DNA of 64,000 bases from Candidatus Nomurabacteria bacterium (GTDB lineage: Bacteria > Patescibacteriota > Minisyncoccia > Phycocordibacterales > UBA9973). The stretch covers positions 25,174 through 89,173 of the forward strand of contig CALRAL010000003.1 in assembly GCA_943350875.1 (NCBI GenBank). The letters are read 5' to 3'. The notes under the pieces were generated by a model. It was not told the DNA's origin. It ran no database searches and worked only from the letters and a program-made list of their open reading frames with translations. Both the position numbers and the translations under genes were made by a program. Below are positions 1-64,000 of this stretch, in pieces. How positions within the stretch are numbered: position 1 is the stretch's first letter; each line of letters opens with the position of its first letter.

Positions 1-65
1 TCGATGTCTAATTCTCCTTCGATTTCTACTTCGCTTTTTTCTAGTTTCTTTATTTTTGTTTGCAT
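1..65 (-). CDS. Partial CDS whose 5' end starts at 65 and runs off the window. The N-terminus MQTKIKKLEKSEVEIEGELDI resembles the N-terminus of trigger factor.
   Basis: I translated the minus strand by hand from the ATG (rc of 63-65) and found no stop before the window edge. The trigger-factor-like N-terminal pattern is a weak call. Confidence 0.2.
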   Translation of the reverse strand, partial: MQTKIKKLEKSEVEIEGELDI

Positions 66-88
66 ATTTTTTTTGATTTTTATTTTTT

Positions 89-2101
89 TTATATCAAAAA
101 TGCTACTAAAAGCAAAGCCACAATGTTCAAGATTTTTATCATTGGATTGATAGCAGGACCGGCAGTGTCTTTGTAAGGGTCTCCAACAGTGTCGCCAGTG
201 ATAGCTGCTTTGTGCGCATCGCTTCCTTTACCACCAAAGTGTCCCTTTTCAATATGCTTCTTGGCATTATCCCAAGCGCCTCCACCTGAGGTCATTGAGA
301 TAGCTACGAAAAGTCCAGTGATGATAGAACCAACCAAAAGTCCACCGAGGGCTACTGGTCCTAGGATAAAGCCAACTAAAATAGGAGTGATAACGGGAAT
401 AAGAGCAGGCAGAATCATTTGCTTGATAGCGCTAGTAGTCACCAAGTCAACACATTTGCCGTATTCTGGCTTGCCAGTGCCTTCCATGATGCCTTTGATA
501 TCTCTAAATTGTCGGCGGACTTCTTCTACGACTTTTCCAGCTGTTTTACCTACGGCTTCCATACAAAGTGCACCAAAATAATATGGCAAAAGTCCACCAA
601 TGAAAAGTCCAGCGATTACTTTTGGATCTTCAAGAGTAAAATTCAAATGGACTCCTGCGTTTAAAAATTCTTGAGTATAAGAAGAGAACAACACCAAAGC
701 TGCAAGTCCGGCTGAACCGATGGCATATCCTTTGGTGACAGCTTTAGTGGTGTTGCCGACAGCATCGAGAGCGTCTGTTACTTCACGAACTTTTTCATCC
801 ATTCCAGACATTTCTGCTATCCCTCCAGCATTGTCCGTGATTGGTCCATAAGAATCAATAGCTACGATAATTCCTGTCATTGAGAGCATGCTCATGGCTG
901 CGATAGCAATACCGTAAAGTCCAGCAAAATTATATGAAAGTAAAATACCAGCGACGATGACGAGTAAAGGCCAAGCAGTGGATTTCATTGAAATAGCCAA
1001 ACCTTGAATAATATTTGTGCCGTGTCCTGAGACAGAAGATTCAGCAATGGATTTCACCGGAGCGTATTTTGAAGATGTGAAATATTCTGTGATCACTACG
1101 AGCAGAGCAGTGATGACAAGCCCGACTATAGAAGCGAAGAAAAGATTGTTTACACTATAAATACCATTTTCACTCATCAAAATTTTAGTAATTGGATAAA
1201 AGAGGATAGCAGAGATGACACCGGCACTGACTAGACCTTTGTAAAGAGCATTCATGATGTTTGGAGTTTCACCTTCTTTTTTGGATTTGCCTAATCGGAC
1301 GAACCAAGTTCCAATGATCGAAGCGAGAGTGGCTGCTCCGCCTAAAACTAACGGATAAACGAGAGCATTTTCCATTTTAGTAAATAAAAGAGAGCCGAGG
1401 AGCATCGCTGCGATAGAAGTGACAGCATAAGTCTCAAAAAGGTCTGCTGCCATACCTGCACAATCCCCAACATTGTCTCCGACATTGTCTGCTATTACTG
1501 CCGGGTTTCTTGGATCATCTTCTGGAATACCAGCTTCTAATTTACCGACGAGATCTGCGCCCACATCTGCAGCCTTGGTAAAGATTCCTCCACCAAGTCT
1601 AGCAAACACTGAGATCAAAGATCCTCCAAAACCGAAACCAATTAGAGCTTTTATATCATTTGTTAAAGCGAAAAATCCTGCTACTCCCAAAAGGGCTAGT
1701 CCAACGACGAGGAGTCCGGTGACTGATCCACCCTTAAAAGCAACGGACAATGCACTTGCTAATCCGTCCTTGGCAGCTTCTGCAGTACGGACATTAGCAC
1801 GGACAGAAACATTCATTCCGATATATCCTGCTAAAGCAGAGAGTATTGCGCCTAGTATAAATCCGAGTGCAGAAGTGATACCTAAACCAAGCCATAATAT
1901 GATAAATAGAACAACAGCTATAGCACCGATAGTTTTGTATTGTCTATTTAGATATGCTTTCGCGCCTTCCGCTATGGCCGAAGCGATAGATTGCATTTTT
2001 TCATTCCCAGCGCTTTTTTTTAAGATAGATTTTGCTAAAAATATTCCATAAACGATAACTACCACTGAACTTATAATTGCAAACAATAAAAATTGATTCA
2101 T
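89..2101 (-). CDS. hppA: Membrane-bound proton- or sodium-translocating pyrophosphatase (V-type H+-PPase)
   Basis: The 670-aa ORF is a multi-pass membrane protein. It carries the characteristic H+-PPase motifs [26 protein letters not shown] and [17 protein letters not shown]. Confidence 0.9.
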
Positions 2102-2124
2102 CTTTTTATTTTTTAACTAATAAT

Positions 2125-3375
2125 TTATTCTTTTTCCCCGCCTGCATCGCTATGCGAAACATTGCGGGCAGGTTCAATTATTTCAACTTTTTCTCCGTCA
2201 GTGGAAGCAAGCACTTTGCCTGCCTGCGCAGGCAGGCCATTACCTTTGATGTCTATTCTCCATCCAGTAAGTTTAGCGGCTAGACGTACATTTTGGCCAC
2301 CTTTACCGATGGCGAGTGATAATTGATCATCAGAGACTTCTACTACTGCTTTGTGTTCTTTTTCATCTACTTTAATAGAGATAACTTTGGCTGGGGAGAG
2401 GGAATTAGAAACGAATTGTTTTGGATCGGCAGTCCAAGGGATAATGTCTATTTTTTCTCCACCCAATTCTTGAGTAATAGTATTTACTCTGGTACCTTTT
2501 TGTCCAACACAAGAACCAACTGGGTCGATATGTTCATCGTTAGAGAAGACTGCTATTTTTGAGCGAGCACCTGCTTCACGAGCGATTGATTTTATCTCTA
2601 CCACGCCATTTTCTATCTCTGGTGCTTCGATGGCAAAGAGTTTCTCGATGAATTTAGGATGGGTCCTAGAAAGCCTCAAATTTATTCCTCTTGGTGAGTC
2701 TTCTACAGAATACAAATATGCGCGGATTCTCTGACCTCGGGCAAAATATTCCCCAGGGATTTGTTCCTCAGCAGGGAGGATGCCAGTTGCGCGGTTGAAA
2801 TCAATATAAACATTCCCTCTTTCCACTTTTTGCACTATGCCAGAAATAACTTCTCCTTCTTTGGTGCCATATTCGTCTATGATGGATGTACGTTCTGCTT
2901 CACGGATCTTTTGGATTATGACCTGCTTTGCAGTTTGAGCTGCGATACGTCCATAATCCTCTTTTGGATCCAGTGGAAAGATTATCTCATCATTCAGTTC
3001 CACCCCCTTTTTTATCTTTCTGGCATCTTCGAGCATGATGTGATGTTCTGCATTGAAACGGACTCTTTCATCATCACTCTTAAAGGAATATTCCCCGCCT
3101 GCATCGCTATGCGAAGCATTGCGGGCAGGAGCTTCTTCTCCTTCCTCTTCTATTTTAGCAATAGTTTCATCTACTACTATTTTCACTTGGTAGAAATCAG
3201 CTTTGCCATTCTCCAAATCAAATTTAGCCCTTATTATTTGGCCTTTTTTACCGTAATCTTTCTTGTAAGCGGCGGCCATGGCTTGCTCGATAGCGTCCAA
3301 TATTTTCTCTTTTGGAATTTTCCTTTCTTCCTCTAGTTGCTCTAATGCTGATTTGAATGTTTTTAGATCTAACAT
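2125..3375 (-). CDS. nusA: Transcription termination/antitermination factor NusA. It carries two in-frame palindromic-element insertions.
   Basis: The 416-aa ORF has a NusA N-terminal domain, S1 and tandem KH domains (GGEKIDIIPW, IGKGGQNVRLAAKLTGWRIDI). The peptide PARNxSHSDAGGE occurs twice, each encoded by a copy of a 37-bp palindromic repeat. Confidence 0.9.
   Translation of the reverse strand: MLDLKTFKSALEQLEEERKIPKEKILDAIEQAMAAAYKKDYGKKGQIIRAKFDLENGKADFYQVKIVVDETIAKIEEEGEEAPARNASHSDAGGEYSFKSDDERVRFNAEHHIMLEDARKIKKGVELNDEIIFPLDPKEDYGRIAAQTAKQVIIQKIREAERTSIIDEYGTKEGEVISGIVQKVERGNVYIDFNRATGILPAEEQIPGEYFARGQRIRAYLYSVEDSPRGINLRLSRTHPKFIEKLFAIEAPEIENGVVEIKSIAREAGARSKIAVFSNDEHIDPVGSCVGQKGTRVNTITQELGGEKIDIIPWTADPKQFVSNSLSPAKVISIKVDEKEHKAVVEVSDDQLSLAIGKGGQNVRLAAKLTGWRIDIKGNGLPAQAGKVLASTDGEKVEIIEPARNVSHSDAGGEKE
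2136..2172. repeat. Family-1 palindromic element (CCCCGCCTGCATCGCTATGCGAAACATTGCGGGCAGG), in-frame in the 3' end of nusA
   Basis: It is near-identical to the copy at 3093-3129 and related to 44821-44860. The sequence is an imperfect hairpin and is GC-rich in an AT-rich context. Confidence 0.8.
3093..3129. repeat. Family-1 palindromic element, second copy, in-frame inside nusA
   Basis: It differs from 2136-2172 at one position and encodes APARNASHSDAGGE in the nusA frame. Confidence 0.8.
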
Positions 3376-3402
3376 AATATTGTTTCGTTTAATGATTGTT
3401 AA

Positions 3403-3446
3403 TTTTTACCTGCCCGCCAAAGCTTTAGCGTCGGCGGGTAAAAATA
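3403..3446. repeat. Family-1-related hairpin (TTTTTACCTGCCCGCC...GGCGGGTAAAAA) in the nusA upstream intergenic region
   Basis: It shares the CCTGCCCGC...AGCG...GGCGGG core with the in-gene family-1 copies. It forms a stem-loop but has no following U-run, so it is not a canonical terminator. Confidence 0.5.
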
Positions 3447-3558
3447 AAAGCCCCAGTTGTGACAGGACTTATACTTGTCTATATTATCACAGTTTACTTT
3501 TTCTTGCAACATACGATTTTATCCACAGATTTTGTTTGTTTCTTAATTTCTTTTTTAG

Positions 3559-3921
3559 TTGTATAATATACATGATATGTCTAGAAAAAATATAATAATA
3601 TTATTTTCTGTCTTAATATTGATATTTACCTTTTTCTTCTTTTATGTGATGGACAAGTCTATTTTCTCTGGTTTTAAATTCGGTGGTCCTAGTGAAGAAT
3701 TAAAAGACTTTTCTCAAGATCCTAAATATACCACCAAGCAAGCACAAACAATTAGAGAACTTGAGAATTTTAAACCCATCCCTAGTCAATCTGTTTCAGG
3801 GGTTGAAATCAAACCAAGAACTCCAGAAGAAATAGTGAAAGAACTTAATTCTTTTAAACCTACAAAAAAAACTTCTCTCAGCGCTAGTCAATTAAAAGCC
3901 CTAAATGATTTTCACCCATAA
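3559..3921 (+). CDS. Small membrane-anchored hypothetical protein
   Basis: 120-aa ORF with an N-terminal TM helix (IIILFSVLILIFTFFFFYV) and low-complexity KP-rich repeats. Confidence 0.3.
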   Translation: MYNIHDMSRKNIIILFSVLILIFTFFFFYVMDKSIFSGFKFGGPSEELKDFSQDPKYTTKQAQTIRELENFKPIPSQSVSGVEIKPRTPEEIVKELNSFKPTKKTSLSASQLKALNDFHP

Positions 3922-3923
3922 TT

Positions 3924-4910
3924 ATGAGCAATTTTAAAAAAATATTTATATTAAGCGCTATTGTAGTGGCTTTTGGTATTTATATTGGTTTTTATGGTTT
4001 TGCAATGTCTGCTAATACACAAAGTCTTTCGGGATATGGGTGGAATGCAGATACATCAACAGGGGGAGTAGGTGGTATGGGTTGGCTTGGTTTTAATGGA
4101 GCTAATTACGGCGTAGATTTAGATAAAGATGCATATTTATTAGGTTATGCTTGGTCCAGTAATTATGGTTGGATTAAATTTGGTGGTCTTGCTGATTTTC
4201 CTGTAGGTGCTGGAACCACAACAGCCAATGCTCAGTTAATTAATGGTGAATTGACAGGCTGGGCGAGAGCTTGCAGTACTTTTCAATCTGGTTGTTCTGG
4301 TGATTATTATTATGGCAATAGTCATCCTGATCCGTTAATTTTTAATGACTTGTCGACTAATCCTTACCTTGGTGGTTGGGATGGATGGATAAGTTTAAGT
4401 GGAAATAGTTTAAATGGGGGCAAATACGGTGTGACTTTTTCTGGTAAAGGTGGAGTATCAAATGCTACCGGTTATGCTTGGGGTGGTGGAGGATATAATA
4501 TAGGTTGGATTGATTTTTCTCAAGTGAAGTTAGGAATTATTGATACTTCTTATTTTACTTTAGTATCAGATAAAACTTTTGTTACTGCTTCAACAGATTC
4601 ATTTAATTTAACTTTACAAGGTTCAGGATTGAATTCAAACAGTGGTGTTGCTACTGGTGGTGATCCAAACTGGATAAATCAAGGATTAAATTTATGCCCT
4701 AATTCCGGTTCACCTGTTACATATGGTCCTCGTAGTTTAAGTGAGATTAGTTCTACAACTACATCTGCAACCTATACACTTACATGTACTACTCTTGCTG
4801 GGAATTTTTTAACAAAGAGCGTGACAATAACTTTAAGAGATGTCAATTTTTGCATAAATAATCCGACTGATCCGACTTGTAAAAAGACACCACATTACAT
4901 TGAGAGATAG
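3924..4910 (+). CDS. Secreted or membrane-anchored repeat protein (GYAWxxxxGWIxF repeats)
   Basis: 328-aa ORF with a signal/TM N-terminus, a Gly/aromatic-rich repeated motif and a Cys-rich C-terminus. Confidence 0.35.
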   Translation: MSNFKKIFILSAIVVAFGIYIGFYGFAMSANTQSLSGYGWNADTSTGGVGGMGWLGFNGANYGVDLDKDAYLLGYAWSSNYGWIKFGGLADFPVGAGTTTANAQLINGELTGWARACSTFQSGCSGDYYYGNSHPDPLIFNDLSTNPYLGGWDGWISLSGNSLNGGKYGVTFSGKGGVSNATGYAWGGGGYNIGWIDFSQVKLGIIDTSYFTLVSDKTFVTASTDSFNLTLQGSGLNSNSGVATGGDPNWINQGLNLCPNSGSPVTYGPRSLSEISSTTTSATYTLTCTTLAGNFLTKSVTITLRDVNFCINNPTDPTCKKTPHYIER

Positions 4911-4955
4911 TGTGTTATAATTATTAAATAACTTTATAAATTTAACTTTTAAAAA

Positions 4956-6863
4956 ATGAATCAAAAATCAAAAATATTTTTAAAATCAATTCTTTTACTT
5001 GTCGTTGTTCTTTTTTCAATAAAAGTTTTTGCTGTAGCTATTAATAGTTGGACAGAGCCTACTCTTTCACCGCCTGGTGGCAATATGCTATCTCCTGTTA
5101 ATGTGGGAGGAACACAACAATATAAAGCTGGATCATTGATTTTAGATGGATTTCGATCTTTAGGTGTTGGTCTTTTTGATGGCTATATTAAAATTGGTAA
5201 TACCTCATCTAGTTGTGATTCTGGAACTGCAGGGGCACAAAAATATAATGGCACCAAAATGCAATATTGTGATGGCGTAGGGTGGAAAGATCTTGGCGGA
5301 TCAAGTACTATTAGCGGAACAGTAAATAATATTGCTATGTTTACCCCTTCTGGAACAAGTATTGGAAATTCTTCAATAACTCAAGATGGCAATACTGGTT
5401 TTGTGGGGATTGGGTTGGCTACAGGTGTATCGGCAGCTAAATTGCTTGATGTGGCTGGAGGAATTAAAACTAGAAGTATTCAGATTACAGGACTAGCGGG
5501 AGATCCATCACCTGTAGGGAAATGGTTAAAAGCAGGCATTAATGGTTTTGCTACTTGGGAAGATCTTCCCGCAGCTGCGGCTGGGGTTTGGGTTCCTGCA
5601 ACCGGAGGTAGTATTAATTACGTCGGTGGGAATGTGGGGATTGGGACAAGTGATCCAAAATCATTATTACATGTATATGGGAGTGCAACTTTAAAAAATC
5701 TTCATTTTGGAGAATCTTTAGGGGCTAATTATATACAAAGTGGAAATTCTCAAATAACTGATGGAAGTTGGCTTCCCCTATTTTTTGGACCATACGGATC
5801 AGGTATAGCTGATGCAAAAATGATGATAGATGGGAGTGGAAATGTTGGGATCGGAACGACAACACCAAACTCTAAACTTACTGTAGCAGGAGATCTTCGC
5901 CTTGAAGGTACTACTGCTTATCCAAGTCTTTTCCCTTTAGATCCAACAGAAAATGTGAATCGTATAACTTGGCCTGGGCACTTTCTCCTTTTGCAAAATA
6001 ATGGTTATGCCCATAACCGTGTAGTTATAGCTCCAGGTGGAGCAACTAGTGGTACAACTGATTCTGAACTTAAAATGTATAGTGCAAGTGCTTCAGCAAC
6101 ACCAGTATATACACAAAAAATTGGTTTTGATACCGGTGGTAATAATTTTTTCATGGGTAATTTGGGGATTGGGACAAGTTCACCAAGCTCGAAATTAACT
6201 GTTGCTGGTACCATCGAATCAACTACTGGTGGTATTAAGTTTCCAGATGGAACTGTGCAAGCTACAGCTTATGTGCCTCATGGCAGCCAAAACTTTTTTT
6301 CGCCAGGAACTTTTCCCTTAACTGTTCCATATGGTGTATCTGAAGTTTTTGTCACAATGAGTGGCGGCGGTGGTGGCGGCGGTGGTGGCGGCGGCAATTG
6401 TCGGGGAGATCATAGTAATTATGCAGGTGCTGGCGGCGGCGGCGGCGGCTCTGCTGGTCCATCTTCTAGGACAAGTTTAACTGTGACACCTAACCAATCT
6501 TACGCGATTGTAGTTGGTTCTGGTGGTTCTGGTGGTCAGGGTGGTAACGGTGGTACTTCCTGTCAAAACAATGCTGGAAATGCTAACGCTGGTCTTGCTA
6601 GTTCTTTTGGATCTTTATTTACAGTGTCTGGTGGTGGAGGTGGTTATAGAGGTGAAGCGGGTAATCTTACTGGCGCTTCTCCTGGATCTGGTGGTCCTGC
6701 TGGCTCCGGCGGTTCTTCTGGTTCCGAAGGTTCTGGTACGTCTGGTGGTACTGGGGCTACTGATGGTTATGGGCATGGCGGTAATGGCGGTAATGGTAGT
6801 AGTGCAGGTAATGGGTCATCTGGTTCTAGTGGTTCACCTGGTTTTATTTCTATAGACTGGTAA
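4956..6863 (+). CDS. Secreted surface protein with tail-fibre-like GNVGIGTxxPxxKLxVAG repeats and a C-terminal Gly-rich, collagen- or PGRS-like low-complexity region
   Basis: 635-aa ORF with a signal peptide and repeated NVGIGTTTPNSKLTVAGD/NLGIGTSSPSSKLTVAG motifs. The long (GGY)n tracts at 6361-6450 encode poly-Gly. Confidence 0.4.
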   Translation: MNQKSKIFLKSILLLVVVLFSIKVFAVAINSWTEPTLSPPGGNMLSPVNVGGTQQYKAGSLILDGFRSLGVGLFDGYIKIGNTSSSCDSGTAGAQKYNGTKMQYCDGVGWKDLGGSSTISGTVNNIAMFTPSGTSIGNSSITQDGNTGFVGIGLATGVSAAKLLDVAGGIKTRSIQITGLAGDPSPVGKWLKAGINGFATWEDLPAAAAGVWVPATGGSINYVGGNVGIGTSDPKSLLHVYGSATLKNLHFGESLGANYIQSGNSQITDGSWLPLFFGPYGSGIADAKMMIDGSGNVGIGTTTPNSKLTVAGDLRLEGTTAYPSLFPLDPTENVNRITWPGHFLLLQNNGYAHNRVVIAPGGATSGTTDSELKMYSASASATPVYTQKIGFDTGGNNFFMGNLGIGTSSPSSKLTVAGTIESTTGGIKFPDGTVQATAYVPHGSQNFFSPGTFPLTVPYGVSEVFVTMSGGGGGGGGGGGNCRGDHSNYAGAGGGGGGSAGPSSRTSLTVTPNQSYAIVVGSGGSGGQGGNGGTSCQNNAGNANAGLASSFGSLFTVSGGGGGYRGEAGNLTGASPGSGGPAGSGGSSGSEGSGTSGGTGATDGYGHGGNGGNGSSAGNGSSGSSGSPGFISIDW

Positions 6864-6887
6864 TTAAAATTTTAAATAAACAACTTC

Positions 6888-6917
6888 AAAAAAATCCCCA
6901 TTATGGGGATTTTTTTG
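6888..6917 (+). terminator. Rho-independent terminator (AAAAAATCCCCATTATGGGGATTTTTTT)
   Basis: Perfect stem with a U-run immediately 3' of the 4956..6863 CDS. A TATAAT-like -10 follows at about 6920, ahead of pilB. Confidence 0.7.
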
Positions 6918-6931
6918 ATATAATATAATTA

Positions 6932-8680
6932 ATGCAAATCAATCAGGAACAATTGAAGAAATTTATTTTGGAGGCAGGATTAATTTCTCGTTCTGATCTA
7001 GAGGCTGAGGAAAAAAAGGCAGGGGGAAATAAGCAAAGTTTTGGAGATACTCTCTTGTCAGATGGAAAAATTTCTGAGGCAGATCTAAAAAAGATGGAGG
7101 CGTATGTGCTAGGGATTCCTTTTGTAAGTTTAGCAACAGAGAAGATTGATTTCTCTATACTTTCTTTTATCCCTGAACCAATAGCGCGCAATTACAATAT
7201 TATCGCTTACAAAAAGACTGATACAAGTCTCGAAGTGGCGATGTTAGATATAGATAATTTGCCGATAATTGATTTTGTAAAAAAGCGTTCAGGCCTCAAA
7301 GTCTTACCACGACTCACTGATTCTGCTTCTATAAAATCTGCTTTGCTTCAGTATAAGAAAAGTCTACAGGCTGAATTTAGTGACATCATTCAAAAAGAAT
7401 CAAACTCGCTTGACGGCTCTCTGAAAGACGAAGTTGAAGAATCAGAAGAGGAATTAAAGGAGATGGCAGATGATTTGCCGGTGGTAAAGATAGTGGATTC
7501 TCTTGTTTCTCATGCAATTTTACAAAATGCGTCTGATATACATATCGAACCAGGGGAGAATGATCTGACAGTGAGGTACAGGATAGATGGGATACTACAT
7601 GACGCGATGGTACTCGACAAGAAAGCAAGTGCTGGTATCACTGCTCGCATAAAAGTTCTTTCCAATTTGAAACTTGATGAAAAAAGACTGCCTCAAGATG
7701 GTAGGTTTAAAATTGATCAAAATGGTCAACGTGTTTCTTTCCGTGTTTCTACTTTGCCGACATTTTATGGAGAGAAAACTGTTATCAGAATATTGCGAGA
7801 AAGCTCACATGGATTTTCCTTAGAGGGTCTTGGTTTTCATGGAGAGGCGTTAGAGAGGATTCATGATTCACTAAAACAAAAGACAGGCATGGTGCTTGCC
7901 GCTGGGCCGACGGGTTCTGGTAAGACGACTACTCTCTACACCATGCTCGATATGTTGAACAAGCCAGATGTAAATATTTCTACTGTTGAAGATCCTATCG
8001 AATATCAGATGCCGAGGATAAATCAGACCCAAGTGAAGTCTGAAATTGGTCTTACTTTTGCCAATGGACTCCGCTCACTCCTACGTCAAGATCCAGATGT
8101 AATAATGGTGGGGGAGATTCGTGATAAAGAGACGGCTGGACTAGCGGTCAATGCTTCACTCACTGGGCACTTGGTGCTATCTACTATCCATACAAACTCC
8201 GCATCTGGAGCTATTCCTAGAATGATAGACATGGGAGTGGAACCATTTTTGATAATTTCTACTGTAAAAACAATTATTGCTCAGAGACTGGTGCGTAAAT
8301 TGACTTCAGGTAAAAAAGAATATTTTTTGTCTTCGGCTGAAATAAAAAACATGGCGAAATATGTTGATTTAGAAAAAATGCTTAGGATTTTAAAAGAAGA
8401 AAAAGTTATAGGACCGAATGCAGTTTGGGATAAAATACCTTTTTATAAACCAGTCAAGGATGCTTCTTCAGAAGATGGATATTCTGGTCGGGTAGGTATA
8501 CACGAAGTGTTAAAAGTTACATCGACTATAAAAGAAATGATCATAAAAGGGTCGTCAGAAGATGAGATAGAGACTCAGGCTAAAAAAGAAGGAATGACAA
8601 CTATGCTTGAAGATGGGATTTTTAAAGCTATATCTGGGGAGACATCTATCGAAGAAGTCTTTCGTGTTATTTCCGAATAA
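6932..8680 (+). CDS. pilB: Type IV pilus assembly ATPase PilB (GspE family)
   Basis: 582 aa with the N-terminal GSPII domain, Walker A GPTGSGKTTT, Asp box and Walker B (VDPDVIMVGEIRD), and the conserved histidine box. Confidence 0.85.
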   Translation: MQINQEQLKKFILEAGLISRSDLEAEEKKAGGNKQSFGDTLLSDGKISEADLKKMEAYVLGIPFVSLATEKIDFSILSFIPEPIARNYNIIAYKKTDTSLEVAMLDIDNLPIIDFVKKRSGLKVLPRLTDSASIKSALLQYKKSLQAEFSDIIQKESNSLDGSLKDEVEESEEELKEMADDLPVVKIVDSLVSHAILQNASDIHIEPGENDLTVRYRIDGILHDAMVLDKKASAGITARIKVLSNLKLDEKRLPQDGRFKIDQNGQRVSFRVSTLPTFYGEKTVIRILRESSHGFSLEGLGFHGEALERIHDSLKQKTGMVLAAGPTGSGKTTTLYTMLDMLNKPDVNISTVEDPIEYQMPRINQTQVKSEIGLTFANGLRSLLRQDPDVIMVGEIRDKETAGLAVNASLTGHLVLSTIHTNSASGAIPRMIDMGVEPFLIISTVKTIIAQRLVRKLTSGKKEYFLSSAEIKNMAKYVDLEKMLRILKEEKVIGPNAVWDKIPFYKPVKDASSEDGYSGRVGIHEVLKVTSTIKEMIIKGSSEDEIETQAKKEGMTTMLEDGIFKAISGETSIEEVFRVISE

Positions 8681-8688
8681 ACAATAAA

Positions 8689-9906
8689 ATGCTTTTTACA
8701 TATAAGGCAAAGTTAAAAACTGGTGAAATTGTTGAAGATACTATAGATTCAATAGATCGTTTTTCAGTTTCCAGAGAATTACGATCGAGGGGTTATACAC
8801 CTTTGTTTATTTCTAAAAAAAATAGTAACTTTTTCAGTTCATTTTTTCGGTCAGAAAATTTTTTAAATAAAGTGAAAGTAGCGGAGCAGATTTTATTTAC
8901 TAAAAACTTGGCAGGAATGTTAAAAGCAGGATTATCACTTTCACGGGCCTTGTCGGTATTACAAAAACAAACCAAAAATGCTTACTTGGGAAAGATTTTG
9001 GCTTCGATATCTACTGAGATAAATTCTGGGGGAACTCTTTCTTCTGGACTTTCTAAATTCCCAAATGTTTTCTCGAAACTTTTTGTATCAATGACTAAAG
9101 CTGGGGAAGAATCTGGTAATTTAGACTTAACTCTTACTGAAGTTGGCGTAAATTTAGAGAAATCTCATGCTTTGACTAAAAAGGTCAAGGGAGCGCTCAT
9201 TTATCCGGGAGTCATATTGTGTGCAATGATTTTAATTGGTGTTTTAATGTTTGCTTTTGTCGTACCAACACTGGCTAATACTTTTAAAGACTTGGGTGCA
9301 AAACTACCCGCCTCGACCCAAATGATAATTTTCCTAGGGGATTTTTTCTCTCACTATTTACTTTTGTCATTGAGTATGATTATATTTTCAATATTTGGAT
9401 TGGTTTCACTCTTTCGTGCGGATTTTATGGCAAAATATATTGATTTCTTTGTACTTAAAATCCCAGTTATTGGAAAATTAGCAAAAGAATTAAATACTGC
9501 TCGTACTGCTCGTACTATGTCTTCGCTTCTCATCTCAGGTATTGCTATTACTCGAGCTGTGGAGATAACACAAGATGTGGTGCAAAATATTTATTATAAA
9601 AAAGTTTTAGATGAAGCCAAAGTTTTTATAGAAAAGGGCATTCCATTCTCTCAAGCTTTTTTAGAAAATACCAATCTCTATCCGGTAATAATGTCAGAGA
9701 TGACTCAAGTGGGTGAGGAAACAGGCAAACTCTCCGAAATGTTACTTCAAATTGCTCTTTTTTATGAAGGGGAAATTGAAAATAAAACTAAAAACCTTTC
9801 CACAATTATTGAACCATTCTTAATGATTTTTATTGGCGCTGCTGTAGGATTCTTTGCTATCTCCATGATCTCTCCTATGTATTCAATCTTAGATAGCATA
9901 AAATAA
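8689..9906 (+). CDS. pilC: Type IV pilus platform protein PilC (GspF family)
   Basis: 405 aa with two GspF-type repeats and TM helices. It sits immediately downstream of pilB. Confidence 0.85.
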   Translation: MLFTYKAKLKTGEIVEDTIDSIDRFSVSRELRSRGYTPLFISKKNSNFFSSFFRSENFLNKVKVAEQILFTKNLAGMLKAGLSLSRALSVLQKQTKNAYLGKILASISTEINSGGTLSSGLSKFPNVFSKLFVSMTKAGEESGNLDLTLTEVGVNLEKSHALTKKVKGALIYPGVILCAMILIGVLMFAFVVPTLANTFKDLGAKLPASTQMIIFLGDFFSHYLLLSLSMIIFSIFGLVSLFRADFMAKYIDFFVLKIPVIGKLAKELNTARTARTMSSLLISGIAITRAVEITQDVVQNIYYKKVLDEAKVFIEKGIPFSQAFLENTNLYPVIMSEMTQVGEETGKLSEMLLQIALFYEGEIENKTKNLSTIIEPFLMIFIGAAVGFFAISMISPMYSILDSIK

Positions 9907-10020
9907 AACTGTTTAGTTAACCTTCAAGGGTGATACTGTGCTAACGCAAATTTTCTTAGTTATAGATGTATTAAATGATTTAATAGTAGAAATGGTATTT
10001 TAATGATATTATTATAGATA

Positions 10021-10542
10021 ATGGAAAAAAGATATAATAATTATGCTTTTATTGATGCTCAAAATGTACATTTAGGAATTTTGGAATTTGGTTGGAAAAT
10101 TGATTGGAGTAAATTTAGGATTTGGCTTCGTGATAAATTTAATGTTGGGAAAGCTTTGATATTTATTGGGTATCAAAGTGGCAACGAAAGTCTTTATGCT
10201 TTTTTGCAACATGCGAGTTTCGTTTGTATTTTTAAGCCCATGCTTAAATACAAGGATGGTACAATTAAAGGAAATTGTGATGCAGAACTAGTTTTACATT
10301 CTAGTGCTATCGAATTTAAAAATTATGAAAAAGCTGTAATAGTGTCTGGTGATGGTGATTTTTCTTGTTTGATAGAATTTTTGCAAGAAAAAAACAAGCT
10401 TGAAATGCTTATTGTTCCGAACGAAAACAAGTATTCTGCGTTGTTGAAAAGATTCAATTTTTCAGACAGGAAATTTATTTTGTTTTTAAATAGAGAAAGA
10501 TCTAAAATAGAATATAGGCCCTTAAATGAAAAGGGCGCATAA
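10021..10542 (+). CDS. NYN-domain (LabA-like, PIN-like) predicted ribonuclease
   Basis: 173 aa with AFIDAQNV, GNCDAELVLH and VSGDGDFSCL, the acidic NYN catalytic signature. It is embedded in the pilus operon. Confidence 0.6.
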   Translation: MEKRYNNYAFIDAQNVHLGILEFGWKIDWSKFRIWLRDKFNVGKALIFIGYQSGNESLYAFLQHASFVCIFKPMLKYKDGTIKGNCDAELVLHSSAIEFKNYEKAVIVSGDGDFSCLIEFLQEKNKLEMLIVPNENKYSALLKRFNFSDRKFILFLNRERSKIEYRPLNEKGA

Positions 10543-10572
10543 GGCATTAAGCCATATGCAGCCTTTTCGTGA

Positions 10573-10588
10573 TGATATAATCAGTATA
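10573..10588 (+). promoter_or_regulatory. Extended -10 promoter (TGATGATATAAT) upstream of the major pilin gene
   Basis: TGnTATAAT-type match about 35 bp upstream of the 10623 start. Confidence 0.4.
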
Positions 10589-10622
10589 TATCAATGAAAA
10601 CAAAAGTCAAGCAAACAAAACC

Positions 10623-11093
10623 ATGAAGAATTTTTATAAAAAAGGAATAAGTATGCTTGAGATGTTGATGGTTGTGGCTATTATTGGGATTATCATGGCA
10701 ATTGTGACACCTCAATTTTCAAAAATAAAAGAGAATCAAGTATTAAAAACAGCTTCTGCTGATGTTTTTTCTTCTATAAATAAAGCTTACTCCCAAACTC
10801 TTGCCTCCTTAAATTCTTCCCAATATGGAGTACACTTTCAATCTGATAAAGTTATAATTTTTAAAGGTACATCTTATGTAGTAAATAATGCAAATAATGA
10901 AACCATAAGCATAATTGCACCTGCGACTATTTCTTCAAGTCTTTCATTAATAGCTGGTGGAACAGTGGTTTCTGACTTGTATTTTAGTCGTCTTTCTGGT
11001 GTCCCAAATGCGATTGGTACTATTACTGTTTCCACTACTTCTTATTCCAAAATAATCACGATATTAGCCACTGGTGCCTTTAGTATAAATTAA
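10623..11093 (+). CDS. Type IV pilin, probably the major pilin
   Basis: 156 aa. It has a class III signal of short basic leader, G|ISMLEMLMVVAIIGI with Glu at +5, and a hydrophobic N-terminal helix. Confidence 0.7.
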   Translation: MKNFYKKGISMLEMLMVVAIIGIIMAIVTPQFSKIKENQVLKTASADVFSSINKAYSQTLASLNSSQYGVHFQSDKVIIFKGTSYVVNNANNETISIIAPATISSSLSLIAGGTVVSDLYFSRLSGVPNAIGTITVSTTSYSKIITILATGAFSIN

Positions 11094-11620
11094 TGTTTAA
11101 TTTTTTTAAAAAAAATAAAAAGTGTGGTGGATTTCTAATGGTGGAAATGATGATAGCTGTGTCTATAATTAGTATATTAGTTTTAGTTGTTATGTCTGTA
11201 GCAAGCAAATCTATCACTGTATCTCGCCAAGCTTTACATGTATCACAAGCAAATTTTCTTCTGGAAGAAGGTGCTGAAGTAGTCAGAATTTTTAGAGATA
11301 ATAATTCTTGGTCATCAGGAACAAATTTTACAAATATGTTTTATAATTTTGCAGTTCGTTATATCCCTAGTTCTATTTCTAGTTGGACTACATCTTTACC
11401 ATATATGTCTTTTGGTAATTTAGTTGGTATTTTTACTCGGACAGTCAGAGCAGATCCAGTAAGTCGTGATAATATTACTAATGATATTGTTGCTAATGGA
11501 GCATCGAATAGTAGTGTTGATTCTGGTACGAAATTAATGACAATCACAGTATCTTGGCCAGAGGGCGAAATCACAGTCACTAAAACTTTAAAATTTTATA
11601 TAATGGATATTTTTTCATGA
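11093..11620 (+). CDS. Type IV minor pilin/pseudopilin
   Basis: 175 aa with the prepilin motif KCGG|FLMVEMMIAV, again with Glu at +5. Confidence 0.6.
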   Translation: MFNFFKKNKKCGGFLMVEMMIAVSIISILVLVVMSVASKSITVSRQALHVSQANFLLEEGAEVVRIFRDNNSWSSGTNFTNMFYNFAVRYIPSSISSWTTSLPYMSFGNLVGIFTRTVRADPVSRDNITNDIVANGASNSSVDSGTKLMTITVSWPEGEITVTKTLKFYIMDIFS

Positions 11621-12141
11621 TTATAATTAAAATTAATAAAAAAAATTTTATAGGAAAGAAAAATAAAGGAGATACTCTAGTAGAAACTCTTTTTTATATA
11701 GCACTTTTTGCTGTCCTTTCTATCGCAGTAATAAATTCAATGATCACCATGATGAAGTCTTTTAAAGAAACAGCGATACAGAGAGAGTTAGCCCAAGGAG
11801 CAAATATTATGGAGAGAATTTCTCGTGAAATAAGAGGTGCTTCCAGTGTTAGTTTTACAAACTCAAATGATATAATTTTAACAGAAACGGGGAAGACTTT
11901 AGAGTTTAAAATGTCTGTTGGTACTAATTATATTCAACTTATAGATACTCCCACTTCAGGTAGTCCCACTATAGCTAATTTAAATCCTTCCAATGTTGCA
12001 GTTTCTGGTTTAACCTTCACACAGATTACAACAGCAAAAGGTGTAGCAGTGAAAGTGTTTTTAACTATTTATTCCAATCATGATACATCAAGTCGCACAG
12101 AAAACTTTTATGATACAATAGTTTTGCGTGGAGATTATTAA
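11617..12141 (+). CDS. Type IV minor pilin/pseudopilin
   Basis: 174 aa with the prepilin motif KG|DTLVETLFYIALFAV. Confidence 0.6.
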   Translation: MIIIKINKKNFIGKKNKGDTLVETLFYIALFAVLSIAVINSMITMMKSFKETAIQRELAQGANIMERISREIRGASSVSFTNSNDIILTETGKTLEFKMSVGTNYIQLIDTPTSGSPTIANLNPSNVAVSGLTFTQITTAKGVAVKVFLTIYSNHDTSSRTENFYDTIVLRGDY

Positions 12142-12143
12142 TT

Positions 12144-13937
12144 ATGAAAATAAATTTTAATTTTCTTAAAAAAGAAAACTTGCCTGCCAATAGGCAGGGT
12201 GGGGCAGCAATGCTGATATCTGTAGTTTTTTTTATTTTTATTTCTCTGGCTATTGTTTCTGGACTAGTATCACCCACAGTGCGTGATTTTAAAAATTCTA
12301 CTGTAAATTTGAATTCTAAAAAATCATATTTTTTATCTGAATCAGGTATAGAAGATGCGACATATCGTATTGTAAAAAATAAAACAATTGGATCAAGTGA
12401 GACTATTACTCTCGATTCAAATACTGTGACAACAACGATTACGTCTGTTTCAGGTAGTATAAAACAAATAAGTTCAGAAATAATTTCCGGTGGAAACGCT
12501 CCTATTTATAATCGTAAGAATAGTGCCACGCTTACAAGTAGTGCTGGGACTTCTTTTAACTATGGTGTCCAAGTAGGACAAGGCGGAGTGTATCTTTCAA
12601 GTGGTACGATAAATGGTAATGTGTATGCCAATGGACCGATTATGGTTGATGACTCTAACAATAATGCTATTACTGGTACTGCTATTTCGGCTAATAGTCC
12701 AGCTTTGACTTCCGACCAGTCCAATGGTGCTGGCACTCCTGCTTATAATATTGTTTTTGGTAATGCCAATAGTGCTCAAGATATAGCTCAGAGTTTTCAA
12801 GTTTCAACTGACCAAAATCCATTTAATAAAATACGATTATATATTAAAAAAGTTGGCTCACCGAGCGATGCTACTATTAAAATAGTGAATGATTCAAATG
12901 GCCTTCCTGGAAACACTGTATTTGCCACTGGTACACTTTTAGCTTCCTCTGTGACAATTTCTTATGGTTGGCTTGATATAACTTTTGATTCTAATCCATT
13001 ATTGGATATTAATACTACATATTGGATTACAGTAAATGCTAGTAGTTCGAGTAGCAAATATTATACTATTGGTGCATCAAATGGAGGCTATCCTAATGGT
13101 CTTGGTAAAATTGGTCAAGTAGGTGGAACTTGGAACAGTACCACACCTTCCGGACTCGATTATTTTTTCAGTATTTATTTAGGTGGGGTGAATGGTTCAA
13201 TTATTGGAGATAATGTAAACAATCAACTGCACATAGGCACTGTTTCCGGTACAGCTCAAGCCCATACAGTAAATTATGTAACTGCTACTGGAAACATTTA
13301 TTGTGTCTTTGGTACTGGAAATAATAAATCTTGTACTTCGCAAGCAGATCCGACTTATATAGCTTATCCAATTTCTGATGCCAATATTACCCAATGGCAA
13401 GCCGATGCTCTAGCTGGAGGTATTTCTAATGGTAATTATTCTGTAGGCGGGGCTGGAGCAACTTTAGGTCCTAAAAAAATAGTTGGTGATTTATCTGTTT
13501 CTGATAGTGGTGTCTTGACTGTGTCTGGGACATTGTGGGTGACAGGTAATATTAATTTATCTGGTAACGGAACAATTCAATTGGCTTCTAGCTATGGGAC
13601 AAATGATGGAGTATTGGTTGTTGATGGTACTGTGTCTGTTTCTGGTGGTGGTCATGCTACTGGCTCAGGAATAGCCGGTAGTTATATTATGATGCTTACT
13701 AATGATTCTTCTGAAAATGCTGTTAAAATAGTTGGCGGAGCTGGAGCAGTTATTGTCTATGCCCCAAATGGTACTATTGAAATAGGAGGCGGTGCTAGCC
13801 TGAAAGAGGCAACTGGATATAAAGTTAAAATTGAAGGTAGATCGAGTATTACCTACGAGTCTGGCTTGGCAAACAGCAATTTCTCGAGTGGACCTTCTGG
13901 TTCGTGGACAGTGGGAGGCTGGGGTGAAACACAGTAA
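12144..13937 (+). CDS. Large pilus-associated protein (PilX/PilY-like minor pilin or adhesin)
   Basis: 597 aa with the pilin-like N-terminus RQGGAAMLISVVFFIF, a Thr/Ser/Gly/Asn-rich beta-type body, and position as the last gene of the pilin operon. Confidence 0.45.
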   Translation: MKINFNFLKKENLPANRQGGAAMLISVVFFIFISLAIVSGLVSPTVRDFKNSTVNLNSKKSYFLSESGIEDATYRIVKNKTIGSSETITLDSNTVTTTITSVSGSIKQISSEIISGGNAPIYNRKNSATLTSSAGTSFNYGVQVGQGGVYLSSGTINGNVYANGPIMVDDSNNNAITGTAISANSPALTSDQSNGAGTPAYNIVFGNANSAQDIAQSFQVSTDQNPFNKIRLYIKKVGSPSDATIKIVNDSNGLPGNTVFATGTLLASSVTISYGWLDITFDSNPLLDINTTYWITVNASSSSSKYYTIGASNGGYPNGLGKIGQVGGTWNSTTPSGLDYFFSIYLGGVNGSIIGDNVNNQLHIGTVSGTAQAHTVNYVTATGNIYCVFGTGNNKSCTSQADPTYIAYPISDANITQWQADALAGGISNGNYSVGGAGATLGPKKIVGDLSVSDSGVLTVSGTLWVTGNINLSGNGTIQLASSYGTNDGVLVVDGTVSVSGGGHATGSGIAGSYIMMLTNDSSENAVKIVGGAGAVIVYAPNGTIEIGGGASLKEATGYKVKIEGRSSITYESGLANSNFSSGPSGSWTVGGWGETQ

Positions 13938-13961
13938 TTTAAATAATGGTATAATCTTTTT

Positions 13962-14750
13962 ATGTCTAAAAAAATAGTAATTGCCAATTGGAAAATGAAT
14001 CCGCTTTCATTAAAAGAAGCAGAGAAATTATTTTCTGATATAGCCAAACTTGTTTTAGATATTAAAAAAACAAAAATTGTTGTCTGTCCACCTATTGTGT
14101 ACACAGAGAAATTAAAAAAGCTTTCCCTCGGCTGTACGGGCAAGGCTAGAAAAATAATTCTTGGTGTACAAGATGCCTTTTATGAAGATATGGGAGCTTA
14201 TACAGGTAAAATTAGCACAGAAATGCTTTATAATATCGGGGCTAGGTATATTATTTTAGGGCATTCTGAAACACGAGCATTAGGGGATACAAATCAAGAT
14301 GTAAATAAAAAGATTAAATCTTCGCTCAAAGCAGGACTCTCGCCGGTACTTTGTATTGGAGAGAATGTACGAGATGAGAATCATGAATATTTAAATGCTA
14401 TTAAAACTCAAATTTTTGAGTGCTTGAATGGAGTTTCTAAAGCTTCATTTTCCAAGATAATCATCGCTTATGAGCCAATTTGGTCCATTTCTACTACAGT
14501 GAATCATCATAATGCGACTCCGACAGACTCCATAGAGATGATCATATTTATAAAGAAAGTTCTTTCTGATATTAGCTCGCCAGATATAGCTCAAAGTATG
14601 CGTATGATATATGGTGGTTCTGTGAACAAAAAAAACACTTTTGATTTTTTGAAGAATGGTGGAGTCTCTGGTGTGCTAATTGGTAAAGCGAGTTTGGATG
14701 CAAAAGAATTTTCTGAAATAGTAAAAATTACTGAAAATGAAATCAATTAA
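13962..14750 (+). CDS. tpiA: Triosephosphate isomerase
   Basis: IANWKMN, ILGHSETR and IAYEPIWSI motifs. Confidence 0.9.
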   Translation: MSKKIVIANWKMNPLSLKEAEKLFSDIAKLVLDIKKTKIVVCPPIVYTEKLKKLSLGCTGKARKIILGVQDAFYEDMGAYTGKISTEMLYNIGARYIILGHSETRALGDTNQDVNKKIKSSLKAGLSPVLCIGENVRDENHEYLNAIKTQIFECLNGVSKASFSKIIIAYEPIWSISTTVNHHNATPTDSIEMIIFIKKVLSDISSPDIAQSMRMIYGGSVNKKNTFDFLKNGGVSGVLIGKASLDAKEFSEIVKITENEIN

Positions 14751-15888
14751 ACAATTAAAAAATGTAAAAGGTAAAGTATCTCTGGTGCGAGTTGATTTTA
14801 ATGTGCCCATCAAAGATGGGGTAGTGGAAGATGATTTTAGAATCAAAAAAGCTCTACCCACTATTAAATTTTTAATCAAAAAAGGTATGAAAGTAGTCCT
14901 CATTACTCATTTAGGCAAAGGCGGTGAGACACTGTTACCTGTGGCAAAAGCTTTAAATAAATTTATTAAAACAAAATTTATACCGGAAATAATAAGTGAA
15001 AATGTTTCAAAAGCAGTTAGAGAGATGAAAAATGGTGATGTTATTTTGCTTGAGAATCTAAGGAATGATAAAGGGGAACAGTCTGGTGATAAATTTTTTG
15101 CCATGAATTTGGCTAAATTAGCAGACCCGACCTTAAGTGGACGGGCAGGCATCTATGTAAATGAAGCATTTCCAGTTTCGCATAGAGATGATTCCTCAAT
15201 AGTGCTTTTACCTAAGCTTTTACCGAGTTTTGCTGGACTTCAGATGGAGCTAGAAGTGAAAAATCTTTCTAAAGTCATGAAAAATCCAAAGCATCCATTT
15301 TTATTTATTTTGGGTGGAGCTAAATTTTCGACTAAAATGCCTCTAATCAAGAAATATTTAAAATTAGCAGATTATGTATTTATAGCTGGGGCATTACTAG
15401 ATGATTTCTTAAAAGATGAAGGCTATGAAGTGGGTCAATCTTTGGTAGATGATGAAAACTTTGGGATAGATAAAATTTTAAAAAACAAAAAACTTATTTT
15501 ACCTGTCGATGTGGTTGTACAACACAAAGATAGTTTGATAAATAAAAAAGTAAATGAGATAAATAAAGATGAAATAATCATAGATATAGGGAGTGAGTCA
15601 GTCGAAATGCTAAAACCTTATATCAAAAATTCCAAATTAATACTTTGGAACGGTCCTTTGGGTAAATATGAGTCTGGTGGTGGAGTTGCCACAAAAGAAG
15701 TATTAAAATTAGTTGCAAAAAGTAAAGCGGAAAGTGTTATTGGAGGAGGTGATACCGTGGAGATAATTTCTGAAATGACTAATAAAAATTTTAGCGAAAA
15801 TAAATTCTCTTTTGTTTCAACTGGTGGTGGTGCTACTTTGGACTTTTTAGTAAATGGTACATTACCAGGGATTAAAGCATTGAAATAA
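14737..15888 (+). CDS. pgk: Phosphoglycerate kinase
   Basis: VRVDFNVP N-terminal motif, glycine-rich hinge and a C-terminal GGGDT-like motif (GGGDTVE). It overlaps the tpiA stop. Confidence 0.9.
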   Translation: MKSIKQLKNVKGKVSLVRVDFNVPIKDGVVEDDFRIKKALPTIKFLIKKGMKVVLITHLGKGGETLLPVAKALNKFIKTKFIPEIISENVSKAVREMKNGDVILLENLRNDKGEQSGDKFFAMNLAKLADPTLSGRAGIYVNEAFPVSHRDDSSIVLLPKLLPSFAGLQMELEVKNLSKVMKNPKHPFLFILGGAKFSTKMPLIKKYLKLADYVFIAGALLDDFLKDEGYEVGQSLVDDENFGIDKILKNKKLILPVDVVVQHKDSLINKKVNEINKDEIIIDIGSESVEMLKPYIKNSKLILWNGPLGKYESGGGVATKEVLKLVAKSKAESVIGGGDTVEIISEMTNKNFSENKFSFVSTGGGATLDFLVNGTLPGIKALK

Positions 15889-15987
15889 ATTTTTTCGCAA
15901 GGTATTTCTTTTTTAATTATTTTACAAAATATACAATCGTCTTTTTTTTATAAGATATATTTTAACATATATGTTAAAATTTGCTCT

Positions 15988-17691
15988 ATGCAAAAGTATG
16001 GGGAATTATTAAGAATGCTATTAGAGAAGAGAGGTATAAAGGACGAGGCGCAAGCTGAAGTTTTTCTTAACCCATCTTATAAAAGGGATCTTCACGATCC
16101 GTTTTTAATGAGAGATATGAATGTGGCTTGTGAGAGGATTCTGGAAGCCATAAAAAATAATGAAAGAATAGTTATTTATGCGGATTATGATTGTGATGGT
16201 ATTCCCGGGGCGGTGATTTTACATGATTTGTTTACTAAATTAGATTATAAAAATTACGAGGTTTATATTCCCCAGAGGAATTCGGAAGGTTATGGGTTAA
16301 ATAGTGAGGCAATAGAAATATTTTCAAAAAGTAATGCGAAATTAATAATTACCATAGACTTGGGTATTACAGCTATAGATGAAGTAGCACAAGCAAATGG
16401 CCTTGGCATAGATGTGATTATTACAGATCATCATTTACCTCACAAGAATTTACCAAAAGCTTTGGCCATTTTAAATCCCAAAGTGGATAGTTATCCAGAG
16501 AAGATGTTGTGTGGAGCAGGAGTTGTTTTTAAATTAGTACAGGGTTTAATTCAAAAGATAGTTCCTCAAGGACTTGTCTTGGACCCTCTAAAGGCAAGAC
16601 CTTTCCCCACTATCCTTGATGGTTGGGAGAAATGGATGCTTGATATGGCAGGGCTTGCCACACTTTCAGATATGGTCCCACTTACAGGAGAGAATAGGGC
16701 TATATCTTATTTCGGAATGAAAGTTTTAAGGAAGTCCCCACGTCCAGGATTGATTAAGCTTCTTGCAAAAATGAAAGTGGATCAGAAGTATATGTCAGAA
16801 GATGATGTGAGTTTTATGATTACTCCTAAAATAAATGTCGCTTCTCGCATGGGTGACCCAGTAAAAGCGTATGAACTTCTTTCTGCAAAGGATGAGGCAC
16901 AGGCCGGGGCTATTGTGGATTATTTATTAAAAATAAATGATGAAAGAAAAACTATGGTGACAGGCATAATGCGAGAAGTAAATAAAAAATTAAGCGTAAG
17001 AGAAACAAAAGAAGTAATAGTGATAGGTAATGGTGAATGGAGGGTTGGAGTTTTGGGACTTGTAGCAGGGAAAATCTGTGATGAATATCAAAAGCCAGTT
17101 TTTGTATGGGGCAGAGATGAAAATGACGCTATAAAAGGTTCTTGTCGTTCGGATGGGTCCGTGTCGGTGGTTGAGCTTATGACTGAAGCTACTGAACACT
17201 TTTCTGATTTTGGTGGTCATGAACTAGCAGGAGGTTTTACTGTCCGAAACGATAAAATTCATTTTTTGGAAGATGCTTTATCTGTTGTATTTTTAAAAAT
17301 TTGCGGGAAAAGGCAAGACCTTAAGGAGATTCAAGGTCTTGCATTGAAGAGCGATCTAACTATAAATCTGGGGCAGGTGAATATGAAAAATTGGAATGAG
17401 ATAGAGAAGATGGCGCCTTTTGGCCTAGCAAATCATAAACCAATTTTTCTTTTTGAAAATGTAAAAATAGAAAAAATAAAAAAATTTGGCAAAAATGGTT
17501 CAGGCGAGCATTTGGAAATAATATTTTCTGATTCTTTAGGTAAAGTAAAGGCAATTTCTTTTTTCTCTACCGTTGATTCCTTTAAAAGGACAATCTCAGG
17601 CGGAGAGAGGGTTAAATTACTAGCAAGTTTTGATTTGTCTTATTTTGGTGGTAAAAAAGAGCTTCGATTACGAATTATTGATATAATATAA
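15988..17691 (+). CDS. recJ: Single-stranded-DNA-specific exonuclease RecJ (DHH/DHHA1). It carries two in-frame family-3 element insertions.
   Basis: DYDCDGI, the DHH motif (ITDHH) and a DHHA1 C-terminal region. Insertions lie at 16564-16608 and 17303-17352. Confidence 0.85.
   Translation: MQKYGELLRMLLEKRGIKDEAQAEVFLNPSYKRDLHDPFLMRDMNVACERILEAIKNNERIVIYADYDCDGIPGAVILHDLFTKLDYKNYEVYIPQRNSEGYGLNSEAIEIFSKSNAKLIITIDLGITAIDEVAQANGLGIDVIITDHHLPHKNLPKALAILNPKVDSYPEKMLCGAGVVFKLVQGLIQKIVPQGLVLDPLKARPFPTILDGWEKWMLDMAGLATLSDMVPLTGENRAISYFGMKVLRKSPRPGLIKLLAKMKVDQKYMSEDDVSFMITPKINVASRMGDPVKAYELLSAKDEAQAGAIVDYLLKINDERKTMVTGIMREVNKKLSVRETKEVIVIGNGEWRVGVLGLVAGKICDEYQKPVFVWGRDENDAIKGSCRSDGSVSVVELMTEATEHFSDFGGHELAGGFTVRNDKIHFLEDALSVVFLKICGKRQDLKEIQGLALKSDLTINLGQVNMKNWNEIEKMAPFGLANHKPIFLFENVKIEKIKKFGKNGSGEHLEIIFSDSLGKVKAISFFSTVDSFKRTISGGERVKLLASFDLSYFGGKKELRLRIIDII
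16564..16608. repeat. Family-3 palindromic element, orientation A (CCTCAAGGACTTGTCTTGGACCCTCTAAAGGCAAGACCTTTCCCC), in-frame in recJ
   Basis: Near-identical to 18575-18619 in comEC. It encodes PQGLVLDPLKARPFP. Confidence 0.8.
17303..17352. repeat. Family-3 palindromic element, orientation B (GCGGGAAAAGGCAAGACCTTAAGGAGATTCAAGGTCTTGC...), in-frame in recJ
   Basis: Perfect 10-bp inverted repeat GCAAGACCTT/AAGGTCTTGC. It is homologous to 25269-25320 in argS and is the reverse complement of orientation A. Confidence 0.8.
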
Positions 17692-17696
17692 AGACG

Positions 17697-18227
17697 ATGA
17701 AGAATGATGAGATTATAGTTTATACAGATGGTAGCTCGCTTGGGAATCCTGGGCGGGGCGGTTGGGCTTCTGTTTTAGTGATGCCGGAGGATAAAGTCAG
17801 AGAGTTAGGGGGAAGAGAAAATGAATCCACAAATAACAGGATGGAGATAACAGCTGCTATTGAAGCATTGAAGTTTATTGAGGAGAGAAAAGTAAAAGCA
17901 AAAAGAATAAAAATACACACTGATTCACTTTATTTATTAAATGGTATCACAATGTGGATCTATGTTTGGGTCAAGAATAATTGGCGCACCAAAGGCAAAG
18001 ATCCAGTCCTCAATAAAGATCTATGGGAAATACTTTTTAAAGTTCATTCTAATTTAAAGATGAAATATGAGATAGATTGGATAAAAGTTGAAGGGCACGC
18101 TGGGGTAGATCTAAATGAAAGGTGTGATGTTATAGCTACGAATTTGGCTGGAGAAGAAAGAATGGTTCTATTTACTGGAGATATTAAAGACTATAAAAAA
18201 CTTTTTAGATTCTCTAATATAACTTAA
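17697..18227 (+). CDS. rnhA: Ribonuclease HI
   Basis: VYTDGSSLGNPGRGGWA and TNNRMEITAAIEAL match the RNase H fold signature. Confidence 0.85.
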   Translation: MKNDEIIVYTDGSSLGNPGRGGWASVLVMPEDKVRELGGRENESTNNRMEITAAIEALKFIEERKVKAKRIKIHTDSLYLLNGITMWIYVWVKNNWRTKGKDPVLNKDLWEILFKVHSNLKMKYEIDWIKVEGHAGVDLNERCDVIATNLAGEERMVLFTGDIKDYKKLFRFSNIT

Positions 18228-18229
18228 TA

Positions 18230-19750
18230 ATGAAAGACAAAGCTTTTTACGCTTGTTGTTTTGGTGTCATATTTGGGATATTTTTACGTTCTTTTATTGC
18301 AATAGACATTTATGCACTTATATTTTTTGCTTTAATTTCTATCTCTTTGCTCTTGTTTTTTAGCTTTATCTCAAAAAGAAAATTAGGAATAATATTTTCG
18401 ATTTTTCTATTTGCTTTTTGTTTAGGTGTTTTCAGGTTTCATATATATGACAAAATAAATCCTGATATTTTTGAAACAAAAGTGGGTAAAGAATTTTCTT
18501 TTTCTGGGTTAATAATAGATGAACCAAGCGTTGCAGAAAATAATCAGAAATTAATTATTGAAACAGGATTGGCTCCTCAAGGACTCGCCTTGGACTCCCT
18601 TAAGGCAAGACCTTTTCCCGCCAAAAGTCGCATTTTGGTATCTACGAATTTTGATGAGAGTTTTAAATATGGTGACGAGATAAGTTTTAAGGGAATTTTA
18701 GAAAAACCGGAGAATTTTATTACAGATCAGGGCAAAGAATTTGATTATGTAAATTATCTCAAAAAAGACGGAATATTTTACGTGATGAAATACCCAAAAA
18801 TAGATATTTTGTCCCATAGTAACGGAAGTTTTATAAAAAGTATCTTATTTTCTGCAAAAGAAAAGTTTCTGGATAAAATAAATTTTGTAATTCCAGAACC
18901 AGAGAGCTTACTCATGGGCGGACTTATTTTAGGCGAAAAATCTTCGTTTGGTCAAGAATTAAGGCAAAGTTTTGTAAATACTGGGACTATCCACATAGTG
19001 GCTTTATCTGGGTACAATGTGACAATAGTAGCCGAATGGTTTATGAAATTATTTTCTTTTTTACCTATAAATTTTAGTATTTTTGCTGGTATTTTAGCCA
19101 TCTTACTTTTTATCTTGATGACTGGAGGATCTTCCACTGCTATCAGAGCAGGGGTAATGGCAACTTTGGCTTTGATAGCCCGCGCCACTGGTAGGAATTA
19201 TGATGTGGCGCGGGCGCTTATTCTCTCTGGTGTAGTGATGCTCCTATTTAATCCACTTTTGCTAGTGTATGATGTGTCATTTCAACTATCTTTTTTGGCG
19301 ACCATTGCGGTAATATTTTTGACGCCAAAAATTGAGAAATACTTTTTTTGGGTGACGGAAAGATTTGGTCTGCGGGATGTCGTATCTATCACATTTTCTG
19401 CTTACATTTTTGTGATGCCTTTTATTTTGTATAAGATGGGGAACCTTTCGTTGGTGGCTTTACCTACAAATGTTTTGGTTCTCCCATTTATTCCGTTTAC
19501 CATGTTACTAGGATTTGTGACTGGATTTATAGGACTTATTTCAAGTATCCTAGCTATCCCTCTTGGGTATATTTCTTACTTTTTCTTACATTATGAATTA
19601 TTTATAATTAATTTATTCTCAAACATTCCATTTTCTTCCATATCTATATCAAATTTCCCATTGTTTATTACAATTTTAATTTACATAGTTTTTATTTACA
19701 AAATTTTCGGCACAGATGTTAAAAAACTTTTTACTGTTTTGCCTGAATAA
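18230..19750 (+). CDS. comEC: ComEC/Rec2 competence channel protein (DUF4131 plus competence domain) lacking the C-terminal metallo-beta-lactamase domain. It carries an in-frame family-3 insertion.
   Basis: Polytopic membrane protein with the ComEC competence motif (GTIHIVALSGYNV). The MBL domain is encoded separately at 20342..21211. Confidence 0.75.
   Translation: MKDKAFYACCFGVIFGIFLRSFIAIDIYALIFFALISISLLLFFSFISKRKLGIIFSIFLFAFCLGVFRFHIYDKINPDIFETKVGKEFSFSGLIIDEPSVAENNQKLIIETGLAPQGLALDSLKARPFPAKSRILVSTNFDESFKYGDEISFKGILEKPENFITDQGKEFDYVNYLKKDGIFYVMKYPKIDILSHSNGSFIKSILFSAKEKFLDKINFVIPEPESLLMGGLILGEKSSFGQELRQSFVNTGTIHIVALSGYNVTIVAEWFMKLFSFLPINFSIFAGILAILLFILMTGGSSTAIRAGVMATLALIARATGRNYDVARALILSGVVMLLFNPLLLVYDVSFQLSFLATIAVIFLTPKIEKYFFWVTERFGLRDVVSITFSAYIFVMPFILYKMGNLSLVALPTNVLVLPFIPFTMLLGFVTGFIGLISSILAIPLGYISYFFLHYELFIINLFSNIPFSSISISNFPLFITILIYIVFIYKIFGTDVKKLFTVLPE
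18575..18619. repeat. Family-3 palindromic element, orientation A, in-frame in comEC
   Basis: CCTCAAGGACTCGCCTTGGACTCCCTTAAGGCAAGACCTTTTCCC encodes PQGLALDSLKARPFP. Confidence 0.8.
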
Positions 19751-20327
19751 AGTTTTTTTCAACTGCTTCCCAATTTAAATTTTCAAAAAATGCTTCAATG
19801 TAATGTTTTTTCCCACTTGGTTGAAAGTCTGTGATAAAAGCATGTTCCCACATATCAAGTGCAAGGATGAGTTTGCAGTCTTGAAGTTGTCCTAAATGCT
19901 GTTCATCTACCCAGGCATTCATTAATTTGTTTTCTTTTTTATCAAAATAAAGCATAGCCCAACCGACGCCTCGGATGGTAGCGATACTTTTAAATAATTC
20001 TAGCCATTTTTCAAATGATCCCCATTCTGAAGATATCGCTTTTTTGAGTTCGCTATTTTCTGTCAGATTATTTGATTTTCCAGACAAAGAATTGAAATAA
20101 ATTTCATGATTACGCATACCATTGTATTCAAAACCAAATCTTCTCTGTAATCCACTCAAAATGCCTATATTTTCTTCAGGTTTTACAGATAGTTCTTCTA
20201 TTTTAGCCAGCACTAAGTTTGATTGATTCACATACCCCGCATAGAGTTTTAGATGTTCCTCGATGTTTTTAGCACTTATGCCTTTTAACTCACCAATGTT
20301 AAACTTCTGTTCTTCAAATTTTTTCAT
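19731..20327 (-). CDS. sodA: Fe/Mn superoxide dismutase
   Basis: 198 aa with the DMWEHAF signature and N-terminal metal-ligand His residues. It is convergent with comEC and overlaps it by about 20 bp. Fe versus Mn specificity cannot be decided from the sequence. Confidence 0.85.
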   Translation of the reverse strand: MKKFEEQKFNIGELKGISAKNIEEHLKLYAGYVNQSNLVLAKIEELSVKPEENIGILSGLQRRFGFEYNGMRNHEIYFNSLSGKSNNLTENSELKKAISSEWGSFEKWLELFKSIATIRGVGWAMLYFDKKENKLMNAWVDEQHLGQLQDCKLILALDMWEHAFITDFQPSGKKHYIEAFFENLNWEAVEKNFIQAKQ

Positions 20328-20341
20328 GCTAGTATTATAAC

Positions 20342-21211
20342 ATGCTTCTATATTGCAAAAAGTATGGACTGTTGATTTTTATTTTAGTCCTGATTTTTGC
20401 AGACTTTTTCATTTTTAAAATTGATTTACAAAGTTCAAATCATGAGCTTACTTTTGCGATGCTTGATATTGGGCAAGGTGATGCTATTTTTATACAATCG
20501 CCGACTGGTACACAGATCATGTTTGATGGTGGGCCGATACATAAAGTTCTAGGTCCACTTTCTCGTGTCATGCCTTTCTATGATAAAACTATAGATGCGA
20601 TTGTTATTACAAATCCTGATGCAGATCACATCGGAGGATTTTTAGATATTTTAAAGAATTATAAAGTTAGTACGGTATTTGAGCCAGGAACGAGTAATGT
20701 GTCAAAAACATATCAGAATTTAGAAAATGAAATAAAAAAACAAAATATTAAAGATGTTTTAGTAAAAAGGGGGATGAGGTTAGATATCGGCGGGGGAGCA
20801 TATATAGATATTTTATTCCCGGATCGTGATGTGTCTTCTTGGAGTACAAATGACGGTTCTATAGTGGCAAGACTTGTATATGGTAACACCTCTGTGATGC
20901 TGACTGGAGATGCGACAAAGATGACAGAGCAAATAGTTATGGCAGAGAATTCACCTTCGAAATTAAAAAGTAATATTTTGAAAGTTGGACATCATGGCTC
21001 ACATACTTCTACATCAGCAGAATTTATACAGGAAGTTGCGCCTGCTTATGCGCTCATTTCTGATGGTAAAAATAATAAATATGGACATCCGCATCAAGAA
21101 ACTCTAGACACTTTGAATAATTTTGGCACGAAGATTTTTAGGACTGATTTGTTGGGTACTATAATTATAAATTCAGATGGAGAAAAGTTTTCTTTCATCA
21201 CGAATTTTTGA
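20342..21211 (+). CDS. MBL-fold metallo-hydrolase that corresponds to the detached C-terminal domain of ComEC
   Basis: 289 aa with MLDIGQGDA, HxHxDH-like PDADHIGG and a C-terminal HHGSH. It has an N-terminal TM anchor. Confidence 0.7.
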   Translation: MLLYCKKYGLLIFILVLIFADFFIFKIDLQSSNHELTFAMLDIGQGDAIFIQSPTGTQIMFDGGPIHKVLGPLSRVMPFYDKTIDAIVITNPDADHIGGFLDILKNYKVSTVFEPGTSNVSKTYQNLENEIKKQNIKDVLVKRGMRLDIGGGAYIDILFPDRDVSSWSTNDGSIVARLVYGNTSVMLTGDATKMTEQIVMAENSPSKLKSNILKVGHHGSHTSTSAEFIQEVAPAYALISDGKNNKYGHPHQETLDTLNNFGTKIFRTDLLGTIIINSDGEKFSFITNF

Positions 21212-21326
21212 TCGACACGCATAATTTTCTGCTGAAAATTTGCTATGCTCGGCCCAGTCGGCCTGTGCAATGTCTCTCAAAAACTGTGATTTCAAGAAAA
21301 ACTATAATTTATGATACAATAAAAAC

Positions 21327-22523
21327 ATGCAAGACAAACAAGTGGAAAAATTAATAAAAGATGAGGCAAAAAGGCAGAAAAGCGTCATAAATCTCATAGC
21401 TTCTGAGAACTATGTTTCCAAGGATATTTTACAAGCCTTGGGCTCAGAATTGACCAATAAATATGCAGAAGGGTACCCTGGGAGGCGATATTACGGAGGT
21501 AACACTATCATTGATAAAGTTGAGAATTTGGCCATTTCTCGTGCCTTAAAATTGTTCAAGTTAAAACCTGAGGATTGGCATGTGAATGTGCAACTCCTAT
21601 CTGGTAGCCCTGCGAACTTTGCTCTATATTCCGCTCTTGTATCCCCAGAATTTGATAAAGAAGGCAAACCAACAAAAAAAATCATGGGTATGAAATTGAC
21701 TTCTGGTGGGCACCTTACTCACGGACATCCGCTTTCGATAACTGGTAAACTCTGGAAATCAATCCAGTTCGAATTAGATCCTGTGACTCAAATGATTGAT
21801 TATGAAAAATTAAAAGCTTTGGCTGTGGCAGAAAAGCCAGATATCATAGTGGCTGGATTTACTGCGTATCCTCGTTTTGTAGATTTTAAAAAATTTAGAG
21901 AAATTGCAGATGTGTCAGATTCTTTGCTCCATGTAGATATGTCTCACTTTGCAGGACTCGTGGCAGGGGGAGTGTATCCTTCGCCATTTCCTTATGCCGA
22001 TAGTGTGATGACAACTACTCACAAATCTCTCCGCGGTCCAAGGCAAGCTATTTTATTTGTGAAAAAAGATGAACGTGGATTTGATAAGAAATTAGACAAA
22101 ATGGTTATTCCAGGACTTTTTGGTGGCCCTCATGAGAACAATATTGCAGGTGTAGCTATAGCTCTCAAAGAAGATGATACTCCGGCTTTCAAAAAATATG
22201 CAAAGCAAGTCGTGAAAAATGCGCAGACTCTTGCGAAAGGATTACAGAAATTAGGTTGGAAGATTATTTCTGGCGGGACTGATTCACATTTGATATTAAT
22301 GGATACTTTTTCTTCAAAAGGTATCTCTGGAAAAGAAGCGAGTGAAAAATTAGAAAAGGCAGGAATAATAGTAAATATGAATACTGTGCCAGGGGATACA
22401 CGCAGTGTCATGGACCCTTCTGGTATTCGTCTTGGCACTTGCGCAGAAACTACTCGTGGAAAGAAAGAAAAAGATATGCTCAAAATTGCCCAGAAAATAG
22501 ATAAAATTTTAAAAGGGAAATAA
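21327..22523 (+). CDS. glyA: Serine hydroxymethyltransferase
   Basis: 398 aa with SHMT motifs including the PLP-lysine region TTTHKSLRGPR. Confidence 0.9.
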   Translation: MQDKQVEKLIKDEAKRQKSVINLIASENYVSKDILQALGSELTNKYAEGYPGRRYYGGNTIIDKVENLAISRALKLFKLKPEDWHVNVQLLSGSPANFALYSALVSPEFDKEGKPTKKIMGMKLTSGGHLTHGHPLSITGKLWKSIQFELDPVTQMIDYEKLKALAVAEKPDIIVAGFTAYPRFVDFKKFREIADVSDSLLHVDMSHFAGLVAGGVYPSPFPYADSVMTTTHKSLRGPRQAILFVKKDERGFDKKLDKMVIPGLFGGPHENNIAGVAIALKEDDTPAFKKYAKQVVKNAQTLAKGLQKLGWKIISGGTDSHLILMDTFSSKGISGKEASEKLEKAGIIVNMNTVPGDTRSVMDPSGIRLGTCAETTRGKKEKDMLKIAQKIDKILKGK

Positions 22524-22527
22524 AAAT

Positions 22528-23220
22528 ATGATAAAAAGTGGCAAATTGATTGTGATAGACGGTACGGATGGGAGCGGGAAGACTACTCAGGCAGAATTGT
22601 TGATAAAACATCTAAAAGCAAATAAGCAAAAAGCAAAGTTTATTCATTTTCCACGATACGAAGATAATTTCTTTGGTAAATTCATAGCTCATTGTCTTTC
22701 TGAACAATATTACAATTGGGTAAATATTCACCCTAAAATAGCCAGCATTGCATATGCAGCTGATAGATGGGAGTCTTCAGAGAAAATCAAAAATTGGATA
22801 AAGAAAGGATATACAGTGGTTATGGATAGATATGTCTCTTCAAATCAAATACATCAAGGTGGTAAGATCGCTAATGTGAAGAAAAGAGAAGCATTTATAA
22901 AGTGGCTTGCTGAATTAGAGTATAAAGTTTTTAAAATTCCGGAACCAGATATGACTGTGTATTTGTCTTTACCCATCGAGATAGTTTTAAAATTAATAAA
23001 AAGCAGGGATTACAAAGGAGCCCGGGTATATCTAAACAGCAAAAAAGATGTTCATGAAAAGGACAAGAACTTTTTGAAGAATTCTATCAATAGCGCATTC
23101 TGGCTTTCTAAAACCCAGAAGAATTGGATAAAGATTGATTGTTCAAAGAATGGAGAGATTTTACCACGTGAAGAAATTCATGAGATGATTTATGAAAAAG
23201 TTAAAAAGATTATAAAATAA
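22528..23220 (+). CDS. tmk: Thymidylate kinase
   Basis: P-loop IDGTDGSGKTTQ, and DRY..S..AYQ-like VMDRYVSSNQIHQ. Confidence 0.8.
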   Translation: MIKSGKLIVIDGTDGSGKTTQAELLIKHLKANKQKAKFIHFPRYEDNFFGKFIAHCLSEQYYNWVNIHPKIASIAYAADRWESSEKIKNWIKKGYTVVMDRYVSSNQIHQGGKIANVKKREAFIKWLAELEYKVFKIPEPDMTVYLSLPIEIVLKLIKSRDYKGARVYLNSKKDVHEKDKNFLKNSINSAFWLSKTQKNWIKIDCSKNGEILPREEIHEMIYEKVKKIIK

Positions 23221-23223
23221 ATG

Positions 23224-23345
23224 AATCCCGTTAGAAATCATATAGTTAAGTTATGTTTCTTGGAAAAAATAAATTATGAATTATATAAAAATCATTATTA
23301 ATAAGTTAACTACGGAAATCTAAAGATTTCCTATTTCTAACGGGA
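23224..23345 (+). other. Long-range inverted repeat (AATCCCGTTAGAAAT ... ATTTCTAACGGGAT) enclosing an inner hairpin GGAAATCTAAAGATTTCC, in the tmk-dut intergenic region
   Basis: Seen directly in the sequence. The 13-bp arms lie about 90 nt apart. Confidence 0.4.
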
Positions 23346-23779
23346 TGAAACTAAAAATTAAAAAATTAAAAGAAGGGGCGAAGTTACCAACACATGGACA
23401 CCCAGGAGACGCAGGGATAGATATTTATGCGCTTGGAGAAGTGATTTTTTTACCCCATGAACAGAAACGGGTATATACCGGAATTGCATTTGAAATTCCT
23501 GAAGGGTATGTGGGTTTGGTGTGGGACAAGTCCAGTATTTCTTTCAATAAAAGTCTTAAAATTATGGGAGGAGTTATTGATGCCTGTTTTCGAGGAGAAT
23601 TTGTCGCTTCAATGGTGAATCTGTCGGATCAAAAACAAGTCATTGAAAAGGGTCAAAAATTTACTCAAATGGTTATACAGAAATTCGAGCATTGTGATAT
23701 TGTAGAGGTAGATAAATTGTCAGAAACTGCAAGAGGAGAAGGTAGAGAAGGGAGTACTGGTCATATGCACAAGGAATAG
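23345..23779 (+). CDS. dut: dUTP diphosphatase
   Basis: 144 aa with the GxxGDAGIDI and trimeric dUTPase motifs. Confidence 0.85.
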   Translation: MKLKIKKLKEGAKLPTHGHPGDAGIDIYALGEVIFLPHEQKRVYTGIAFEIPEGYVGLVWDKSSISFNKSLKIMGGVIDACFRGEFVASMVNLSDQKQVIEKGQKFTQMVIQKFEHCDIVEVDKLSETARGEGREGSTGHMHKE

Positions 23780-23780
23780 A

Positions 23781-25583
23781 ATGATAAAAGAAAAAATAGA
23801 AAAATTAATAAAAGATGCGTTGAAAAGTCTCGGTCTCGAAGATCTTAATTTTGTGGTAGAACATCCAGAGGATTTGAAGAATGGAGATTATTCTACAAAT
23901 GTAGCAATGGTTTGTGCTAAAAATCTAAAAACAAATCCTAGAGAATTGGCAGAAAATATAGTTGCCGAGTTAAAAAACTCTCCCCTTGCCAAGGGGGAGG
24001 TTGGAGGGGGTCTAATACATGAAATTCAAATAGCCGGTGCTGGGTTTATCAATTTTTATCTTTCTCGTGAATTTTTTTCAAACTCCATAAAAGAAATCCT
24101 AGAACAAAAAGAAAATTGGGGTAAAAATAGTTTCCTTGCGGGGAAAAAGGTAATGGTGGAATATACAGACCCAAATCCTTTTAAACCTTTTCATATCGGG
24201 CATTTGATGAGTAATGCTATAGGTGAATCAATATCAAGAATTTTTGAATTCTCTGGAGCACATACTGTTCGTGCAAATTATCAGGGTGATGTAGGGCTTC
24301 ATGTGGCCAAAGCAATATATGGGATTTTGAATGACCCTCTCGCCTTCGACACTCCCCCTTGGCAGGAGGAGATTGGAACGATGCCTGCTTCTGTGCAGGC
24401 AGACTATATTGGGCGATTCTATGCAAAAGGCAGTGATGCTTATGAAAGTGATGAAAAAGCAAAAAATGAAATTGATGAAATAAATAAAAAAGTTTATGAA
24501 AAAAGTGACGATGAAATAAATAAAATATATAATTGGGGTAGAAGAGTCACATTAGAGGCTTTTGAAGAAATATATAAAGTTCTTGGAACAAAATTCAAAT
24601 ATTACTTTTTTGAAAGCGAGATGGCGCCTATTGGCAATAAAATAGTCCGTGCAAATATGAGTAAAATTTTTGAAGAATCAGATAACGCAATAATTTTTCA
24701 TGCCGAAACATACGATCCAAAACTCCACACTCGTGTATTTGTAACTTCAAAGAATTTACCTACATATGAAGCAAAAGAAATTGGCTTAACATTCACAAAG
24801 TTTGAAAAAGAAAATCCAGATATTTCTGTAGTAGTGACAGCACACGAGCAAGCTGAATATATGAAAGTTGTAGCGAAAGCCATCTCACTAATACACCCTG
24901 AATACGAAAACAGGATGAAACACATCACTCATGGTATGATGCGCCTAGCCTCGGGCAAGATGTCTTCTCGAAAGGGAAATGTGGTCACCGGTGAATCCCT
25001 TTTGCATGATTCGATAGATACGATAAAAGAAAAAATATCCGCCCGAGGCGGACCAGCCTTGGGCTGGAAAGAAGTAGAAGTTCAAGAAGTTTCAGAATCT
25101 GTGGGAGTATCGGCGCTTAAATATTCAATTCTTCGTTCCTCAATGGGTTCTGATATAGTTTATGATTTTGAGAAGTCCATTTCGTTTGAAGGTGATTCTG
25201 GGCCATATCTGCAATATTCTGCAATTCGTGCGAAATCAGTTTTAGCAAAAGCTGGCGATACCAACTTTGGCGGGAAAAGGTCAGACCTTAAGAATTTAGA
25301 AAGGTCTGTCCTTGAGGAGCCAAAAGAAGTTTCAAATTTAGAAAAAACCCTATATCGTTTCCCCGAAGTTGTAGTTTTGTCATATCAAAAGTTTGAACCA
25401 CATCATATTGCAACATATCTGACAGAACTTGCCTCATCATTTAACACTTTTTACACAGAAACAAAAATAATAAACGAAGCAGATAAATATTCACCATATT
25501 ATCTTGCATTGACCAAAGCATTTCTACAAACAATACAAAACGGCCTTTGGCTCCTTGGCATCACTCTGCCAGAGAAGATGTAA
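23781..25583 (+). CDS. argS: Arginine--tRNA ligase. It carries two in-frame GC-rich element insertions.
   Basis: 600 aa with HIGH (PFHIGHLMS), the DALR anticodon-binding domain and a C-terminal Met. Insertions lie at 23981-24017 and 25269-25320. Confidence 0.9.
   Translation: MIKEKIEKLIKDALKSLGLEDLNFVVEHPEDLKNGDYSTNVAMVCAKNLKTNPRELAENIVAELKNSPLAKGEVGGGLIHEIQIAGAGFINFYLSREFFSNSIKEILEQKENWGKNSFLAGKKVMVEYTDPNPFKPFHIGHLMSNAIGESISRIFEFSGAHTVRANYQGDVGLHVAKAIYGILNDPLAFDTPPWQEEIGTMPASVQADYIGRFYAKGSDAYESDEKAKNEIDEINKKVYEKSDDEINKIYNWGRRVTLEAFEEIYKVLGTKFKYYFFESEMAPIGNKIVRANMSKIFEESDNAIIFHAETYDPKLHTRVFVTSKNLPTYEAKEIGLTFTKFEKENPDISVVVTAHEQAEYMKVVAKAISLIHPEYENRMKHITHGMMRLASGKMSSRKGNVVTGESLLHDSIDTIKEKISARGGPALGWKEVEVQEVSESVGVSALKYSILRSSMGSDIVYDFEKSISFEGDSGPYLQYSAIRAKSVLAKAGDTNFGGKRSDLKNLERSVLEEPKEVSNLEKTLYRFPEVVVLSYQKFEPHHIATYLTELASSFNTFYTETKIINEADKYSPYYLALTKAFLQTIQNGLWLLGITLPEKM
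23981..24017. repeat. Family-2-type GC-rich hairpin (CTCCCCTTGCCAAGGGGGAGGTTGGAGGGGGTC), in-frame in argS
   Basis: CTCCCC/GGGGAG stem. It is related to the CCCCTTGTCAGGGGG and GGAGGGGGTTGGGGGTGG modules at 60524, 63845 and 52830. Confidence 0.6.
25269..25320. repeat. Family-3 palindromic element, orientation B, in-frame in argS
   Basis: GGCGGGAAAAGGTCAGACCTTAAGAATTTAGAAAGGTCTGTCCTTGAGGAGC encodes GGKRSDLKNLERSVLEE. Compare recJ GKRQDLKEIQGLALKS. Confidence 0.8.
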
Positions 25584-25644
25584 TCTTGTAAAAGTTATCC
25601 CCGTTTTTGTTGTGTATTAGTGGTAGACCTGTATAATTGGACTA

Positions 25645-28600
25645 ATGCGTACAAACAAGACGTTTAGTTTCCTGTTTGTGTTTTTTATTTTTCTCAGCAT
25701 TTTCTATATTTTTACTCCGAAAGTTTACGCTAATTCTCCGACCATTGTGACGAATAATATTACGGAAAATATAACTTGGAATTTAGAAGGAAGTCCATAT
25801 TTAGTGGTTGATCATATCACTGTAATTCGGGGTGTGACCCTTACTATAGATGCAGGAGTTGTTGTTAAATTTGACGACAACTCCATCGCTGTTTTAGGTA
25901 CCATAAATGTAAATGGTACTTCTGGCTTACCAGTATTTTTTACTTCGTATTATGATGATACAGTTAGTGGTAGTATTGATGATAAAGAATCTTGTTATGA
26001 AAATATAGATGAGGAAGGTAATGACTTAGGTGAAATTTGTGAAACCTACGATCTGGGCGATCCATCTTTTGAGGATTGGCATGGAATTTTTGTAAGTGAT
26101 ATAACAGGTGCTAGCAATTTCTCTTATGCTAATTTTAGCTATGCTAGAACTGCCTTATTTTTAGATAGTAATCCTTCATTTACAGCGGACGATATAAATA
26201 TCAATGAAGCCAAGAGTGGTATTACCATTAGTAAAAGCACAGCTAATTTTTCAAATTTAAAGGAAAATAATGTTTCTTCTGATGGTTTGGTAATTTATGA
26301 TCATGGCATTGTCACTTTGGATGGTTTTATAAATGCTGGTAGTCGTGATGCAGTGAGTGTTTATAATACGAGCTCTCTTACACTAAAAAATGCTAGCATT
26401 TCAAGTGCCTTCGGTGATAGTATAGCTATTTTTAATGATAGTAGTTTAATTTCGACCAATGTAATGATAAGTGAATCATTCCACAATTCTCTAGCCATTT
26501 TTAATAACAGTAAGGCAGTTTTTAATAATAGTAAAATCACTAATGGTCAATATATCTTTAATGCTGTTGCGGTTTTTAATGATTCTTCACTTTCAGCGGA
26601 TAAGACTATTTTTGATGGAGGTTTAAGTGGCGGTATTGAAATTTTTAATAGTTCTAAGCTAATACTGACGCATTCTGTCGTGAAGAATTTTCTAACAGCA
26701 GGTATCGAAGATTATGGAAGTGAATTAAATTCCGAGCCTAATGTTATTTCTATTAATAATTCAAGCATCACAAACAATGATATAGGGCTAGACATTTATA
26801 ATGCACCTACTCGGACTCCTACTACACTCTTGGTTTCCAATAATATTATTTCAGACAATACTTCTTTTGGGGCACGGACTTTTAGTGAAATTATTGATGC
26901 ATCTTTTGAGAAGAATTGGTGGGGAGACAAAACTGGACCATACAATGACCCCTCGAATCCTGATGGCCTAGGTGATATGGTTTCCAGTCATATAGCCTTT
27001 ACTCCATGGTGTCTGAATAAATTCTGCTCTTTTCATGAGTCTGTGATAATCATCCCGGGGATAATGGGTTCAGAAATTGTAAAGAATTATGATGATTTTG
27101 GGGAAGTGTGGCCGAATGTCACGAAGCTAGTCCTTTCTTTCTTTGACGGCCACTTAGATGAGCTGATATTGAACCCTGACGGCACGGAGAGTGTAGACAG
27201 GCCAATGCTCGAGCCAGACATCATCCGGAAGACAGTCACGACAGATACATTTGATGGATTGATCAAAGAATTAACCGCTAATGGCTATGAAGAGGGCAAG
27301 GATTTATTTGTTTTCCCTTATGATTGGCGCAAAGATAATGCAGAGACAGCTCTAAAGTTGAAAGAGAAAATTGCAGAAGTGCTGAAGATAGATGGAGGGA
27401 CAAAGGTAGACATCGTTGCGCACTCGATGGGTGGCTTGGTAGCGAAGGCATACATTGCAGAGAACGGCGTCAGTAAAGTGGACCAGCTTTTCTTTGTAGG
27501 CACACCGCACCTGGGTGCGCCAAAGGCCTTCAAAGCTCTGATGTATGGAGATGATATGGGAATAAATACATTTTTTGGTTTTATACAACTTTTAAGTCCA
27601 AACAGAATAAGAGTAATTTCTCAAAATATGCCTGCAGTATATGAGCTCCTACCAAGTCGGAAATATGTGGATACTTTGGGTTTTAAATATGTAAAAGATT
27701 TATTTACTGGTTTCTTGTATGGAGCGGAACTTGCGAATTTGAATTATGCAGATACGCAGGCTTTGATGGTCAAAGATGGCAGGAATAAAGATATGTTTCT
27801 GATGGCGAATAGTTTACACGAGAGCATAGATAGTTTAGATTTATCCAAAATAGACGTTTATAACTTCATCGGCGCCGGCACGAAGACCTTGGGCAAGATA
27901 ATAATCAAAAACAAGAGGGAGAGGATGGGCTTCTTCTCCCTTTTCTCTCCAGACTATATGTTGGAGTATGTGAGTGGCGACAAGACAGTGCCGAAGGCCT
28001 CGGCGGAGGGCCAAATATATGGCAAGAAATATTACGTAGATAGCGTGTCACACTCAGAGCTTCCTTCATTCCAAAGTGTGAGAGATAAAATCTTGGAAAT
28101 ATTAAAGAAAGATACAGAGAAAGATTTAGCACATCTTTCAAAGAATCAGAAAGCGTACAATATATCTGGCAAAGTAGTGAGCTCACATGATTCTGTGGTG
28201 CTTCATATATATGATGACGCGGGGCACCATACAGGCCCAGTGGATGAAAAGGGTGTACCATCAAAGACGAATACTGGCCATATAGAACAGGGGATAAGCG
28301 GGGTGAGCTATGACCAGATAGGGGCAAATAGCTTTGCTTTCTTGCCAGCTGAGGGACATTATAAAGTAGTGAATTATACAGCAGAGGCTGATTCTACCGG
28401 ATATTACAATTTTTACATTGAAAACATAGACACAGATGATATAAAGACAAAAGAGACATATTGGGACCAAATACCTGTGAAAACTCCTGAGACTGTTTCT
28501 GAGATAGATGTAGTGGATGATGTAGCTATTCCAGATCCATCAATACCAGAAGCTTTACCTGTAATCCTTGTGGATAATGATGGCGATGGTGTTTTTGAGC

Positions 28601-29232
28601 AGAGCATCACTCCTTCTTCAGTGCTTGATACAGTACAGGCATCTGACTTGATTCCGCCAGTGGCTGTGGGCTCTGTAGTAGAGAATACTGTCTCTATTAT
28701 ATCTACCGATGAGAACTCGGGGGTATTAAAAACTGAATATTCTACAGACGGAGCGACTTGGCTGAAATATGAAATTCCTATTTTAGTAAAGCCTCATACT
28801 GACGGCACAGAGATAGTTTTCCAATATTTTTCTACTGATAAAGCGGGGAATGTGGGCGAAGTGAAGACTCTAAATATTCTACCATCAGTACCTGAAAAGG
28901 TAATTGCTCAAGATGTTGTGCCTGTAGTGCATAGTTCTGGAGGCGGACATGTGTTTTTGAATAATCAACCGAATATTCCCGTTTTAGTAACTGTAGTGCA
29001 AAATAAAGAAGAAGTGACAGAAAAAAAGCCGAAGGTCCCGACAACAGGAGGGATAAAAAAGAAGACCGTAAAAGTAGCTGTAACACCAAATATTCCTAAA
29101 AATAAAATAGAGCCGATAGACCTTACAGCTTCAGCGGGCAGTACGGGCACACATACGAATACAGTGCTACTTATCTCTGTCATAGGTGGTTCTGCAGTTT
29201 TGTTATTAGCTAAAAGGTTTATAAAAATGTAG
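25645..29232 (+). CDS. Large secreted surface protein with a right-handed beta-helix region, an alpha/beta-hydrolase (LCAT/PGAP1-like lipase, GxSxG) domain, and a C-terminal TM anchor with a basic tail
   Basis: 1195 aa with a signal peptide and NNS/NDS beta-helix repeats. DIVAHSMGGLVAKAY is the serine nucleophile elbow. It ends in a hydrophobic helix followed by KRFIKM. Confidence 0.5.
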   Translation: MRTNKTFSFLFVFFIFLSIFYIFTPKVYANSPTIVTNNITENITWNLEGSPYLVVDHITVIRGVTLTIDAGVVVKFDDNSIAVLGTINVNGTSGLPVFFTSYYDDTVSGSIDDKESCYENIDEEGNDLGEICETYDLGDPSFEDWHGIFVSDITGASNFSYANFSYARTALFLDSNPSFTADDININEAKSGITISKSTANFSNLKENNVSSDGLVIYDHGIVTLDGFINAGSRDAVSVYNTSSLTLKNASISSAFGDSIAIFNDSSLISTNVMISESFHNSLAIFNNSKAVFNNSKITNGQYIFNAVAVFNDSSLSADKTIFDGGLSGGIEIFNSSKLILTHSVVKNFLTAGIEDYGSELNSEPNVISINNSSITNNDIGLDIYNAPTRTPTTLLVSNNIISDNTSFGARTFSEIIDASFEKNWWGDKTGPYNDPSNPDGLGDMVSSHIAFTPWCLNKFCSFHESVIIIPGIMGSEIVKNYDDFGEVWPNVTKLVLSFFDGHLDELILNPDGTESVDRPMLEPDIIRKTVTTDTFDGLIKELTANGYEEGKDLFVFPYDWRKDNAETALKLKEKIAEVLKIDGGTKVDIVAHSMGGLVAKAYIAENGVSKVDQLFFVGTPHLGAPKAFKALMYGDDMGINTFFGFIQLLSPNRIRVISQNMPAVYELLPSRKYVDTLGFKYVKDLFTGFLYGAELANLNYADTQALMVKDGRNKDMFLMANSLHESIDSLDLSKIDVYNFIGAGTKTLGKIIIKNKRERMGFFSLFSPDYMLEYVSGDKTVPKASAEGQIYGKKYYVDSVSHSELPSFQSVRDKILEILKKDTEKDLAHLSKNQKAYNISGKVVSSHDSVVLHIYDDAGHHTGPVDEKGVPSKTNTGHIEQGISGVSYDQIGANSFAFLPAEGHYKVVNYTAEADSTGYYNFYIENIDTDDIKTKETYWDQIPVKTPETVSEIDVVDDVAIPDPSIPEALPVILVDNDGDGVFEQSITPSSVLDTVQASDLIPPVAVGSVVENTVSIISTDENSGVLKTEYSTDGATWLKYEIPILVKPHTDGTEIVFQYFSTDKAGNVGEVKTLNILPSVPEKVIAQDVVPVVHSSGGGHVFLNNQPNIPVLVTVVQNKEEVTEKKPKVPTTGGIKKKTVKVAVTPNIPKNKIEPIDLTASAGSTGTHTNTVLLISVIGGSAVLLLAKRFIKM

Positions 29233-29241
29233 AATGCTATT

Positions 29242-29583
29242 ATGGCTGGAAAATTACAAAATTTATTTCATACTGAAACTTGGTGGGGTAAAACAATTTT
29301 TATTGTTTTAGTATATTCTATTTTCTGGTGTATTTCTTATGGAAGTATTCTTCTTATTCCAGAAGATACTTTCACTAATTCCAATAGTTATATGCCTTTT
29401 TTCTTATTTATTTATGTTGCAGTATTATTACCTATCTTGAGTTTATTTTTTACTTCTCGTATTAGAAAATCTATTTTTATAAAACATTATTATTTATTTA
29501 ATACCATTTTTATAATTTTATCTCTTCTCTTATTTTTTTACATTGATTTATTAAAGTCAATGCCTAATTGGTTTAATTTCTAA
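29242..29583 (+). CDS. Small polytopic membrane protein, hypothetical
   Basis: 113 aa with three predicted TM helices. Confidence 0.25.
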   Translation: MAGKLQNLFHTETWWGKTIFIVLVYSIFWCISYGSILLIPEDTFTNSNSYMPFFLFIYVAVLLPILSLFFTSRIRKSIFIKHYYLFNTIFIILSLLLFFYIDLLKSMPNWFNF

Positions 29584-29715
29584 TCCACTTTACTTTACTA
29601 AACTAAAGTAGATAGGAGGGGGGAATGGGAGTTTTTTTTAAAGGTCTTTCCTTGAAGGGGGAGCGTAGCGACGGGAAAGGTGAGGCCTTGGGGAGTTTTG
29701 TGGTAGACTTAAGGG

Positions 29716-30009
29716 GTGAAGAAGAAACCATCAAAATTAAAGTCTACAAAAGACAGGGTTATCAAATATTGTATTCTTTGTAGTAGTAAAATTAAGGTTA
29801 TTTTATATACTGACCGTTCTTATGTGGGTGGGTATTATTTTGGTAAGATTCCAATGTCTACAAAAAAAGAATGGGCAAGAGTTATGAAACTTGGAACAAG
29901 GAAATCAAAAATAGGGAGTTTAGATATTCAAGTCTTAAAAGAAGATCCAAAACCATATAAATATTTTGAGTATTGGGAATGTTTGAAGTGTTGCACGGAT
30001 GCTATTTGA
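29716..30009 (+). CDS. Small basic hypothetical protein with CxxC...CxxCC (zinc-ribbon-like) cysteines
   Basis: 97 aa with YCILCSS and WECLKCC, at the edge of the accessory island. Confidence 0.3.
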   Translation: MKKKPSKLKSTKDRVIKYCILCSSKIKVILYTDRSYVGGYYFGKIPMSTKKEWARVMKLGTRKSKIGSLDIQVLKEDPKPYKYFEYWECLKCCTDAI

Positions 30010-30143
30010 GCCTGTTTTTCTAGGTGTTTTTGTGGTAAAATGAATGTTTAATATAAAGAACAAATTAGATATCTAAAACTTATGATGATTACAAAATTGG
30101 TGAAAGTGGTTGGGATTTTAGTTAATAAACTTTTGAAATAATT

Positions 30144-33100
30144 ATGGCAATTACCAACATTGGAACAAATACATTATCTTCAAACCTAAAAACAATCTTA
30201 CCTGAGTGCGACAAGATTGATGCTTTAGTTGGCTATTTTTATTTTTCAGGGTTTAAAGATTTACACAATGAACTAAAAGATAAACAAATCCGTATTCTTG
30301 TGGGAATGGATATTGATAAAAAAATTATTGAAAAAGTATCAACGTTAAAAGAATTAAATTTAGACTCTTATTCTATAGATACTCACATAACTTCCCGATC
30401 AAGTGTTACTGAAGATTATATTGATAATTTCTCTCAAATTTTTAATGATAATGATTATTTCGATAACGAAGAATCACAAAATGCATTTGAAATATTTTTG
30501 AATAAAATAAAAGACGGTAGTTTGCAAATTAAGAAAACAGCTAAGGCTAACCACTCTAAATTTTATATACTACATAATAAAAATGGAGGCGGAATAGTAA
30601 TTGAGGGCTCAAGCAATTTAACGTTATCCGGATTGCGAGGACAAGCGGAACATAATAGAATCTTGACTGAAAAACATTATTACGATGATGATGTAAATAG
30701 ATTTGAAGAATGCTGGAACGATCAAGAGAATATAATTTTAACTAATATTGAATCAGCGGATAATTTTATAAAAGAAGTAAAAAGTAAAATTTGGTTATAT
30801 GCATTACCTGACCCACTGTTAATGTATTATAGAGTTTTAAATGAATATTTCTCAATTACTGAAATTGAGAATATGAAGACTCCTAAAAACATAACTGCTG
30901 GTAAGTTCTCTGATTTAAAATATCAAAAAGATGCGATTAATTTAGGTATTGATAGAATAAACAAATTTGGTGGTGTAATTATTGCAGATGTTGTTGGACT
31001 TGGAAAAAGTATTATTGCTTCAGCAATTGCACATAATTTGGGATTAAAAACTGTGATAATTGCTCCACCTCATCTTGAAGATCAATGGAATGACTATCGT
31101 TCTGATTTTAATTTTAACGGATTTGTTTACAGCACAGGTAAAATTGAAGAAGCCCTTGAAAGACATCAAAATGACGAAAAACTCCTCATTGTTTTAGATG
31201 AAGCACATAAACATAGAAATGAGGATACAGATAATTATAAACTTCTTCATAAACTTTGTGCCGGTCATCCTGTTATGGCTCTTTCTGCCACACCATTTAA
31301 CAATGATCCTAAAGATATTTATGCTTTGATAAAATTATTTAGTACACCCGGACAATCTACCATAAGGACAGTAGAAAATTTAAGCATGGCTTTCCATACT
31401 CTTTTTAAGAGATATAAAAAAGTTAGAAAAGATTTAAGAAAAACTAATGCAAAGGAAGAAAAGAAAGATGAAGTAAATAAAGAATCACATGAAATAGCAA
31501 AATATCTTAGAATAATGATCGAACCACTCATTATTCGTCGTTCCCGTAGAGATTTAGAAGAAATAGAAGATTATAAAAATGACCTAAAAAATCAAGGGGT
31601 TGCTTTTGCGAAAGTGAAAGAACCGGAATTGCTAGAATATCCACTTAACGGAATGTCAGACCTTTACATTAGAACACTTGAAAAAATATCACCGAATGAT
31701 AAAAGTGTAAGTTTTCGTGGTGTTCGATACAAGATATTAAGTTATTTAAAAGAGGGTTCAAATTTTGCTGAAAAATTAGTAGAAGATATTGATGATGATA
31801 GTATTTCTGCAGAAGAAAAAGTACAGCAAATTAAACAAGCTCAAGTAAACATAGCAAAATTTATGAGACGTTTGCTTGTGCGTAGATTTGAGAGTTCTGT
31901 TGGTGCTTTCAACATATCTCTTGAAAATATGATAACTTCTTCTGAAAAAATTCTTGAATGGTATAAAAATAGGCAAGAAATTCCAATATATAAGAAGGGT
32001 GAACTACCAACCGCAGAATATCTAAACGATTTAGATGAGGAAGAATTGGAGGGGGTTTTATCTAATTTGGACGCTAAAGGATTAATTCGTGTTCCCACTT
32101 CTGAATTACAATCTTCTTTTGAAAAACACTTAAATGAAGATATCGCATTATTAAAAAAAATAAAATCAGAATGGTTAGAAAATAATGAAGATCCTAAATT
32201 TGATTTCCTTAAAGAAAAAATTGCGAATTCTATATCAAGTGATTCTAATAGGAAAATTATAATTTTTACTGAATTTTCTGATACTGCAAATTATTTATTT
32301 AAAAAATTTAATGAGGATAATTTTAAGCGTATTTTCAAATATAGCTCAGAGGATTCTAACGATACTAATAAAAAGATTATTCGTTCAAATTTTGATGCTG
32401 GATTAGAAAAATTACAACAGGCTAACGATTTTGATGTAATTATCGCCACAGATGCAATTTCTGAAGGTTTTAATTTACATAGAGCAGGAAGTGTTATAAA
32501 TTACGATATTCCTTATAATCCAACAAAGGTTATACAGCGAGTTGGTCGTATTAATCGCATTAATAAAAAAGTTTTTGAAGAATTATATATTTTTAACTTT
32601 TTTCCTACATTTATTGGTGAAGAAGAAACCGGTATGCGTTCTATATCCACACTAAAAATGGATTTTATTCATGATCTTTTGGGTGAAGATACAAAAATCT
32701 TAACAAAAGAGGAAGACCTGAAAAATTATTTTGCTAAACAATATCAAGAAGAAAATACTAAAAATGATAGTTTGTCTTGGGATGCAAGATATAGAAATGA
32801 TTGGCTTAAAATAAAAGATGATCAAGATATAATTGCAAAAATTTCAAAGATTCCTCATAGATCAAGAATTGCTAGAAAATCTAAAGATATTTCTGGTGTT
32901 GTAGCATTTGCAAAAAAGGGTTCAAATTACATTTTTGCATTTGGTGAGAACCCTGAAAATGTTCGGATTGTTTCGCCTGAAGAAGCATTACCACTTTTCA
33001 ATGAAGTTGCTGATATGGAAAAATCTCTTGAGACAAGTATTAAATTTGAGCCCATCTATAAAATAGCAAAAGAACATATATTTAAGGACAATACCCACGC

Positions 33101-33404
33101 ACCGATAGACACCGGCAGAAGACAAGACGCTTTGTTGAAATTAACCCTTATCAAAGAAAACTACACACAAGCAGTTGAGTTGTGTAAAGATTTAGAGACT
33201 TTAATAAAAGATTTTGATGCGCTACCAAATGGGTTACTAAAAGATATTATTGACTTATCTATTGATAGAAATGATTATAGTAAGATTTTTAAAGAATTAA
33301 AAAATATGTTTCCTAATAATTATATTAAAAAGTTATTCCTAACAGCTGATAAAGCCAAAGATAATGGAAAACTTATTGTATTATCCGAAGAACTAATTGC
33401 ATGA
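30144..33404 (+). CDS. Fusion protein of a PLD-family (HKD) nuclease domain and an SNF2/SF2 helicase. Candidate restriction or DISARM-like DrmC+DrmD-type effector.
   Basis: 1086 aa. The N-terminus has the HKD motif NHSKFYILHNKNGGGIVIEGSSNLT. The SNF2 motifs are I (ADVVGLGKS), II (LIVLDEAHKHRN), III (SATPFNND) and V/VI (TDAISEGFNLHRAGSVINYDIPYNPTKVIQRVGRINR). It overlaps the downstream MTase by 4 bp. Confidence 0.75.
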   Translation: MAITNIGTNTLSSNLKTILPECDKIDALVGYFYFSGFKDLHNELKDKQIRILVGMDIDKKIIEKVSTLKELNLDSYSIDTHITSRSSVTEDYIDNFSQIFNDNDYFDNEESQNAFEIFLNKIKDGSLQIKKTAKANHSKFYILHNKNGGGIVIEGSSNLTLSGLRGQAEHNRILTEKHYYDDDVNRFEECWNDQENIILTNIESADNFIKEVKSKIWLYALPDPLLMYYRVLNEYFSITEIENMKTPKNITAGKFSDLKYQKDAINLGIDRINKFGGVIIADVVGLGKSIIASAIAHNLGLKTVIIAPPHLEDQWNDYRSDFNFNGFVYSTGKIEEALERHQNDEKLLIVLDEAHKHRNEDTDNYKLLHKLCAGHPVMALSATPFNNDPKDIYALIKLFSTPGQSTIRTVENLSMAFHTLFKRYKKVRKDLRKTNAKEEKKDEVNKESHEIAKYLRIMIEPLIIRRSRRDLEEIEDYKNDLKNQGVAFAKVKEPELLEYPLNGMSDLYIRTLEKISPNDKSVSFRGVRYKILSYLKEGSNFAEKLVEDIDDDSISAEEKVQQIKQAQVNIAKFMRRLLVRRFESSVGAFNISLENMITSSEKILEWYKNRQEIPIYKKGELPTAEYLNDLDEEELEGVLSNLDAKGLIRVPTSELQSSFEKHLNEDIALLKKIKSEWLENNEDPKFDFLKEKIANSISSDSNRKIIIFTEFSDTANYLFKKFNEDNFKRIFKYSSEDSNDTNKKIIRSNFDAGLEKLQQANDFDVIIATDAISEGFNLHRAGSVINYDIPYNPTKVIQRVGRINRINKKVFEELYIFNFFPTFIGEEETGMRSISTLKMDFIHDLLGEDTKILTKEEDLKNYFAKQYQEENTKNDSLSWDARYRNDWLKIKDDQDIIAKISKIPHRSRIARKSKDISGVVAFAKKGSNYIFAFGENPENVRIVSPEEALPLFNEVADMEKSLETSIKFEPIYKIAKEHIFKDNTHAPIDTGRRQDALLKLTLIKENYTQAVELCKDLETLIKDFDALPNGLLKDIIDLSIDRNDYSKIFKELKNMFPNNYIKKLFLTADKAKDNGKLIVLSEELIA

Positions 33405-36400
33405 TAAATTTTAATGATAAATATAATTATAATGAGTTTATAGATTTCTTATGTAACTTTCTACCGAATGACTTCAAGGAAATAGAAAAAGATATTGTTA
33501 TAAAAAAAGAAAGATATAAAGAAATTTCTAAAGCAAAAATACTTGGCTATTCAAGCTCTTTAGATTTGCATGTATTAGAAATGGATCATGCTCGTGAAAA
33601 TGACCCGAGAATTACGATTGCGACAGATGCTTTCAAAATACTTGCTGATAATTGGGTACATAAAGCTTTAGTAATCTTCAAGAACAGCACTTCAGATAAT
33701 TATCGATTTTCTTACTTAACAATATCTATAGATTTAAATGATAAAAATAAACCAATTAAAACATATTCAAACGCCCGCCGGTATTCTTTTTATCTTGGTT
33801 CCGGCGCAAAAATTAACACCCCAAAACAACAACTTGTTAGTAAGGGTCGAATAAAAGATTTAAATGATTTAGTAAGTAGATTTTCTGTTGAAGTTGTGAA
33901 TAAGCAATTTTACTTTGAGATTGCAAAATTCTTTGATGAACTTGTTTCGAGTGAGGATAAAAATCTAGCACTTCCGGGTATATCAGAAGAAGACACGAAT
34001 ATCAGAAAGAGTTTTGCTGTTCGGCTTATTGGTCGTATAATGTTTTGTTGGTTTTTGAAACAGAAAAAATCTGACAATGGTCAACTTATTCCTGATGAAC
34101 TACTTTCCTCAAAAACAGTATCGGATAGTTATTATCACAGTACTCTTGAACCATTATTTTTCGGCGTATTAAATACCAGCATTGAATCTCGAGATATTCG
34201 TAGTGATTTGTTTGATAAAGTGCCGTATCTCAATGGAGGACTGTTTAATCCTCAATCAGACGACTATTATGACCTAGATAGAGAAACTTTTACCTCGAGA
34301 CATATTAACACTCTTAAAATCAGTGATGACTGGTTCAAGAACTTCTTTGAGCTTCTCGAGACTTATAATTTTACAATTGATGAGAATACTGTTTTTGATC
34401 AAGAGCTTTCTGTTGATCCAGAAATGCTTGGAAGGATTTTTGAGAATTTGCTTGCAGAAATAAACCCAGAAACTGGAAGCAGTGAGCGTAAGCGTACGGG
34501 AAGTTTTTATACGCCACGTCAGATTGTTGAATATATGGTAGACCAGTCTTTGATTGAATATTTAAAAACAAAAACAGGGATTCAAGATAAAAAATTATCT
34601 GCTCTTGTTAGCTACGATTTAGCAGACGATACAGAGCACCCACTAGACGATAAGGATAAACAAGAAATAATAAACGCAATAGAATCTCTTAAAATTCTTG
34701 ATCCAGCTTGTGGTTCGGGGGCATACTCAATCGGTGCGCTTCAAAAAATTGTTTATATTCTTCAACAAATAGATCCAGATTGTAAATTATGGCTTGAGCA
34801 AAAATTAAAAGGTGTTCCAGAGTTGTATAAGAAAAAAATAATTGATGAAGTTAAATCGAACCCTTTTGACTACACACGGAAACTAGATATTATTAAAAAT
34901 TCAATCTTTGGCGTAGATATTCAGCCAATTGCTGTAGATGTTTCCCGTTTGAGATGCTTTTTGACACTTGTCGTTGAGTCAGAAGTAAATGATACAAAAC
35001 TAAACAGAGGGATAGAACCTTTACCGAACTTGGACTTTAAATTTGTCTGTGCAAATACTTTGATTAGCTTGCCAAAATCTCAATCTAGCAATCTTTTCGA
35101 AGACCATTCCGGTATCATCGAGCTTTCAAAAATAATGTCGGAATATTTCTCTTGCAATAGCCAAAGAAAAAATGAAATTAAACTTAAATTTACAAATTTA
35201 CAAAAAGAAATACTAGAAAAGACAATATCCGCTTTCGGTAAAAATACGGGAGAGCTAACTTTAAAACTTACAACTTGGAATCCATTTAGTAATAATTCAA
35301 ATTCTTGGTTTGACCCGGAATGGATGTTTGGGTTGGAGGAAAAGTTTGATGTGGTTATCGGTAATCCGCCCTATGTTGATTCAGAGACAATGGTAAAAGA
35401 TAACCCTGATTTGAGAAATTTGTATACTTTGCTTTACAAAACAGCTATAGGTAATTGGGATTTGTTTATCATTTTTATAGAGCAGGGCATCAATTTTCTA
35501 AGCAATTATGGAAATTTGTCATTTATCGTGCCTAACAAATTGATTGCTGCGAAATATTCTGAGTCTATTAGATTACACATGCAGACTAAAAATATAAAAT
35601 ACATAAGAGATTATTCTGATGTGAGAGTATTTAAGGAAGCGAGCGTGTATCCTATTGTTTTTCAGATATCGAACTCATTGAATTCAGATTCAAGCGTTAT
35701 CTTAACAAAAATGAAAGATATCGAAGAATATGAATTAATTAACAAAATACCCCATGCACTGTTTTATGCGGATGTATTTTGGGATAGGTATTTTATAAAA
35801 CCAGAAGCACTCAAGGTAATTATTAAAATCTCACAAAATCCTAAACTTGAAAAAATTAATGATTTAGTTTTGGGTGCAGCCACTGTTAATGAAGCATATA
35901 AATTAAAAGAAATTATTACTGAGGCAGAAATTGAAAAACAAGAATATAAAAAACTAATTAATTCCGGGACAATTGATCCATATACTTCTTTATGGGGTGA
36001 CAAAAAAACTCAATATATTAAATCGTCATATAAAGTGCCTGTGGTGGAAAATGACAAGCTAAATAAATTATTACCGAGACGATTTATTCAAGCAAATAGT
36101 GAAAAGCTTATTATTGCCGGGATGTCAAAGAGATTAGAGGTTTTCTATGATTCCGGTGAATACATTGCTGGTAAATCTACCACAATCATTTTAAATAATG
36201 AGAAAATTGACTTGTTATATTTACTTGCAGTTCTTAATTCAAAATTGATTTCTTATTGGTATAAGGTATATTTTAGTTCTTTGTCACTTGCTGGAGGTTA
36301 TTTGAGAATTAGTAATAACGAAATCAAAAAGATTCCAATTGTAGTGGCTAATAAAAAGACGCAAGAAGGTATAATTAAAATTGTTAACCAAATTCACGAT

Positions 36401-36514
36401 TGTAAAAAAGGAAGTAATAAAAATACAGACGACCTAGAGTCAAAAATTGATGAATTGGTCATGGATTTATACGGACTAAATGAAGATGAAAAAGAAATTA
36501 TTAGAAATTCGTAA
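33401..36514 (+). CDS. Large gamma-class N6-adenine DNA methyltransferase (Eco57I/type IIG/BREX-PglX-like) with a C-terminal specificity region
   Basis: 1037 aa with LGRIFENLL...GSFYTPRQIVEYMV, motif I LDPACGSGAYSIG and motif IV VIGNPPYV. It is translationally coupled to the PLD-SNF2 gene. Confidence 0.8.
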   Translation: MINFNDKYNYNEFIDFLCNFLPNDFKEIEKDIVIKKERYKEISKAKILGYSSSLDLHVLEMDHARENDPRITIATDAFKILADNWVHKALVIFKNSTSDNYRFSYLTISIDLNDKNKPIKTYSNARRYSFYLGSGAKINTPKQQLVSKGRIKDLNDLVSRFSVEVVNKQFYFEIAKFFDELVSSEDKNLALPGISEEDTNIRKSFAVRLIGRIMFCWFLKQKKSDNGQLIPDELLSSKTVSDSYYHSTLEPLFFGVLNTSIESRDIRSDLFDKVPYLNGGLFNPQSDDYYDLDRETFTSRHINTLKISDDWFKNFFELLETYNFTIDENTVFDQELSVDPEMLGRIFENLLAEINPETGSSERKRTGSFYTPRQIVEYMVDQSLIEYLKTKTGIQDKKLSALVSYDLADDTEHPLDDKDKQEIINAIESLKILDPACGSGAYSIGALQKIVYILQQIDPDCKLWLEQKLKGVPELYKKKIIDEVKSNPFDYTRKLDIIKNSIFGVDIQPIAVDVSRLRCFLTLVVESEVNDTKLNRGIEPLPNLDFKFVCANTLISLPKSQSSNLFEDHSGIIELSKIMSEYFSCNSQRKNEIKLKFTNLQKEILEKTISAFGKNTGELTLKLTTWNPFSNNSNSWFDPEWMFGLEEKFDVVIGNPPYVDSETMVKDNPDLRNLYTLLYKTAIGNWDLFIIFIEQGINFLSNYGNLSFIVPNKLIAAKYSESIRLHMQTKNIKYIRDYSDVRVFKEASVYPIVFQISNSLNSDSSVILTKMKDIEEYELINKIPHALFYADVFWDRYFIKPEALKVIIKISQNPKLEKINDLVLGAATVNEAYKLKEIITEAEIEKQEYKKLINSGTIDPYTSLWGDKKTQYIKSSYKVPVVENDKLNKLLPRRFIQANSEKLIIAGMSKRLEVFYDSGEYIAGKSTTIILNNEKIDLLYLLAVLNSKLISYWYKVYFSSLSLAGGYLRISNNEIKKIPIVVANKKTQEGIIKIVNQIHDCKKGSNKNTDDLESKIDELVMDLYGLNEDEKEIIRNS

Positions 36515-36577
36515 ATAACAGGAAAAATCACTGTAACCGGCGTAAGTGATTTTTCAAAACTTCAACATAAGAAGTTT

Positions 36578-36796
36578 TTAACCGCGTGGTGGAAATGGAT
36601 CGTTTCCAAAAGAGTTTCTTTCACGAATTTTGCCATCTCGTCCGTGGATGAGAAGTTCAACTTGGTATGCTATTGCAAGTGATGTACCAGAATCTATGAT
36701 TTCTGATTGTGTCTTTGCTGTAAATACCGGATATGGATTGTGTTCTTGTTTGAGTGCCCAGTTTTGTCCGTTTTTTACTACATGTAGATTACTCAT
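36578..36796 (-). CDS. DUF2188-like small protein
   Basis: 72 aa with the C-terminal LIHGRDGKIRERNSFGNDPFPPRG signature, which I recall as typical of the DUF2188 family. Called from memory of the family consensus. Confidence 0.35.
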   Translation of the reverse strand: MSNLHVVKNGQNWALKQEHNPYPVFTAKTQSEIIDSGTSLAIAYQVELLIHGRDGKIRERNSFGNDPFPPRG

Positions 36797-36951
36797 AATG
36801 AATTTGAATTAAAGTTTTATTATTTTAGTTCTGTAATTTTCATTTCTTCGATTTCAGTGCCGGTTTCTGGTAAGCCGAAATGTAGACCTACATTTGCATT
36901 ATAGCATATTTTTTATTGAATCCAAAATTTTGCCGACGAAGAGGGGGATTG

Positions 36952-37118
36952 ACTTGAACGAAGCTCATGAACTCTGGCAAGAGCTTTAACTTTAACTTCA
37001 CCACTCAGCTAGGCCTTACCTATCAATTAACAAGGCCCAAAATCAATCTACTTTACTCAACTAAAGTGTAGAATGGTTTTTGGGGTTCTGTGAATTATCA
37101 TTACTGTGATAGACTTAG
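36952..37118 (+). repeat. Direct repeat copy A of an approximately 170-bp repeat (AACGAAGCTCATGAACTCTGGCAAGAGCTTTAACTTT ... ATCAATCTACTTTACTCAACTAAAGTGTAGAATGG...)
   Basis: Approximately 85-90% identical to copy B at 37352-37520. It contains a degenerate CTAGGC..CCTA hairpin. Confidence 0.7.
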
Positions 37119-37127
37119 CAAGTGAAA

Positions 37128-37304
37128 GAAGAAAATAATGTTGCCTATATAGACGGAGCTAACTTGCACAATGGTGTGGAAACTTTAGATTGGGAATTTG
37201 ATTACAAACGCTTCAGAGTATGGTTAAAAGAAAAATACAGTGTTAAGCAAGCTTATTTATTTCTAGGATTAATTCCAAAATATAAAGATCTTTGAATAGT
37301 AAGA
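37128..37304 (+). pseudogene. Truncated NYN-domain gene fragment (VKEENNVAYIDGANLHNGVETLDWEFDYKRFRVWLKEKYSVKQAYLFLGLIPKYKDL*)
   Basis: I translated it by hand. It is homologous to the N-terminal 60 aa of the NYN protein at 10021..10542, has a GTG start and a premature stop, and is flanked by the 170-bp direct repeats. Confidence 0.45.
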
Positions 37305-37351
37305 ACCGTTCTTGCTATAGGACATGACTTCAAGAACTTATCGATGAAACT

Positions 37352-37520
37352 GGATTAGATGTAAACGAAGCTCATGAACTCTGGCAAGAGTTTTAACTTT
37401 CATTCTATGAATTGCTAGGCAAGACCTAGCAATTACAATTAACAAGGCCCAGAATCAATCTACTTTACTAAACTAAAGTGTAGAATGTTTTTTTGATTCT
37501 GTAAATCGTCATAGTAATTT
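37352..37520 (+). repeat. Direct repeat copy B of the approximately 170-bp repeat, containing the GCTAGGCAAGACCTAGC hairpin
   Basis: See copy A. Its internal hairpin is identical to the rpsR terminator core at 57466-57482. Confidence 0.7.
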
Positions 37521-37536
37521 TAATATTTCAGAGAGC

Positions 37537-37830
37537 TTATGATTTAGTCTTGAATGGTCGTTTGTTTGCTTCTTTTAGAATTCTAAGTGTTGCTTGTACT
37601 GAAAGGTTCTCGCTGGTAAGAAGCACTAATCTATCATTCAACTGATTAAGTAATGGGCTTAAAAACTCATCTGCCCATGATGGCGACAATGTCAAAACAC
37701 CAGCGAAATCTATTTCTAGTTCTTCGTCTTTAGGAAACTCACGCAAGGTCGGAGTAAATGCTTTGAAAGCCTCACTGCCCAATTCTCGTGATATTAATGT
37801 CTTTCCAAATTTTTCTAATTGTAATTTCAT
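37537..37830 (-). CDS. STAS-like DUF4325-type small protein, the putative partner of the upstream GHKL ATPase
   Basis: 97 aa with an anti-sigma-antagonist-like fold signature (ELEIDFAGVLTLSPSWADEFL). It is immediately downstream of 37855..38610 on the same strand. Confidence 0.45.
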   Translation of the reverse strand: MKLQLEKFGKTLISRELGSEAFKAFTPTLREFPKDEELEIDFAGVLTLSPSWADEFLSPLLNQLNDRLVLLTSENLSVQATLRILKEANKRPFKTKS

Positions 37831-37854
37831 ATATTTTAAAAATTATTAAACTAC

Positions 37855-38610
37855 TTAAAATTCTATTTTTGCTAAACAGCCTCGTACGATACGCTGACCA
37901 CGCGTAACATGAAACACTTTGTCTGGACTACTCATACGTACTTCGGCATCACCACTTTTATAAAATAAATCTATTGGCTGATCAGTAACGACTTCTCTGA
38001 CAAGTTTCAAACCGTTCCCGCGCTTCTCCGGCGCACGCCCAGAAATGAATTCTGTAAAGGCGACTTCCACGGCAGCGACATGGCTCGGAAGCTCCGGCCG
38101 AATTTGCCGTAATGTTTCTAAAATGCCCAATCCTCTATCGGCAAGAACAATGATCCGTTTTTCCAGATCGTAGCCAAAGAATATTCCCGCGGTGTCTGGC
38201 CATTTGCCTAAGTTGTGAGCAAACGAGTTATCACCAATCTCCCCAGTAATCAAAGTGATCAAAGAATACAACTGCTCAAACCCTGGCTTTCCCAATAATG
38301 CATTTTGCATCTTAATCAGTCTGGCATTAAAAATAGAACTTGTCGGACAGTAAAACGTCCCCGGGAACTCAGTCCCATTTTCTATCCAATCGGATGCAAA
38401 CTTTATCAAATCGCTAGCAAATATTTCCAAGTCTTTTTCACGGTAATATCGATGAGTACCCCCGTCCTTTTTAATCGGTAGCAGTTTACCGCTTTCGTCC
38501 CAACGACGAAGCGTTTGCAAGGAAATCCCTAGATATTCAGCTGCCTGGCTGATTGTAAGTAATTTTTCATCCATATAATTAAGGATACCATAATATACAA
38601 ATCTATACAA
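37855..38610 (-). CDS. MerR-type HTH fused to a GHKL (HATPase_c, RsbW-like) ATPase/kinase domain
   Basis: LTISQAAEYLGISLQTLRRWDESGKL is the MerR/excisionase HTH. The ATPase shows N-box ITGEIGDNSFAHN and G-boxes LADRGLGI and RGNGLKLV. The real start is probably the internal Met at about 38574, since the annotated start is TTG. Confidence 0.55.
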   Translation of the reverse strand: MYRFVYYGILNYMDEKLLTISQAAEYLGISLQTLRRWDESGKLLPIKKDGGTHRYYREKDLEIFASDLIKFASDWIENGTEFPGTFYCPTSSIFNARLIKMQNALLGKPGFEQLYSLITLITGEIGDNSFAHNLGKWPDTAGIFFGYDLEKRIIVLADRGLGILETLRQIRPELPSHVAAVEVAFTEFISGRAPEKRGNGLKLVREVVTDQPIDLFYKSGDAEVRMSSPDKVFHVTRGQRIVRGCLAKIEF

Positions 38611-38650
38611 CTAGAAGATAAATCTATACAAAAATATACCAATCTATACA
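38600..38650. promoter_or_regulatory. Three direct AATCTATACA repeats spaced 20-21 bp apart, immediately upstream of the MerR-GHKL gene
   Basis: Repeats at 38600, 38621 and 38641 have about two-helical-turn spacing, which is iteron- or operator-like. Confidence 0.4.
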
Positions 38651-38777
38651 TTTCTTAGTAAAAACTACCCTTAAAATAGTTTCGTATAATCAGCTAGGCC
38701 TTGCCTAGCAGTTTTGCTCGGTTTTAGGCTGATAACCGTGAAAAATGGCATTAAAAACACAGCTTTTCACGATTATG

Positions 38778-38805
38778 TTGACAAAAGCGTGAAAATGACT
38801 ATAAT
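38778..38805 (+). promoter_or_regulatory. Consensus sigma70-type promoter (TTGACA, 16-bp spacer, TATAAT) for the Fic gene, overlapped by three CGTGAAAA repeats
   Basis: TTGACA lies at 38778-38783 and TATAAT at 38800-38805. The CGTGAAAA octamer occurs at 38742, 38764 (reverse complement) and 38787. Confidence 0.55.
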
Positions 38806-38807
38806 AG

Positions 38808-39710
38808 ATGTATATGGCGAAAGTCCCTGCAGTATTTAATAAAATAAATTCTCTTCGCGAGAGGTACTGGAAAGCTTTCAATAACAAAGAATCTCTAATT
38901 AAACTTGTTAGCGAGTCAGAAATTGCTGAGCAAGTGTATAACTCAAATGCTATCGAAAATAGTACTCTTACACTTGAAGAAACAGAAAAAATTTTATTAC
39001 AGATTGACCTAGATCGATATATAAGTGAGCGCGAGATTTTTGAAGCCAAAAATCTCGCGCGAGTGGTGTCATATATTGAGAAGCGAGCAAAAGAACAGGA
39101 GTTAACACTTGAAGTTGTATTATCACTTCACAAGATGCTTATTTCAAATATTCGTGATGAAATTGCAGGCAGGTTTAGAAAAGAAAAAGAATTTGTGCGA
39201 GTGGGTAGTCACATTGCTCCCGCACCGCAAGAAATACTTGAGAGGTTGGGAAATATGCTCGCAGAATATAATGCAAATAATCATGAAAATATTGTAAAAT
39301 GTATTGCACGATTGCATTTAGATTTTGAGTATATCCATCCATTTATCGATGGCAATGGTTGTATTGGTCGCGCGCTTAATAATTATCTTTTGATTCGTGA
39401 AGGATTTGTCCCCATCAATATTAAATTTATAGATCGCAAAAAATATTATGATGCATTTAAAGAATTTGATGAAAAAGGTAAAATAGAAATAATGGAAGAA
39501 ATTGTTGCCAAAGCTCTGACCAATAGTTATCACAAGCGTTTGGCATATTTAGAAGACAAGAAAATTATAACATTAGTGGAATATGCAAAATCTCAAAAAA
39601 TTTCTCATTCAAATTTGATAAATAAAGCTAAACGACAAACTATTGAAGCTTTTATGGAACGAGGGATTTGGAAAATAGGAGTTGAGTATAAGAAAAAATT
39701 ATATGAATGA
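38808..39710 (+). CDS. Fic/Doc family protein (AMPylator or toxin-like)
   Basis: 300 aa with the canonical Fic motif HPFIDGNGCIGRAL. The start may be the ATG at 38814, giving a leaderless transcript. Confidence 0.8.
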   Translation: MYMAKVPAVFNKINSLRERYWKAFNNKESLIKLVSESEIAEQVYNSNAIENSTLTLEETEKILLQIDLDRYISEREIFEAKNLARVVSYIEKRAKEQELTLEVVLSLHKMLISNIRDEIAGRFRKEKEFVRVGSHIAPAPQEILERLGNMLAEYNANNHENIVKCIARLHLDFEYIHPFIDGNGCIGRALNNYLLIREGFVPINIKFIDRKKYYDAFKEFDEKGKIEIMEEIVAKALTNSYHKRLAYLEDKKIITLVEYAKSQKISHSNLINKAKRQTIEAFMERGIWKIGVEYKKKLYE

Positions 39711-42700
39711 AGAAAATGTAAAAAATAATAAATCAGAAGTAGCTCTCAGGGAGGAGAGGGTTTTGGAATTTTGGGAGCAAAATAAAATATTTGAAAAAGT
39801 TTCAAAAAAGGTAGCGAAGAAGGGTGACTATGTATTTTATGACGGTCCGCCGACGGCCAACGGCATGCCGGGGCTACACCATGTGGAGCCACAATCTTTC
39901 AAGGATTTAATTCCTCGATACAAAACTATGCGAGGGTATAATGTCTTGCGTAAAGCGGGCTGGGATACACACGGGCTTCCAGTAGAGCTTCAAGTAGAAA
40001 AAGCGCTTGGGCTAAAATCTAAAAAAGATATTGAAAAATACGGAGTAGAACTTTTTAATCAGAAATGCAAAGAAAGTGTTTGGCAATATAAAGCAGAATG
40101 GATGAAAATGCGTACTCGCATGGGTTTCTGGACTGATCTGGAGAATGCATACGTAACTTATACGAATAATTATATTGAAGCCTTGTGGGGAGTAGTGCAA
40201 AAGGCAGATGAGAGAGGATTCTTGTATAAAGATTTCAAGATCTTGCCTTGGTGCCCTCGCTGTGGGACAGCTCTCTCTAGCCATGAGCTCAATCAGCCTG
40301 GGGCATACAAAGATGTAAAAGATCTGTCTGTTTATGTGAAATTTAAAATTATTGGTGGCAATGATGCTTTTGCGGGGTCGCTGTCTCCGTCTGTTGACGG
40401 AGCGCTGCCTCTCGGCTCGTCAGCCTGCGAGACACCCCGACAAAAGCACATTGCCACCAATTTTTACATTCTTGCTTGGACAACAACACCTTGGACTTTG
40501 CCGGGGAATGTGGCTTTGGCAGTGGGGAATGATATTGATTACGTAAAAGTGAAATTTGGTGGGGAGATTTTGATTTTAGCAGAGGCTAGACTTTCTGTTT
40601 TGGGTGGCGAATATGAAATTTTGGAAAAATTGAAAGGCAAAGATTTAATTGGTTTAGAATATGAACCACTTTTTCCATATTTGTCCGCCCAAGGCGGATC
40701 CGCCTCTGGCGGAAAAGATTTTAGTGAAAGTATAAAAAATGCTTTTAAAATTTATCCAGCAGACTTTGTGACGACCACAGACGGCACAGGAGTGGTGCAT
40801 ACAGCTGTGATGTATGGAGTGGATGATTTTGAGCTTGGAACTAAATTAAATTTACCGAAATATCATCTCGTAAATGAAGAAGGTAAATTTATAAAAGGTA
40901 CAGGATTCTTGGAGGGGCGATATGTTAAGGAAGCTGACGAGAATGGCAAGCCGACACTCGCTGTGGACATCATTGATGACTTAACCAAGCGTGGACTTTT
41001 GTTTAAAAAAGAAAATCACTTGCACAGCTATCCACATTGTTGGCGTTGTGATACACCACTTATTTATTACGCTCGGATGTCTTGGTATTTTAAGATGAGT
41101 GCGCTACGTAGCCAATTAATGGCTGGAAATGAAAAGATACATTGGGAGCCAGAACATATCAAACACGGACGTTTTGGTGAGTGGCTTGATGGTATAAAAG
41201 ACTGGGCCATTTCTCGGGACAGATATTGGGGTACACCGATACCAGTCTGGCAGAAAAAAGATGGCACATATAAAACTATCGGCTCACTTTCAGAACTAAA
41301 AAAATATACTAAAAAGTCAGGTAATAAGTATTTTGTCATGCGACATGGGGAAGCAGAAAATAATATGGGAGAATTATATAAAGTTGATCCGACTCAAAGT
41401 TTTAATCTTACTGAAAAAGGGTGTCAACAGGTTTTAGAAAATATTAAAAATTTTAAAGAAAAAGTAGATGTTATTATTTCTTCCCCATTTGAACGAACAA
41501 GAGAAACTACAAAAATAGTTTGTGAATTTTTAGGTTTTCCGTTAGATAAAGTTATTTATGATGATAGAGTGCAAGAGTGGGAAGTAAGCTCTATGTTTAA
41601 TGGTAAGACACGTAAAGAGATGAAACAATATTATGATAATGATTATATGTATGCTCCACACGAAAGTCTTGCTGATGCAGAAAGTTTTATCCATGTTGTA
41701 AAAAGAACTGGGGATTTCCTTTATGACATAGAATCTAAATATAAAGATAAAACTATTTTACTTGTTAGCCATGCTGGGGCAGGCAGGGCTATGACGTTTG
41801 TCTCGAATGGAGCTACTTTTACTGATTTACCAAATAGACCAGATATAACCAAGATGCTAGATAATGCAGAAATCAAAAAACTTGATTTCGTGCCACTTCC
41901 TCACAATCAAAATTATGAACTTGATTTTCATAAACCATATATTGATGAAATAATTTTAGAAGAAAACGGAGAACAAATGTCTCGCACACCGGAGGTGATG
42001 GATGTGTGGTTTGATTCAGGGGCTATGCCTTATGCACAGAGTCATGTGTTAGGTACTCCGATGGACTTCTCTCCAGCCAAGGCAGACTACATATCTGAAG
42101 CGATAGATCAGACTCGTGGATGGTTCTATACTTTGCATGCAGTTATAAATTTGGTAAATAATAAATCAAGTAATGCTTTTAAAAATGTTATTTGTCTCGG
42201 GCATATTTTGGATGCGAATGGGCAGAAAATGTCTAAATCAAAAGGCAATGTAGTGGACCCATGGATGATGTTTGATAAATACGGGGCGGACACCCTCCGC
42301 TTATGGATGTATTCTGTGAATCAGCCAGGGGAGTCAAAGAACTTTGACGAGAAAAATGTTTTGGAATTAAATAGACAAGTTTTTGGCTTGCTTTATAATA
42401 TTGTGGCTTTTTATGAGCTTTATCGGGATAAAGATTTAGAAATTATACAAGGACAGTCCTTAAGAGAGTTTCCCCAAGGACTGTCCTTTAAAAATATTTT
42501 AGATATTTGGATTCTTGCTAGATTAAACGAGTTGATAGAACTCACTACTAAAAATCTAGATAGTTTTAAACTTTTAGAGCCGACTCGAGCTATGAAAGAT
42601 TTTATAAATGATCTCTCTACATGGTATCTGCGTCGTTCTAGAGATAGATTAAAAGATGAAGATAAAAATGCAAAACTTACACTGTATTTTGTATTAAAAA

Positions 42701-43347
42701 ATCTGGCAAAACTTATGGCACCATTTGCTCCCTTTTCTGCGGAAGATATCTGGCAGAAATTGAAAAATGAGGAAGATGTAGAAAGTGTGCATTTGGTAGA
42801 TTGGCCAAAAGTGTCAAAGGGCATCTTTGACATGTTTAGCAAAAAAGAGGAGAAAGTCTTGAAAAATATGCAAATTGTGCGTGATATTGTTTCTCTTGGG
42901 CTTGAAGCGAGGCAGAAAGCGGGGATAAAAGTCCGTCAACCGCTCGCTACGCTCAAGTGTAAAGTAGAAAGTGGAAAGTTGTCGAGTGAATACTTGGAAC
43001 TTATTAAAGACGAGTTGAACGTAAAAGAAGTATTATTAGAGCCTCGAGCCTCGAACCTAGAAACTAATGTAGAACTCGATACAAGAATAACTCCAGAATT
43101 AAAATCTGAAGGAGATTATAGGGAGCTTGTGCGAGCAATACAGGATATGAGGAAAAAGATGGGGCTGACTCCGAGTGATGTGGTGTCTTTCTCCTTTGAC
43201 ACAAATGAAGAAGGAAAAAAGTTAATCCAGAATTTTGAAAAGGAACTAAAAAAAGTAATTCTTGCTTCAGAAATAAAATTCATGGCAAATGATGGCGACC
43301 CAATCGTTATAGATGAACTAATATTTAAAATAAAAGTGGTAAAATAA
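39682..43347 (+). CDS. ileS: Isoleucine--tRNA ligase with an inserted histidine-phosphatase (PGAM-like) domain and two short in-frame palindromic-element insertions
   Basis: 1221 aa with HVEPQ (HIGH-like), TTTPWTLPGN, HKPYIDE, KMSKSKGN and the anticodon-binding domain. The phosphatase insertion is bounded by FVMRHGEAENN...SSPFERTRET...LLVSHAG at about 41300-41925. Confidence 0.9.
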   Translation: MSIRKNYMNEENVKNNKSEVALREERVLEFWEQNKIFEKVSKKVAKKGDYVFYDGPPTANGMPGLHHVEPQSFKDLIPRYKTMRGYNVLRKAGWDTHGLPVELQVEKALGLKSKKDIEKYGVELFNQKCKESVWQYKAEWMKMRTRMGFWTDLENAYVTYTNNYIEALWGVVQKADERGFLYKDFKILPWCPRCGTALSSHELNQPGAYKDVKDLSVYVKFKIIGGNDAFAGSLSPSVDGALPLGSSACETPRQKHIATNFYILAWTTTPWTLPGNVALAVGNDIDYVKVKFGGEILILAEARLSVLGGEYEILEKLKGKDLIGLEYEPLFPYLSAQGGSASGGKDFSESIKNAFKIYPADFVTTTDGTGVVHTAVMYGVDDFELGTKLNLPKYHLVNEEGKFIKGTGFLEGRYVKEADENGKPTLAVDIIDDLTKRGLLFKKENHLHSYPHCWRCDTPLIYYARMSWYFKMSALRSQLMAGNEKIHWEPEHIKHGRFGEWLDGIKDWAISRDRYWGTPIPVWQKKDGTYKTIGSLSELKKYTKKSGNKYFVMRHGEAENNMGELYKVDPTQSFNLTEKGCQQVLENIKNFKEKVDVIISSPFERTRETTKIVCEFLGFPLDKVIYDDRVQEWEVSSMFNGKTRKEMKQYYDNDYMYAPHESLADAESFIHVVKRTGDFLYDIESKYKDKTILLVSHAGAGRAMTFVSNGATFTDLPNRPDITKMLDNAEIKKLDFVPLPHNQNYELDFHKPYIDEIILEENGEQMSRTPEVMDVWFDSGAMPYAQSHVLGTPMDFSPAKADYISEAIDQTRGWFYTLHAVINLVNNKSSNAFKNVICLGHILDANGQKMSKSKGNVVDPWMMFDKYGADTLRLWMYSVNQPGESKNFDEKNVLELNRQVFGLLYNIVAFYELYRDKDLEIIQGQSLREFPQGLSFKNILDIWILARLNELIELTTKNLDSFKLLEPTRAMKDFINDLSTWYLRRSRDRLKDEDKNAKLTLYFVLKNLAKLMAPFAPFSAEDIWQKLKNEEDVESVHLVDWPKVSKGIFDMFSKKEEKVLKNMQIVRDIVSLGLEARQKAGIKVRQPLATLKCKVESGKLSSEYLELIKDELNVKEVLLEPRASNLETNVELDTRITPELKSEGDYRELVRAIQDMRKKMGLTPSDVVSFSFDTNEEGKKLIQNFEKELKKVILASEIKFMANDGDPIVIDELIFKIKVVK
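40351..40460. repeat. MITE-like 110-bp GC-rich element with perfect 13-bp terminal inverted repeats (ATTGGTGGCAATG / CATTGCCACCAAT), in-frame in ileS just upstream of TTTPWTLP
   Basis: The terminal and nested inverted repeats (CTCCGTC/GACGGAG) are visible directly. It encodes IGGNDAFAGSLSPSVDGALPLGSSACETPRQKHIATN. Confidence 0.7.
40685..40717. repeat. Family-4 palindromic element (CCGCCCAAGGCGGATCCGCCTCTGGCGGAAAAG), in-frame in ileS
   Basis: It shares GGATCCGCCTTGGGCGGAAAA with the copies at 57605-57628 and 62428-62451 and encodes SAQGGSASGGKD. Confidence 0.7.
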
Positions 43348-43351
43348 AAGT

Positions 43352-43915
43352 ATGAAAAAGGTATTTATGATACATGGTTTTGAGGGAGAACCAAATGGCG
43401 GTTGGAGGCCTTGGCTGATGGGTGAATTAGCAAAGAAGGATATTTATGCGTGTGCCTTACCTATGCCCACTCCAGATAAGCCAGAGAAAAATGAATGGAT
43501 AAAAGTTGTCTCTGATTCTGTTAGAGTCCCAACTGAAGAAATATTTCTAATTGGCCATTCTCTCGGTGTGCCAACTATTCTAAGATATTTAGAAACTTTG
43601 CCAGAAGAAACAAAAATCGGTGGGGCTATACTTATAGCTGGTCCAGCTTTTGTAATAAATAAGTCTGGGTATGAAAAAGTAAACGTTTTTTTAAAAGAGC
43701 CATTTGATTTTGGGCATATAAAAAATGCTTGTAAAAAATTTGCCATAATTCATGGAGATAATGATACAGCTGTTCTATTTTCTGATGCCGAATATTTAGC
43801 AAAAAATCTTTCTTGTAGTTTAATTTCTATAAAAAATGGTAAACATTTAGCTGGTCACGATGGTTTTTATGAACTCCCAGAAGCATTAGAAGAAATTTTA
43901 AAAATGGTAAAATAA
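43352..43915 (+). CDS. RBBP9/YdeN-family alpha/beta serine hydrolase
   Basis: 187 aa with the GHSLG nucleophile elbow and small esterase architecture. Confidence 0.55.
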   Translation: MKKVFMIHGFEGEPNGGWRPWLMGELAKKDIYACALPMPTPDKPEKNEWIKVVSDSVRVPTEEIFLIGHSLGVPTILRYLETLPEETKIGGAILIAGPAFVINKSGYEKVNVFLKEPFDFGHIKNACKKFAIIHGDNDTAVLFSDAEYLAKNLSCSLISIKNGKHLAGHDGFYELPEALEEILKMVK

Positions 43916-43919
43916 TGGT

Positions 43920-44423
43920 ATGGAAAGAAAATTAATTTGTGGAGATAAATTTGTTTTTGGTCACGGGACTATATCATTACCAGTTTCGTTTGAAAATGTT
44001 CCAAATGAGCTAGTATTTGAGGGTAATAATCTTTTGATAAATGATTTTTTACATGTGAGTTTGGTATGTATAGGTAAAATAATTGAAAAATATAATGTTA
44101 AGATTCCTGATTTTGAAAATAAAATAATAGAAGATTTTTGTGAGTTTTCTAATGAAAATAGTGTTGAACCTGTAATTTATAATAATGATTATAAATTAGC
44201 TGAGAAAGATGAAAAGAAAACTATAGTTGTGATGTGCAAGGTTCCTAACCTGAATAAATTTTTTGAATTGATAAATAAAAAATATGGATTAAATGTAGAA
44301 TATCCTCCTACACATGTGACTTTGTACAAACAGCCTGGTAAACTTGGTATATTCTTAACTAATATGGAAGATATAAAAAATTTTACTAAGCCTATTACAA
44401 ATCCAATAGGCCATTTGTTGTAA
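43920..44423 (+). CDS. Hypothetical protein, possibly a 2H phosphoesterase (LigT/ThpR-like)
   Basis: 167 aa with two H-x-[ST]-L motifs (HVSL, HVTL) about 90 aa apart. Confidence 0.3.
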   Translation: MERKLICGDKFVFGHGTISLPVSFENVPNELVFEGNNLLINDFLHVSLVCIGKIIEKYNVKIPDFENKIIEDFCEFSNENSVEPVIYNNDYKLAEKDEKKTIVVMCKVPNLNKFFELINKKYGLNVEYPPTHVTLYKQPGKLGIFLTNMEDIKNFTKPITNPIGHLL

Positions 44424-44427
44424 TCTA

Positions 44428-45051
44428 ATGCATCATATACACCACACAGAGGGGATAATATTAGGGAGTAGGAATTTTGGAGAGACGGGGAAATATTATT
44501 CCATTTTCACTCGTGATTTGGGCTTGGTATATGCTAGCGCGCAGGGAGTACGCAAGATGTCCTCCAAACTCCGTTTTGTCCTTTCAGATTATTCTCATAT
44601 AAAAGTGGATTTAGTAAAAGGCAAAGACCTCTGGCGAGTGACGAGCGCTTCAAAGACAGGGAGTCTTGAAGACATCTCAAAAGATAAAGAGAATTTTGTA
44701 GTTTTTGTCAGTATTTTAAATCTATTGAAAAGATTATTAGCTGGGCAAGAAGCAAATGAAACTTTATTTACAGATTTGGTAAAAGGTTTTAATTTTTTAG
44801 AAAAAGTTGGGCAAAAAGAACCTGCCCGCAATGCTTTCAGTATAGCTGATGCAGGCGGGGATAATTTAAGGAATATAGAAATAATAATAGTTTTACGAAT
44901 GTTGAATAATCTGGGATACATAGGAGCCGGAGAAACATCAGAGAATATAATAAAATCTCCATTTGAAGAGAATTTGGTGTTTGAAGTATCAAAGAATAGG
45001 TCTAAAGTTTTAGAGCAGATAAACAAGGCCTTAAAAGAGACTCATTTGTAA
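44428..45051 (+). CDS. recO: DNA repair protein RecO, compact, with an in-frame family-1 insertion
   Basis: RecO N-terminal OB-fold pattern EGIILGSRNFGETGKYYSIFTRDLGLVYASAQGVRK. The insertion at 44821-44860 encodes EPARNAFSIADAGGD. Confidence 0.65.
   Translation: MHHIHHTEGIILGSRNFGETGKYYSIFTRDLGLVYASAQGVRKMSSKLRFVLSDYSHIKVDLVKGKDLWRVTSASKTGSLEDISKDKENFVVFVSILNLLKRLLAGQEANETLFTDLVKGFNFLEKVGQKEPARNAFSIADAGGDNLRNIEIIIVLRMLNNLGYIGAGETSENIIKSPFEENLVFEVSKNRSKVLEQINKALKETHL
44821..44860. repeat. Family-1 palindromic element, in the reverse-complement orientation relative to the nusA copies, in-frame in recO
   Basis: CCTGCCCGCAATGCTTTCAGTATAGCTGATGCAGGCGGGG. Confidence 0.75.
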
Positions 45052-45107
45052 TGTGTTTGCCCCGTAAGAAATTTCTAAAATTTCGTTCGGGGTGGTATAA
45101 TTAAAGG

Positions 45108-47033
45108 ATGTCATTGCGAGACAGAGAGAAATTAAATAGGGTGGAAGAACTAAAAGCCAAGCTATTTAGTAAAGATTATCAGACAAAGATAGGCTTTAGG
45201 GATGGCTTTTCTCATACAGAACGGGTGGATGTGCCGGATTCTTGGCAGGATGATACTAAAAACAGTTTGAAAGAAAAGTTTTTTATGAAGACATCCATGT
45301 TTAAAAAGTTTTTTATTTTTTCTATTGTATTTTTTATTCTAGCTTTGGGATATGCTTCCTATGTATTTTTCGTAGGTAGTAACATCGTATCTAATGACAA
45401 CATAGAGATATCAGTATTAGGGAATGCTTTCACCGCTGGTGGGGAAGATCTACCACTCCAAGTGGAAATAGCTAATAAAAATAATTCTGCCCTCGAACTC
45501 GTGGATCTAGTATTAGAATATCCAAAAAGTTCATCCACAGATCTCTCCCAGGACACTGAGCACATCAGGGAGTCATTAGGTACTATTCCTGCGGGGTCAG
45601 TAAAAGATGAAAATGTAAAAGTCATGCTTTTTGGAGAACAAGGTAGTACTCGCCAAGTAAAAATCTCTATTGAATACAGAGTAGAAGGCTCAAACGCTAT
45701 ATTTGTGAAAGATAAATTATATGATGTCAGCATAAATGGAACCCCGATAAACCTCTCGGTGGATGCTCCAGAAGAAACGACTCCAAACCAAGACATAACT
45801 TTGAACGTGAAAGCTACCTTGAATGCTACCAAGCCAGCGTCTAAAATGCTTATAAAGGTTGATTATCCAGCTGGTTTTCAATTTGCATCTGCAAAACCTT
45901 CTCCTTCTTTTGGTAATAATGTCTGGAATTTAGGGGATCTGGCGCCTGGGTCTGAACGCAACATCTCGATCCTAGGCAAGATGGTGGATGTGTTTGACGG
46001 GGAAGATAAAACTTTCCATATCTGGAGTGGTCCGCAATCTGATTCGGATAAATCATTGATCGGAGTAGTGTTCAATTCACTTGGGCATACTGTTGCTATA
46101 AAGAAGTCTTCTGTAGAAGCTCGACTTTTCATAAACGGTGTCTACCAGAGAGAATATGCTATTAACACTAAGACTATCATTCAAGGAAATATAAATTGGG
46201 CAAACAATTTAGACACTAAAATAAACGATCTTACTATTACTGCTAAAATATCTGGAAATGCTGTAAATAAAAGTACTATTTCGGCTTCGCAAGGATTTTA
46301 TAATTCTTTAACTAACTCCATCATCTGGGATAAAAATTCACAAAATAATTTAGCAGGAGTAAATCCTGGAGATACAGGTACTGTCACTTTTTCTCTGTAT
46401 CCACTTTCACTTTTCTCTGGGGGTAGTGGGATGCTCACTGAGCCGAGTGTGAATATAGAGGTGAATATCACAGGTAAGCAATCTCTCGAAGGTTATGCTG
46501 TGAAAAACCTTGGCAGTTCTGAATCAAAAGTTGTAAAAATAATTTCAGATGTTGGATTTGCCACTAAAGCCCTTTACTATTCTGGGCCTTTTTCAAACAC
46601 TGGACCTATTCCTCCAAAAGTAGATAAAGAGACTACTTATACTATCGTTTGGACTCTTTCAAATACTGCTAATAATATATCAAATGCACAAGTGAGCTCG
46701 ACTTTGCCACCATGGATCCGTTTTGTGGGGCCTATTTCGCCTCCAGCTGAAGACCTGACTTATAACCCTTCTACCAAGGAAATCCTTTGGAAAATAGGAG
46801 GAATTCCTAGGGGGACGGGCATCACAGAGGCTGGCAGGGAAGTTGCTTTTCAAGTGGCCCTCATTCCTTCGCTTTCTCAGGTGAATACCGCGCCTCTATT
46901 GATCAATGATGCTATTTTGACGGGACACGATGATTTTGCTAATGTGAATGTGAGGGTGAATAAATCGTCGCTTAATACTTTGCTTTCAAATGATCCATTG
47001 TTACCTCCTTCTGGAGATAGGGTGGTGGAATAA
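45108..47033 (+). CDS. Large membrane-anchored extracytoplasmic protein, hypothetical
   Basis: 641 aa with a cytoplasmic N-terminus, a single TM segment at about aa 65-87, and a large beta-rich ectodomain. Confidence 0.35.
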   Translation: MSLRDREKLNRVEELKAKLFSKDYQTKIGFRDGFSHTERVDVPDSWQDDTKNSLKEKFFMKTSMFKKFFIFSIVFFILALGYASYVFFVGSNIVSNDNIEISVLGNAFTAGGEDLPLQVEIANKNNSALELVDLVLEYPKSSSTDLSQDTEHIRESLGTIPAGSVKDENVKVMLFGEQGSTRQVKISIEYRVEGSNAIFVKDKLYDVSINGTPINLSVDAPEETTPNQDITLNVKATLNATKPASKMLIKVDYPAGFQFASAKPSPSFGNNVWNLGDLAPGSERNISILGKMVDVFDGEDKTFHIWSGPQSDSDKSLIGVVFNSLGHTVAIKKSSVEARLFINGVYQREYAINTKTIIQGNINWANNLDTKINDLTITAKISGNAVNKSTISASQGFYNSLTNSIIWDKNSQNNLAGVNPGDTGTVTFSLYPLSLFSGGSGMLTEPSVNIEVNITGKQSLEGYAVKNLGSSESKVVKIISDVGFATKALYYSGPFSNTGPIPPKVDKETTYTIVWTLSNTANNISNAQVSSTLPPWIRFVGPISPPAEDLTYNPSTKEILWKIGGIPRGTGITEAGREVAFQVALIPSLSQVNTAPLLINDAILTGHDDFANVNVRVNKSSLNTLLSNDPLLPPSGDRVVE

Positions 47034-47036
47034 AAT

Positions 47037-48260
47037 ATGAAAAAAGAAAATACAGAAGAAAATAATTTAATGGAGAAAATAGTGTCGCTATGTAAAAGGC
47101 GAGGCTTTATCTTTTCTGGTTCAGAGATATACGGTGGGTTTGCCGGCACGTATGATTGGGGGCATTTTGGGTTGGCATTAAAGAATAATATAAAGCAAAA
47201 TTGGTGGAAAAAGTTTGTGGATTCGAGGCGTGATATGTATGGCATAGATGCTGCGATATTGATGCGACAAGAAGTCTGGCAGGCCACGGGGCATGTGGCG
47301 AATTTTGCTGACCCCCTTGATGGTAAAGCTTTTAATACGATGCTCAAGACGCAAGTCGGGGCCAAGAAAGACGAAATTGCAGTTTCTTATTTACGTCCAG
47401 AAACAGCTCAGGGAATGTTTGTGAATTTTAAAAATACAGTGGATGCTTTTCATCCAAAACTTCCTTTTGGTATGGCGCAAATTGGTAAAGCGTTTAGGAA
47501 TGAAATAGCTCCACGGGATTTTCTTTTTCGTCAGAGAGAGTTTGAGCAGATGGAAATAGAATATTTTATAAGAGCAGAAGATTGGGAAAAATATTTTGAT
47601 TATTGGAAAGATGAAATGCTTGTTTGGATGGAAGAAGTTGGTATTGATATGTCCAAAGTGCATGAACTAGAGGTAGTAAAAGAAGATAGAGCTCATTATT
47701 CTAGCCGAACCATTGATTTTGAATTTGATTATCCTTTTGGCAAGAAAGAACTTTTTGGTTTAGCTTATAGAACTGATTTTGATTTAAAAACTCACAAACT
47801 TGAATATATAGACGAAGAAGAAGGTGGAAAAATGGTTCCACATGTGATAGAGCCGACTTTTGGAGTAGATAGAGCATTTTTAGCTTTGATACTTTCTTCC
47901 TACAAAGAAGATGAGAAGGACGGGGAAGTGCGTTCATATCTTAAATTTAAACCCAGCATTGCTCCAGTGATCTGTGCCGTGTCTCCACTTTTGAAAAATA
48001 AACCAGAACTCGTGGAATATGCAAATACCAAAGTTTTCGTTCCACTCAAATCAGAATTTGGACGAGTGATCTGGGATGACAATGGGAACATTGGTAAGCG
48101 GTACCGCCGTCAAGATGAGATAGGCACTCCATGGTGTATCGTTGTTGATTTTGATACTTTGACAAACAATACTGTGACGGTCCGCGACCGTGATACAGGA
48201 GAGCAAGAACGAGTAAAAGTCTCCGAATTAATTTCGTATATAAAAGATAAGTTGGATTAA
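47037..48260 (+). CDS. glyQS: Glycine--tRNA ligase, alpha2 dimeric class II type
   Basis: SEIYGGFAGTYDWGHFG and class II motifs 2 and 3 (FRNE, GxGxGxxR-like), with a C-terminal anticodon-binding domain. Confidence 0.85.
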   Translation: MKKENTEENNLMEKIVSLCKRRGFIFSGSEIYGGFAGTYDWGHFGLALKNNIKQNWWKKFVDSRRDMYGIDAAILMRQEVWQATGHVANFADPLDGKAFNTMLKTQVGAKKDEIAVSYLRPETAQGMFVNFKNTVDAFHPKLPFGMAQIGKAFRNEIAPRDFLFRQREFEQMEIEYFIRAEDWEKYFDYWKDEMLVWMEEVGIDMSKVHELEVVKEDRAHYSSRTIDFEFDYPFGKKELFGLAYRTDFDLKTHKLEYIDEEEGGKMVPHVIEPTFGVDRAFLALILSSYKEDEKDGEVRSYLKFKPSIAPVICAVSPLLKNKPELVEYANTKVFVPLKSEFGRVIWDDNGNIGKRYRRQDEIGTPWCIVVDFDTLTNNTVTVRDRDTGEQERVKVSELISYIKDKLD

Positions 48261-48718
48261 TGAAAACTTTGACTTTGGCAATTTTGTTTCGAGGGGATAA
48301 AATTCTTCTAGCGATGAAGAAGCGGGGTTTTGGTGTAGGGAAGTGGAATGGTTATGGAGGTAAATTAGAAGGAGTAGAAAAGCCGATAGATGCTATTGTG
48401 CGCGAAATAGAAGAAGAAAGTGGTTTGGTTGTGGATAGAAATTTACTGAAAGAACTTGGTTTCATAGATTTTTATTTTGATGATAAAAAAGAATGGGATC
48501 AAAGAGTAATAATTTACAGACTTAATAAGTTTACAGGTGAACCGATAGAGACAGAAGAAATGGCGCCAGAATTTTTTGATTTAGATAAAATACCATACAA
48601 TGATATGTGGCCTGCTGATAGTAAATGGTTGCCATACGTTATTTCGGGGATAAAATTTAGTGGTGAAATACATTTTTCTGGCACTGGTGAGCGTATTTTT
48701 AGTTGTGTGATAGAATAA
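48260..48718 (+). CDS. NUDIX hydrolase (MutT-like)
   Basis: Nudix box GGKLEGVEKPIDAIVREIEEESGL. Confidence 0.75.
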   Translation: MKTLTLAILFRGDKILLAMKKRGFGVGKWNGYGGKLEGVEKPIDAIVREIEEESGLVVDRNLLKELGFIDFYFDDKKEWDQRVIIYRLNKFTGEPIETEEMAPEFFDLDKIPYNDMWPADSKWLPYVISGIKFSGEIHFSGTGERIFSCVIE

Positions 48719-48755
48719 CTTGACATCCTGTAGCACAATTTGCTACACTTAAAAT

Positions 48756-48971
48756 ATGAGAACAACATTAAATATATCAATGCCACCGAAGCTTTTTAGC
48801 CAAGTGGAATCAACAGTTAGGGAACATAATTATTCATCTATAAGTGAGTTTATTCGTGATGCTATAAGGGCATGGAATGAGGAGCAACTGTATCAGTCTG
48901 TTTTACGAAGTGAAAGAGAATTTGCTCAAGGAAAAGGGAAGAGACTTCGTTCACTAAAGGATTTATTGTAA
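48756..48971 (+). CDS. Ribbon-helix-helix antitoxin (ParD/RelB-like)
   Basis: 71 aa with N-terminal beta-strand LNISMP and an RHH pattern. It is immediately upstream of a RelE/ParE-like toxin. Confidence 0.5.
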   Translation: MRTTLNISMPPKLFSQVESTVREHNYSSISEFIRDAIRAWNEEQLYQSVLRSEREFAQGKGKRLRSLKDLL

Positions 48972-48979
48972 TTATTTTT

Positions 48980-49237
48980 ATGGATATAGATTATTCACCG
49001 GAATTTAATCATTGTTTTAAAAAATTACCTCACAAACTAAAGCTTAAAGCTATTGAAAAAGAAAAAATTTTTAGAAAAAATCAGTTTGATCCCCAGTTAA
49101 AAACTCATAAACTTTCGGGTAAGTTAAAAGGTAAGTATGCTTTTTGGATTGATTTTAAAAATAGAATCATTTTTTCTATTATCAATTCAAAAATAATCTA
49201 CTTTCACTCCATTGGCAGTCATGATATTTATAAATAG
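48980..49237 (+). CDS. RelE/ParE-family toxin
   Basis: 85 aa with LKTHKLSGKLKGKYAFWIDFKNRIIF...IYFHSIGSHDIYK, the RelE/ParE C-terminal pattern. Confidence 0.5.
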   Translation: MDIDYSPEFNHCFKKLPHKLKLKAIEKEKIFRKNQFDPQLKTHKLSGKLKGKYAFWIDFKNRIIFSIINSKIIYFHSIGSHDIYK

Positions 49238-49270
49238 AGTTATGTGATAGAATGAAGATAATTTAAATTT

Positions 49271-49702
49271 ATGCAAAAAGGGATTGATTATGTAGGTGTC
49301 ACTGTGTCTTACATTTGCCATGATGGCAAGGGTAACTATATCATGAATAAGAGGAGTAAAAATTGTCGTGATGAGCATGGCACGTGGGATTTTGGCGGTG
49401 GCGGTTTAGATTTTGGTGATACTGTGGAAGAAACACTCAAGAAAGAATTAAGAGAAGAATATTGTGTAGAAAATATTAGTTATGAATTTCTTGGGTATTA
49501 TGATTTGTTTCGTGAATTAAATGGAAAGAAAACCCATTGGCTTGCATTAAACTTTTTAGTGCTTGTCGATCCAAAAGAGGTAAAAAATGGTGAGCCACAT
49601 AAATTTGATGATTTACAATGGTTTAAAATTGATAATTTACCCACACCACTTCATTCTGCCATGCCTTTATTTATAAAAAAATACAAAGATAAATTAATTT
49701 AA
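49271..49702 (+). CDS. NUDIX hydrolase
   Basis: Nudix box GGGLDFGDTVEETLKKELREEYCVE. Confidence 0.7.
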   Translation: MQKGIDYVGVTVSYICHDGKGNYIMNKRSKNCRDEHGTWDFGGGGLDFGDTVEETLKKELREEYCVENISYEFLGYYDLFRELNGKKTHWLALNFLVLVDPKEVKNGEPHKFDDLQWFKIDNLPTPLHSAMPLFIKKYKDKLI

Positions 49703-49707
49703 GATTT

Positions 49708-50979
49708 ATGCAATTCTCAAAAAAGATTTTAAAGAATGGTTTGCGTGTGGTGACAGTACCGATGAAAGACAATCCGACTGTGACGGTGTTGGTACTCGTC
49801 GAAGCAGGTTCAAAATACGAGACGAAAAGGGTAAATGGCATATCCCACTTTTTGGAGCATATGTGTTTTAAAGGTACTGTGAAAAGGCCAAAGGCTATTG
49901 ATATATCTAAAGAATTAGACTCTATTGGGAGCCAATATAATGCTTTTACAGCTCAAGAATACACTGGATATTATGCCAAATCCGATGCTAAGCATTTTGC
50001 TAGAATTTTTGATGTAGTTTCTGATATTTATTTGAATTCTACTTTTCCTGAGGCAGAGATAGAAAGGGAAAAAGGTGTGATAATCGAGGAAATAAATATG
50101 TATGAAGATATGCCAAACAGACACGTACAGGATCTGATCATGGAGCTACTTTATGGTGACCAGCCAGCTGGCTGGAATGTAGCCGGAGAGAAAAAGAATA
50201 TTACAGATATGAAACGTACTGATTTCGTGGCTTACAAAAAAGCTCATTATGTACCGAGCGCGACCACGATAGTAGTATCAGGCTCTGTGACAGAAAAAGA
50301 AGTTTTAAAAGAAGTTAAAAAAGTTTTCGGTGACATTTCCGGTGGTAAAAAAACAGGTAAATTAAAAGTAAAAGAAAGTCAGAACAAACCAGAAGTTTTA
50401 GTGAAATTTAAAAAGACGGATCAGACCCATTTCGTGCTTGGCGTGCGCACTTATGATTTGTTTAGTAAGAAAAATGCTGTTTTGTCAGTTTTAGGAGGAG
50501 TGCTTGGTGGGGGAATGAGTTCCAGACTTTTCCAAAAACTGCGGGAAGAGATGGGAGTTTGCTATTACGTGCGTGCTTACAATGACTCTTATACTGACCA
50601 CGGATTTTTCCAGATATCTGCCGGAGTAGACAATAAAAGAGTCACAGAGGTTGTAAAAGTTATCTTAGAAGAATGTAAGAAATTAAAAAATGAGAAAGTA
50701 AGTGCAGATGAATTGGAAAAAGTAAAAGAATGCTTGATAGGTAACATGAAGCTTTCTCTTGAGTCTAGCGACGACATAGCAAACTTCATCGGTGGACAAG
50801 AATTGTTAAAAAAAGAGATTTTGTTGGCCGAAGAAAAAGCCAAAGAGATAAGGAAAGTAAAAGCGGAAGACGTACAGAAGTTAGCTAAAGAAATATTTAT
50901 AGATAAAAAATTAAATCTGGGCTTGATTGGACCTTTTGCAGGCAAAAAAGAGTTTTTAGATATATTAAGTCTAAAGTAG
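49708..50979 (+). CDS. M16-family (pitrilysin/insulinase-like) zinc peptidase
   Basis: Inverted zinc motif HFLEHMCFKGT with the downstream Glu. Confidence 0.8.
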   Translation: MQFSKKILKNGLRVVTVPMKDNPTVTVLVLVEAGSKYETKRVNGISHFLEHMCFKGTVKRPKAIDISKELDSIGSQYNAFTAQEYTGYYAKSDAKHFARIFDVVSDIYLNSTFPEAEIEREKGVIIEEINMYEDMPNRHVQDLIMELLYGDQPAGWNVAGEKKNITDMKRTDFVAYKKAHYVPSATTIVVSGSVTEKEVLKEVKKVFGDISGGKKTGKLKVKESQNKPEVLVKFKKTDQTHFVLGVRTYDLFSKKNAVLSVLGGVLGGGMSSRLFQKLREEMGVCYYVRAYNDSYTDHGFFQISAGVDNKRVTEVVKVILEECKKLKNEKVSADELEKVKECLIGNMKLSLESSDDIANFIGGQELLKKEILLAEEKAKEIRKVKAEDVQKLAKEIFIDKKLNLGLIGPFAGKKEFLDILSLK

Positions 50980-51011
50980 TTTATAGTATTTTTTTATGAT
51001 ATAGTATTTGT

Positions 51012-52091
51012 ATGTTTGAAAAGGATGAAATAACTTCTATCTCAATATCGACGGGTACGCTGATTCGCGCAGTTTTGGTCGCGCTTGGTGTTTTCCTTCT
51101 ATGGTATTTGCATGGTTTGATTTTAATTATTTTGACGGCGATAGTTTTGGCTTCTTTTGTGGAGTCTACCTTGCCATATTTCGCTAAAATAAAGATTTCT
51201 CGTGTTTGGGGAGTAGTTATATTTTATTTTCTTTCTATCCTTATATTTGCCGGAGTATTTTATTTATTTGCGCCACTTCTCATCACTGAAGTTTATAATT
51301 TTTCTACATTCATTTCTCATTATGTGCAGGGAGTGGACTTTTTGGATTATTTCAAGAGCAATAATTTCTCTGGGGCCAAGGATCTAGTAGCCAATCTTTC
51401 TAATAATTTTTCCTTACCAGAACTCCTCTCTGTATCCAAAGCATTTATCACCAATCTTTCTGGAGGATTCTTTCAGACTCTCTCCATCACTTTCGGTAGC
51501 ATCTTTAATTTTATCTTAATAATCATTATTTCTTTTTACCTTTCCATTCAAGAGAGGGGAATTGAAGACTTTTTAGGAATTATTGTACCGGCTAAATATG
51601 AAGATTATGCGATAGATTTATGGCAACGTTCAAATAGGAAAATAGCTCTTTGGATCAGGGGCCAGATGCTTGTCGGATTCTTGATAGCAGTGCTAACTTA
51701 CCTAGTACTCTCGCTTATGGGCATACAGTATGCTTTGCTTTTGTCTATCATTTCTGGAGCCATGGATTTGGTGCCATATGGTATCCTAATAGCTTTGATA
51801 CCTGCCGCTTCTTTTTCATATGTTTCAGGTGGTATCTCAACTGCTCTCATGGTGACTGGCGCTTATTTGATAATTCACCAATTTGAAGTTTTCCTTTTTG
51901 CTCCGCTTATTATTAAAAAAGTAGTAGGACTTTCACCCCTCGTCATTATTCTCTCTGCGGTGGTTGGGTTTGAATTGGGTGGTATCTGGGGGCTCGTGCT
52001 TGCAATACCTCTGACTATATTTATCATGGAATTGATAGGTGATGTTGAAAAGCATAAAAGTTTTGCTAGAACAAAAAATGAAGAAAAATAG
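51012..52091 (+). CDS. AI-2E family (PerM/UPF0118-like) membrane transporter
   Basis: 359 aa with about 8 TM helices and the AI-2E topology. Confidence 0.5.
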   Translation: MFEKDEITSISISTGTLIRAVLVALGVFLLWYLHGLILIILTAIVLASFVESTLPYFAKIKISRVWGVVIFYFLSILIFAGVFYLFAPLLITEVYNFSTFISHYVQGVDFLDYFKSNNFSGAKDLVANLSNNFSLPELLSVSKAFITNLSGGFFQTLSITFGSIFNFILIIIISFYLSIQERGIEDFLGIIVPAKYEDYAIDLWQRSNRKIALWIRGQMLVGFLIAVLTYLVLSLMGIQYALLLSIISGAMDLVPYGILIALIPAASFSYVSGGISTALMVTGAYLIIHQFEVFLFAPLIIKKVVGLSPLVIILSAVVGFELGGIWGLVLAIPLTIFIMELIGDVEKHKSFARTKNEEK

Positions 52092-53607
52092 TTTTTATAT
52101 TACCACTACTTTGCCTTATGTAAATGCTCCATTGCATTTAGGACACGCTACGGAGATAATACGTGCAGATACTATAGCTCGATTTAAAAAAATACAAGGT
52201 TTCGATGTGTTTTTTAATACTGGAACAGATGAACATGGGCAAAAAATTTATGAATCTGCAGAAAAGGCTGGTAAGGGAGTAAAAGAATATGTTGATTATT
52301 ATGCGGATTTATACAAGAGAACTTTAGAGAGGTTTGGTGTATTGTCAGATGTGCATTATATCCGGACGACAGATGAAAATCATACAAAAGCCGCAAAAGA
52401 ATTTTGGGCAAGATGTAAAGACAAGGGTTTTATATACAAAAAGAATTACCAGGCAAAGTATTGTGTTGGTTGCGAGGAAGAGAAAACTGAAAGTGAACTG
52501 GTTGATGGCAAATGCCCTGAACATGATAGGGTTCCGGATTTAATAAACGAAGAGAACTACTTTTTTAAATTTAGTGCTTTTACAGATAAATTAGAGAATT
52601 TCTATAAAGAAAATTCAGATTTTATCGTTCCTAATTATAGGATGAATGAGATGCGTGAGTTCATAAAACATGGACTCAATGATTTTAGTATTTCTCGCTT
52701 AAAATCAAAGATGTCTTGGGGTATAGATGTGCCGGGAGATGAAGATCATGTCATGTATGTCTGGTTTGATGCATTAACAAATTATATTTCTACATTAGGA
52801 TGGCCGGATAAAACTCCCCTCCTTATGGAGGAGGGGGTTGGGGGTGGTAATTCAAAAAATCACCACCTCGCCCTAAAGGGCTCTCCTCCTCAACAAGGAG
52901 GAGAGGAATCTCTATTTTCAAAGTACTGGATAAATGGTAATCCAACACAATATTGTGGTAAAAATAATACTCGTTTTCAAGGTCTTATGTGGCAGGCAAT
53001 GCTCTTGGCAGTAGATTTGCCATTAACACATCAGATTATCGTTGATGGTTTTATTTTAGGAGAAGGAGGTATAAAAATGTCTAAGACTCTTGGCAACACA
53101 ATAGATCCACTAGATTTAATACAAGAATATGGGACCGATGGACTCCGATATTTCGTATTACGAGATTTTCATTCTTTTGAGGATACCGCGGTTTCAAAAG
53201 ATAGGCTTAAAGAATCATATAATGCAAATCTGGCGAATGGGCTAGGGAATCTGACTAGTCGCATTTTGACTTTATCTGAGAAATATTTAGATAATGGAAT
53301 AAAAGAAACGAAATTTTCTATACCACAAGTAAATGATTTCTTAAATACTTTTGACATACAGCTTGCAATGAAAGTTATTTTTGATTTGATAAACGATTTG
53401 GATAAACAAATACAGAAAACAGAACCGTTCAAAGTTATAAAAGTGAATGAAGAAGAAGGAAAGAAATTAATTAAAAGTCATGTAAAGCAACTCCTTACCA
53501 TCGCGAAATCTTTAGCTCCATTTTTGCCTGAGACCTCAGAAAAAATAGTAGAACTTATTAAACAAAATAAAAAACCAGAAAAGCCCCTATTTTTAAGGAA
53601 AGAATAA
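52039..53607 (+). CDS. metG: Methionine--tRNA ligase with an in-frame family-2 GC-rich element insertion
   Basis: LHLGHA (HIGH) and KMSKT motifs. The insertion at 52813-52915 encodes DKTPLLMEEGVGGGNSKNHHLALKGSPPQQGGEESLF. Confidence 0.9.
   Translation: MMLKSIKVLLEQKMKKNSFYITTTLPYVNAPLHLGHATEIIRADTIARFKKIQGFDVFFNTGTDEHGQKIYESAEKAGKGVKEYVDYYADLYKRTLERFGVLSDVHYIRTTDENHTKAAKEFWARCKDKGFIYKKNYQAKYCVGCEEEKTESELVDGKCPEHDRVPDLINEENYFFKFSAFTDKLENFYKENSDFIVPNYRMNEMREFIKHGLNDFSISRLKSKMSWGIDVPGDEDHVMYVWFDALTNYISTLGWPDKTPLLMEEGVGGGNSKNHHLALKGSPPQQGGEESLFSKYWINGNPTQYCGKNNTRFQGLMWQAMLLAVDLPLTHQIIVDGFILGEGGIKMSKTLGNTIDPLDLIQEYGTDGLRYFVLRDFHSFEDTAVSKDRLKESYNANLANGLGNLTSRILTLSEKYLDNGIKETKFSIPQVNDFLNTFDIQLAMKVIFDLINDLDKQIQKTEPFKVIKVNEEEGKKLIKSHVKQLLTIAKSLAPFLPETSEKIVELIKQNKKPEKPLFLRKE
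52813..52915. repeat. Family-2 composite GC-rich hairpin element (CCCCTCC..GGAGGGG, GGTGGTAATT..AATCACCACC, GCCCTAAAGGGC, CTCCTCC..GGAGGAG), in-frame in metG
   Basis: Collinear with the intergenic copy at 60509-60655 and with the ftsK copy at 62891-62975. All three are read in frame. Confidence 0.8.
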
Positions 53608-53611
53608 ATTA

Positions 53612-53636
53612 CACAGGGTTCCCCTGTGTAATTTAT
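53612..53636. repeat. REP-like 24-bp palindrome TTACACAGGGTTCCCCTGTGTAAT, copy 1
   Basis: Identical palindromes occur at 54228-54252 and 54941-54965, flanking the RAYT gene. Confidence 0.8.
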
Positions 53637-53650
53637 ATAAGACTTACAAT

Positions 53651-54202
53651 TTAATTAGCTGTACAAAAAAACTCTCTTACGCACCAAACTTTTCCATCTA
53701 CAGGCTGACTTATCGATTCGCTAACAAAAGATTTTGGCATTCTATGGTTACCATATTTTAAATTAAAAGTGTCCATCATTTGTTGCACTTTACCTGATTG
53801 TTTAAGTTCTGTCTCTACATTATCATGAGCTATTTGAGGTGTTTCCCCAAACAAAAGTGTTCCTCGTCTATCGAAATAGTAATCAGCTTCTTCTTTTTTA
53901 GATTTAACAAAATTGCAATGCCAAGTAAATTTAAACTTACTTACTCCTGATTCTTTAATAACCTCGATTTTTACCAATGGATTTTGGACTTTTGAAGGAT
54001 ATTGTTTTTTTAAAGTGTCTCCAACTATTTTTGCAAATTCATTCCCACTTTTATGAGCTTCTGCTCCATTTGTAGATTCAAATGTATATTCATTATGTTC
54101 TCGAAAATTCTTATCACTAAACGCATCTAGTGAACCAAAGATCGCCGTTCCCGCTATAATTTTACTTGTTTGTTTTATAAAATTTCTTCGTGATTCATCC
54201 AT
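53651..54202 (-). CDS. Tat-signal secreted hypothetical protein, lying between REP copies
   Basis: 183 aa whose N-terminus SRRNFIKQTSKIIAGTAIFG is a twin-arginine motif. Confidence 0.45.
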   Translation of the reverse strand: MDESRRNFIKQTSKIIAGTAIFGSLDAFSDKNFREHNEYTFESTNGAEAHKSGNEFAKIVGDTLKKQYPSKVQNPLVKIEVIKESGVSKFKFTWHCNFVKSKKEEADYYFDRRGTLLFGETPQIAHDNVETELKQSGKVQQMMDTFNLKYGNHRMPKSFVSESISQPVDGKVWCVREFFCTAN

Positions 54203-54227
54203 CTTTAAATTATATCACAACGAAGGT

Positions 54228-54252
54228 TATACACAGGGTTCCCCTGTGTAAT
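54228..54252. repeat. REP-like palindrome, copy 2, at the 5' flank of the RAYT gene
   Basis: ACACAGGGTTCCCCTGTGTAAT. Confidence 0.8.
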
Positions 54253-54267
54253 GTGTGGTATATTACA

Positions 54268-54966
54268 GTAATGGAAAGAAAAATACCTTTTGTGAAAGGT
54301 GAATACTATCATATTTATAATCGTGGCGTAGAAAAGAGAATTATATTTAAGACAGATTTTGATTATAAAAGATTTATTCTTTTGTTGCATGTTTTGAATA
54401 CAGACAAAAATCTTAAAATAAGGGATTTACTCCGGTCTAGTTCTTTTAATGAATTGTTAAAAATAAAAAATGATAATCCTATTGTGGCGATTGGATCATA
54501 CTGCCTGATGCCAAATCATTTCCATCTACTTATTACTCCTTTGGTGGAGGGAGGTATTTCAAAATTTATGTTGAAATTAGAAACTGCGTATTCTATGTAT
54601 TTTAATGGAAAAAATGAACGAAGTGGTGCTTTATTTCAAGGTGTGTTTAAATCGCAACATCTAGACAATGATGAGTATTTAAGATACATATATTCTTATA
54701 TACACTTAAATCCAGCAAAATTAAAAGATAAAAATTGGAAAGAGAATAGACCCAAAGATTCTAGATCTTTAAAAGAATTTATTGTGAGTTATAAATATTC
54801 TAGTATTGGAGAATATATTAATAATAACTTTACTATAGTAAATATTTCAGTTTTTCCTGATTATAGAGAGTTATATAAATCTAATAAGGAATTTTTCAAG
54901 ATTATGATTGATGATTGGTTGAATTATAAGGAGATTACAACAATTACACAGGGGAACCCTGTGTAA
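54268..54966 (+). CDS. REP-associated tyrosine transposase (RAYT; IS200/IS605 TnpA-like HUH Y1 transposase)
   Basis: YHIYNRGVEKRIIF, the HUH motif LMPNHFHLLI and Tyr-containing YIYSYIHLNPAK. I placed the start at 54268 (MERKIPFVKGEYY), whereas the ORF track begins at 54190. It is flanked by identical REP hairpins. Confidence 0.7.
   Translation, partial: VMERKIPFVKGEYYHIYNRGVEKRIIFKTDFDYKRFILLLHVLNTDKNLKIRDLLRSSSFNELLKIKNDNPIVAIGSYCLMPNHFHLLITPLVEGGISKFMLKLETAYSMYFNGKNERSGALFQGVFKSQHLDNDEYLRYIYSYIHLNPAKLKDKNWKENRPKDSRSLKEFIVSYKYSSIGEYINNNFTIVNISVFPDYRELYKSNKEFFKIMIDDWLNYKEITTITQGNPV
54941..54965. repeat. REP-like palindrome, copy 3, in the reverse-complement orientation, at the 3' end of the RAYT gene
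   Basis: ATTACACAGGGGAACCCTGTGTAAT overlaps the last RAYT codons. Confidence 0.8.
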
Positions 54967-54977
54967 TTTAAGAGATT

Positions 54978-55817
54978 ATGCCAATATATATAGATATACA
55001 TAGTCATGTTAATTTCAAAGCTTTTGACGAAGACAGAGATACTGTCATCAAACGAGCTCTTGATAATGATACGTGGGTCATAAATGTAGGCACTCAAGTA
55101 GATACTTCAAGGAGTGCAGTAGAACTTGCAGATAAATACGAGGACGGGGTGTATGCTATCGTCGGTCTTCACCCGATACATACCAGTGCATCGTATCATG
55201 ATGAGCAAGAGTTGGGTGTTGGTGGTGTAGAATTTACTTCGCGTGGAGAAATTTTTGATAAAAACGTTTACAGAGAATTCTTAAAAGATCCAAAGGTAGT
55301 GGCGATAGGTGAGTGTGGGTTAGATTATTTTAGATGTACCCCTGAAACTATTTCAAAACAAAAAGAAGCCTTTATCGCGCAAATAGGACTTGCAAATGAA
55401 TTCAATAAGCCGTTGATGCTTCATATCCGTAATAATCCTAAAGACAAAACGAAAGATGCTTACAAAGATGCAATAGAAATTCTTAAGAAATATCCTACGG
55501 TTAGGGGCAATGTGCATTTTTTCGCTGGGATGCCAGAACATGCGAAAAGTTTCCTTGAGATTGGCTTTACACTTTCTTTTACCGGAGTGATAACTTTTAC
55601 CCATGATTATGATGAAGTAATTAAAAATACTCCGCTAGATATGATCATGTCTGAGACGGATTCCCCGTATGTTGCTCCTGTGCCATATAGGGGCAAAAGA
55701 AATGAGCCGGTGTATGTAAGTGAGGTGGTCAAAAAGATTGCTGAAATAAAAAATTTGCCAATAGACGAGGTTGCACAGGCGATAATAGCCAATGCAAAGC
55801 GAGTTTTTTGGATTTGA
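54978..55817 (+). CDS. tatD: TatD-family metal-dependent DNase/hydrolase
   Basis: IDIHSHVNF N-terminus and TIM-barrel TatD motifs. Confidence 0.85.
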   Translation: MPIYIDIHSHVNFKAFDEDRDTVIKRALDNDTWVINVGTQVDTSRSAVELADKYEDGVYAIVGLHPIHTSASYHDEQELGVGGVEFTSRGEIFDKNVYREFLKDPKVVAIGECGLDYFRCTPETISKQKEAFIAQIGLANEFNKPLMLHIRNNPKDKTKDAYKDAIEILKKYPTVRGNVHFFAGMPEHAKSFLEIGFTLSFTGVITFTHDYDEVIKNTPLDMIMSETDSPYVAPVPYRGKRNEPVYVSEVVKKIAEIKNLPIDEVAQAIIANAKRVFWI

Positions 55818-55943
55818 TTTCTTATACCTTTCTATGTTATAATACATTTGGTTCAGTGAGAAGAGGGTTTGTGTTCTCACCGGAGACTTTGGTCTTTGAA
55901 AACTTAAATTCACAATTTTTTTCAGGGAGTGAAAGACAGAAAT

Positions 55944-56087
55944 TATGCTGAAAAAATTCCTATATTTTGTTCTTGTATTTATAGGAGTAATGTGTTTACT
56001 TTACAGTATTCACTTACTCTATGCTTATAAAGAACAATCAGTAAAAAATACCCACCAGACTACTGTCGGTGGGTATTTTATTTTTTA
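55944..56087 (+). CDS. Possible small hydrophobic peptide (MLKKFLYFVLVFIGVMCLLYSIHLLYAYKEQSVKNTHQTTVGGYFIF)
   Basis: I translated it by hand. It ends in a hairpin plus T-run at 56044-56088. It is speculative. Confidence 0.15.
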
Positions 56088-56095
56088 GATTTAAA

Positions 56096-56190
56096 TTCTC
56101 CTCTTGAGGAGTACCTGCAGGGGGAGGTGGATGAATTCTTCCACCTCGTCTTTTGATTACAAAAGCCACCCCTCAAGAGGGGAATATGAA
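56096..56190. repeat. Cluster of GC-rich hairpins (CTCCTCTTGAGGAG; GAGGTGG..CCACCTC; CCCCTCAAGAGGGG) upstream of rpsF
   Basis: Same polypurine/polypyrimidine stem style as family 2. Confidence 0.5.
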
Positions 56191-56231
56191 AACAGTGGAC
56201 TTTTCCAAAACTTTTTGCTATTATCAATCCA

Positions 56232-56753
56232 ATGAAAGATTTAGGAGTTAAAAATGAAAATGACTCATTGGTAGATGAGAATGGTGTTTCGGACGCTCGG
56301 GTCTACGAAGTGGGGTACCTTTTGGTGCCTACTTTGGGCGAGGAAAACGTTCCTGCCATCTATGGCAACTTGAAAGAACTCGTGTCCTCTTTTGGTGGGG
56401 AGATGATCTCAGATGAAATGCCAAAGATGATAGATCTTGCCTACACTATGGAAAAAGTCACAGCAAATGTCCGCAGTAAATTCAACACTGCTTATTTTGG
56501 TTGGGTGAAATTCTACATAGACAGTCAGAAAGTTTTAGAATTAAAGAAAAAGCTCGCCCTCGATGCAAACATTATTCGTTTTTTGATAGTGAAGACTGTT
56601 AAAGAAAATACAATTGCTGCCAAGAGATTTGTGCATAGAGATACTTTTAAAAAGAGGACGCCTGTTATGAAAGAGGGTGCTGAAAATGAAGAAGTAGTGC
56701 CTATAAACAAAGAAGAGATAGATAAAGAAATAGATGCGATGGTAGCTGTTTAA
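56232..56753 (+). CDS. rpsF: 30S ribosomal protein S6, with terminal extensions
   Basis: The S6 core VYEVGYLLVP...LAYTMEK. It is followed by ssb and rpsR in the conserved order. Confidence 0.7.
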   Translation: MKDLGVKNENDSLVDENGVSDARVYEVGYLLVPTLGEENVPAIYGNLKELVSSFGGEMISDEMPKMIDLAYTMEKVTANVRSKFNTAYFGWVKFYIDSQKVLELKKKLALDANIIRFLIVKTVKENTIAAKRFVHRDTFKKRTPVMKEGAENEEVVPINKEEIDKEIDAMVAV

Positions 56754-56775
56754 TTATCATTTAACCAATCAAATT

Positions 56776-57231
56776 ATGTATTTAAACAAAGCAATTGTAA
56801 TAGGGAACTTAACTCGTGATCCAGAATTAAAGTCTTTGCCTTCTGGTATCAAAGTATGTTCTTTTTCTTTAGCTACAAATCGTGTTTGGAAAGATAAGAA
56901 TGGTGCTCGCCAAGAATCTGCTGATTATCACAATGTGGTAGTATTTGGACGCCAAGCCGAGACAGTCGCTCAGTATATGAAAAAGGGAAGCTCAATGATG
57001 GTAGAAGGCAGGATGCAGACTAGGAGCTGGGATGATAAAAACAGTGGTGAGAAGAAATACCGCACCGAGATAGTAGCAGAGAAAACACAGTTTGGTCCAA
57101 AAAGTGCTGGTTCTACAGGTGGATCATCGATGTCATCTCCTAAAACACCGACAGTAGATGTGGCAGGTGGGGAAGTAGATACCATAGAATACCCAGAAGA
57201 GGACATTAACCCAGAAGATATACCATTTTAA
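56776..57231 (+). CDS. ssb: Single-stranded DNA-binding protein
   Basis: OB-fold N-terminus NKAIVIGNLTRDPEL, with an acidic C-terminal tip DIPF. Confidence 0.9.
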   Translation: MYLNKAIVIGNLTRDPELKSLPSGIKVCSFSLATNRVWKDKNGARQESADYHNVVVFGRQAETVAQYMKKGSSMMVEGRMQTRSWDDKNSGEKKYRTEIVAEKTQFGPKSAGSTGGSSMSSPKTPTVDVAGGEVDTIEYPEEDINPEDIPF

Positions 57232-57249
57232 TAAAATTTTAATAAATAT

Positions 57250-57450
57250 ATGAAACAAGATTATTTTTCAGCCAACAACATAAAACACATAGATTACAAA
57301 GATATTGAGATCTTAAGTAAATTCATCAACCCAAATGGCAAGATTTTAAGCCACAAGAAGACTGGGGTGACAGCTAAAAACCAGCGTCAACTCTCAGGAG
57401 CCATCAAAAACGCTCGTTTTATGGGCCTTTTGCCTTTCGTAGCGAAGTAG
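57250..57450 (+). CDS. rpsR: 30S ribosomal protein S18
   Basis: IDYKDIEILSKFI...RQLSGAIKNARFMGLLPF. Confidence 0.85.
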   Translation: MKQDYFSANNIKHIDYKDIEILSKFINPNGKILSHKKTGVTAKNQRQLSGAIKNARFMGLLPFVAK

Positions 57451-57456
57451 TTTAGT

Positions 57457-57491
57457 GTCAAAGTTGCTAGGCAAGACCTAGCAACTTTGAC
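57457..57491 (+). terminator. Rho-independent terminator with a perfect 15-bp stem (GTCAAAGTTGCTAGG-CAAGA-CCTAGCAACTTTGAC) plus T-rich tail
   Basis: Immediately 3' of rpsR. The core GCTAGGCAAGACCTAGC recurs at 37405 and, in variant form, at 38699 and 59830. Confidence 0.7.
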
Positions 57492-57527
57492 TTTATATGT
57501 TAATAACTTTGCCTTTACTTCTCGCGC

Positions 57528-57538
57528 GGGGGGGGGGG
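57528..57538. repeat. Homopolymeric G11 tract upstream of a surface-protein gene
   Basis: GGGGGGGGGGG sits in an AT-rich intergenic region about 95 bp upstream of the ATG at 57632. Confidence 0.8.
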
Positions 57539-57604
57539 TTATACTTACCTTATGCTTAAAAGGTGTATCTTTTTGAGCTTTAAAATTAACTTATTTCAGC
57601 CATA

Positions 57605-57628
57605 GGCTGATCCGCCTTGGGCGGAAAA
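57605..57628. repeat. Family-4 palindromic element (GGCTGATCCGCCTTGGGCGGAAAA) immediately upstream of the 57632 start codon
   Basis: Matches 62428-62451 in ftsK and 40685-40717 in ileS. Confidence 0.7.
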
Positions 57629-59770
57629 ATTATGAAAAAATATATAGGAATTTTGTTTGTTTTGAGTTTTTTGATTGCCTCACCGAGTTTTGTTTTCGCT
57701 GCTCAGGATGGAGATCTTGATCCAGCCGATGTCGGAGCGAGTTGTGCCGATATTACTCATGACTTGCGTTATAGGATGCGAGATACTGCTACTAATGATG
57801 ACATTGCTGTCTTGCAAGATTTCTTGAATAGTAATGGATATACGACTGTATCTCCAGCTGGATTCTTCGGAACTTCTACCTTGAAAGCGGTTAAAAAGTT
57901 TCAGTCTGCCAATGGTTTGCGTCAAACTGGTTTCGTTGGTCCTAAAACTCGTGCCAAAATAAAAGCGATTGATTGTGGAGATGTAATTGTTCCCCCTGTT
58001 GCCGGTGCTCCTTGTATTTCTATAAATAGTCCATTAGCTAATTCGCAAGTTGCTCTTCCTTTTACTGTGAGAGGTGTATTTAATGATGACAGAAGTGAAA
58101 GACCTACAGGGTGTTCAATGTGGAAATTCTTTGAAGGACAGGCTGGGACAGCTAAATTACATTACAAGAATAATGGCTCTTGGTTTTCTCTAGGTGGAGT
58201 AAAAGTTATTCCAGTTTCTGATTGGATGTCATCAGGACCAAAATCTTTTTCTGTGATTATGGATTTGAAGGGTGGTAGTGGTGTTGACGCCATGTATTCA
58301 TTCAAAGACGGTATGCCATTGGAGGTTGTATTTCAAGAAGAAGATCCTTCGGGCATGGGTCATGGTAAAGCTTTTACATTACCACTTGTATATAAATCTA
58401 CAGTCACTCCTCCTACCACCCCATCCATTACAGTCCTTTCTCCAAATGGAGGGGAGACATATACAGCGGGACAACAGATTATGGTGAAATGGAACAGTTC
58501 AAATATTACATATCCAGTTTCAATTTATCTAGATAAAGTACCTGTAGGATATATTCCATCTTTTAGTAATGTAATATCTAGAGTTACTTTAGTTTCTAGT
58601 ACACCTAATGATGGACAAGAACAAATTACATTACCAAATTCTTCTGATTGGTTTTCTGGTCAAAAGCAATATGCTGTGACTGTATCTCCAGTAGAGTCAT
58701 CAGGTCTTGATGTTGCTGATATTTCTAATAATTCATTTACAATCAACGCCCCATCTTCCACCAATCCTCCCGTTATTGATGGCGTCTCTGGACCTTCAAC
58801 ATTAAACACAGGTGCGACAGGTACTTGGACAGTCACAGCTCACGATTCAAATGCTGGTAATTTGTCATACTCTGTAGTCTGGGGTGATGAAGGTTCTAAG
58901 AGAGCTATGGCTTCTTCTACCACATCTCAAACAGCTACATTTACACATGTTTACAGTACTGCTGGGAATTATGTTCCTACCTTTACAGTCACAAACATGA
59001 CAACCAATCAGAGTGCTACTACTAGTTTGAGTGTAAATGTGACAGCTACAACTCCTTCTCTATCTGTAGTTTTGTCTAGAAATACAGCTTATATAAATCA
59101 GAGTTTCTATACTAACAGTACTCATAAAAAAATTGCTTCATTTACAATACAAGCTGGAGGTTCTCAAGGTGTTCATGTAAACAATTTTCAGATGGATTTT
59201 TCTGGATATAATCCAGGAAGTATTGCTCCTACAGGTATTTCTAACTTAGGCATATATTCAAATGGTGTTCAGCTTGGTTCAACTATTGCTACTGTCCTTA
59301 CTATCAATAATGTCCCAATGAACTTCAATATAGTTGCTGGCAATACTTCTGTTATTGATGTTTATGCTGATTTAGGATCTTCAGCTGGTTCCTTGATAGT
59401 ACCATTAAATGCAAGTGGAATTGGTCTCGTATCTGGAACTACTTTCTCTACCCAGACAATGAATGGTCAAACAATCACTGTGAAGATTCCAACCCCTCCT
59501 CAAATATTTGGTGTCTCTGGTCCTTCATCGTTAGGTCCAAATCAAATGGGAACTTGGACAGTATCATCTCATGATAATAATACTGGTACTTTGCAATATG
59601 CCGTAAATTGGGGTGAATCAGATCCAAATTATTATCCACAATCAACTTCTGTTTTTACTCATGCTTATAAAACTGTGGGGACATATACAGCTACATATAT
59701 TGTCACGAATACTGCAACAGGTCAGTACACACAAAAGACATTTAGTACAAAAATCAGTTTAATTAATTAA
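57617..59770 (+). CDS. Secreted cell-surface protein with a peptidoglycan-binding (PG_binding_1) domain and tandem PKD/Ig-like domains
   Basis: Signal peptide MKKYIGILFVLSFLIASPSFVFA, so the likely true start is 57632. The PG-binding motif is LQDFLNSNGYTTVSPAGFFGTSTLKAVKKFQSANGL. The repeated PKD-like blocks are TGTWTVTAHDSNAGNLSYSVVWGDEGS and MGTWTVSSHDNNTGTLQYAVNWGESD. Confidence 0.6.
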   Translation: MGGKIMKKYIGILFVLSFLIASPSFVFAAQDGDLDPADVGASCADITHDLRYRMRDTATNDDIAVLQDFLNSNGYTTVSPAGFFGTSTLKAVKKFQSANGLRQTGFVGPKTRAKIKAIDCGDVIVPPVAGAPCISINSPLANSQVALPFTVRGVFNDDRSERPTGCSMWKFFEGQAGTAKLHYKNNGSWFSLGGVKVIPVSDWMSSGPKSFSVIMDLKGGSGVDAMYSFKDGMPLEVVFQEEDPSGMGHGKAFTLPLVYKSTVTPPTTPSITVLSPNGGETYTAGQQIMVKWNSSNITYPVSIYLDKVPVGYIPSFSNVISRVTLVSSTPNDGQEQITLPNSSDWFSGQKQYAVTVSPVESSGLDVADISNNSFTINAPSSTNPPVIDGVSGPSTLNTGATGTWTVTAHDSNAGNLSYSVVWGDEGSKRAMASSTTSQTATFTHVYSTAGNYVPTFTVTNMTTNQSATTSLSVNVTATTPSLSVVLSRNTAYINQSFYTNSTHKKIASFTIQAGGSQGVHVNNFQMDFSGYNPGSIAPTGISNLGIYSNGVQLGSTIATVLTINNVPMNFNIVAGNTSVIDVYADLGSSAGSLIVPLNASGIGLVSGTTFSTQTMNGQTITVKIPTPPQIFGVSGPSSLGPNQMGTWTVSSHDNNTGTLQYAVNWGESDPNYYPQSTSVFTHAYKTVGTYTATYIVTNTATGQYTQKTFSTKISLIN

Positions 59771-59810
59771 ATATTATTAATATCAAGGACTACCCTTGAT
59801 ATTAATACAA

Positions 59811-59886
59811 AAATCCCTAAGGTTAGCCTAGGGATTTTGCGTTAGGTCTTGCCTAACGCACAAATACACAGGCGTTGCCTGTGTAT
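59811..59886 (+). terminator. Three consecutive GC-rich hairpins (CCCTAAGG..CCTAGGG; GCGTTAGGTCTTGCCTAACGC; GCACAAATACACAGGCGTTGCCTGTGTATTTGTGC) between the convergent PKD-protein gene and efp
   Basis: Stems seen directly. The third resembles the REP palindrome TACACAGG..CCTGTGTA. They are probably bidirectional terminators and REP-like elements. Confidence 0.55.
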
Positions 59887-59895
59887 TTGTGCTAA

Positions 59896-60474
59896 TTACA
59901 CTCGCTCCACATATTCTCCAGTTTCTGTGTTGATGCGGATAGTGTCGCCTTCGGCGACGAACATCGGAGCGTTGATAGTGGTGCCATTTTCAAGGGTTAT
60001 GACTTTTATTCCACCTTTGGATGTGTCTCCACGGACTGCAGGAGGAGCTTCTTTGACTTTGAATTCCATTTTGATAGGCAGATCCACACTGATATTCACT
60101 TCTTCGCCGTCATTGTCCCAGACTAGGACTGTGGTGTTGCTATTTTGTTTCAAGAATTTTGCTGCAGTACCGATGAGTGATGCGTCTAGTTTGAATCTGT
60201 TTGCTTTGTCATTTGGATCGCAGAACCAATATTCTCCACGGTTAGCGTATAAGAATGTGACTTCGCGTTTCTGTATATCTGCTTCATCGGCAGAGTCTGC
60301 GACGTGAAAAGTAGCAGGGAAGACCTTACCAGATATTAAGCTTTTTAATTTGACCTGATTTTGAGGCTTCCTTTGTTGGGTACGAGCGACATGCGACTCC
60401 ACCACCATGCATGGCTCATCATTATGAATTATAATTTTTTTTTCTCTGATTTCAGAGTATTGTAATTGAGACAT
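59896..60474 (-). CDS. efp: Elongation factor P
   Basis: 192 aa with the three-domain EF-P pattern. The loop sequence is divergent from the canonical KPGKG. Confidence 0.8.
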   Translation of the reverse strand: MSQLQYSEIREKKIIIHNDEPCMVVESHVARTQQRKPQNQVKLKSLISGKVFPATFHVADSADEADIQKREVTFLYANRGEYWFCDPNDKANRFKLDASLIGTAAKFLKQNSNTTVLVWDNDGEEVNISVDLPIKMEFKVKEAPPAVRGDTSKGGIKVITLENGTTINAPMFVAEGDTIRINTETGEYVERV

Positions 60475-60508
60475 GACTTTATACTAGCAGAAAAATTGTT
60501 TAAATCAA

Positions 60509-60655
60509 CCCCCTAAATCCCCCTTGTCAGGGGGACTTTCTATTTTTCCTCCCCTCCTTAATCAAGGAGGGGAATGAGGGGTGGTAATTAAGAAATTTAA
60601 TAAATCACCACCTCGCCCTAAAGGGCACTCCTCCTCCACAAGGAGGAGATGATCC
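60509..60655. repeat. Family-2 composite GC-rich hairpin element, intergenic copy between efp and recA
   Basis: Its modules are CCCCTTGTCAGGGGG; CCCCTCCTTAATCAAGGAGGGG; GGTGGTAATTAAG...ATCACCACC; GCCCTAAAGGGC; and CTCCTCCTCCACAAGGAGGAG. It is collinear with the metG in-frame copy. Confidence 0.8.
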
Positions 60656-60657
60656 AA

Positions 60658-61701
60658 TTATGCCTCCTCCACAAATTTCTTGCGGATTTCCTTTAATATT
60701 TCATTTGCAATTTTTGTATTCTCTTTCAAGAATGTGCGAGTGGAGTCATAGCCTACACCTAGTTTCATTTTTTCTTTTGATTCACCACTTGGCATATAAA
60801 AGTATGAATTCCCAGTTTTCTCTACTATTTTAAATTTCTCTCCGAGGGCTATTATTTCTCCTTCTTTAGAAATTCCTTCGTTGTAGATGATATCAAACTC
60901 TGTTTGTTTAAACGGCGCGGCGACTTTGTTCTTGACCACTTTTATACGAGTTCTAGAACCCACTATTTCCTCTCCTTTTTTGATTTGGGCAATTTTACGT
61001 ATATCTAGGCGAACTGAAGTGTAGAATTTGAGAGCTTTACCTCCTGGGGTAGTCTCTGGGTTACCAAACATCACTCCTATCTGCATGCGGATCTGGTTTA
61101 TGAATATGACAGCTGTTTTAGAATGAGAAACTATCGCTGTGAGCTTGCGGAGCGCTTGAGACATCAGACGGGCTTGTTTACCCACGTGATATGCTCCCAT
61201 ATCGCCTTCTATTTCATCTTTTGGGGTGAGTGCTGCTACAGAGTCCACGACTATCACATCCACTTTACCTGTACGCACAAGGCTGTCCACTATGTCGAGA
61301 GCTTGTTCACCTGTGTCTGGTTGAGAAATGAGCAAGTCATTTATATTTACTCCGAGCTTTTTTGTGTAATCAGGATCCATCGCATGTTCGGCATCTATGT
61401 ATGCACAAACCCCGCCGAGTTTTTGCGCCTCAGCTACTATATGGAGCGAGAGGGTAGTCTTGCCGGAGGACTCTGGCCCGAATATCTCAATTATTCTTCC
61501 ACGTGGTATGCCTCCGATGCCGAGCGCCATGTCGAGCCCTATCGAGCCAGTCGGTATCGCATTTATGTGCACTTTTGGAGTTTCACCTAGTTTCATTATT
61601 GAACCCTCGCCGAATTTTGCTTGAATGGCCTTTAATGTATCATCTAGCCCTGTTGCTCCCATTGATTTGTCTTCTTTCTGCTCTTTTTTCTTTTTCATCA
61701 T
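60658..61701 (-). CDS. recA: Recombinase RecA
   Basis: [10 protein letters not shown] Walker A and full-length RecA signature motifs. Confidence 0.95.
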
Positions 61702-61816
61702 AATCTTATCCTTCTTAGGATTACAGGATTTGCTTTTTTGAGCTGGTCTGGCTGGGATAGGGACCCAGAGAACCGAGGACCCGAAAAAAAGAAAAGCCTG
61801 TGATCCTAATTATTAA

Positions 61817-62167
61817 CTAATAAACTAATTTATAATTTTTTTCATCAACATTCCCAAATTTATCGCTTGCTTTTATATTTACCACATTATACCCCGAAAG
61901 TAGAGCTATCGTTTCCTTAAAATTTCCACTCTGATCTACTGATATTTCTCGACCATTCAAGTAGAGTTTGTTGGCATTTTTGGCATTTCCAGCAATATTC
62001 ATAATACTTTCAGTTATTTTTGTCCCATCTACTATATTTACGTCTCTTATTTTTACTCCTGTTATCAGATTTTGTGAACGGTAAATTCCATAGAATATTA
62101 TTATTAAGAAAAACACTGCTAGCCCCATCATTTTCAATATCCTTTTGTTAGTTGGTTCTGTACTCAT
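61817..62167 (-). CDS. Small membrane-anchored protein, possibly a FtsQ/POTRA-like division protein
   Basis: 116 aa with an N-terminal TM helix. It sits immediately downstream of ftsK on the same strand. This is a weak call. Confidence 0.25.
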   Translation of the reverse strand: MSTEPTNKRILKMMGLAVFFLIIIFYGIYRSQNLITGVKIRDVNIVDGTKITESIMNIAGNAKNANKLYLNGREISVDQSGNFKETIALLSGYNVVNIKASDKFGNVDEKNYKLVY

Positions 62168-62168
62168 T

Positions 62169-63971
62169 TTATTGCATTATATTATTTCCAGATTCATCGT
62201 GTTCTATTTTTTGTAATACTTCCCTTGGTTTTGCTCCATCGCCAGGGCCTATCACTTCGCGTTCTTCGAGTTGGTCCATGAGTCGGGCTGCTCTAGCGTA
62301 GCCCAGCTTTAATTTCCTTTGTAAATACGAAGTAGATGCCTTGCCAGCTTCTATGACACAAGCTCGAGCTTCTTCATACATTTCATCATCTGATTCATTA
62401 TTTTCATCTAAGTTTTCCCAGCCAAAGGCTGGTCCGCCTTGGGCGGAAAATATCGATTTGTCAGCTGAGATACTTCCGTTACTGAGTGATATCTCTTCTG
62501 TTATTTCATCTCGATATTTATCTGCCAAATACTTGACCACTTTCTTTACTTCATTTTCAGAAATAAAGGCAGACTGGAGTCTTTCTGGTTGAGCTTCTCC
62601 CGAAGAGTAGAGCATGTCTCCAGCTCCGAGGAGCTTTTCTGCTCCGCCGGTGTCAAGTATAGTGCGAGAATCTATTTGGGAAGACACTTTTAGAGCGATG
62701 CGGGCAGGGATGTTGGCCTTGATGAGTCCAGTAATGACGTTTACCTCTGGGCGTTGAGTGGAAAGTATGAGGTGTATGCCCACAGCTCGAGACATTTGAG
62801 CCAGGCGCACGATAGCGGACTCGAGCTCTCTAGGATAGGAGCTCATTATATCTGCCAATTCATCCAATATTATGACTATATATGGCAAACGATCACCACC
62901 CCCTGCTCCCTCCTCCACAAAGAGGGGGTCTGAGTTTCCCCGCCTCGATGAGGAGGGGACGGAAGGGGTGGTCTTTCCCCATACATTATTGTGATAACTT
63001 TCTATATCTCGTACTGATTCCGCTTCCAAGATGTCATAACGGCGATCCATTTCTTTGGCCGCCCATTTAAGGGCGAGTATTGCCTTTTTGGCTTCAGTTA
63101 TGACAGGGGTGAGTAAGTGAGGGATCTTGTTATAAAGGGTGAGTTCTACTCGTTTTGGATCTATCATTATTAATTTCAAATCATCTGGACTATTTCTGTA
63201 TAACAAGGATGTGATGATAGCGTGTATTGAGACAGATTTTCCAGAGCCAGTAGTTCCTGCGATGAGAACGTGTGGCATCTTGGCCAAGTTCCCAAAGCTG
63301 GCTCTGCCAGATATTCCACGCCCGAGCGCAATAGTGAGTGGTTTAGTAGAATTTTGGAATTTCTCATCGGAAAGGAGAGTAGCGAGGCCCACGGTTGATT
63401 TTACTTTATTTGGGATTTCGATACCTACGAGGGATTTGCCAGGAATTGGTGCTTCTATGCGGATAGGGTGTGCGGCTAGGGCTAGGGCGAGGTCACTTTG
63501 AAGTCCGACTATGCGGGAGAGTTTCACTCCTTCGGCTGGTTTTAGCGCATACCTCGTCACTGTGGGGCCAATGGTTATCTCATCCATCTCGACTTCGATA
63601 CCGAAGTTCTGTAAGGTACGTTTTATTATATTTGCATTTGCTTTTATGTCTCCAGTATTTGGTTTGCCTTGATCGCCTTCGAGGAGGGAGAGTGGGGGAG
63701 GTGTATAAGCTGAAAATAGTCCAGACTTTATTTTTTTAATCGGCATCTCATCTTCTTCCTCTGTTTTTTCTTCTTTTTTATTTTTTCCTACACCTAATGC
63801 TTTTTTAATTTTTTCTCCTGTTGTCTCATTTCCCTCCTCCCCTGACAAGGGGAGGAAAGAGGAGGGGTTATTTACCCCCTCTGCTTCCGGTATCTCCCCC
63901 GAGGCCGAGGGCGAAATGTATCCATTTTTTTTCTTCCAAATCATCCCCCACACTTTTTTCAAAAATGGCAT
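62169..63971 (-). CDS. ftsK: DNA translocase FtsK/SpoIIIE with three in-frame palindromic-element insertions
   Basis: Walker A GTTGSGKSVSI, the motor domain, and a C-terminal gamma winged-helix. Insertions lie at 62428-62451, 62891-62975 and 63826-63895. Confidence 0.9.
   Translation of the reverse strand: MPFLKKVWGMIWKKKNGYISPSASGEIPEAEGVNNPSSFLPLSGEEGNETTGEKIKKALGVGKNKKEEKTEEEDEMPIKKIKSGLFSAYTPPPLSLLEGDQGKPNTGDIKANANIIKRTLQNFGIEVEMDEITIGPTVTRYALKPAEGVKLSRIVGLQSDLALALAAHPIRIEAPIPGKSLVGIEIPNKVKSTVGLATLLSDEKFQNSTKPLTIALGRGISGRASFGNLAKMPHVLIAGTTGSGKSVSIHAIITSLLYRNSPDDLKLIMIDPKRVELTLYNKIPHLLTPVITEAKKAILALKWAAKEMDRRYDILEAESVRDIESYHNNVWGKTTPSVPSSSRRGNSDPLFVEEGAGGGDRLPYIVIILDELADIMSSYPRELESAIVRLAQMSRAVGIHLILSTQRPEVNVITGLIKANIPARIALKVSSQIDSRTILDTGGAEKLLGAGDMLYSSGEAQPERLQSAFISENEVKKVVKYLADKYRDEITEEISLSNGSISADKSIFSAQGGPAFGWENLDENNESDDEMYEEARACVIEAGKASTSYLQRKLKLGYARAARLMDQLEEREVIGPGDGAKPREVLQKIEHDESGNNIMQ
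62428..62451. repeat. Family-4 palindromic element, in-frame in ftsK
   Basis: GGCTGGTCCGCCTTGGGCGGAAAA encodes, on the minus strand, FSAQGGPAFGW. Confidence 0.7.
62891..62975. repeat. Family-2 GC-rich hairpin element, in-frame in ftsK
   Basis: ACCACCCC...GGGGTGGT outer stem with inner CCCTCC/GGAGGG stems. It encodes ...PLFVEEGAGGGD. Compare the metG insertion PLLMEEGVGGGN. Confidence 0.75.
63826..63895. repeat. Family-2-type GC-rich nested hairpin (CCCTCCTC-CCCTGACAAGGGG-AGGAAA-GAGGAGGG), in-frame near the ftsK 5' end
   Basis: Encodes NNPSSFLPLSGEEGNE. It shares the CCCCTGACAAGGGG module with 60524-60538. Confidence 0.65.
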
Positions 63972-64000
63972 GAGTTCTGGTTTTGTATCAAATATAACGA

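What the first reader, a model, noticed from the sequence alone, without database searches (positions are those of the whole stretch)
40351..40460. A MITE-like 110-bp element with perfect 13-bp terminal inverted repeats is inserted in-frame in ileS
ATTGGTGGCAATG...CATTGCCACCAAT bounds a GC-rich segment with nested inverted repeats, for example CTCCGTC/GACGGAG. It sits immediately upstream of the universally conserved TTTPWTLP motif. It is read through in frame and adds about 36 aa. A spurious alternate-frame ORF, 40352..40546, arises from it. This differs from families 1-4 but follows the same in-frame insertion principle.
Basis: seen in the sequence. Interest (0 to 1): 0.7.

Follow-up and report, generated by a model that had tools for sequence, protein, structure and literature searches.

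The report
Structured hairpin repeat inside ileS
The 111-bp palindrome in the isoleucyl-tRNA synthetase gene is one copy of a widespread, apparently undescribed family of folded GC-rich repeats that sit in frame inside essential genes of ultrasmall (Patescibacteria) bacteria, and whose nucleic-acid fold, not the encoded peptide, is what evolution conserves.

Summary
Window 40351-40461 is 111 bp (37 codons), 59% G+C in a 38% G+C gene. It has perfect 13-bp inverted ends, folds very strongly (z = -9) and is read through in frame in ileS.

It is a real repeat, but not a classical MITE. It belongs to a family I call type W, with at least 52 distinct copies in metagenomes. Each copy has a conserved 68-nt three-way-junction core closed by a stem whose sequence is specific to that copy. 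I found no target-site duplication.

Of 47 copies away from contig ends, 44 lie inside long open reading frames. Hosts include UvrD, TGT, peptide deformylase, TsaD, RecG, LeuRS, KsgA and IleRS, with 22 copies in each orientation.

A sister family, type C, has at least 120 copies in Patescibacteria genomes and uses the same host sites. One type C copy lies at about 61715-61809 in this window.

In those copies the core is 85% identical, against 50% at flanking third codon positions. The stems diverge but stay paired (21 compensated pairs).

The closest known analogue is the Rickettsia palindromic elements. How these elements spread is unknown.

The parts
40351..40461 (+). Whole type W element: 111 bp, 37 codons, translated as IGGNDAFAGSLSPSVDGALPLGSSACETPRQKHIATN
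   Evidence: A leave-one-out nhmmer profile built from 48 other copies hits 40353-40457 with 92.9 bits, E = 3e-28.
40351..40371 (+). P1 5' arm, the copy-specific closing stem. It contains the perfect 13-mer 40351-40363, a bulged A at 40364, then TGCTTTT.
   Evidence: The stem covaries across copies and across ileS orthologues.
40372..40439 (+). Conserved 68-nt core. P2 is 40373-40378 paired with 40434-40439. The P3 hairpin is 40380-40408 (loop TGTT). The P4 hairpin is 40409-40431 (loop CGTC).
   Evidence: The core pattern matched 63 metagenome stretches. Pair counts: P3 99.6% and P4 98.7% paired with compensatory changes; 0 of 500 shuffles reached the observed values.
40440..40461 (+). P1 3' arm: ACAAAAGCA followed by the perfect 13-mer at 40449-40461
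39703..43347 (+). Host gene ileS (1214 aa from the ATG). The element sits at the turn of the beta-hairpin just before the WTTTPW motif of the editing domain.
   Evidence: Pfam tRNA-synt_1, Anticodon_1 and DUF5915; PDB alignment to 8c8u; AlphaFold2 model.
61715..61809 (-). Copy of the sister family, type C, in the same window. It is intergenic, between ORF 61817-62167 and recA 60658-61701. Core: TTCGGGTCCTCGG..CCAGACCAGCTC.
   Evidence: nhmmer with the type C profile gave 36.9 bits, E = 1e-10. Fold energy -38.7 kcal/mol.

Best explanation
The segment is one copy of a dispersed family (type W) of structured hairpin elements found in Paceibacteria/Nomurabacteria-type Patescibacteria. The elements are about 110-120 nt long and G+C-rich, and none carries a gene that could move it.

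Each copy has four helices:
- P1: a closing stem of about 23 bp whose sequence is specific to the copy.
- P2: an invariant helix, CGGGGU/ACCCCG.
- P3 and P4: two hairpins whose loops (UGCU, CGUC) and junction are conserved while their stems covary.

The whole hairpin, arms included, entered ileS long ago at the tip of the beta-hairpin that leads into the editing domain. It has been inherited vertically since. It is translated as a 32-37 aa Gly/Ser/Pro/Ala-rich, probably disordered, surface loop that the enzyme tolerates.

What is maintained is the nucleic-acid fold, not the peptide.

Most likely mechanism (inferred): the family is a selfish, RPE-like repeat. It is copied or maintained through a folded single-stranded intermediate (DNA or RNA) that an unidentified trans-acting factor recognises by the core. 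Stem pairing is kept either by selection for that fold or by hairpin-templated correction. The inverted arms allow the element to flip in place.

Shown: family membership, the fold and its covariation, in-frame residence in many housekeeping genes in both orientations, orthologous persistence, and slow core evolution.

Inferred: translation, the selfish nature, the single-strand intermediate, the trans factor, and flipping.
For: Family. The core pattern gave 63 metagenome stretches, 52 of them distinct, always with a 68-nt core. The window copy scores 92.9 bits against a profile built without it.

Fold. On 49 copies, 89.7% of cells are paired against 72% in shuffles. 32 pairs show double changes, and 0 of 500 shuffles reach the observed value. 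Slid controls give 38-52%.

Residence in genes.
- 44 copies lie in long ORFs, 22 in each orientation. Of the 8 that do not, 5 touch a contig end.
- Host families were confirmed by Pfam: UvrD, TsaD, TGT, Pep_deformylase, RecG, LeuRS, RrnaAD.

Sister family type C.
- At least 120 genome copies, 82 of them in ORFs including ileS.
- Its arms also covary.
- C and W occur on the same contigs.

Old age and constraint in ileS. About 17 of 120 relatives that share 55-63% identity carry W-type inserts. Six orthologous copies compare as follows:
- Core identity: 0.85.
- Flanking ileS nucleotides: 0.72.
- Flanking third codon positions: 0.50.
- Arms: 0.55.
The arms nevertheless stay paired: 21 of 43 pairs carry compensated double changes.

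Not a peptide-level feature. The opposite orientation encodes a different peptide at the same host sites.

Whole hairpin is the inserted unit. Empty uvrD sites lack both arms.

Flipping. At the uvrD site, L164 (core +) and L128/L144 (core -) have homologous arms.

Tolerated location. The insert replaces a 2-residue turn in solved IleRS 8c8u. In the AlphaFold2 model it is a loop with pLDDT below 50 between two strands.
Against: - No transposase, reverse transcriptase or other mobilising gene was identified, and no recent insertion or empty-site polymorphism was seen.
- A core that evolves more slowly than the surrounding essential coding sequence at orthologous sites is not expected of a passive selfish remnant. 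It fits a host-level function better.
- Copies were retrieved by exact core matches, which inflates apparent core conservation. Only the ileS orthologues L190-L192 were found independently of the core.
- Translation is inferred from open frames alone; there are no transcript or peptide data.
- The neighbour-joining tree of IleRS shows a patchy distribution, so single versus repeated gain is unresolved.
- Transition-type mismatches in the stems are biased towards A.C over G.T in both families. This is unexplained.
Confidence: 0.55

Rival explanations
1. Host-useful nucleic-acid signal. The folded core on its closing stem is a recognition site for a host system. At the DNA level this could be uptake, recombination/repair, replication priming or chromosome organisation. 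At the RNA level it could be processing or stability. It sits inside ORFs because these genomes have almost no intergenic space, and the in-frame peptide is the price paid.
For: - Core nucleotides are more conserved than the flanking essential coding sequence at orthologous sites, and the stems are kept paired by compensatory change.
- Loops and junctions are conserved across genomes.
- There is no orientation preference relative to the host gene (22:22). This suits a DNA-level signal.
- Some type C copies are intergenic.
Against: - No partner is known.
- Density is low: roughly one extra copy per 50-100 kb in the sampled loci.
- Most orthologous host sites are empty in related genomes (72 of 120 IleRS), so no individual copy is needed.
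- Two or three different families, and tandem pairs, occupy the same loops. That looks like colonisation rather than design.
- An mRNA-level role is hard to reconcile with both orientations occurring at one site.
Confidence: 0.25
2. Classical MITE. The segment is a deletion derivative of an insertion sequence. It would be defined by conserved terminal inverted repeats, moved by a DDE transposase and flanked by a target-site duplication.
For: It is small, has no coding capacity of its own, has perfect 13-bp inverted ends and is multi-copy. One type C subfamily (arms GCCTCGCCTGATGCTTTTG / CAAAAGCATACAGGCTCGGC) does share long arms across several unrelated loci.
Against: The terminal 13-mers of the window copy occur nowhere else in the window and differ in every non-orthologous family member. 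Conservation is highest in the centre and lowest at the ends, the opposite of a MITE. There is no target-site duplication. No parent IS was seen.
Confidence: 0.07
3. Lineage-specific protein insertion. The extra loop would be selected for what the peptide does in IleRS, and the palindromy of its DNA would be incidental.
For: A similar peptide occurs at the same loop in about 17 related IleRS. This loop is a general hotspot for length variation.
Against: - The same nucleotide core occurs in unrelated proteins and in the reverse orientation, where it encodes a different peptide.
- Compensatory stem changes alter the amino acids (SPSVDGA, SPRARGA, SGSADPA and so on).
- The fold z-score is -9.
- The AlphaFold2 model gives a low-confidence loop.
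Confidence: 0.03
4. Intervening sequence. The hairpin would be removed from the mRNA (intron-like or RNase-processed and religated) or bypassed by the ribosome, so it would never be translated.
For: The closing stem brings the two ends together, as in excised elements. Patescibacteria are known for introns in rRNA and tRNA genes (PMC11665869; bioRxiv 10.1101/2025.07.03.662931).
Against: - Every type W copy that sits inside a gene, away from contig ends, keeps the host frame open, always in the same phase per orientation.
- No copy was seen with a stop or frameshift inside a recognisable gene.
- No Rfam intron or ribozyme family matches.
- 111 nt is an exact multiple of three.
Confidence: 0.04

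Closest known systems
Rickettsia palindromic elements (RPE; also found in Wolbachia). Sources: Ogata et al. 2000 and 2002 as summarised in PMC10969869, plus PMC1779305 and PMC1458961.
   Same: [quoted passage not shown]
- Inserted in frame in unrelated housekeeping genes.
- Some inserts are ancient and shared by a whole clade, for example the RPE-7-derived insert in the aminoacyl-tRNA synthetase subunit PheT.
- The means of spread is unknown.
   Different: - A different phylum, and no sequence relation was tested.
- Here the closing stem is copy-specific and only the internal three-way-junction core is conserved.
- Both orientations occur at the same host site.
- The core evolves more slowly than the flanking coding sequence.
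- Almost all type W copies are intragenic, whereas about 10% of RPEs are in R. bellii (53 of 526; PMC1458961).
REP / REPIN elements with RAYT transposases (PMC3733652; the details of REPINs are from my own knowledge)
   Same: Short G+C-rich palindromes that form long hairpins, persist for long periods, and are thought to be recognised in folded single-stranded form.
   Different: REPs are extragenic, 20-40 nt long, carry GTAG/CGTC tags and have conserved arms. Here the arms vary, the elements are intragenic and translated, and no RAYT was looked for or seen.
MITEs such as Correia, ERIC, BOX/RUP and the Bordetella BRE (PMC3184786, PMC10969869)
   Same: Small, non-autonomous, multi-copy and hairpin-forming. 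Some are fused in frame to ORFs; BRE lies inside about 9 genes.
   Different: MITEs are defined by conserved terminal inverted repeats and target-site duplications. Neither is found here.
Integron attC sites (my own knowledge)
   Same: Recombination sites defined by the structure of a folded single strand, with variable sequence and conserved structural features.
   Different: attC sites conserve their outer R boxes and vary in the centre, which is the opposite layout. They flank gene cassettes and are not translated.
G+C-rich palindromic clusters and double-hairpin elements in fungal mitochondrial genes (my own knowledge)
   Same: G+C-rich mobile hairpins in an A+T-rich compact genome, sometimes in frame in protein genes.
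   Different: They occur in an organelle and are much shorter. A conserved multi-helix core with a copy-specific stem is not described for them.

Membership tests
Type W element family (defined here) | 68-nt core GCGGGGTCGCTGTCT-stem-TGCT-stem-AGCGCTGCCTCTC-stem-CGTC-stem-TGCGAGACACCCCG | tested here: met
   A leave-one-out profile gives 92.9 bits, E = 3e-28, at 40353-40457. The pattern match is exact.
Type W element family (defined here) | Self-complementary closing stem of about 20-25 bp with a one-base bulge on the 5' arm | tested here: met
   13 + 8 bp of P1 arm pairing (a further 6 bp, P2, lie in the core), with a bulged A at 40364. The family register has a conserved bulge column.
Classical MITE | Terminal inverted repeats conserved among copies | tested here: not met
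   The ends differ in every non-orthologous copy, while the centre is invariant.
Classical MITE | Target-site duplication flanking the element | tested here: not met
   The flanks are AAAATT and TTTTAC, with no direct repeat. Comparison of empty and filled uvrD sites shows no duplication.
Classical MITE | Dispersed multiple copies with no transposase gene inside | tested here: met
   63 metagenome stretches; the element is 111 bp.
Classical MITE | A related autonomous IS with matching ends | not tested
RPE-like protein-coding palindromic repeats | Palindromic repeat of about 100-150 bp present in frame in many unrelated housekeeping genes | tested here: met
RPE-like protein-coding palindromic repeats | Insertion at positions compatible with the host protein fold | tested here: met
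   The insert replaces a 2-residue beta-turn of solved IleRS. In the AlphaFold2 model it is a low-confidence loop between two strands. This was tested for ileS only.
RPE-like protein-coding palindromic repeats | Sequence homology to the Rickettsia RPE-1 to RPE-10 consensus sequences | not testable with these tools
   No RPE profiles or sequences were available, and the key paper PMC186582 is not held. Filed as an analogue, not a member.
REP / REPIN-RAYT | Extragenic 20-40 nt palindromes with a GTAG or CGTC tag and a cognate RAYT gene | tested here: not met
   The elements are intragenic, 111 nt long and carry no terminal tag. The presence of a RAYT gene was not tested.
Any curated RNA family (Rfam 15) | Score at or above the family gathering threshold | tested here: not met
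   There was no hit in the window at gathering thresholds. On the element itself only sub-threshold miRNA and snoRNA hits appeared (E >= 0.29). Type C loci gave none.

The most novel reading that the evidence does not exclude
Types W and C, and further families seen in the same loops, would represent an undescribed class of structure-defined genetic element. In this reading they are folded single-strand modules (a three-way-junction core on a programmable closing stem). They are under purifying selection at the nucleotide level while embedded in frame in essential genes. They can invert in place, and a dedicated trans-acting factor still to be found recognises them. That would make them either a new mobilisation system or a host-level DNA/RNA signal written inside coding sequence.
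Probability: 0.3. Interest if true: 0.85.

Novelty: new variant of a known kind. Interest (0 to 1): 0.7.

Why it matters
In-frame palindromic repeats in housekeeping genes have been treated as a near-unique oddity of Rickettsia. These results show the same phenomenon in the Candidate Phyla Radiation, at scale, with two or more families repeatedly using the same protein loops.

The anatomy is different from RPEs and MITEs. An invariant multi-helix core sits on a closing stem that is specific to each copy and covaries. The core evolves more slowly than the essential gene around it.

This gives a tractable case for two questions. How do small structured elements spread without a visible transposase? 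Can coding sequence carry a second, structural layer of information?

There are practical consequences too:
- These inserts inflate and distort protein alignments, phylogenies and structure predictions for Patescibacteria.
- They create spurious ORFs.
- They could serve as lineage markers.

Tried and rejected
- **Second copy in the window.** The 13-mer with up to 2 mismatches and a sensitive blastn of the whole element found nothing. Family membership only appeared after the collection scans.
- **Protein search with the insert plus flanks** (A2). It returned only short fragments, because hit lengths track query length. It was uninformative.
- **Profile search of 1.84 billion representatives**. 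Top extra hits such as P0168 and P0239 are unrelated repeat proteins that match TITPWTLD by chance. No non-IleRS host was found this way.
- **One arm as native target sequence.** I considered that one arm is native sequence and the other its inverted duplicate made at insertion. I rejected this because empty uvrD sites lack both arms.
- **Core swapping inside resident arms.** I considered this because ileS type W and type C-A arms share TGATGCTTTT/AAAAGCA. It is not needed: the arm part next to the core (RCTTTT/AAAAGY) is semi-conserved family-wide.
- **Strand of function from wobble pairs.** The result is inconclusive. A.C outnumbers G.T in the arms of both families, yet P3 has a conserved T.G on the same strand.
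- **Neighbour-joining tree of 120 IleRS** to decide between one gain and many. The pattern is patchy and the tree poorly resolved.
- **Known RNAs.** By inspection the element does not resemble a tRNA, hammerhead ribozyme or group II intron domain V. Rfam gave no support.
- **Close relative with an empty site.** None exists in the databases searched; the nearest IleRS is 63% identical.
- **Literature.** Text searches for the core sequences and for such elements in Patescibacteria found nothing relevant. Ogata et al. 2002 is not held.
Full report
**1. The observation**

The sequence is as described, with one correction to the end coordinate.
- ATTGGTGGCAATG is at 40351-40363. Its exact reverse complement is at 40449-40461, so the unit is 111 bp and equals 37 codons of the ileS frame.
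- The inverted repeat continues inward, giving 28-nt arms at 79% complementarity. Nested hairpins are present.
- The single strand folds to -67.1 kcal/mol as RNA (z = -9.2) and -42.4 kcal/mol as DNA (z = -9.9). None of 200 dinucleotide shuffles does as well.
- G+C is 59% in a 38% gene.
- The alternate-frame ORF 40352-40546 is a mechanical by-product.
- Within the 64-kb window the element is single-copy.
- There is no flanking direct repeat.

**2. It is an insertion relative to most IleRS**

The source is a 150-kb metagenome contig (ENA ERZ27280321). Protein relatives are labelled Nomurabacteria, Paceibacteria or Patescibacteria.

Most orthologues read KFKxxGxENTYILAWTTTPW at this point. The window has 32 extra residues there.

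Against the closest solved IleRS (8c8u), the query aligns as residues 2-139 to chain 78-213 and residues 174-317 to chain 216-345. The insert therefore replaces a two-residue turn.

An AlphaFold2 model places strands at segment residues 131-137 and 175-181. Between them is a loop with pLDDT below 50. This fits a tolerated surface loop at the tip of the beta-hairpin that leads into the editing domain. The model is of moderate quality (mean pLDDT 69).

**3. Other lineages carry a related hairpin at the same place**

Several IleRS fragments (P0001, P0014, P0044, P0022) have an insert of similar peptide at the same loop. Their DNA also folds as a hairpin, but with different outer stems.

**4. Sister family, type C**

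The motif shared by those inserts is CTCAGGTCCTCGG, a gap of 5-35 nt, then CCAGACCATTC. All hits were Patescibacteria, often with several per genome.

The layout is:
- a variable arm of 15-30 nt,
- TTTT(T/C),
- the core with a variable apical hairpin,
- (G/A)AAAA,
- the reverse complement of the arm.

The arms differ between copies but pair within each copy. All 23 arm pairs show changes on both sides, and 0 of 500 shuffles reach the observed covariation.

82 of 120 copies lie in ORFs that stay open for at least 40 codons on both sides. Of these, 65 are co-oriented with the core as I wrote it and 17 are opposite. Several of these ORFs are ileS at this very loop.

One type C subfamily shares long arms across unrelated loci, so arms can travel with the core.

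The window contains a near-canonical type C copy at about 61715-61809 on the minus strand, just upstream of recA.

**5. The window element belongs to a second family, type W**

Its own core pattern is GCGGGGTCGCTG, a gap of 30-60 nt, then GAGACACCCCG. It matched 63 metagenome stretches, 52 of them distinct. All but one of the 63 matches (L162, a longer match that was left out) have a 68-nt core.

A profile built without the window copy scores the window copy at 92.9 bits, E = 3e-28.

The alignment and pair counts support a three-way junction:
- **P1:** copy-specific, about 23 bp, with a conserved one-base bulge.
- **P2:** CGGGGT/ACCCCG, invariant.
- **P3:** GCTGTCT-NNNNN-TGCT-NNNNN-AGCGCTGC, 99.6% paired, with the apical five pairs covarying.
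- **P4:** CTCTC-NNNN-CGTC-NNNN-TGCGAG, 98.7% paired, with the apical pairs covarying.

Overall 89.7% of cells are paired, against 72% in shuffles and 38-52% when partners are slid. 32 pairs have double changes.

The search pattern fixed only 23 end bases. Conservation of the junction and the loops is therefore a real result.

No Rfam family matches either type.

**6. Where type W copies sit**

44 of 52 distinct copies lie in long ORFs. Of the other eight, five touch a contig end.

Orientation is 22:22. With one exception (L187), the phase within each orientation is the same:
- In the + orientation the core reads AGSLSPxxxGALPLGSSACETPR.
- In the - orientation it reads RGVSQADGPRGSAPRARGDSDPA.

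The consensus core is nevertheless open in all six frames.

Pfam confirms the hosts:
- UvrD, at two sites
- TsaD
- TGT
- peptide deformylase, in both orientations
- RecG
- LeuRS
- RsmA/KsgA

Types C and W use the same host loops, occur on the same contigs, and are sometimes tandem in uvrD. A third family (..ERTLGRSDGDGQRKFS..FRGESEN) was seen in the same uvrD and ksgA loops.

**7. Age and constraint in ileS**

The nearest full-length IleRS is only 63% identical. Among 120 relatives, the loop states are:

| Loop state | Number of IleRS |
|---|---|
| Short loop, no insert | 72 |
| W-type insert, including diverged ones | about 17 |
| C-type insert | about 13 |
| Other inserts | the rest |

A neighbour-joining tree shows a patchy pattern and does not settle the number of gains.

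DNA of three W-bearing orthologues found only through protein similarity (L190-L192), plus L163 and L127, allows a comparison of rates:

| Region compared | Mean pairwise identity |
|---|---|
| Element core | 0.85 |
| Flanking ileS nucleotides | 0.72 |
| Flanking third codon positions | 0.50 |
| Element arms | 0.54-0.57 |

Each copy still has a near-perfect stem, for example GGTGGCAATG/CATTGCCACC, GGTAAAAATG/CATTTTTACC and GGCGGAGGAAC/GTTCCTCCGCC. RNAalifold on the six orthologues finds 43 pairs, 21 of them with compensated double changes.

So the copy is old. Its stem pairing is actively kept, and its core changes more slowly than the essential gene around it.

**8. Anatomy of insertion, and flipping**

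Empty uvrD sites (for example KILEIWDKKESVLSEIAVLYRANFQS) lack both arms. The whole hairpin is therefore the inserted unit, and neither arm is recycled target sequence.

At that site L164 has the core in the + orientation, while L128 and L144 have it in the - orientation. Their arms are homologous (GACAAC...GTTGTC). The simplest reading is inversion of the element in place through its own inverted arms. This is an inference from a few sequences.

**9. What it is**

The features match the known kind called protein-coding palindromic repeats, whose paradigm is the Rickettsia palindromic elements. RPEs have these properties:
- They are 100-150 bp long.
- They occur in both intergenic and coding regions.
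- They are inserted in frame in housekeeping genes.
- Some are ancient; one is fixed in the aminoacyl-tRNA synthetase subunit PheT.
- How they spread is unknown (PMC10969869, PMC1779305, PMC1458961).

The present element differs in four ways:
- Its ends are copy-specific.
- It has a conserved multi-helix core.
- It occurs in both orientations at one site.
- Its core evolves more slowly than the flanks.

It fails the defining tests of a MITE: conserved terminal repeats and a target-site duplication.

A peptide-level function is excluded by the orientation data and by compensatory changes that alter the amino acids.

An intron-like or bypassed element is unlikely, because every intragenic copy keeps the host frame.

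**10. Mechanism, committed**

Most likely (about 0.55) this is a selfish, non-autonomous element. It would be recognised through its folded single strand by a factor not yet found, and translated as a harmless loop.

The main rival (about 0.25) is a host-useful DNA or RNA signal that has to live in coding sequence because the genome is so compact. The slow core evolution at orthologous sites is the strongest point in its favour.

**11. Limits**

- Copies were collected by exact core matches, apart from the ileS orthologues.
- There are no expression data and no complete census per genome.
- No candidate mobilising gene was found.
- The bias towards A.C over G.T mismatches in the arms is unexplained.
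- Text searches of the held literature found no description of these elements. This does not prove that none exists.

Noticed in passing
window 41332-41835 (IleRS aa 544-711): A complete histidine-phosphatase domain (Pfam His_Phos_1, E = 2e-23) is inserted inside IleRS between the two halves of the catalytic domain. All 120 closest full-length relatives have it. It is a fixed domain fusion of this clade and its role is unknown.
   Followed up: partly
window 40681-40716 (inside ileS); also 25029-25070, 57587-57628, 62409-62450: A short G+C-rich double palindrome, TCCGCCnnnGGCGGATCCGCCnnnGGCGGA, is translated in ileS as GGSASGGK. It has four copies in the window (family D1; fold). The same SASGGK peptide appears at the ileS loop of other genomes (P0025, P0328).
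   Followed up: partly
window 42442-42495 (inside ileS): Another in-frame palindrome, AAGGACAGTCCTT...AAGGACTGTCCTT (13-bp stem, -20 kcal/mol), encodes IIQGQSLREFPQGLSFKN. The one gene therefore carries at least three different hairpin inserts.
   Followed up: no
window 61715-61809 (- strand): A type C element lies between a small ORF (61817-62167) and recA (60658-61701), in the recA leader region.
   Followed up: partly
window 16563-16608 and 18574-18619: A pair of 46-nt repeats, 87% alike (family D10): TCCTCAAGGACTTGTCTTGGACCCTCTAAAGGCAAGACCTTTCCCC. Their ends loosely resemble the type C core (CCTCA-GG..CAAGACCTTTC). They may be a diverged relative.
   Followed up: partly
window 52849-52907 and 60594-60652; 2134-2172 and 3091-3129; 53607-53635, 54227, 54942, 59862: Further short G+C-rich palindromic repeat families (D7, D11, D4).
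   Followed up: no
L131 about 2736-2894; L082 about 863-1040: Type C and type W elements sit side by side in the same uvrD loop, giving ..QVLGNNPQTIRKSTPGYAKENKAGVSLRGVSQADGPRG...
   Followed up: partly
L123, L063, L118 (uvrD and ksgA loops): A third insert family with the peptide ..LERTLGRSDGDGQRKFSAENFRGESEN.. occupies the same loops as types C and W.
   Followed up: no
L003 3001-4275 and 4272-6788 (GCA_016188455.1): ileS is called as two overlapping ORFs in this Taylorbacteria MAG. The split lies downstream of the loop studied here. It could be a frameshift, an assembly error or a genuinely split gene.
   Followed up: no
window 38808-39710 and 39703: A Fic-domain ORF ends 8 bases after the ileS start codon, so the two genes overlap.
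   Followed up: no

Follow-up and report, generated by a model that had tools for sequence, protein, structure and literature searches.

The window, meaning the whole 64-kb stretch of DNA that was analysed, has a GC content of about 35% and contains four copies of a GC-rich repeat unit of 30 nt, in the following called E, of which three lie in argS, ileS and ftsK and one is intergenic. The argS gene (23781–25583, plus strand) encodes an arginyl-tRNA synthetase of 600 amino acids with the Pfam domains tRNA-synt_1d, DALR_1 and Arg_tRNA_synt_N, and its orthologues are shorter (566–580 amino acids). By its domain matches, ileS (39682–43347, plus strand) encodes an isoleucyl-tRNA synthetase that has a His_Phos_1 domain inserted; in the database, the protein begins seven codons downstream of the TTG chosen by the ORF finder. 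The DNA translocase gene ftsK (62169–63971, minus strand) was recognised by Pfam FtsK_alpha, FtsK_SpoIIIE and FtsK_gamma and by a match to PDB 2iut with an expect value of 4e-119. Located 3' of the intergenic copy is a gene for a secreted protein (57632–59770, plus strand) with PG_binding_1 and PKD domain matches, and its N-terminus MKKYIGILFVLSFLIASPSFVFA, as read from the sequence, resembles a signal peptide.

E consists of two abutting 15-nt hairpins, in each of which a 6-bp stem encloses a 3-nt loop, TCCGCC-NNN-GGCGGA followed by YCAGCC-NNN-GGCTGR, and the whole unit forms a two-fold pseudo-palindrome. Copy 1 (25038–25067, plus strand, argS) reads TCCGCC-CGA-GGCGGA plus CCAGCC-TTG-GGCTGG, and copy 2 (40684–40713, plus strand, ileS) is a variant with the halves TCCGCC-CAA-GGCGGA and TCCGCC-TCT-GGCGGA. 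The intergenic copy 3 (57596–57625, minus strand) belongs to the TCAGCC...GGCTGA subtype and reads TCAGCC-ATA-GGCTGA plus TCCGCC-TTG-GGCGGA on the plus strand; its flanks are TT|AA. Copy 4 (62418–62447, minus strand, ftsK) reads TCCGCC-CAA-GGCGGA plus CCAGCC-TTT-GGCTGG on the minus strand. Two 6-bp hairpins per E were predicted by minimum free energy and centroid folding, both as DNA and as RNA, and DNA folding of the window copies gave z-scores of −4.2 to −5.0.

An earlier note on this DNA had reported three copies of an element of about 20 nt. All three are real, and the fourth one in argS was overlooked. The 21-mer GGATCCGCCTTGGGCGGAAAA matches at 40681–40701 (minus), 40696–40716 (plus), 57608–57628 (plus) and 62430–62450 (plus) with one or two mismatches each, and no match was obtained in 100 dinucleotide-preserving shuffles of the window, which bears out the view that a chance match is unlikely. 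The size had to be revised, as the true unit is the larger 30-nt double hairpin, and the three reported copies now span 40684–40713, 57596–57625 and 62418–62447. GGATCC, formerly taken as part of the consensus, arises in the ileS variant, because both of its halves are TCCGCC...GGCGGA and their junction creates this hexamer.

As had been proposed, the copies in ileS and in ftsK each encode SAQGG in frame, within PLFPYL-SAQGGSASGG-KDF and SIF-SAQGGPAFGW-ENL (amino acids 509–518 in ftsK), respectively. The argS copy is in frame too (EKI-SARGGPALGW-KEV, amino acids 420–429), so that one reading frame, S-A-x-G-G-P/S-A-x-G-G/W, is common to all three coding copies of the window. In an alignment with 59 argS orthologues, the ten E codons replace about five residues (KDREF) and E is absent from all 59; in the AlphaFold model of the argS product, the E residues form the turn between helices 404–421 and 431–453. 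In ileS, E lies between YEPLFPYL and KNAFKIY in a loop whose length varies, and all 49 orthologues lack E; in ftsK, alignment to PDB 2iut and 2ius places it in the low-complexity stretch that links the motor domain to the gamma domain. The ten E codons thus bring a net gain of only about five residues in argS and two to five in ileS. Since these gains are small, a simple precise 30-nt insertion fits the two sites only if residues were also deleted or if the length of the loop was variable beforehand. The window copies have no empty site for comparison, because the nearest orthologues are only 63–73% identical. From sequence and alignment, the coding copies of the window are predicted translated segments in variable loops or linkers. 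Coding copies in the frame termed A0 are all stop-free and all end in GGCTGG, and the TCAGCC...GGCTGA subtype, which would put a TGA in frame in A0, lies mostly between genes. Of the two mirror frames A0 and B0, which are equally open, only A0 was used, in 16 cases.

That the third copy immediately precedes the start codon of the PKD gene was confirmed, with E ending 6 nt before the ATG at 57632. A terminator-like 15-bp hairpin (57457–57491, plus strand) lies 3' of a small rpsR-like ORF (57251–57450) and marks the end of the upstream transcription unit, which makes copy 3 part of the PKD gene's leader or promoter. Shine-Dalgarno sequences are nearly absent from the genes of the window, and many have a TATAAT-like box just 5' of the ATG, which suggests leaderless or short-leader mRNAs. 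A comparison of ribosome-binding-site contexts, as the earlier note had recommended, is therefore largely moot. The two stable predicted hairpins end at position −7 and could hinder 30S loading or stabilise the 5' end. E as an intrinsic terminator was ruled out, as a T run precedes and an A run follows E on both strands, and a terminator scan of 57200–57700 did not call it.

The absence of copies elsewhere, which the earlier note would have held against the element, is not what was found: numerous further copies exist in other genomes. A search of the GTDB species representatives for the exact E stems gave at least 120 matching stretches, spread over more than ten phyla, where by our estimate about 0.07 would be expected by chance (22 fixed bases, 1.2e12 positions). 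Taxa among the matches listed include Patescibacteria, Ignavibacteria, Bacteroidota, Omnitrophota, Planctomycetota and Verrucomicrobiota as well as Bdellovibrionota, Gammaproteobacteria, Elusimicrobia, Leptospira and others. Eleven viral contigs also carry E, in several of them 15–30 nt before start codons. The sequences come from many independent projects, single-cell genomes included, and where one strain has been assembled independently more than once, the copies are identical. Two species have E at one and the same site of their CCA-adding enzyme, with stems identical at 24 of 24 positions and flanks diverged at synonymous sites; this identity could reflect selection for a function. A full-text literature search found no paper describing E.

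For 34 of 164 E copies, an uninterrupted paralogue of the joined flanks was found at the same locus, many with 0–2 mismatches. Comparison of filled and empty paralogues showed an insert of exactly 30 nt, with neither target duplication nor deletion. The flanks have T at −2 (89%), Y at −1 (91%), R at +1 (78%) and A at +2 (75%), which indicates that E is preferentially inserted at T-Y|R-A. Among copies detected by their left arm only, 74 compensated single-arm changes were counted versus 15 uncompensated ones, so that stem pairing is kept; the loops vary freely, and the stems co-vary. Outside ORFs lie 100 of 143 copies and inside ORFs 43. A strand-specific (single-strand, replication-linked) insertion was ruled out, as intergenic copies are unbiased with respect to coding strand and GC skew.

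When the ORFs lying up to 2.5 kb from E at 120 loci among the matches listed were clustered all against all, only one recurrent protein family emerged, a GIY-YIG protein of about 85 amino acids found at 15 loci; a recurrent IS transposase was not seen in this set. Across 132 loci (GTDB, viral and window), 19 GIY-YIG genes were present, of which 14 lie within 110 nt of E, and a GIY-YIG gene adjoins only about 10% of E copies. The protein is covered over its whole length by Pfam GIY-YIG (expect values 1e-16 to 1e-18) and matches the UPF0213 structures PDB 1zg2 (8e-8) and 1ywl (9e-5). It is thus a stand-alone domain of the class of about 80–100 amino acids without auxiliary domain. PMC1564403 assigns 1zg2 and 1ywl to the minimal Slx1-like nucleases of bacteria, which lack a DNA-binding domain.

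As an independent sample, 80 metagenome loci were fetched by GIY-YIG similarity alone, using four close GIY-YIG sequences as query of an alignment-based search. Canonical E was present in 21 of these 80 loci, a 6-3-6 double hairpin in 46 and a hairpin of the family in 66, mostly 9–45 nt 5' of the GIY-YIG start codon. A tRNA lay within 150 nt in 64 of the 80, and 37 of 51 loci had an upstream copy of the tRNA 5' end that was interrupted by the hairpins. The usual order of such cassettes is a 5' tRNA fragment, E in a tRNA loop, the GIY-YIG gene and the intact tRNA. E is not a tRNA intron: after in-silico excision, the tRNAs called by ARAGORN lay mostly beside E and only one (locus L040) spans it, and the E-bearing tRNA copies are fragments or displaced copies. 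A self-splicing intron was rejected as well, as 30 nt is far too short, and so was a spliced intervening sequence (group I/II or bulge-helix-bulge) in view of the stop-free A0 copies and the lack of an Rfam match. The window itself holds no tRNA gene and no GIY-YIG homologue detectable by tblastn or HMM, and E, tRNA and GIY-YIG are all absent from the 10 kb to its left on the same source contig (ENA ERZ27280321 k141_150968).

Taken together, the four copies of the window are probably, though by no means certainly, solo representatives of miniature palindromic insertions that form a widespread family and at other loci would serve as the non-coding module of GIY-YIG/tRNA cassettes. E would be inserted as a discrete whole of 30 nt, with no duplication of the target and with a preference for T-Y|R-A junctions, a motif that occurs at the apex of existing hairpins such as the D-, anticodon and T-loops of tRNAs. 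An intragenic copy would persist only if it is in frame, stop-free and in a tolerant surface loop or linker, and survivors such as those in argS, ileS and ftsK would be translated into a short stretch rich in Ser, Ala, Gly and Pro. The copy at the PKD gene would be one more insertion, here into a leader region, and any effect on expression would be a by-product. From the gene neighbourhoods, we infer that the Slx1-like GIY-YIG nuclease may drive, or once have driven, the spread of E in trans or via break repair. Alternatively, the link to GIY-YIG genes could arise because the cassette targets E or uses it as a regulatory module, in which case the nuclease would not mobilise it.

Instead of an insertion, E might be a functional RNA structure, a module for translation or stability that acts before GIY-YIG and PKD genes by start occlusion, 5'-end protection or as a processing site, with the coding copies as tolerated extras. 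Its place 9–45 nt before many GIY-YIG starts, 6 nt before the PKD ATG and 15–30 nt before starts in several viral contigs would agree with such a role, as would the compensatory changes that maintain the stems and the orthologous copy conserved between species. The E hairpins also dominate the predicted RNA fold of the PKD leader, but this fold is overall not more stable than shuffles (z = −1.1), and Rfam, searched with the whole window at gathering threshold and with 18 related loci, returned no family overlapping E. Further points against an RNA element are that E is a two-fold pseudo-palindrome, that the orientation of its intergenic copies follows neither the coding strand prevailing at the locus nor GC skew, and that these copies are spread at all distances from gene starts and ends. 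Among the uncompensated changes, G-T pairs (7) are not favoured over true mismatches (8), and E interrupts tRNA fragments at loops like a discrete insertion. This explanation is therefore considered unlikely.

A non-mobile DNA site that is bound or cut by a conserved protein (a GIY-YIG landing site, a recombination site or an uptake signal) would account for the two-fold symmetry, as for a dimeric binding site, for the tight physical link to a nuclease without a DNA-binding domain of its own, and for the sequence identity across phyla. The filled and empty paralogues, on the other hand, show that E itself was inserted, and the copies in essential genes and tRNA fragments have no obvious role as binding sites. 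Known uptake sequences are denser than E, which is found at a low four per 64 kb. Since the loops vary and the stems co-vary, a structure fits better than a fixed duplex sequence, and we regard a protein site as quite improbable. Because all sequences derive from metagenome assemblies and the coding copies share a peptide pattern, one might suspect that the GC-rich palindromes arose by chance or convergence, that they follow from a common protein motif (SAxGGPAxGW), or that errors of sequencing or assembly produced them. This group of explanations can be regarded as refuted, with hardly any probability left to it, by the shuffles without a match, the identical copies in independent assemblies of one strain, the many independent projects with single-cell genomes among them and the spread across phyla. 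The same DNA is also found non-coding and in other frames, and for the in-frame copies in conserved genes protein selection alone cannot yield palindromic codon pairing.

Among known systems, a miniature insertion such as the one favoured here can be set beside the mitochondrial double-hairpin elements (DHEs) of Allomyces, other chytrids, Schizosaccharomyces octosporus and S. osmophilus (Paquin et al. 2000, via PMC10085805 and PMC2800124). DHE sequences are (near-)identical across species, which was read as horizontal spread, and are reported to stay in transcripts (PMC10085805, PMC2800124). Like DHEs, E is short and GC-rich in an AT-rich genome, has two adjacent stem-loops and is dispersed between and inside genes with evidence of mobility. 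Unlike the organellar DHEs of 26–79 nt and variable sequence, it occurs in bacteria and viral contigs with a fixed length of 30 nt and the same stems in more than ten phyla. An Allomyces DHE reportedly borders a mobile endonuclease-ORF insertion that duplicates a gene end, which would parallel the GIY-YIG/tRNA cassettes. The comparison is meant as an analogy, and membership of E in the DHEs is not claimed.

Rickettsia palindromic elements (RPEs; Ogata et al. 2000), which PMC10969869 mentions, are reportedly translated at surface positions compatible with protein function. They measure about 100–150 nt and are restricted to Rickettsia, and we know of no nuclease associated with them. E shares the in-frame insertion into genes, but with 30 nt it falls short of the RPE size, it crosses phyla, and the host of the window is a Nomurabacteria/Paceibacterota relative. 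REP, BIME and REPIN sequences are extragenic, species-specific and flank a gene for a Y1 (IS200/IS605-like) RAYT transposase. E resembles them as a short GC-rich palindrome with many dispersed copies, in both cases often paired in inverted orientation, and for both a single dedicated enzyme would provide the mobility in trans. E differs in not being strictly extragenic, as three of four window copies and 43 of 143 overall lie in ORFs, and in its recurrent neighbour, which was GIY-YIG only and not a Y1 RAYT (ORFs within 2.5 kb, 120 loci among the matches listed). Unlike an IS-derived MITE, which would have the terminal inverted repeats of its parent IS and a target-site duplication, E shows no target duplication in filled versus empty paralogues. 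The segB gene of phage T4 is a free-standing GIY-YIG homing endonuclease gene in a tRNA gene cluster (PMC2330249). The small GIY-YIG genes described here likewise lie among or within tRNA genes, with a partial target duplication consistent with spread by break repair. SegB-type enzymes have DNA-binding modules and no hairpin element, whereas the neighbour of E is minimal, Slx1-like/UPF0213 and accompanied by E.

A more far-reaching proposal, held only tentatively and with considerable doubt, is that E and the minimal Slx1-like GIY-YIG protein form an undescribed class of mobile element that crosses phyla. E would then be a transposable or homing unit, possibly the smallest known, with precise duplication-free insertion at T-Y|R-A hairpin tips, the nuclease cassette would invade tRNA genes and bring a tRNA segment with it as replacement, and solo copies would seed new, short peptide loops in essential proteins of Patescibacteria.

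Translated intragenic palindromic repeats are already known from Rickettsia and mitochondria. What is unusual in E is its length of only 30 nt, the identical stems over more than ten bacterial phyla and viral contigs, and the precise insertion in tRNA loops and essential genes alongside a minimal nuclease of the structure-specific type. For annotation, E and related elements are a practical hazard: gene callers and tRNA finders can be misled by them, and spurious "conserved motifs" common to unrelated proteins can result. If the link to the nuclease is causal, it would provide a function for the widespread uncharacterised UPF0213/YhbQ-like GIY-YIG family and account for many broken tRNA copies and assembly breaks in metagenome-assembled genomes. 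It would also be one way in which the ultra-small genomes of Patescibacteria gain new loops in their core proteins, aminoacyl-tRNA synthetases among them.

A dispersed repeat of three copies had been described in the earlier note, and its 21-mer was found to have four matches around three loci of the window (1-2 mismatches each) and none in 100 dinucleotide-preserving shuffles of the window. The repeat is therefore real, but its copy number was given wrongly, as a copy in argS had been overlooked, and the reported unit was too short. Sequence reading, a repeat scan and a hairpin scan revealed a true unit of 30 nt (here termed E), which is made up of a pair of 15-nt hairpins placed end to end, both with a GC-rich 6-bp stem and a 3-nt loop, and in which TCCGCC-NNN-GGCGGA lies beside YCAGCC-NNN-GGCTGR. 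The four copies are located in argS (25038-25067, the overlooked copy), in ileS (40684-40713, a variant with both halves of the TCCGCC type), between genes (57596-57625) and in ftsK (62418-62447, minus strand). The GGATCC of the earlier note results from the junction of the two TCCGCC-type halves in the ileS copy. As single-stranded DNA, each window copy folds into two hairpins (-11.7 to -13.0 kcal/mol; z-scores -4.2 to -5.0), and TCCGCC-N3-GGCGGA, with 5 matches in the window versus 0.05 expected, is confined to the copies of E. The ileS copy is identical in independent assemblies of the same strain, which rules out an artefact.

Other short GC-rich repeat or hairpin families were also seen within coding genes of the window (52849-52907 in metG, 16563-16608, 18574-18619, 2134-2172, 3091-3129 and 44799-44836). 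Hairpins of another family, ACACAGGG-NNNN-CCCTGTGT, are flanked by AT-rich DNA and occur at 53607-53635, 54227-54255, 54942-54970 and 59862-59890; three of the four copies lie at or just past gene ends, and the family looks like a shared bidirectional terminator. Non-coding DNA at 36950-37500 carries a tandem duplication of ~410 nt (36957-36993/37364-37400 and 37024-37081/37436-37493, 95-97% identical) including the hairpin motif CTACTTTACTNAACTAAAGTGTAG, part of which recurs at 29586-29609. A truncated NYN-like ORF sits between the two copies, and Rfam gave no match for the duplication.

E is common to distant phyla and not specific to the source genome. Copies beyond the window, whose absence would have spoken against the finding of the earlier note, were revealed by a species-level scan of GTDB (one genome per species; pattern CAGCC-N3-GGCTG-N-TCCGCC-N3-GGCGGA), which identified exact-stem E in at least 120 stretches of species representatives, compared with an estimated chance expectation of ~0.07 (22 fixed bases, about 1.2e12 positions). 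Patescibacteria of many classes account for about 35 of the 80 matches listed by name. Also among the listed matches are Ignavibacteria, Bacteroidota, Omnitrophota, Planctomycetota, Verrucomicrobiota, Bdellovibrionota, Gammaproteobacteria, Elusimicrobia, Lentisphaerae, Leptospira, Binatia and others, and GC content ranges from 31 to 66%. In IMG/VR, 11 viral contigs carry E, mostly just upstream of genes.

Loops, flanks and subtypes were compared in 142 copies. The loops are free to vary but biased, being mostly AAA, AGA or CAA in the TCCGCC hairpin and TCT, TTT, TAT or TTG in the CAGCC hairpin. The whole element is a two-fold pseudo-palindrome with a C/A difference between its halves at stem position 3, and it is flanked by T-Y before and R-A after (T at -2 in 89%, Y at -1 in 91%, R at +1 in 78% and A at +2 in 75%). 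With stem variants detected by the left arm only and each hairpin counted on both strands, right-arm compensation is seen for 74 single stem substitutions and missing for 15, and 20 have a change elsewhere; by chance, compensation would be expected in about 1 in 19. The uncompensated changes comprise 7 G-T pairs versus 8 true mismatches; because G-T is not preferred, they lend no support to RNA-level over DNA-level constraint on the stems. In the CCA-adding enzyme of two Parcubacteria, E occupies the same site with 24 of 24 stem bases identical and with diverged synonymous sites in the flanks, which shows that some process keeps the stems intact. The process could be structural selection, evolution in concert with the other copies, or insertion into a single site more than once.

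E is enriched outside genes (100 of 143 copies lie outside ORFs, in genomes that are mostly coding), and within genes it persists only in frame, stop-free and at tolerant positions. In-frame copies use the reading S-A-x-G-G-P-A-x-G-W (frame A0) 16 times and the equally open mirror frame (B0) 0 times. All in-frame A0 copies derive from the subtype CCAGCC...GGCTGG (44 copies), whereas the subtype TCAGCC...GGCTGA (96 copies), which ends in an in-frame TGA when read in A0, is mostly intergenic. Such a split is expected if codons are translated and stops purged. Viewed post hoc, the hosts of in-frame E (in the window and in the numbered loci L007, L029, L027, L118, L014, L062, L020 and L119 outside it) are rich in tRNA-handling enzymes, namely ArgRS, IleRS, HisRS, ValRS, CCA-adding enzyme, Tgt, MiaA and TsaD.

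In the window, Pfam identifies the hosts of the coding copies as ArgRS, IleRS and FtsK, and all three copies share one frame relative to E. The ileS and ftsK copies are indeed in frame and both encode SAQGG, as had been read previously, within the peptides SAQGGSASGG (PYL-SAQGGSASGG-KDF) and SAQGGPAFGW (SIF-SAQGGPAFGW-ENL); the ArgRS copy reads EKI-SARGGPALGW-KEV. These sites are positions tolerant of extra residues. In FtsK, the stretch lies in a low-complexity linker with the motor and gamma domains on either side (alignment to 2iut and 2ius). In ArgRS, residues 420-429 form a turn joining helices 404-421 and 431-453 (AlphaFold model, mean pLDDT 80); the stretch was found in none of 59 orthologues (63-70% identity; Candidatus Nomurabacteria, Paceibacterota), and the ten E codons replace five of their residues (KDREF). 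In IleRS, it lies in a loop of variable length and is present in 0 of 49 orthologues. As a caveat, ArgRS gains a net +5 residues at E and IleRS +2 to +5, short of the +10 that E encodes. The coding copies are probably translated.

ArgRS, with 600 aa, exceeds its relatives in length by about 25-30 aa. Orthologues lack three more argS segments (23988-24005, 24351-24374 and 25275-25304), which coincide in part with dispersed repeats (I23, I22/D15) and which the AlphaFold model shows as low-confidence loops. IleRS has a His_Phos_1 domain inserted at aa 551-718 (window 41332-41835), between the catalytic and anticodon-binding parts; this insert was found in 120 of the 120 best homologues (Nomurabacteria, Paceibacterota), a few of which also have an HD domain.

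The intergenic copy lies directly upstream of the start of a gene encoding PG_binding_1 and PKD domains (Pfam), in agreement with the earlier note, and ends 6 nt before the ATG at 57632. It is preceded by ssb, by an rpsR-like small ORF at 57251-57450 and by a hairpin at 57457-57491 that is strong and terminator-like. The two E hairpins dominate the predicted RNA fold of the leader, but the stability of the leader as a whole is ordinary (z = -1.1). Among the 44 window genes, hardly any has a Shine-Dalgarno match, and in many a TATAAT-like box precedes the ATG by 5-12 nt; initiation in the source organism therefore appears to be leaderless or to use short leaders. Given the near absence of Shine-Dalgarno sites, a ribosome-binding-site comparison at the PKD gene has little to compare. 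This copy may alter expression of the PKD gene but probably has no evolved function. The spacer upstream of it contains a run of ten G (CGCGCGGGGGGGGGGTT, 57518-57537), unusual for a genome of 35% GC, which could be a slippage-prone tract. The cumulative GC skew of the window rises from ~4 kb to ~58 kb and is then flat or falling, and near 59.8 kb, in the vicinity of recA and ftsK, genes change from + to - orientation. A replication terminus, or a strand-switch point of another kind, could lie there.

E inserts as a discrete and structured unit of 30 nt. Of 164 copies, 34 have their joined 11+11 nt flanks, without interruption, at a second position of the locus; many of these matches show 0-2 mismatches, and most fall within an intact tRNA gene. 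Empty sites were found, for example, at L040 (GGAGTGGTTT followed by AACTGGCAC), at L028 (GGGTTC followed by GAATCCCACC) and in the tRNA-Lys anticodon loop of L155, L160, L163 and L168 (AGCTCCCTTTT followed by AAGGAGA). Filled and empty sites differ by exactly the 30 nt of E, with zero duplication and zero loss. The insertion points are in the D-loop, the anticodon loop or stem, or the T-loop, and are hairpin tips that happen to contain T-Y followed by R-A. L168 (1408-2035), L160 and L163 also carry tandem 3' tRNA-Lys fragments downstream of the intact tRNA-Lys that follows a GIY-YIG gene, each with E between anticodon-loop positions 36 and 37, as if one site had been hit repeatedly and these were the remains. 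At L063 (about 7078 downwards) and L084 (about 4731 downwards), the tRNA after the GIY-YIG gene is apparently interrupted past the anticodon region by sequence that is intron-like by eye and may be related to the group I introns reported for Patescibacteria tRNA-Asn genes (PMC13011429).

E accompanies, as its non-coding partner, a GIY-YIG cassette that is lodged in tRNA genes. When all ORFs within 2.5 kb of E were clustered in the 120 listed GTDB loci, the single family present in more than five loci was a GIY-YIG protein of about 80-90 aa (15 loci), and an HMM search placed 14 of 19 GIY-YIG genes within 110 nt of E (132 GTDB, viral and window loci, about 1.04 Mb). The nuclease is a bare GIY-YIG domain matching the UPF0213 structures 1zg2 and 1ywl, a type that belongs to the bacterial Slx1 lineage and is minimal, without an auxiliary DNA-binding domain; eukaryotic Slx1 is a structure-specific endonuclease (PMC1564403). 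The local order is constant: a 5' tRNA fragment, E in one tRNA loop, a few more tRNA bases, the GIY-YIG gene and the complete same tRNA, which often overlaps the GIY-YIG stop codon. As an independent test, 80 metagenome loci were picked by GIY-YIG protein similarity alone. Canonical E was present in 21, some 6-3-6 double hairpin in 46 and at least one family hairpin in 66, usually 9-45 nt ahead of the start codon. A tRNA lay within 150 nt in 64, and in 37 of 51 there was an upstream duplicate of the tRNA 5' end. Variant stems (TGCGCC/GGCGCA, CCCGCC/GGCGGG, TGAGCC/GGCTCA, TCAGCT/AGCTGA and others) keep their pairing. Nuclease homologues are annotated in several Patescibacteria classes, many on very short contigs, as expected of multi-copy elements.

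The window copies would be solo descendants of this GIY-YIG/tRNA cassette system, with E being moved by the nuclease or by repair of the breaks it makes. Less probably, E has a different role within the cassette: it may mark the place where the nuclease lands or which it recognises, or it may be a module acting on translation or stability in the case of a toxic nuclease gene.

Two other identities were rejected: an intrinsic terminator, as no T-run follows E, and an intron, as E is under reading-frame constraint. No Rfam family matches E, and no published description of E or of the GIY-YIG/tRNA/hairpin cassette was found in literature outside subscription journals. In function, E resembles the Rickettsia palindromic elements as in-frame selfish DNA that is translated, probably so in the case of E. 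Its form is that of the double-hairpin elements known from fungal mitochondria, in being GC-rich, with two stem-loops, and both intergenic and intragenic; PMC10085805 and PMC2800124 describe those elements as identical across species and not removed from transcripts. It differs from REP/BIME, as it is not confined to extragenic DNA and no RAYT gene was found nearby, and from IS-derived MITEs, as there is no target duplication and no IS was found nearby. E is rated as a new form among the known miniature palindromic insertion elements. What makes the finding interesting is not the 5' UTR copy but that the repeat belongs to a double-hairpin element which crosses phyla and is linked with a minimal GIY-YIG nuclease and with tRNA genes.

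Follow-up and report, generated by a model that had tools for sequence, protein, structure and literature searches.

The closest described counterparts of the DNA analysed here are class II intrastrand triplex motifs, the BoxC, PIT or TMECO repeats of Escherichia coli (Bergler, 1992; Hoyne and Maher, 2000; Holder et al., 2015, PMC4666352). Triplex formation by the class II motif in single-stranded DNA has been demonstrated in vitro, for an E. coli TMECO oligonucleotide only, and neither an in vivo triplex nor mobility genes near the E. coli copies were found (Holder et al., 2015, PMC4666352). PIT elements have neither promoter nor terminator activity in E. coli. Polymerases are blocked in vitro by triplex motifs, which in E. 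coli are markers of unstable loci. Such repeats are abundant in bacteria and have been characterised biophysically, and they have stood as orphan repeats since the 1990s. Ogata and colleagues are said to have described, in 2000 and 2002, the Rickettsia palindromic elements (RPE), palindromes of 100-150 bp that lie in frame in protein genes; we know of no nuclease associated with them. REPIN-RAYT systems, reportedly described by Bertels and Rainey in 2011, provide a further point of comparison.

Here we describe repeats in a 64-kb stretch of DNA (the window, taken at its full length) from a small-genome, low-GC Patescibacteria bacterium. The original prediction placed composite hairpin elements (family 2) at six loci, in metG, ftsK (two sites), argS and two intergenic gaps, and all six are present where it put them. 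The kind of unit is already known as the triplex motif; its location within genes and its association with DUF559 genes are new here. The elements are probably selfish, non-autonomous triplex-motif repeats, cargo-less derivatives of DUF559 elements that may be mobilised in trans by that nuclease.

Architecture of the units in the window

Units were located with a purpose-written finder for the pattern pyrimidine (Y) arm, loop, purine (R) arm, linker and mirror segment, which returned nine matches in the window, representing eight distinct units, every one within the reported loci, where chance predicts a mean of 0.07 (thirty dinucleotide-preserving shuffles of the window). The host genes and units are:

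23781..25583, plus strand: argS, arginyl-tRNA synthetase, host gene (Pfam tRNA-synt_1d, DALR_1, Arg_tRNA_synt_N)
23980..24009, plus strand: single argS unit CTCCCC-TTGCCAAG-GGGGAG-GTTG-GAGGGG (finder), with in-frame peptide SPLAKGEVGGG
52075..53607, plus strand: metG, methionyl-tRNA synthetase, host gene (Pfam tRNA-synt_1g; 100% match to P0001)
52815..52848, plus strand: metG unit A, (T)CCCCTCCT-TATGG-AGGAGGGG-GTT-GGGGGTGGT (finder), equal to the pan-bacterial consensus unit
52849..52860, no strand: metG spacer AATTCAAAAAAT between two third strands, the position of the DUF559 gene in L035-type elements
52861..52905, minus strand: metG unit B, CTCTCCTCCT-TGTTG-AGGAGGAGAG-(mini-hairpin GCCCTTTAGGGC)-GAGGTGGTG (finder), 92% identical to 60594-60652
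56096..56190, no strand: partly decayed intergenic palindromic composite upstream of rpsF, with one recognisable unit at 56098-56129 (plus strand, finder)
60508..60535, minus strand: intergenic unit C in the recA-efp gap, TCCCCCT-GACA-AGGGGGA-TTT-AGGGGGT (finder)
60549..60586, plus strand: intergenic unit A in the recA-efp gap, CTCCCCTCCTT-AATC-AAGGAGGGG-AATGA-GGGGTGGTA (finder)
60607..60649, minus strand: intergenic unit B in the recA-efp gap, CTCCTCCT-TGTGG-AGGAGGAG-T-GCCCTTTAGGGC-GAGGTGGT (finder)
62169..64000, minus strand: ftsK, host gene, N-terminus beyond the window (Pfam FtsK_alpha, FtsK_SpoIIIE, FtsK_gamma)
62891..62928, minus strand: ftsK site 1, decayed left unit, on the plus strand ATCACCACCCCC-TGCT-CCCTCCTC-CACAAA-GAGGGGG (from comparison with L001)
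62937..62973, plus strand: ftsK site 1, right unit TCCCCGCCTC-GAT-GAGGAGGGGA-CGGA-AGGGGTGGTC (relaxed finder)
63834..63868, plus strand: ftsK site 2, unit 1, CTCCTCCCCT-GACA-AGGGGAGGAA-A-GAGGAGGGGT (finder)
63874..63914, minus strand: second unit of ftsK site 2, its Y arm decayed, plus-strand reading ACCCCCTCT-GCTTCCGGT-A-TCTCCCCC-GAGGCC-GAGGGCGA (read by eye)

Each unit runs from a pyrimidine arm through a loop, a complementary purine arm and a short linker to a G/T(A) segment that is the mirror image of that arm, and this architecture, as read from the base order, is that of the class II intrastrand triplex motif (BoxC / PIT / TM). The Y/R stems are perfect over 6-10 bp in the eight window units, and the mirror tract 3' of the purine arm (G opposite G, T or A opposite A), an arrangement that would allow antiparallel reverse-Hoogsteen triplets, has 0 or 1 mismatch in all nine finder matches. 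Across 229 strand instances the mirror was found in 76, compared with 17 for a direct-repeat control, and variants outside the search pattern also keep the rule, stem and mirror covarying in other genomes (GGAGAGGGG with GGGGTGAGG, AGGGGAGGG with GGGTGGGGT, and AAGGGGG with GGGGGTT). The base after GGGTGGT, which the pattern left free, is T in 116 of 147 matches. Units A and C fall within the loop rule of 1-6 nt; the argS hairpin has a loop of 8 nt, and the linker of unit B, at 9-13 nt, lies outside the rule and folds as its own mini-hairpin.

The predicted modularity stands, but the modules do not each form a hairpin of their own, the five being parts of triplex-motif units: the supposed hairpin GGTGGTAATT..AATCACCACC consists of two third strands of one inverted doublet, and GCCCTAAAGGGC is a linker that forms a mini-hairpin. 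The copies in metG, at 60509-60655 and at both ftsK sites are large and consist of two units joined as an inverted doublet, with terminal inverted repeats at the ends as in a MITE (ATCACCACC... and ...GGTGGTGAT or equivalent). A target-site duplication was not definable, the orthologue nearest in sequence, at 69% protein identity, being too distant to serve as an empty site. As predicted, the metG copy is collinear with the intergenic copy at 60509-60655 (92% identity across 59 nt). At ftsK site 1 the left and right units form a head-to-head doublet with a 9-nt spacer, and the left unit shares 36 of 42 positions with the left terminus of the L001 DUF559 element. The second ftsK element exists as predicted but does not end at 63895; it extends to about 63914 and includes a second, decayed unit at 63874-63914, which by our own count matches about 23 of 26 positions of a MetRS insert in L004 whose coding orientation is opposite. 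The ORF at 63470..63739, offered as an example of a spurious ORF seeded by an element, overlaps native GC-rich ftsK sequence and no element, and is therefore no such example.

Folding was done as single-stranded DNA with ViennaRNA, whose model holds no triplets, and the expected hairpins were predicted with a strength that varies by copy: z = -6.4 / -6.8 for the metG element, -5.9 / -5.4 for intergenic 60507-60655, -5.2 for intergenic 56096-56190 and about -3 for ftsK-2. Folds are weak for ftsK-1 (z = -1.7) and argS (z = -0.9), because these copies are decayed or short. An Rfam search of the region gave zero matches.

In-frame insertions in MetRS, FtsK and ArgS

The metG, ftsK and argS copies keep the reading frame with zero stop codons, and the inserted peptides are as first read, PLLMEEGVGGGN in MetRS and PLFVEEGAGGGD in FtsK. 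In metG the insert adds the predicted 35 or so residues (a protein of 514 aa compared with about 480 aa) at a site about 50 residues ahead of KMSKT. Alignment of MetRS and FtsK with relatives, the check that the original prediction had proposed, places the closest relatives among those without elements, and the closest ArgS relatives likewise lack the argS element. At FtsK site 1 the element is absent in L005 and a different unit occupies that place in L003; at least 108 of 120 ArgS orthologues lack the ArgS insert, and in a few orthologues another insert of this type occupies that site. For MetRS, some insert is found at one same loop in 36 of 120 orthologues, in a patchy distribution on the tree. 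The AlphaFold model of MetRS, the one host modelled, gives residues 253-279 (the insert) as the only internal segment with pLDDT <50, so that the insertion point falls, on prediction, in disordered coil.

On these alignments the elements are insertions and not conserved protein features, and they entered loops of MetRS, FtsK and ArgS that are tolerant of insertion. The reading of dispersed modular DNA elements inserted in frame is borne out by closest orthologues that lack them and by the patchy MetRS tree, as well as by the 92% identical intergenic copy and by a unit that is read in several frames and both orientations. The opposing possibility, a protein feature conserved in relatives, is half realised, in that the same MetRS loop is filled in them, but by recurrent and variable insertions.

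The unit has also been found across many phyla, in unrelated genes, and again in different frames and both orientations: genuine genes interrupted in three frames and both orientations include those for UDP-glucose dehydrogenase, Wzy_C, a beta-CASP RNase, UxuA, ApbA and SpoIIE. These interruptions speak for an element of DNA and not for a module at the peptide level. The consensus of the unit, about 35 nt, is near-identical across distant phyla, with linker and flanks conserved. Given their C/T and G/A composition, the elements would be almost free of stop codons in all six frames, and an insertion of a multiple of three nucleotides in a permissive loop could therefore survive selection.

Association with DUF559 nuclease genes

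Among 80 metagenomic loci selected by DUF559 homology alone, a triplex motif lies within 150 nt of the DUF559 gene in 71, and on both sides of it in 41, with a motif density of 6.8 per kb near the gene compared with 0.11 per kb in the far flanks (60-fold). Flanking pairs are inverted in 21 cases and direct in 2; the gene sits exactly between units in L001, L003, L008, L089, L047 and L035, and in L131 it is flanked by two identical 94-nt doublets. The window doublets are collinear with the element ends of L035 and L001 after removal of the gene; within the 64-kb window a DUF559 gene was not found. Three complete genomes (Azospirillum, Picosynechococcus, Neisseria) have motif-like sequences beside the DUF559 gene, with a flanking finder match in Azospirillum only, the Picosynechococcus and Neisseria motifs being variant or decayed and read by eye. 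When DUF559 clades were compared with motif type by a global permutation test, the two did not go together, the observed value being reached in 369 of 2000 shuffles.

The DUF559 product is a Vsr-like PD-(D/E)XK nuclease of about 120 aa, with E-x-D-G-x-x-H unchanged in all six proteins compared. Its profile matches the endonuclease-like protein 3hrl (E = 3e-29) and the 'mobile intron protein' 3r3p (E = 0.005), which we take to be I-Bth0305I, an EDxHD/Vsr-like homing endonuclease. Where a MITE would have an autonomous relative that encodes a transposase, the elements with the same ends as the window doublets carry DUF559, a nuclease fold without known transposase activity.

A 30-kb stretch of E. 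coli K-12 contains a single motif, at a distance of 168 nt from the DUF559 gene ycjD, which the founding BoxC copy adjoins, and the strict TMECO consensus is present in the E. coli locus L206. TMECO copies number 13-30 (mostly 19-30) in lineages with ycjD compared with 1-2 in B2 lineages without it, a correlation that is confounded by phylogeny and in which sequence type served to infer ycjD status; 11 copies are present in E. coli O157, which lacks ycjD. The tight association, including the founding copy, makes DUF559 a candidate mobilising enzyme that is testable in E. coli.

In the preferred reading, a unit in single-stranded form would fold to a hairpin on which the mirror segment is laid as a third strand. 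The cargo-less window elements would derive from a pan-bacterial element whose DUF559 nuclease gene is flanked by units of the same kind, and the nuclease may supply mobility in trans, as the RAYT transposase does for REPIN repeats. Against this reading, the arrangement of gene and units is variable ([+]gene[-], [-]gene[+] or a one-sided doublet), and the motifs could therefore be the preferred landing site of the gene instead of its ends. More tentatively, triplex-motif repeats may in general be non-autonomous partners of a pan-bacterial DUF559 nuclease, a second, independent REPIN-RAYT-like system in which the folded hairpin or triplex form of the DNA would be what identifies the ends. If this is true, much in-frame insertion into essential proteins of Patescibacteria would stem, again and again, from these replicators.

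Spread without a dedicated enzyme, by structure-stalled replication, template switching, slippage and gene conversion, with DUF559 merely landing or persisting nearby, is unlikely. The polymerase block in vitro, the unstable E. coli loci and the lack of reported mobility genes near them support it, as do a 41-nt tandem array in Thiomargarita (L045) and the variable arrangement of gene and units. However, such spread leaves unexplained the conserved consensus with its linker and flanks across distant phyla, the enrichment around one gene family and the identical doublets on both sides of a DUF559 gene.

A REP/BIME-like nature of the repeats, with mobilisation by the IS200-like Y1 (RAYT-type) transposase that the window encodes (ORF 54190-54966), is quite improbable. 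Situated some 1.3 kb downstream of the metG copy, this ORF has a Pfam match to Y1_Tnp (E = 7e-8), and its best NCBIfam match, below the curated cut-off, is the REP-associated tyrosine transposase; Y1 enzymes act on hairpins of single-stranded DNA, and the doublets are REPIN-like. Yet the ORF is bordered not by triplex units but by another palindrome family, TTACACAGGG-TTC-CCCTGTGTAA (53607, 54227, 54942), the units show by eye no REP GTAG/CGTC tag, and elsewhere they associate with DUF559, with no Y1 gene seen in the loci inspected; an assignment to REP/BIME with RAYT was rejected on the flanking palindromes and the missing tag.

That the segments are selected protein loops, or RNA hairpins controlling host-gene translation or mRNA stability, is very improbable and largely refuted: many Paceibacteria do carry related peptides in that one MetRS loop, and the hairpin of the recA-efp copy could act on a transcript, but the closest orthologues lack the segments, whose distribution is patchy, the same DNA is read elsewhere in other frames and orientations, the MetRS insert is predicted to be disordered, copies also lie in unrelated genes and intergenic DNA, and the PIT elements of E. 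coli act as neither promoter nor terminator.

Comparison with known systems

Triplex-motif repeats can colonise essential genes in frame, reshaping surface loops of MetRS, FtsK and ArgS in small-genome bacteria, and one MetRS loop has been struck repeatedly; annotation should expect PLL-EEG-GGG-type peptides and spurious ORFs from them. The window units are like BoxC/PIT/TMECO in having a Y arm, loop, R arm, loop and reverse-Hoogsteen G/T strand; in both cases the repeats are rich in G/C and present in multiple copies, often as inverted pairs of two unit types, and copy number varies strongly among related genomes. They differ in sequence (CCCCTCCTT/AAGGAGGGG/GGGGTGGTT in the window, CCCTCNCCC/GGGNGAGGG/GGGNGAGGG in TMECO) and in the linker of unit B with its own mini-hairpin. 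They are not strict BoxC/TMECO, since the window units have other stems than the consensus CCCTCNCCC-N3-6-GGGNGAGGG-N3-GGGNGAGGG, and since TMECO is reported as always intergenic, whereas four of the six window loci lie in frame in the essential genes argS, metG and ftsK. For BoxC/PIT/TMECO a gene association had not previously been reported, and the window host is a Patescibacteria genome.

Like RPE, the window elements are palindromic repeats inserted in frame in conserved proteins of a small AT-rich genome, adding a surface peptide and leaving the host protein intact; RPE, compared here by description, differ in lacking the triplex mirror segment and in being restricted to Rickettsia. The likeness to REPIN-RAYT lies in inverted doublets of short palindromes on either side of one small gene for a nuclease or transposase, in many cargo-less copies that apparently depend on that gene (for the triplex units we infer this dependence), and in repeat numbers that collapse in lineages without it, as in the TMECO/ycjD pattern of E. 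coli. The triplex system differs in that the associated protein is a DUF559 PD-(D/E)XK nuclease in place of a Y1 HUH transposase, the repeats have a mirror third strand and lack the GTAG tag, and some copies are intragenic. In contrast to EDxHD/Vsr-like homing endonucleases, the DUF559 gene is free-standing, outside any intron or intein, and flanked by structured repeats.

Place and anatomy of the elements

GC-rich elements lie at six sites in the window (about 36% GC; source type, Paceibacteria/Nomurabacteria-like Patescibacteria), and all six were recovered at the positions predicted for them. The genic copies fall within open reading frames that Pfam assigns to MetRS, FtsK and ArgS, each in frame, as had been claimed, and without stop codons, and of the two intergenic copies one lies upstream of rpsF and the other between recA and efp.

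Elements of the window (an inverted doublet is two inverted units)
23981-24017: one unit only, in argS
52813-52915: inverted doublet, in metG
56096-56190: palindromic composite, partly decayed, intergenic
60509-60655: inverted doublet, intergenic
62891-62975: inverted doublet, in ftsK
63826 to about 63914: inverted doublet, in ftsK

Five hairpin modules had been described at these sites; their sequences are present, but they resolve into one kind of unit rather than separate modules. In this unit, a pyrimidine (Y) arm is followed by a 2-9-nt loop, a complementary purine (R) arm, a linker and a third segment that mirrors the purine arm, where G stays G and A becomes T or A.

Unit sequences
Unit as candidate triplex-forming single strand: CCCCTCCTT-N4-AAGGAGGGG-TTG-GGGGTGGTT
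metG unit A, + strand: CCCCTCCT-TATGG-AGGAGGGG-GTT-GGGGGTGGT
metG unit B, - strand: CTCTCCTCCT-TGTTG-AGGAGGAGAG-[GCCCTTTAGGGC]-GAGGTGGTG

This layout of unit A and unit B on opposite strands of metG means that the supposed GGTGGTAATT..AATCACCACC hairpin is really two opposed third strands lying face to face, and GCCCTAAAGGGC, also proposed as a module, is present as the linker of unit B rather than as a module of its own. A finder written for the architecture of Y arm, loop, R arm, linker and mirror returned nine matches in the window, corresponding to eight distinct units with none outside the reported loci, against a mean of 0.07 in the control of 30 dinucleotide shuffles; decayed ftsK units were also picked up by a relaxed run. 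Predicted folding of the DNA supports the hairpins, with z of -5 to -7 for intact copies and weaker values for decayed copies. The ORF at 63470-63739, which had been put down to spurious seeding by an element, overlaps no element and is antisense to native ftsK sequence.

Several other repeats occur in the window. A second family of GC-rich double hairpins, TCCGCC-N3-GGCGGA plus CCAGCC-N3-GGCTGG, is likewise in frame, encodes 'GGPALGW' or 'GGPAFGW' in ArgS and FtsK, and is missing from FtsK of L003 and L005 (L-numbers denote DNA loci from other genomes).

Copies of the second double-hairpin family
25029-25070: in argS
40675-40716: in ileS
57587-57628: further copy
62409-62450: in ftsK

The palindrome TTACACAGGG-TTC-CCCTGTGTAA has four copies, in 53607-54970 and at 59862-59890, and brackets an ORF of no assigned family (53651-54202, - strand) and a Y1/IS200-like ORF (54190-54966, + strand). 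This Y1/RAYT-like ORF is flanked by a palindrome family other than the triplex units, and the palindrome with its REP-associated-transposase-like ORF resembles a RAYT-REP pair. The recJ and comEC ORFs each contain a copy of a 46-nt repeat (87% identical; 16563-16608 and 18574-18619), which is probably a further family inserted within genes. A 39-nt repeat (97% identical) has two copies in the nusA ORF (2134-2172 and 3091-3129) and an inverted copy at 44799-44836, and the NusA N-terminal domain match covers about 38 extra residues. Two repeat pairs (95% and 97% identical), at 36957-37081 and 37364-37493, lie in a stretch with no called ORF of at least 90 aa, and their shared spacing of about 410 nt suggests tandem duplication. 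A G11 homopolymer (about 57524-57534, in a GC island at 57511-57546) lies upstream of a PG_binding/PKD ORF (57617-59770), and Rfam gives a weak match to IS605-orfB-I over 57454-57639 (E = 0.16, far under the gathering score). A histidine-phosphatase domain (His_Phos_1; residues 551-718) lies inside IleRS (39682-43347) and is also found in the syntenic relatives.

Inserts in MetRS, FtsK and ArgS

Alignment with orthologues argues that the elements are insertions and not ancestral protein features. The window MetRS exceeds its closest relatives (65-69% identical) by about 34 aa, and these relatives are without the segment; FtsK of the syntenic relative L005 has neither insert, and the ArgS insert is missing from at least 108 of 120 orthologues. 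MetRS inserts of at least 7 aa are found at one loop in 36/120 orthologues, with almost none at other positions, and consist of unit A alone, unit B alone, A + B, a third unit type ('PSASGISPLAGGEE') or other palindromes. In a neighbour-joining tree of MetRS, insert-bearing and empty sites are interleaved, and the rest of the window's own clade is empty. FtsK of L003 carries other units at both sites, including a complete A + B doublet in the linker. In the AlphaFold model of MetRS (mean pLDDT 86.8), the insert is a coil between two helices, and residues 253-279, which correspond to it, are the sole internal segment with pLDDT below 50. The inserts are presumably translated, TPLLMEEGVGGGNSK being an example of the peptide predicted from those of MetRS and FtsK. 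At the same hot-spot loop (window 52813), MetRS orthologues P0009, P0041, P0044 and P0099 carry Cys-rich inserts ('...CSAEH...'), which, considered at the protein level only, would be palindromic if back-translated as, for example, TGCTCGGCCGAGCA; if so, this loop collects several unrelated palindromic families.

Sequence comparison indicates that the element acts as DNA. Over 59 nt, the metG copy and an intergenic copy in the window share 92% identity; by eye, the metG copy is visibly less like the inserts at the orthologous site in L001 and L002. The MetRS insert of L004 matches the DNA of window ftsK site 2 with the coding orientation reversed. In other genomes, unit A is found in frame within real genes, where it is read in three different frames and in either orientation and has Pfam domains on each side (UDP-glucose dehydrogenase, Wzy_C, beta-CASP RNase, UxuA, ApbA and SpoIIE). 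Its genic share is about 3/10 among the Patescibacteria matches listed and far smaller elsewhere, the numbers being small. The observation of dispersed in-frame elements is confirmed and its original interpretation supported, with their anatomy sharpened.

Association with DUF559 genes

While no DUF559 gene (encoding a Vsr-like PD-(D/E)XK nuclease of about 120 aa) is present in the 64-kb window, such genes accompany the units elsewhere. In L001 and L003, a DUF559 ORF of 118-130 aa directly follows metG with triplex units on both sides, and unit-bracketed DUF559 is also found in Pontibacter (L008) and an Ignavibacteria MAG (L089). A unit-bracketed DUF559 domain lies in frame in an MmeI-like gene of a cyanobacterium (L047, 281-3724; one continuous ORF) and in a type ISP restriction-modification gene of a Bacteroidetes MAG (L035, 979-2130; one ORF). 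Identity among these six proteins is 39-59%, E-x-D-G-x-x-H is invariant in them, and the DUF559 profile has a strong match to PDB 3hrl ('endonuclease-like protein') and a weak one to 3r3p ('mobile intron protein'). The metG-tatD gap, occupied by the Y1-like ORF in the window, is the place of DUF559 in L001 and L003; L002 and L004 have nothing there.

Among 80 metagenomic loci selected solely by DUF559 homology, a motif lies within 150 nt of the DUF559 ORF in 71 and motifs flank it on both sides in 41, with a density of 6.8 per kb near the gene against 0.11 per kb in the far flanks; flanking pairs are inverted in 21 cases and direct in 2. Among three complete genomes, Azospirillum alone has a finder-scored motif flanking DUF559; by eye, C5/G5-type variant motifs flank it in Picosynechococcus and a decayed motif lies upstream of it in Neisseria, where scored matches start about 200 nt downstream. 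DUF559 clades and motif types form local clusters, with a global permutation that is not significant (369/2000), and no target duplication was definable. Plasmids and phages were set aside as vehicles, DUF559 relatives being rare there (40 plasmid records, 2 phage records).

The window metG doublet is collinear with both element ends of L035 with the gene taken out, the ftsK site-1 doublet similarly matches the element ends of L001, and in L131 the DUF559 gene sits between two identical 94-nt doublets. The placement of the gene relative to the units varies, and the motifs may therefore serve the gene as a landing site and not form its ends. We infer a copying mechanism for the units. No link between DUF559 and these repeats was found in the library searched.

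Triplex motifs and the comparison with E. coli BoxC

Judged by their architecture, the window units appear to belong to the class II intrastrand triplex motifs, an already described structure class named BoxC first (in E. coli), later PIT elements and then TM/TMECO (PMC4666352). The mirror rule between arm and third segment is what a purine-motif intrastrand triplex requires of its sequence, and the units may form such triplexes inside the cell. A G-quadruplex reading leaves the A-to-T mirror rule unexplained, an alternative Watson-Crick duplex between third segment and Y arm is ruled out by a mismatch, and anti-Shine-Dalgarno mimicry was dropped for want of support.

A scan for unit A (CCCCTCCTT..GGAGGGG..GGGTGGT) in one genome per species found at least 120 stretches, where about one is expected by chance (an estimate from uniform base composition). 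The matches listed include Bacteroidota, Gammaproteobacteria (Thiomargarita), Acidobacteriota, Nitrospinota, Chloroflexota, Cyanobacteria, Planctomycetota and several Patescibacteria lineages, and among them the base 3' of the pattern is T in 116/147, which completes the mirror. In stem variants outside the pattern, the mirror rule is kept in 76/229 strand instances against 17/229 for a direct-repeat control. In a Thiomargarita MAG (L045, 7128-7323), unit A is repeated head to tail at least five times in a 41-nt tandem array, with many further copies on other contigs. Rfam had no family over the elements (window at the E-value threshold, 15 related loci at gathering scores), searches by element sequence words returned unrelated papers only, and nothing relevant on in-frame palindromic elements in Patescibacteria was found in the literature searched.

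In the published system, the single-stranded motif forms a triplex in vitro, none was detected in vivo, and the motif showed neither promoter nor terminator activity; E. coli motifs are intergenic without exception, inverted pairs combine two different unit types every time, and no mobility genes were found nearby (PMC4666352). In E. coli K-12 (L206, NC_000913; 16041-16840), the sole motif within 30 kb is a canonical BoxC, 168 nt downstream of the DUF559 gene ycjD and upstream of fabI (= envM), which is the locus given for the discovery of BoxC. Between ycjD and BoxC is a degenerate second copy of the ycjD 3' end. Phylogroups A, B1 and C have ycjD instead of the eefRABCD operon, according to a published study. 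Lineages with ycjD have published TMECO counts of 13-30 (mostly 19-30), compared with 1-2 in the B2 lineages, in which eefRABCD takes the place of ycjD, a contrast in which ycjD status was inferred from sequence types and which is confounded by phylogeny. The E. coli BoxC/TMECO consensus and the window units are not alike in sequence; the structural class to which the elements belong is already known, and what is new is that essential genes are colonised in frame, with a striking MetRS hot spot, and the link of triplex-motif repeats to DUF559.
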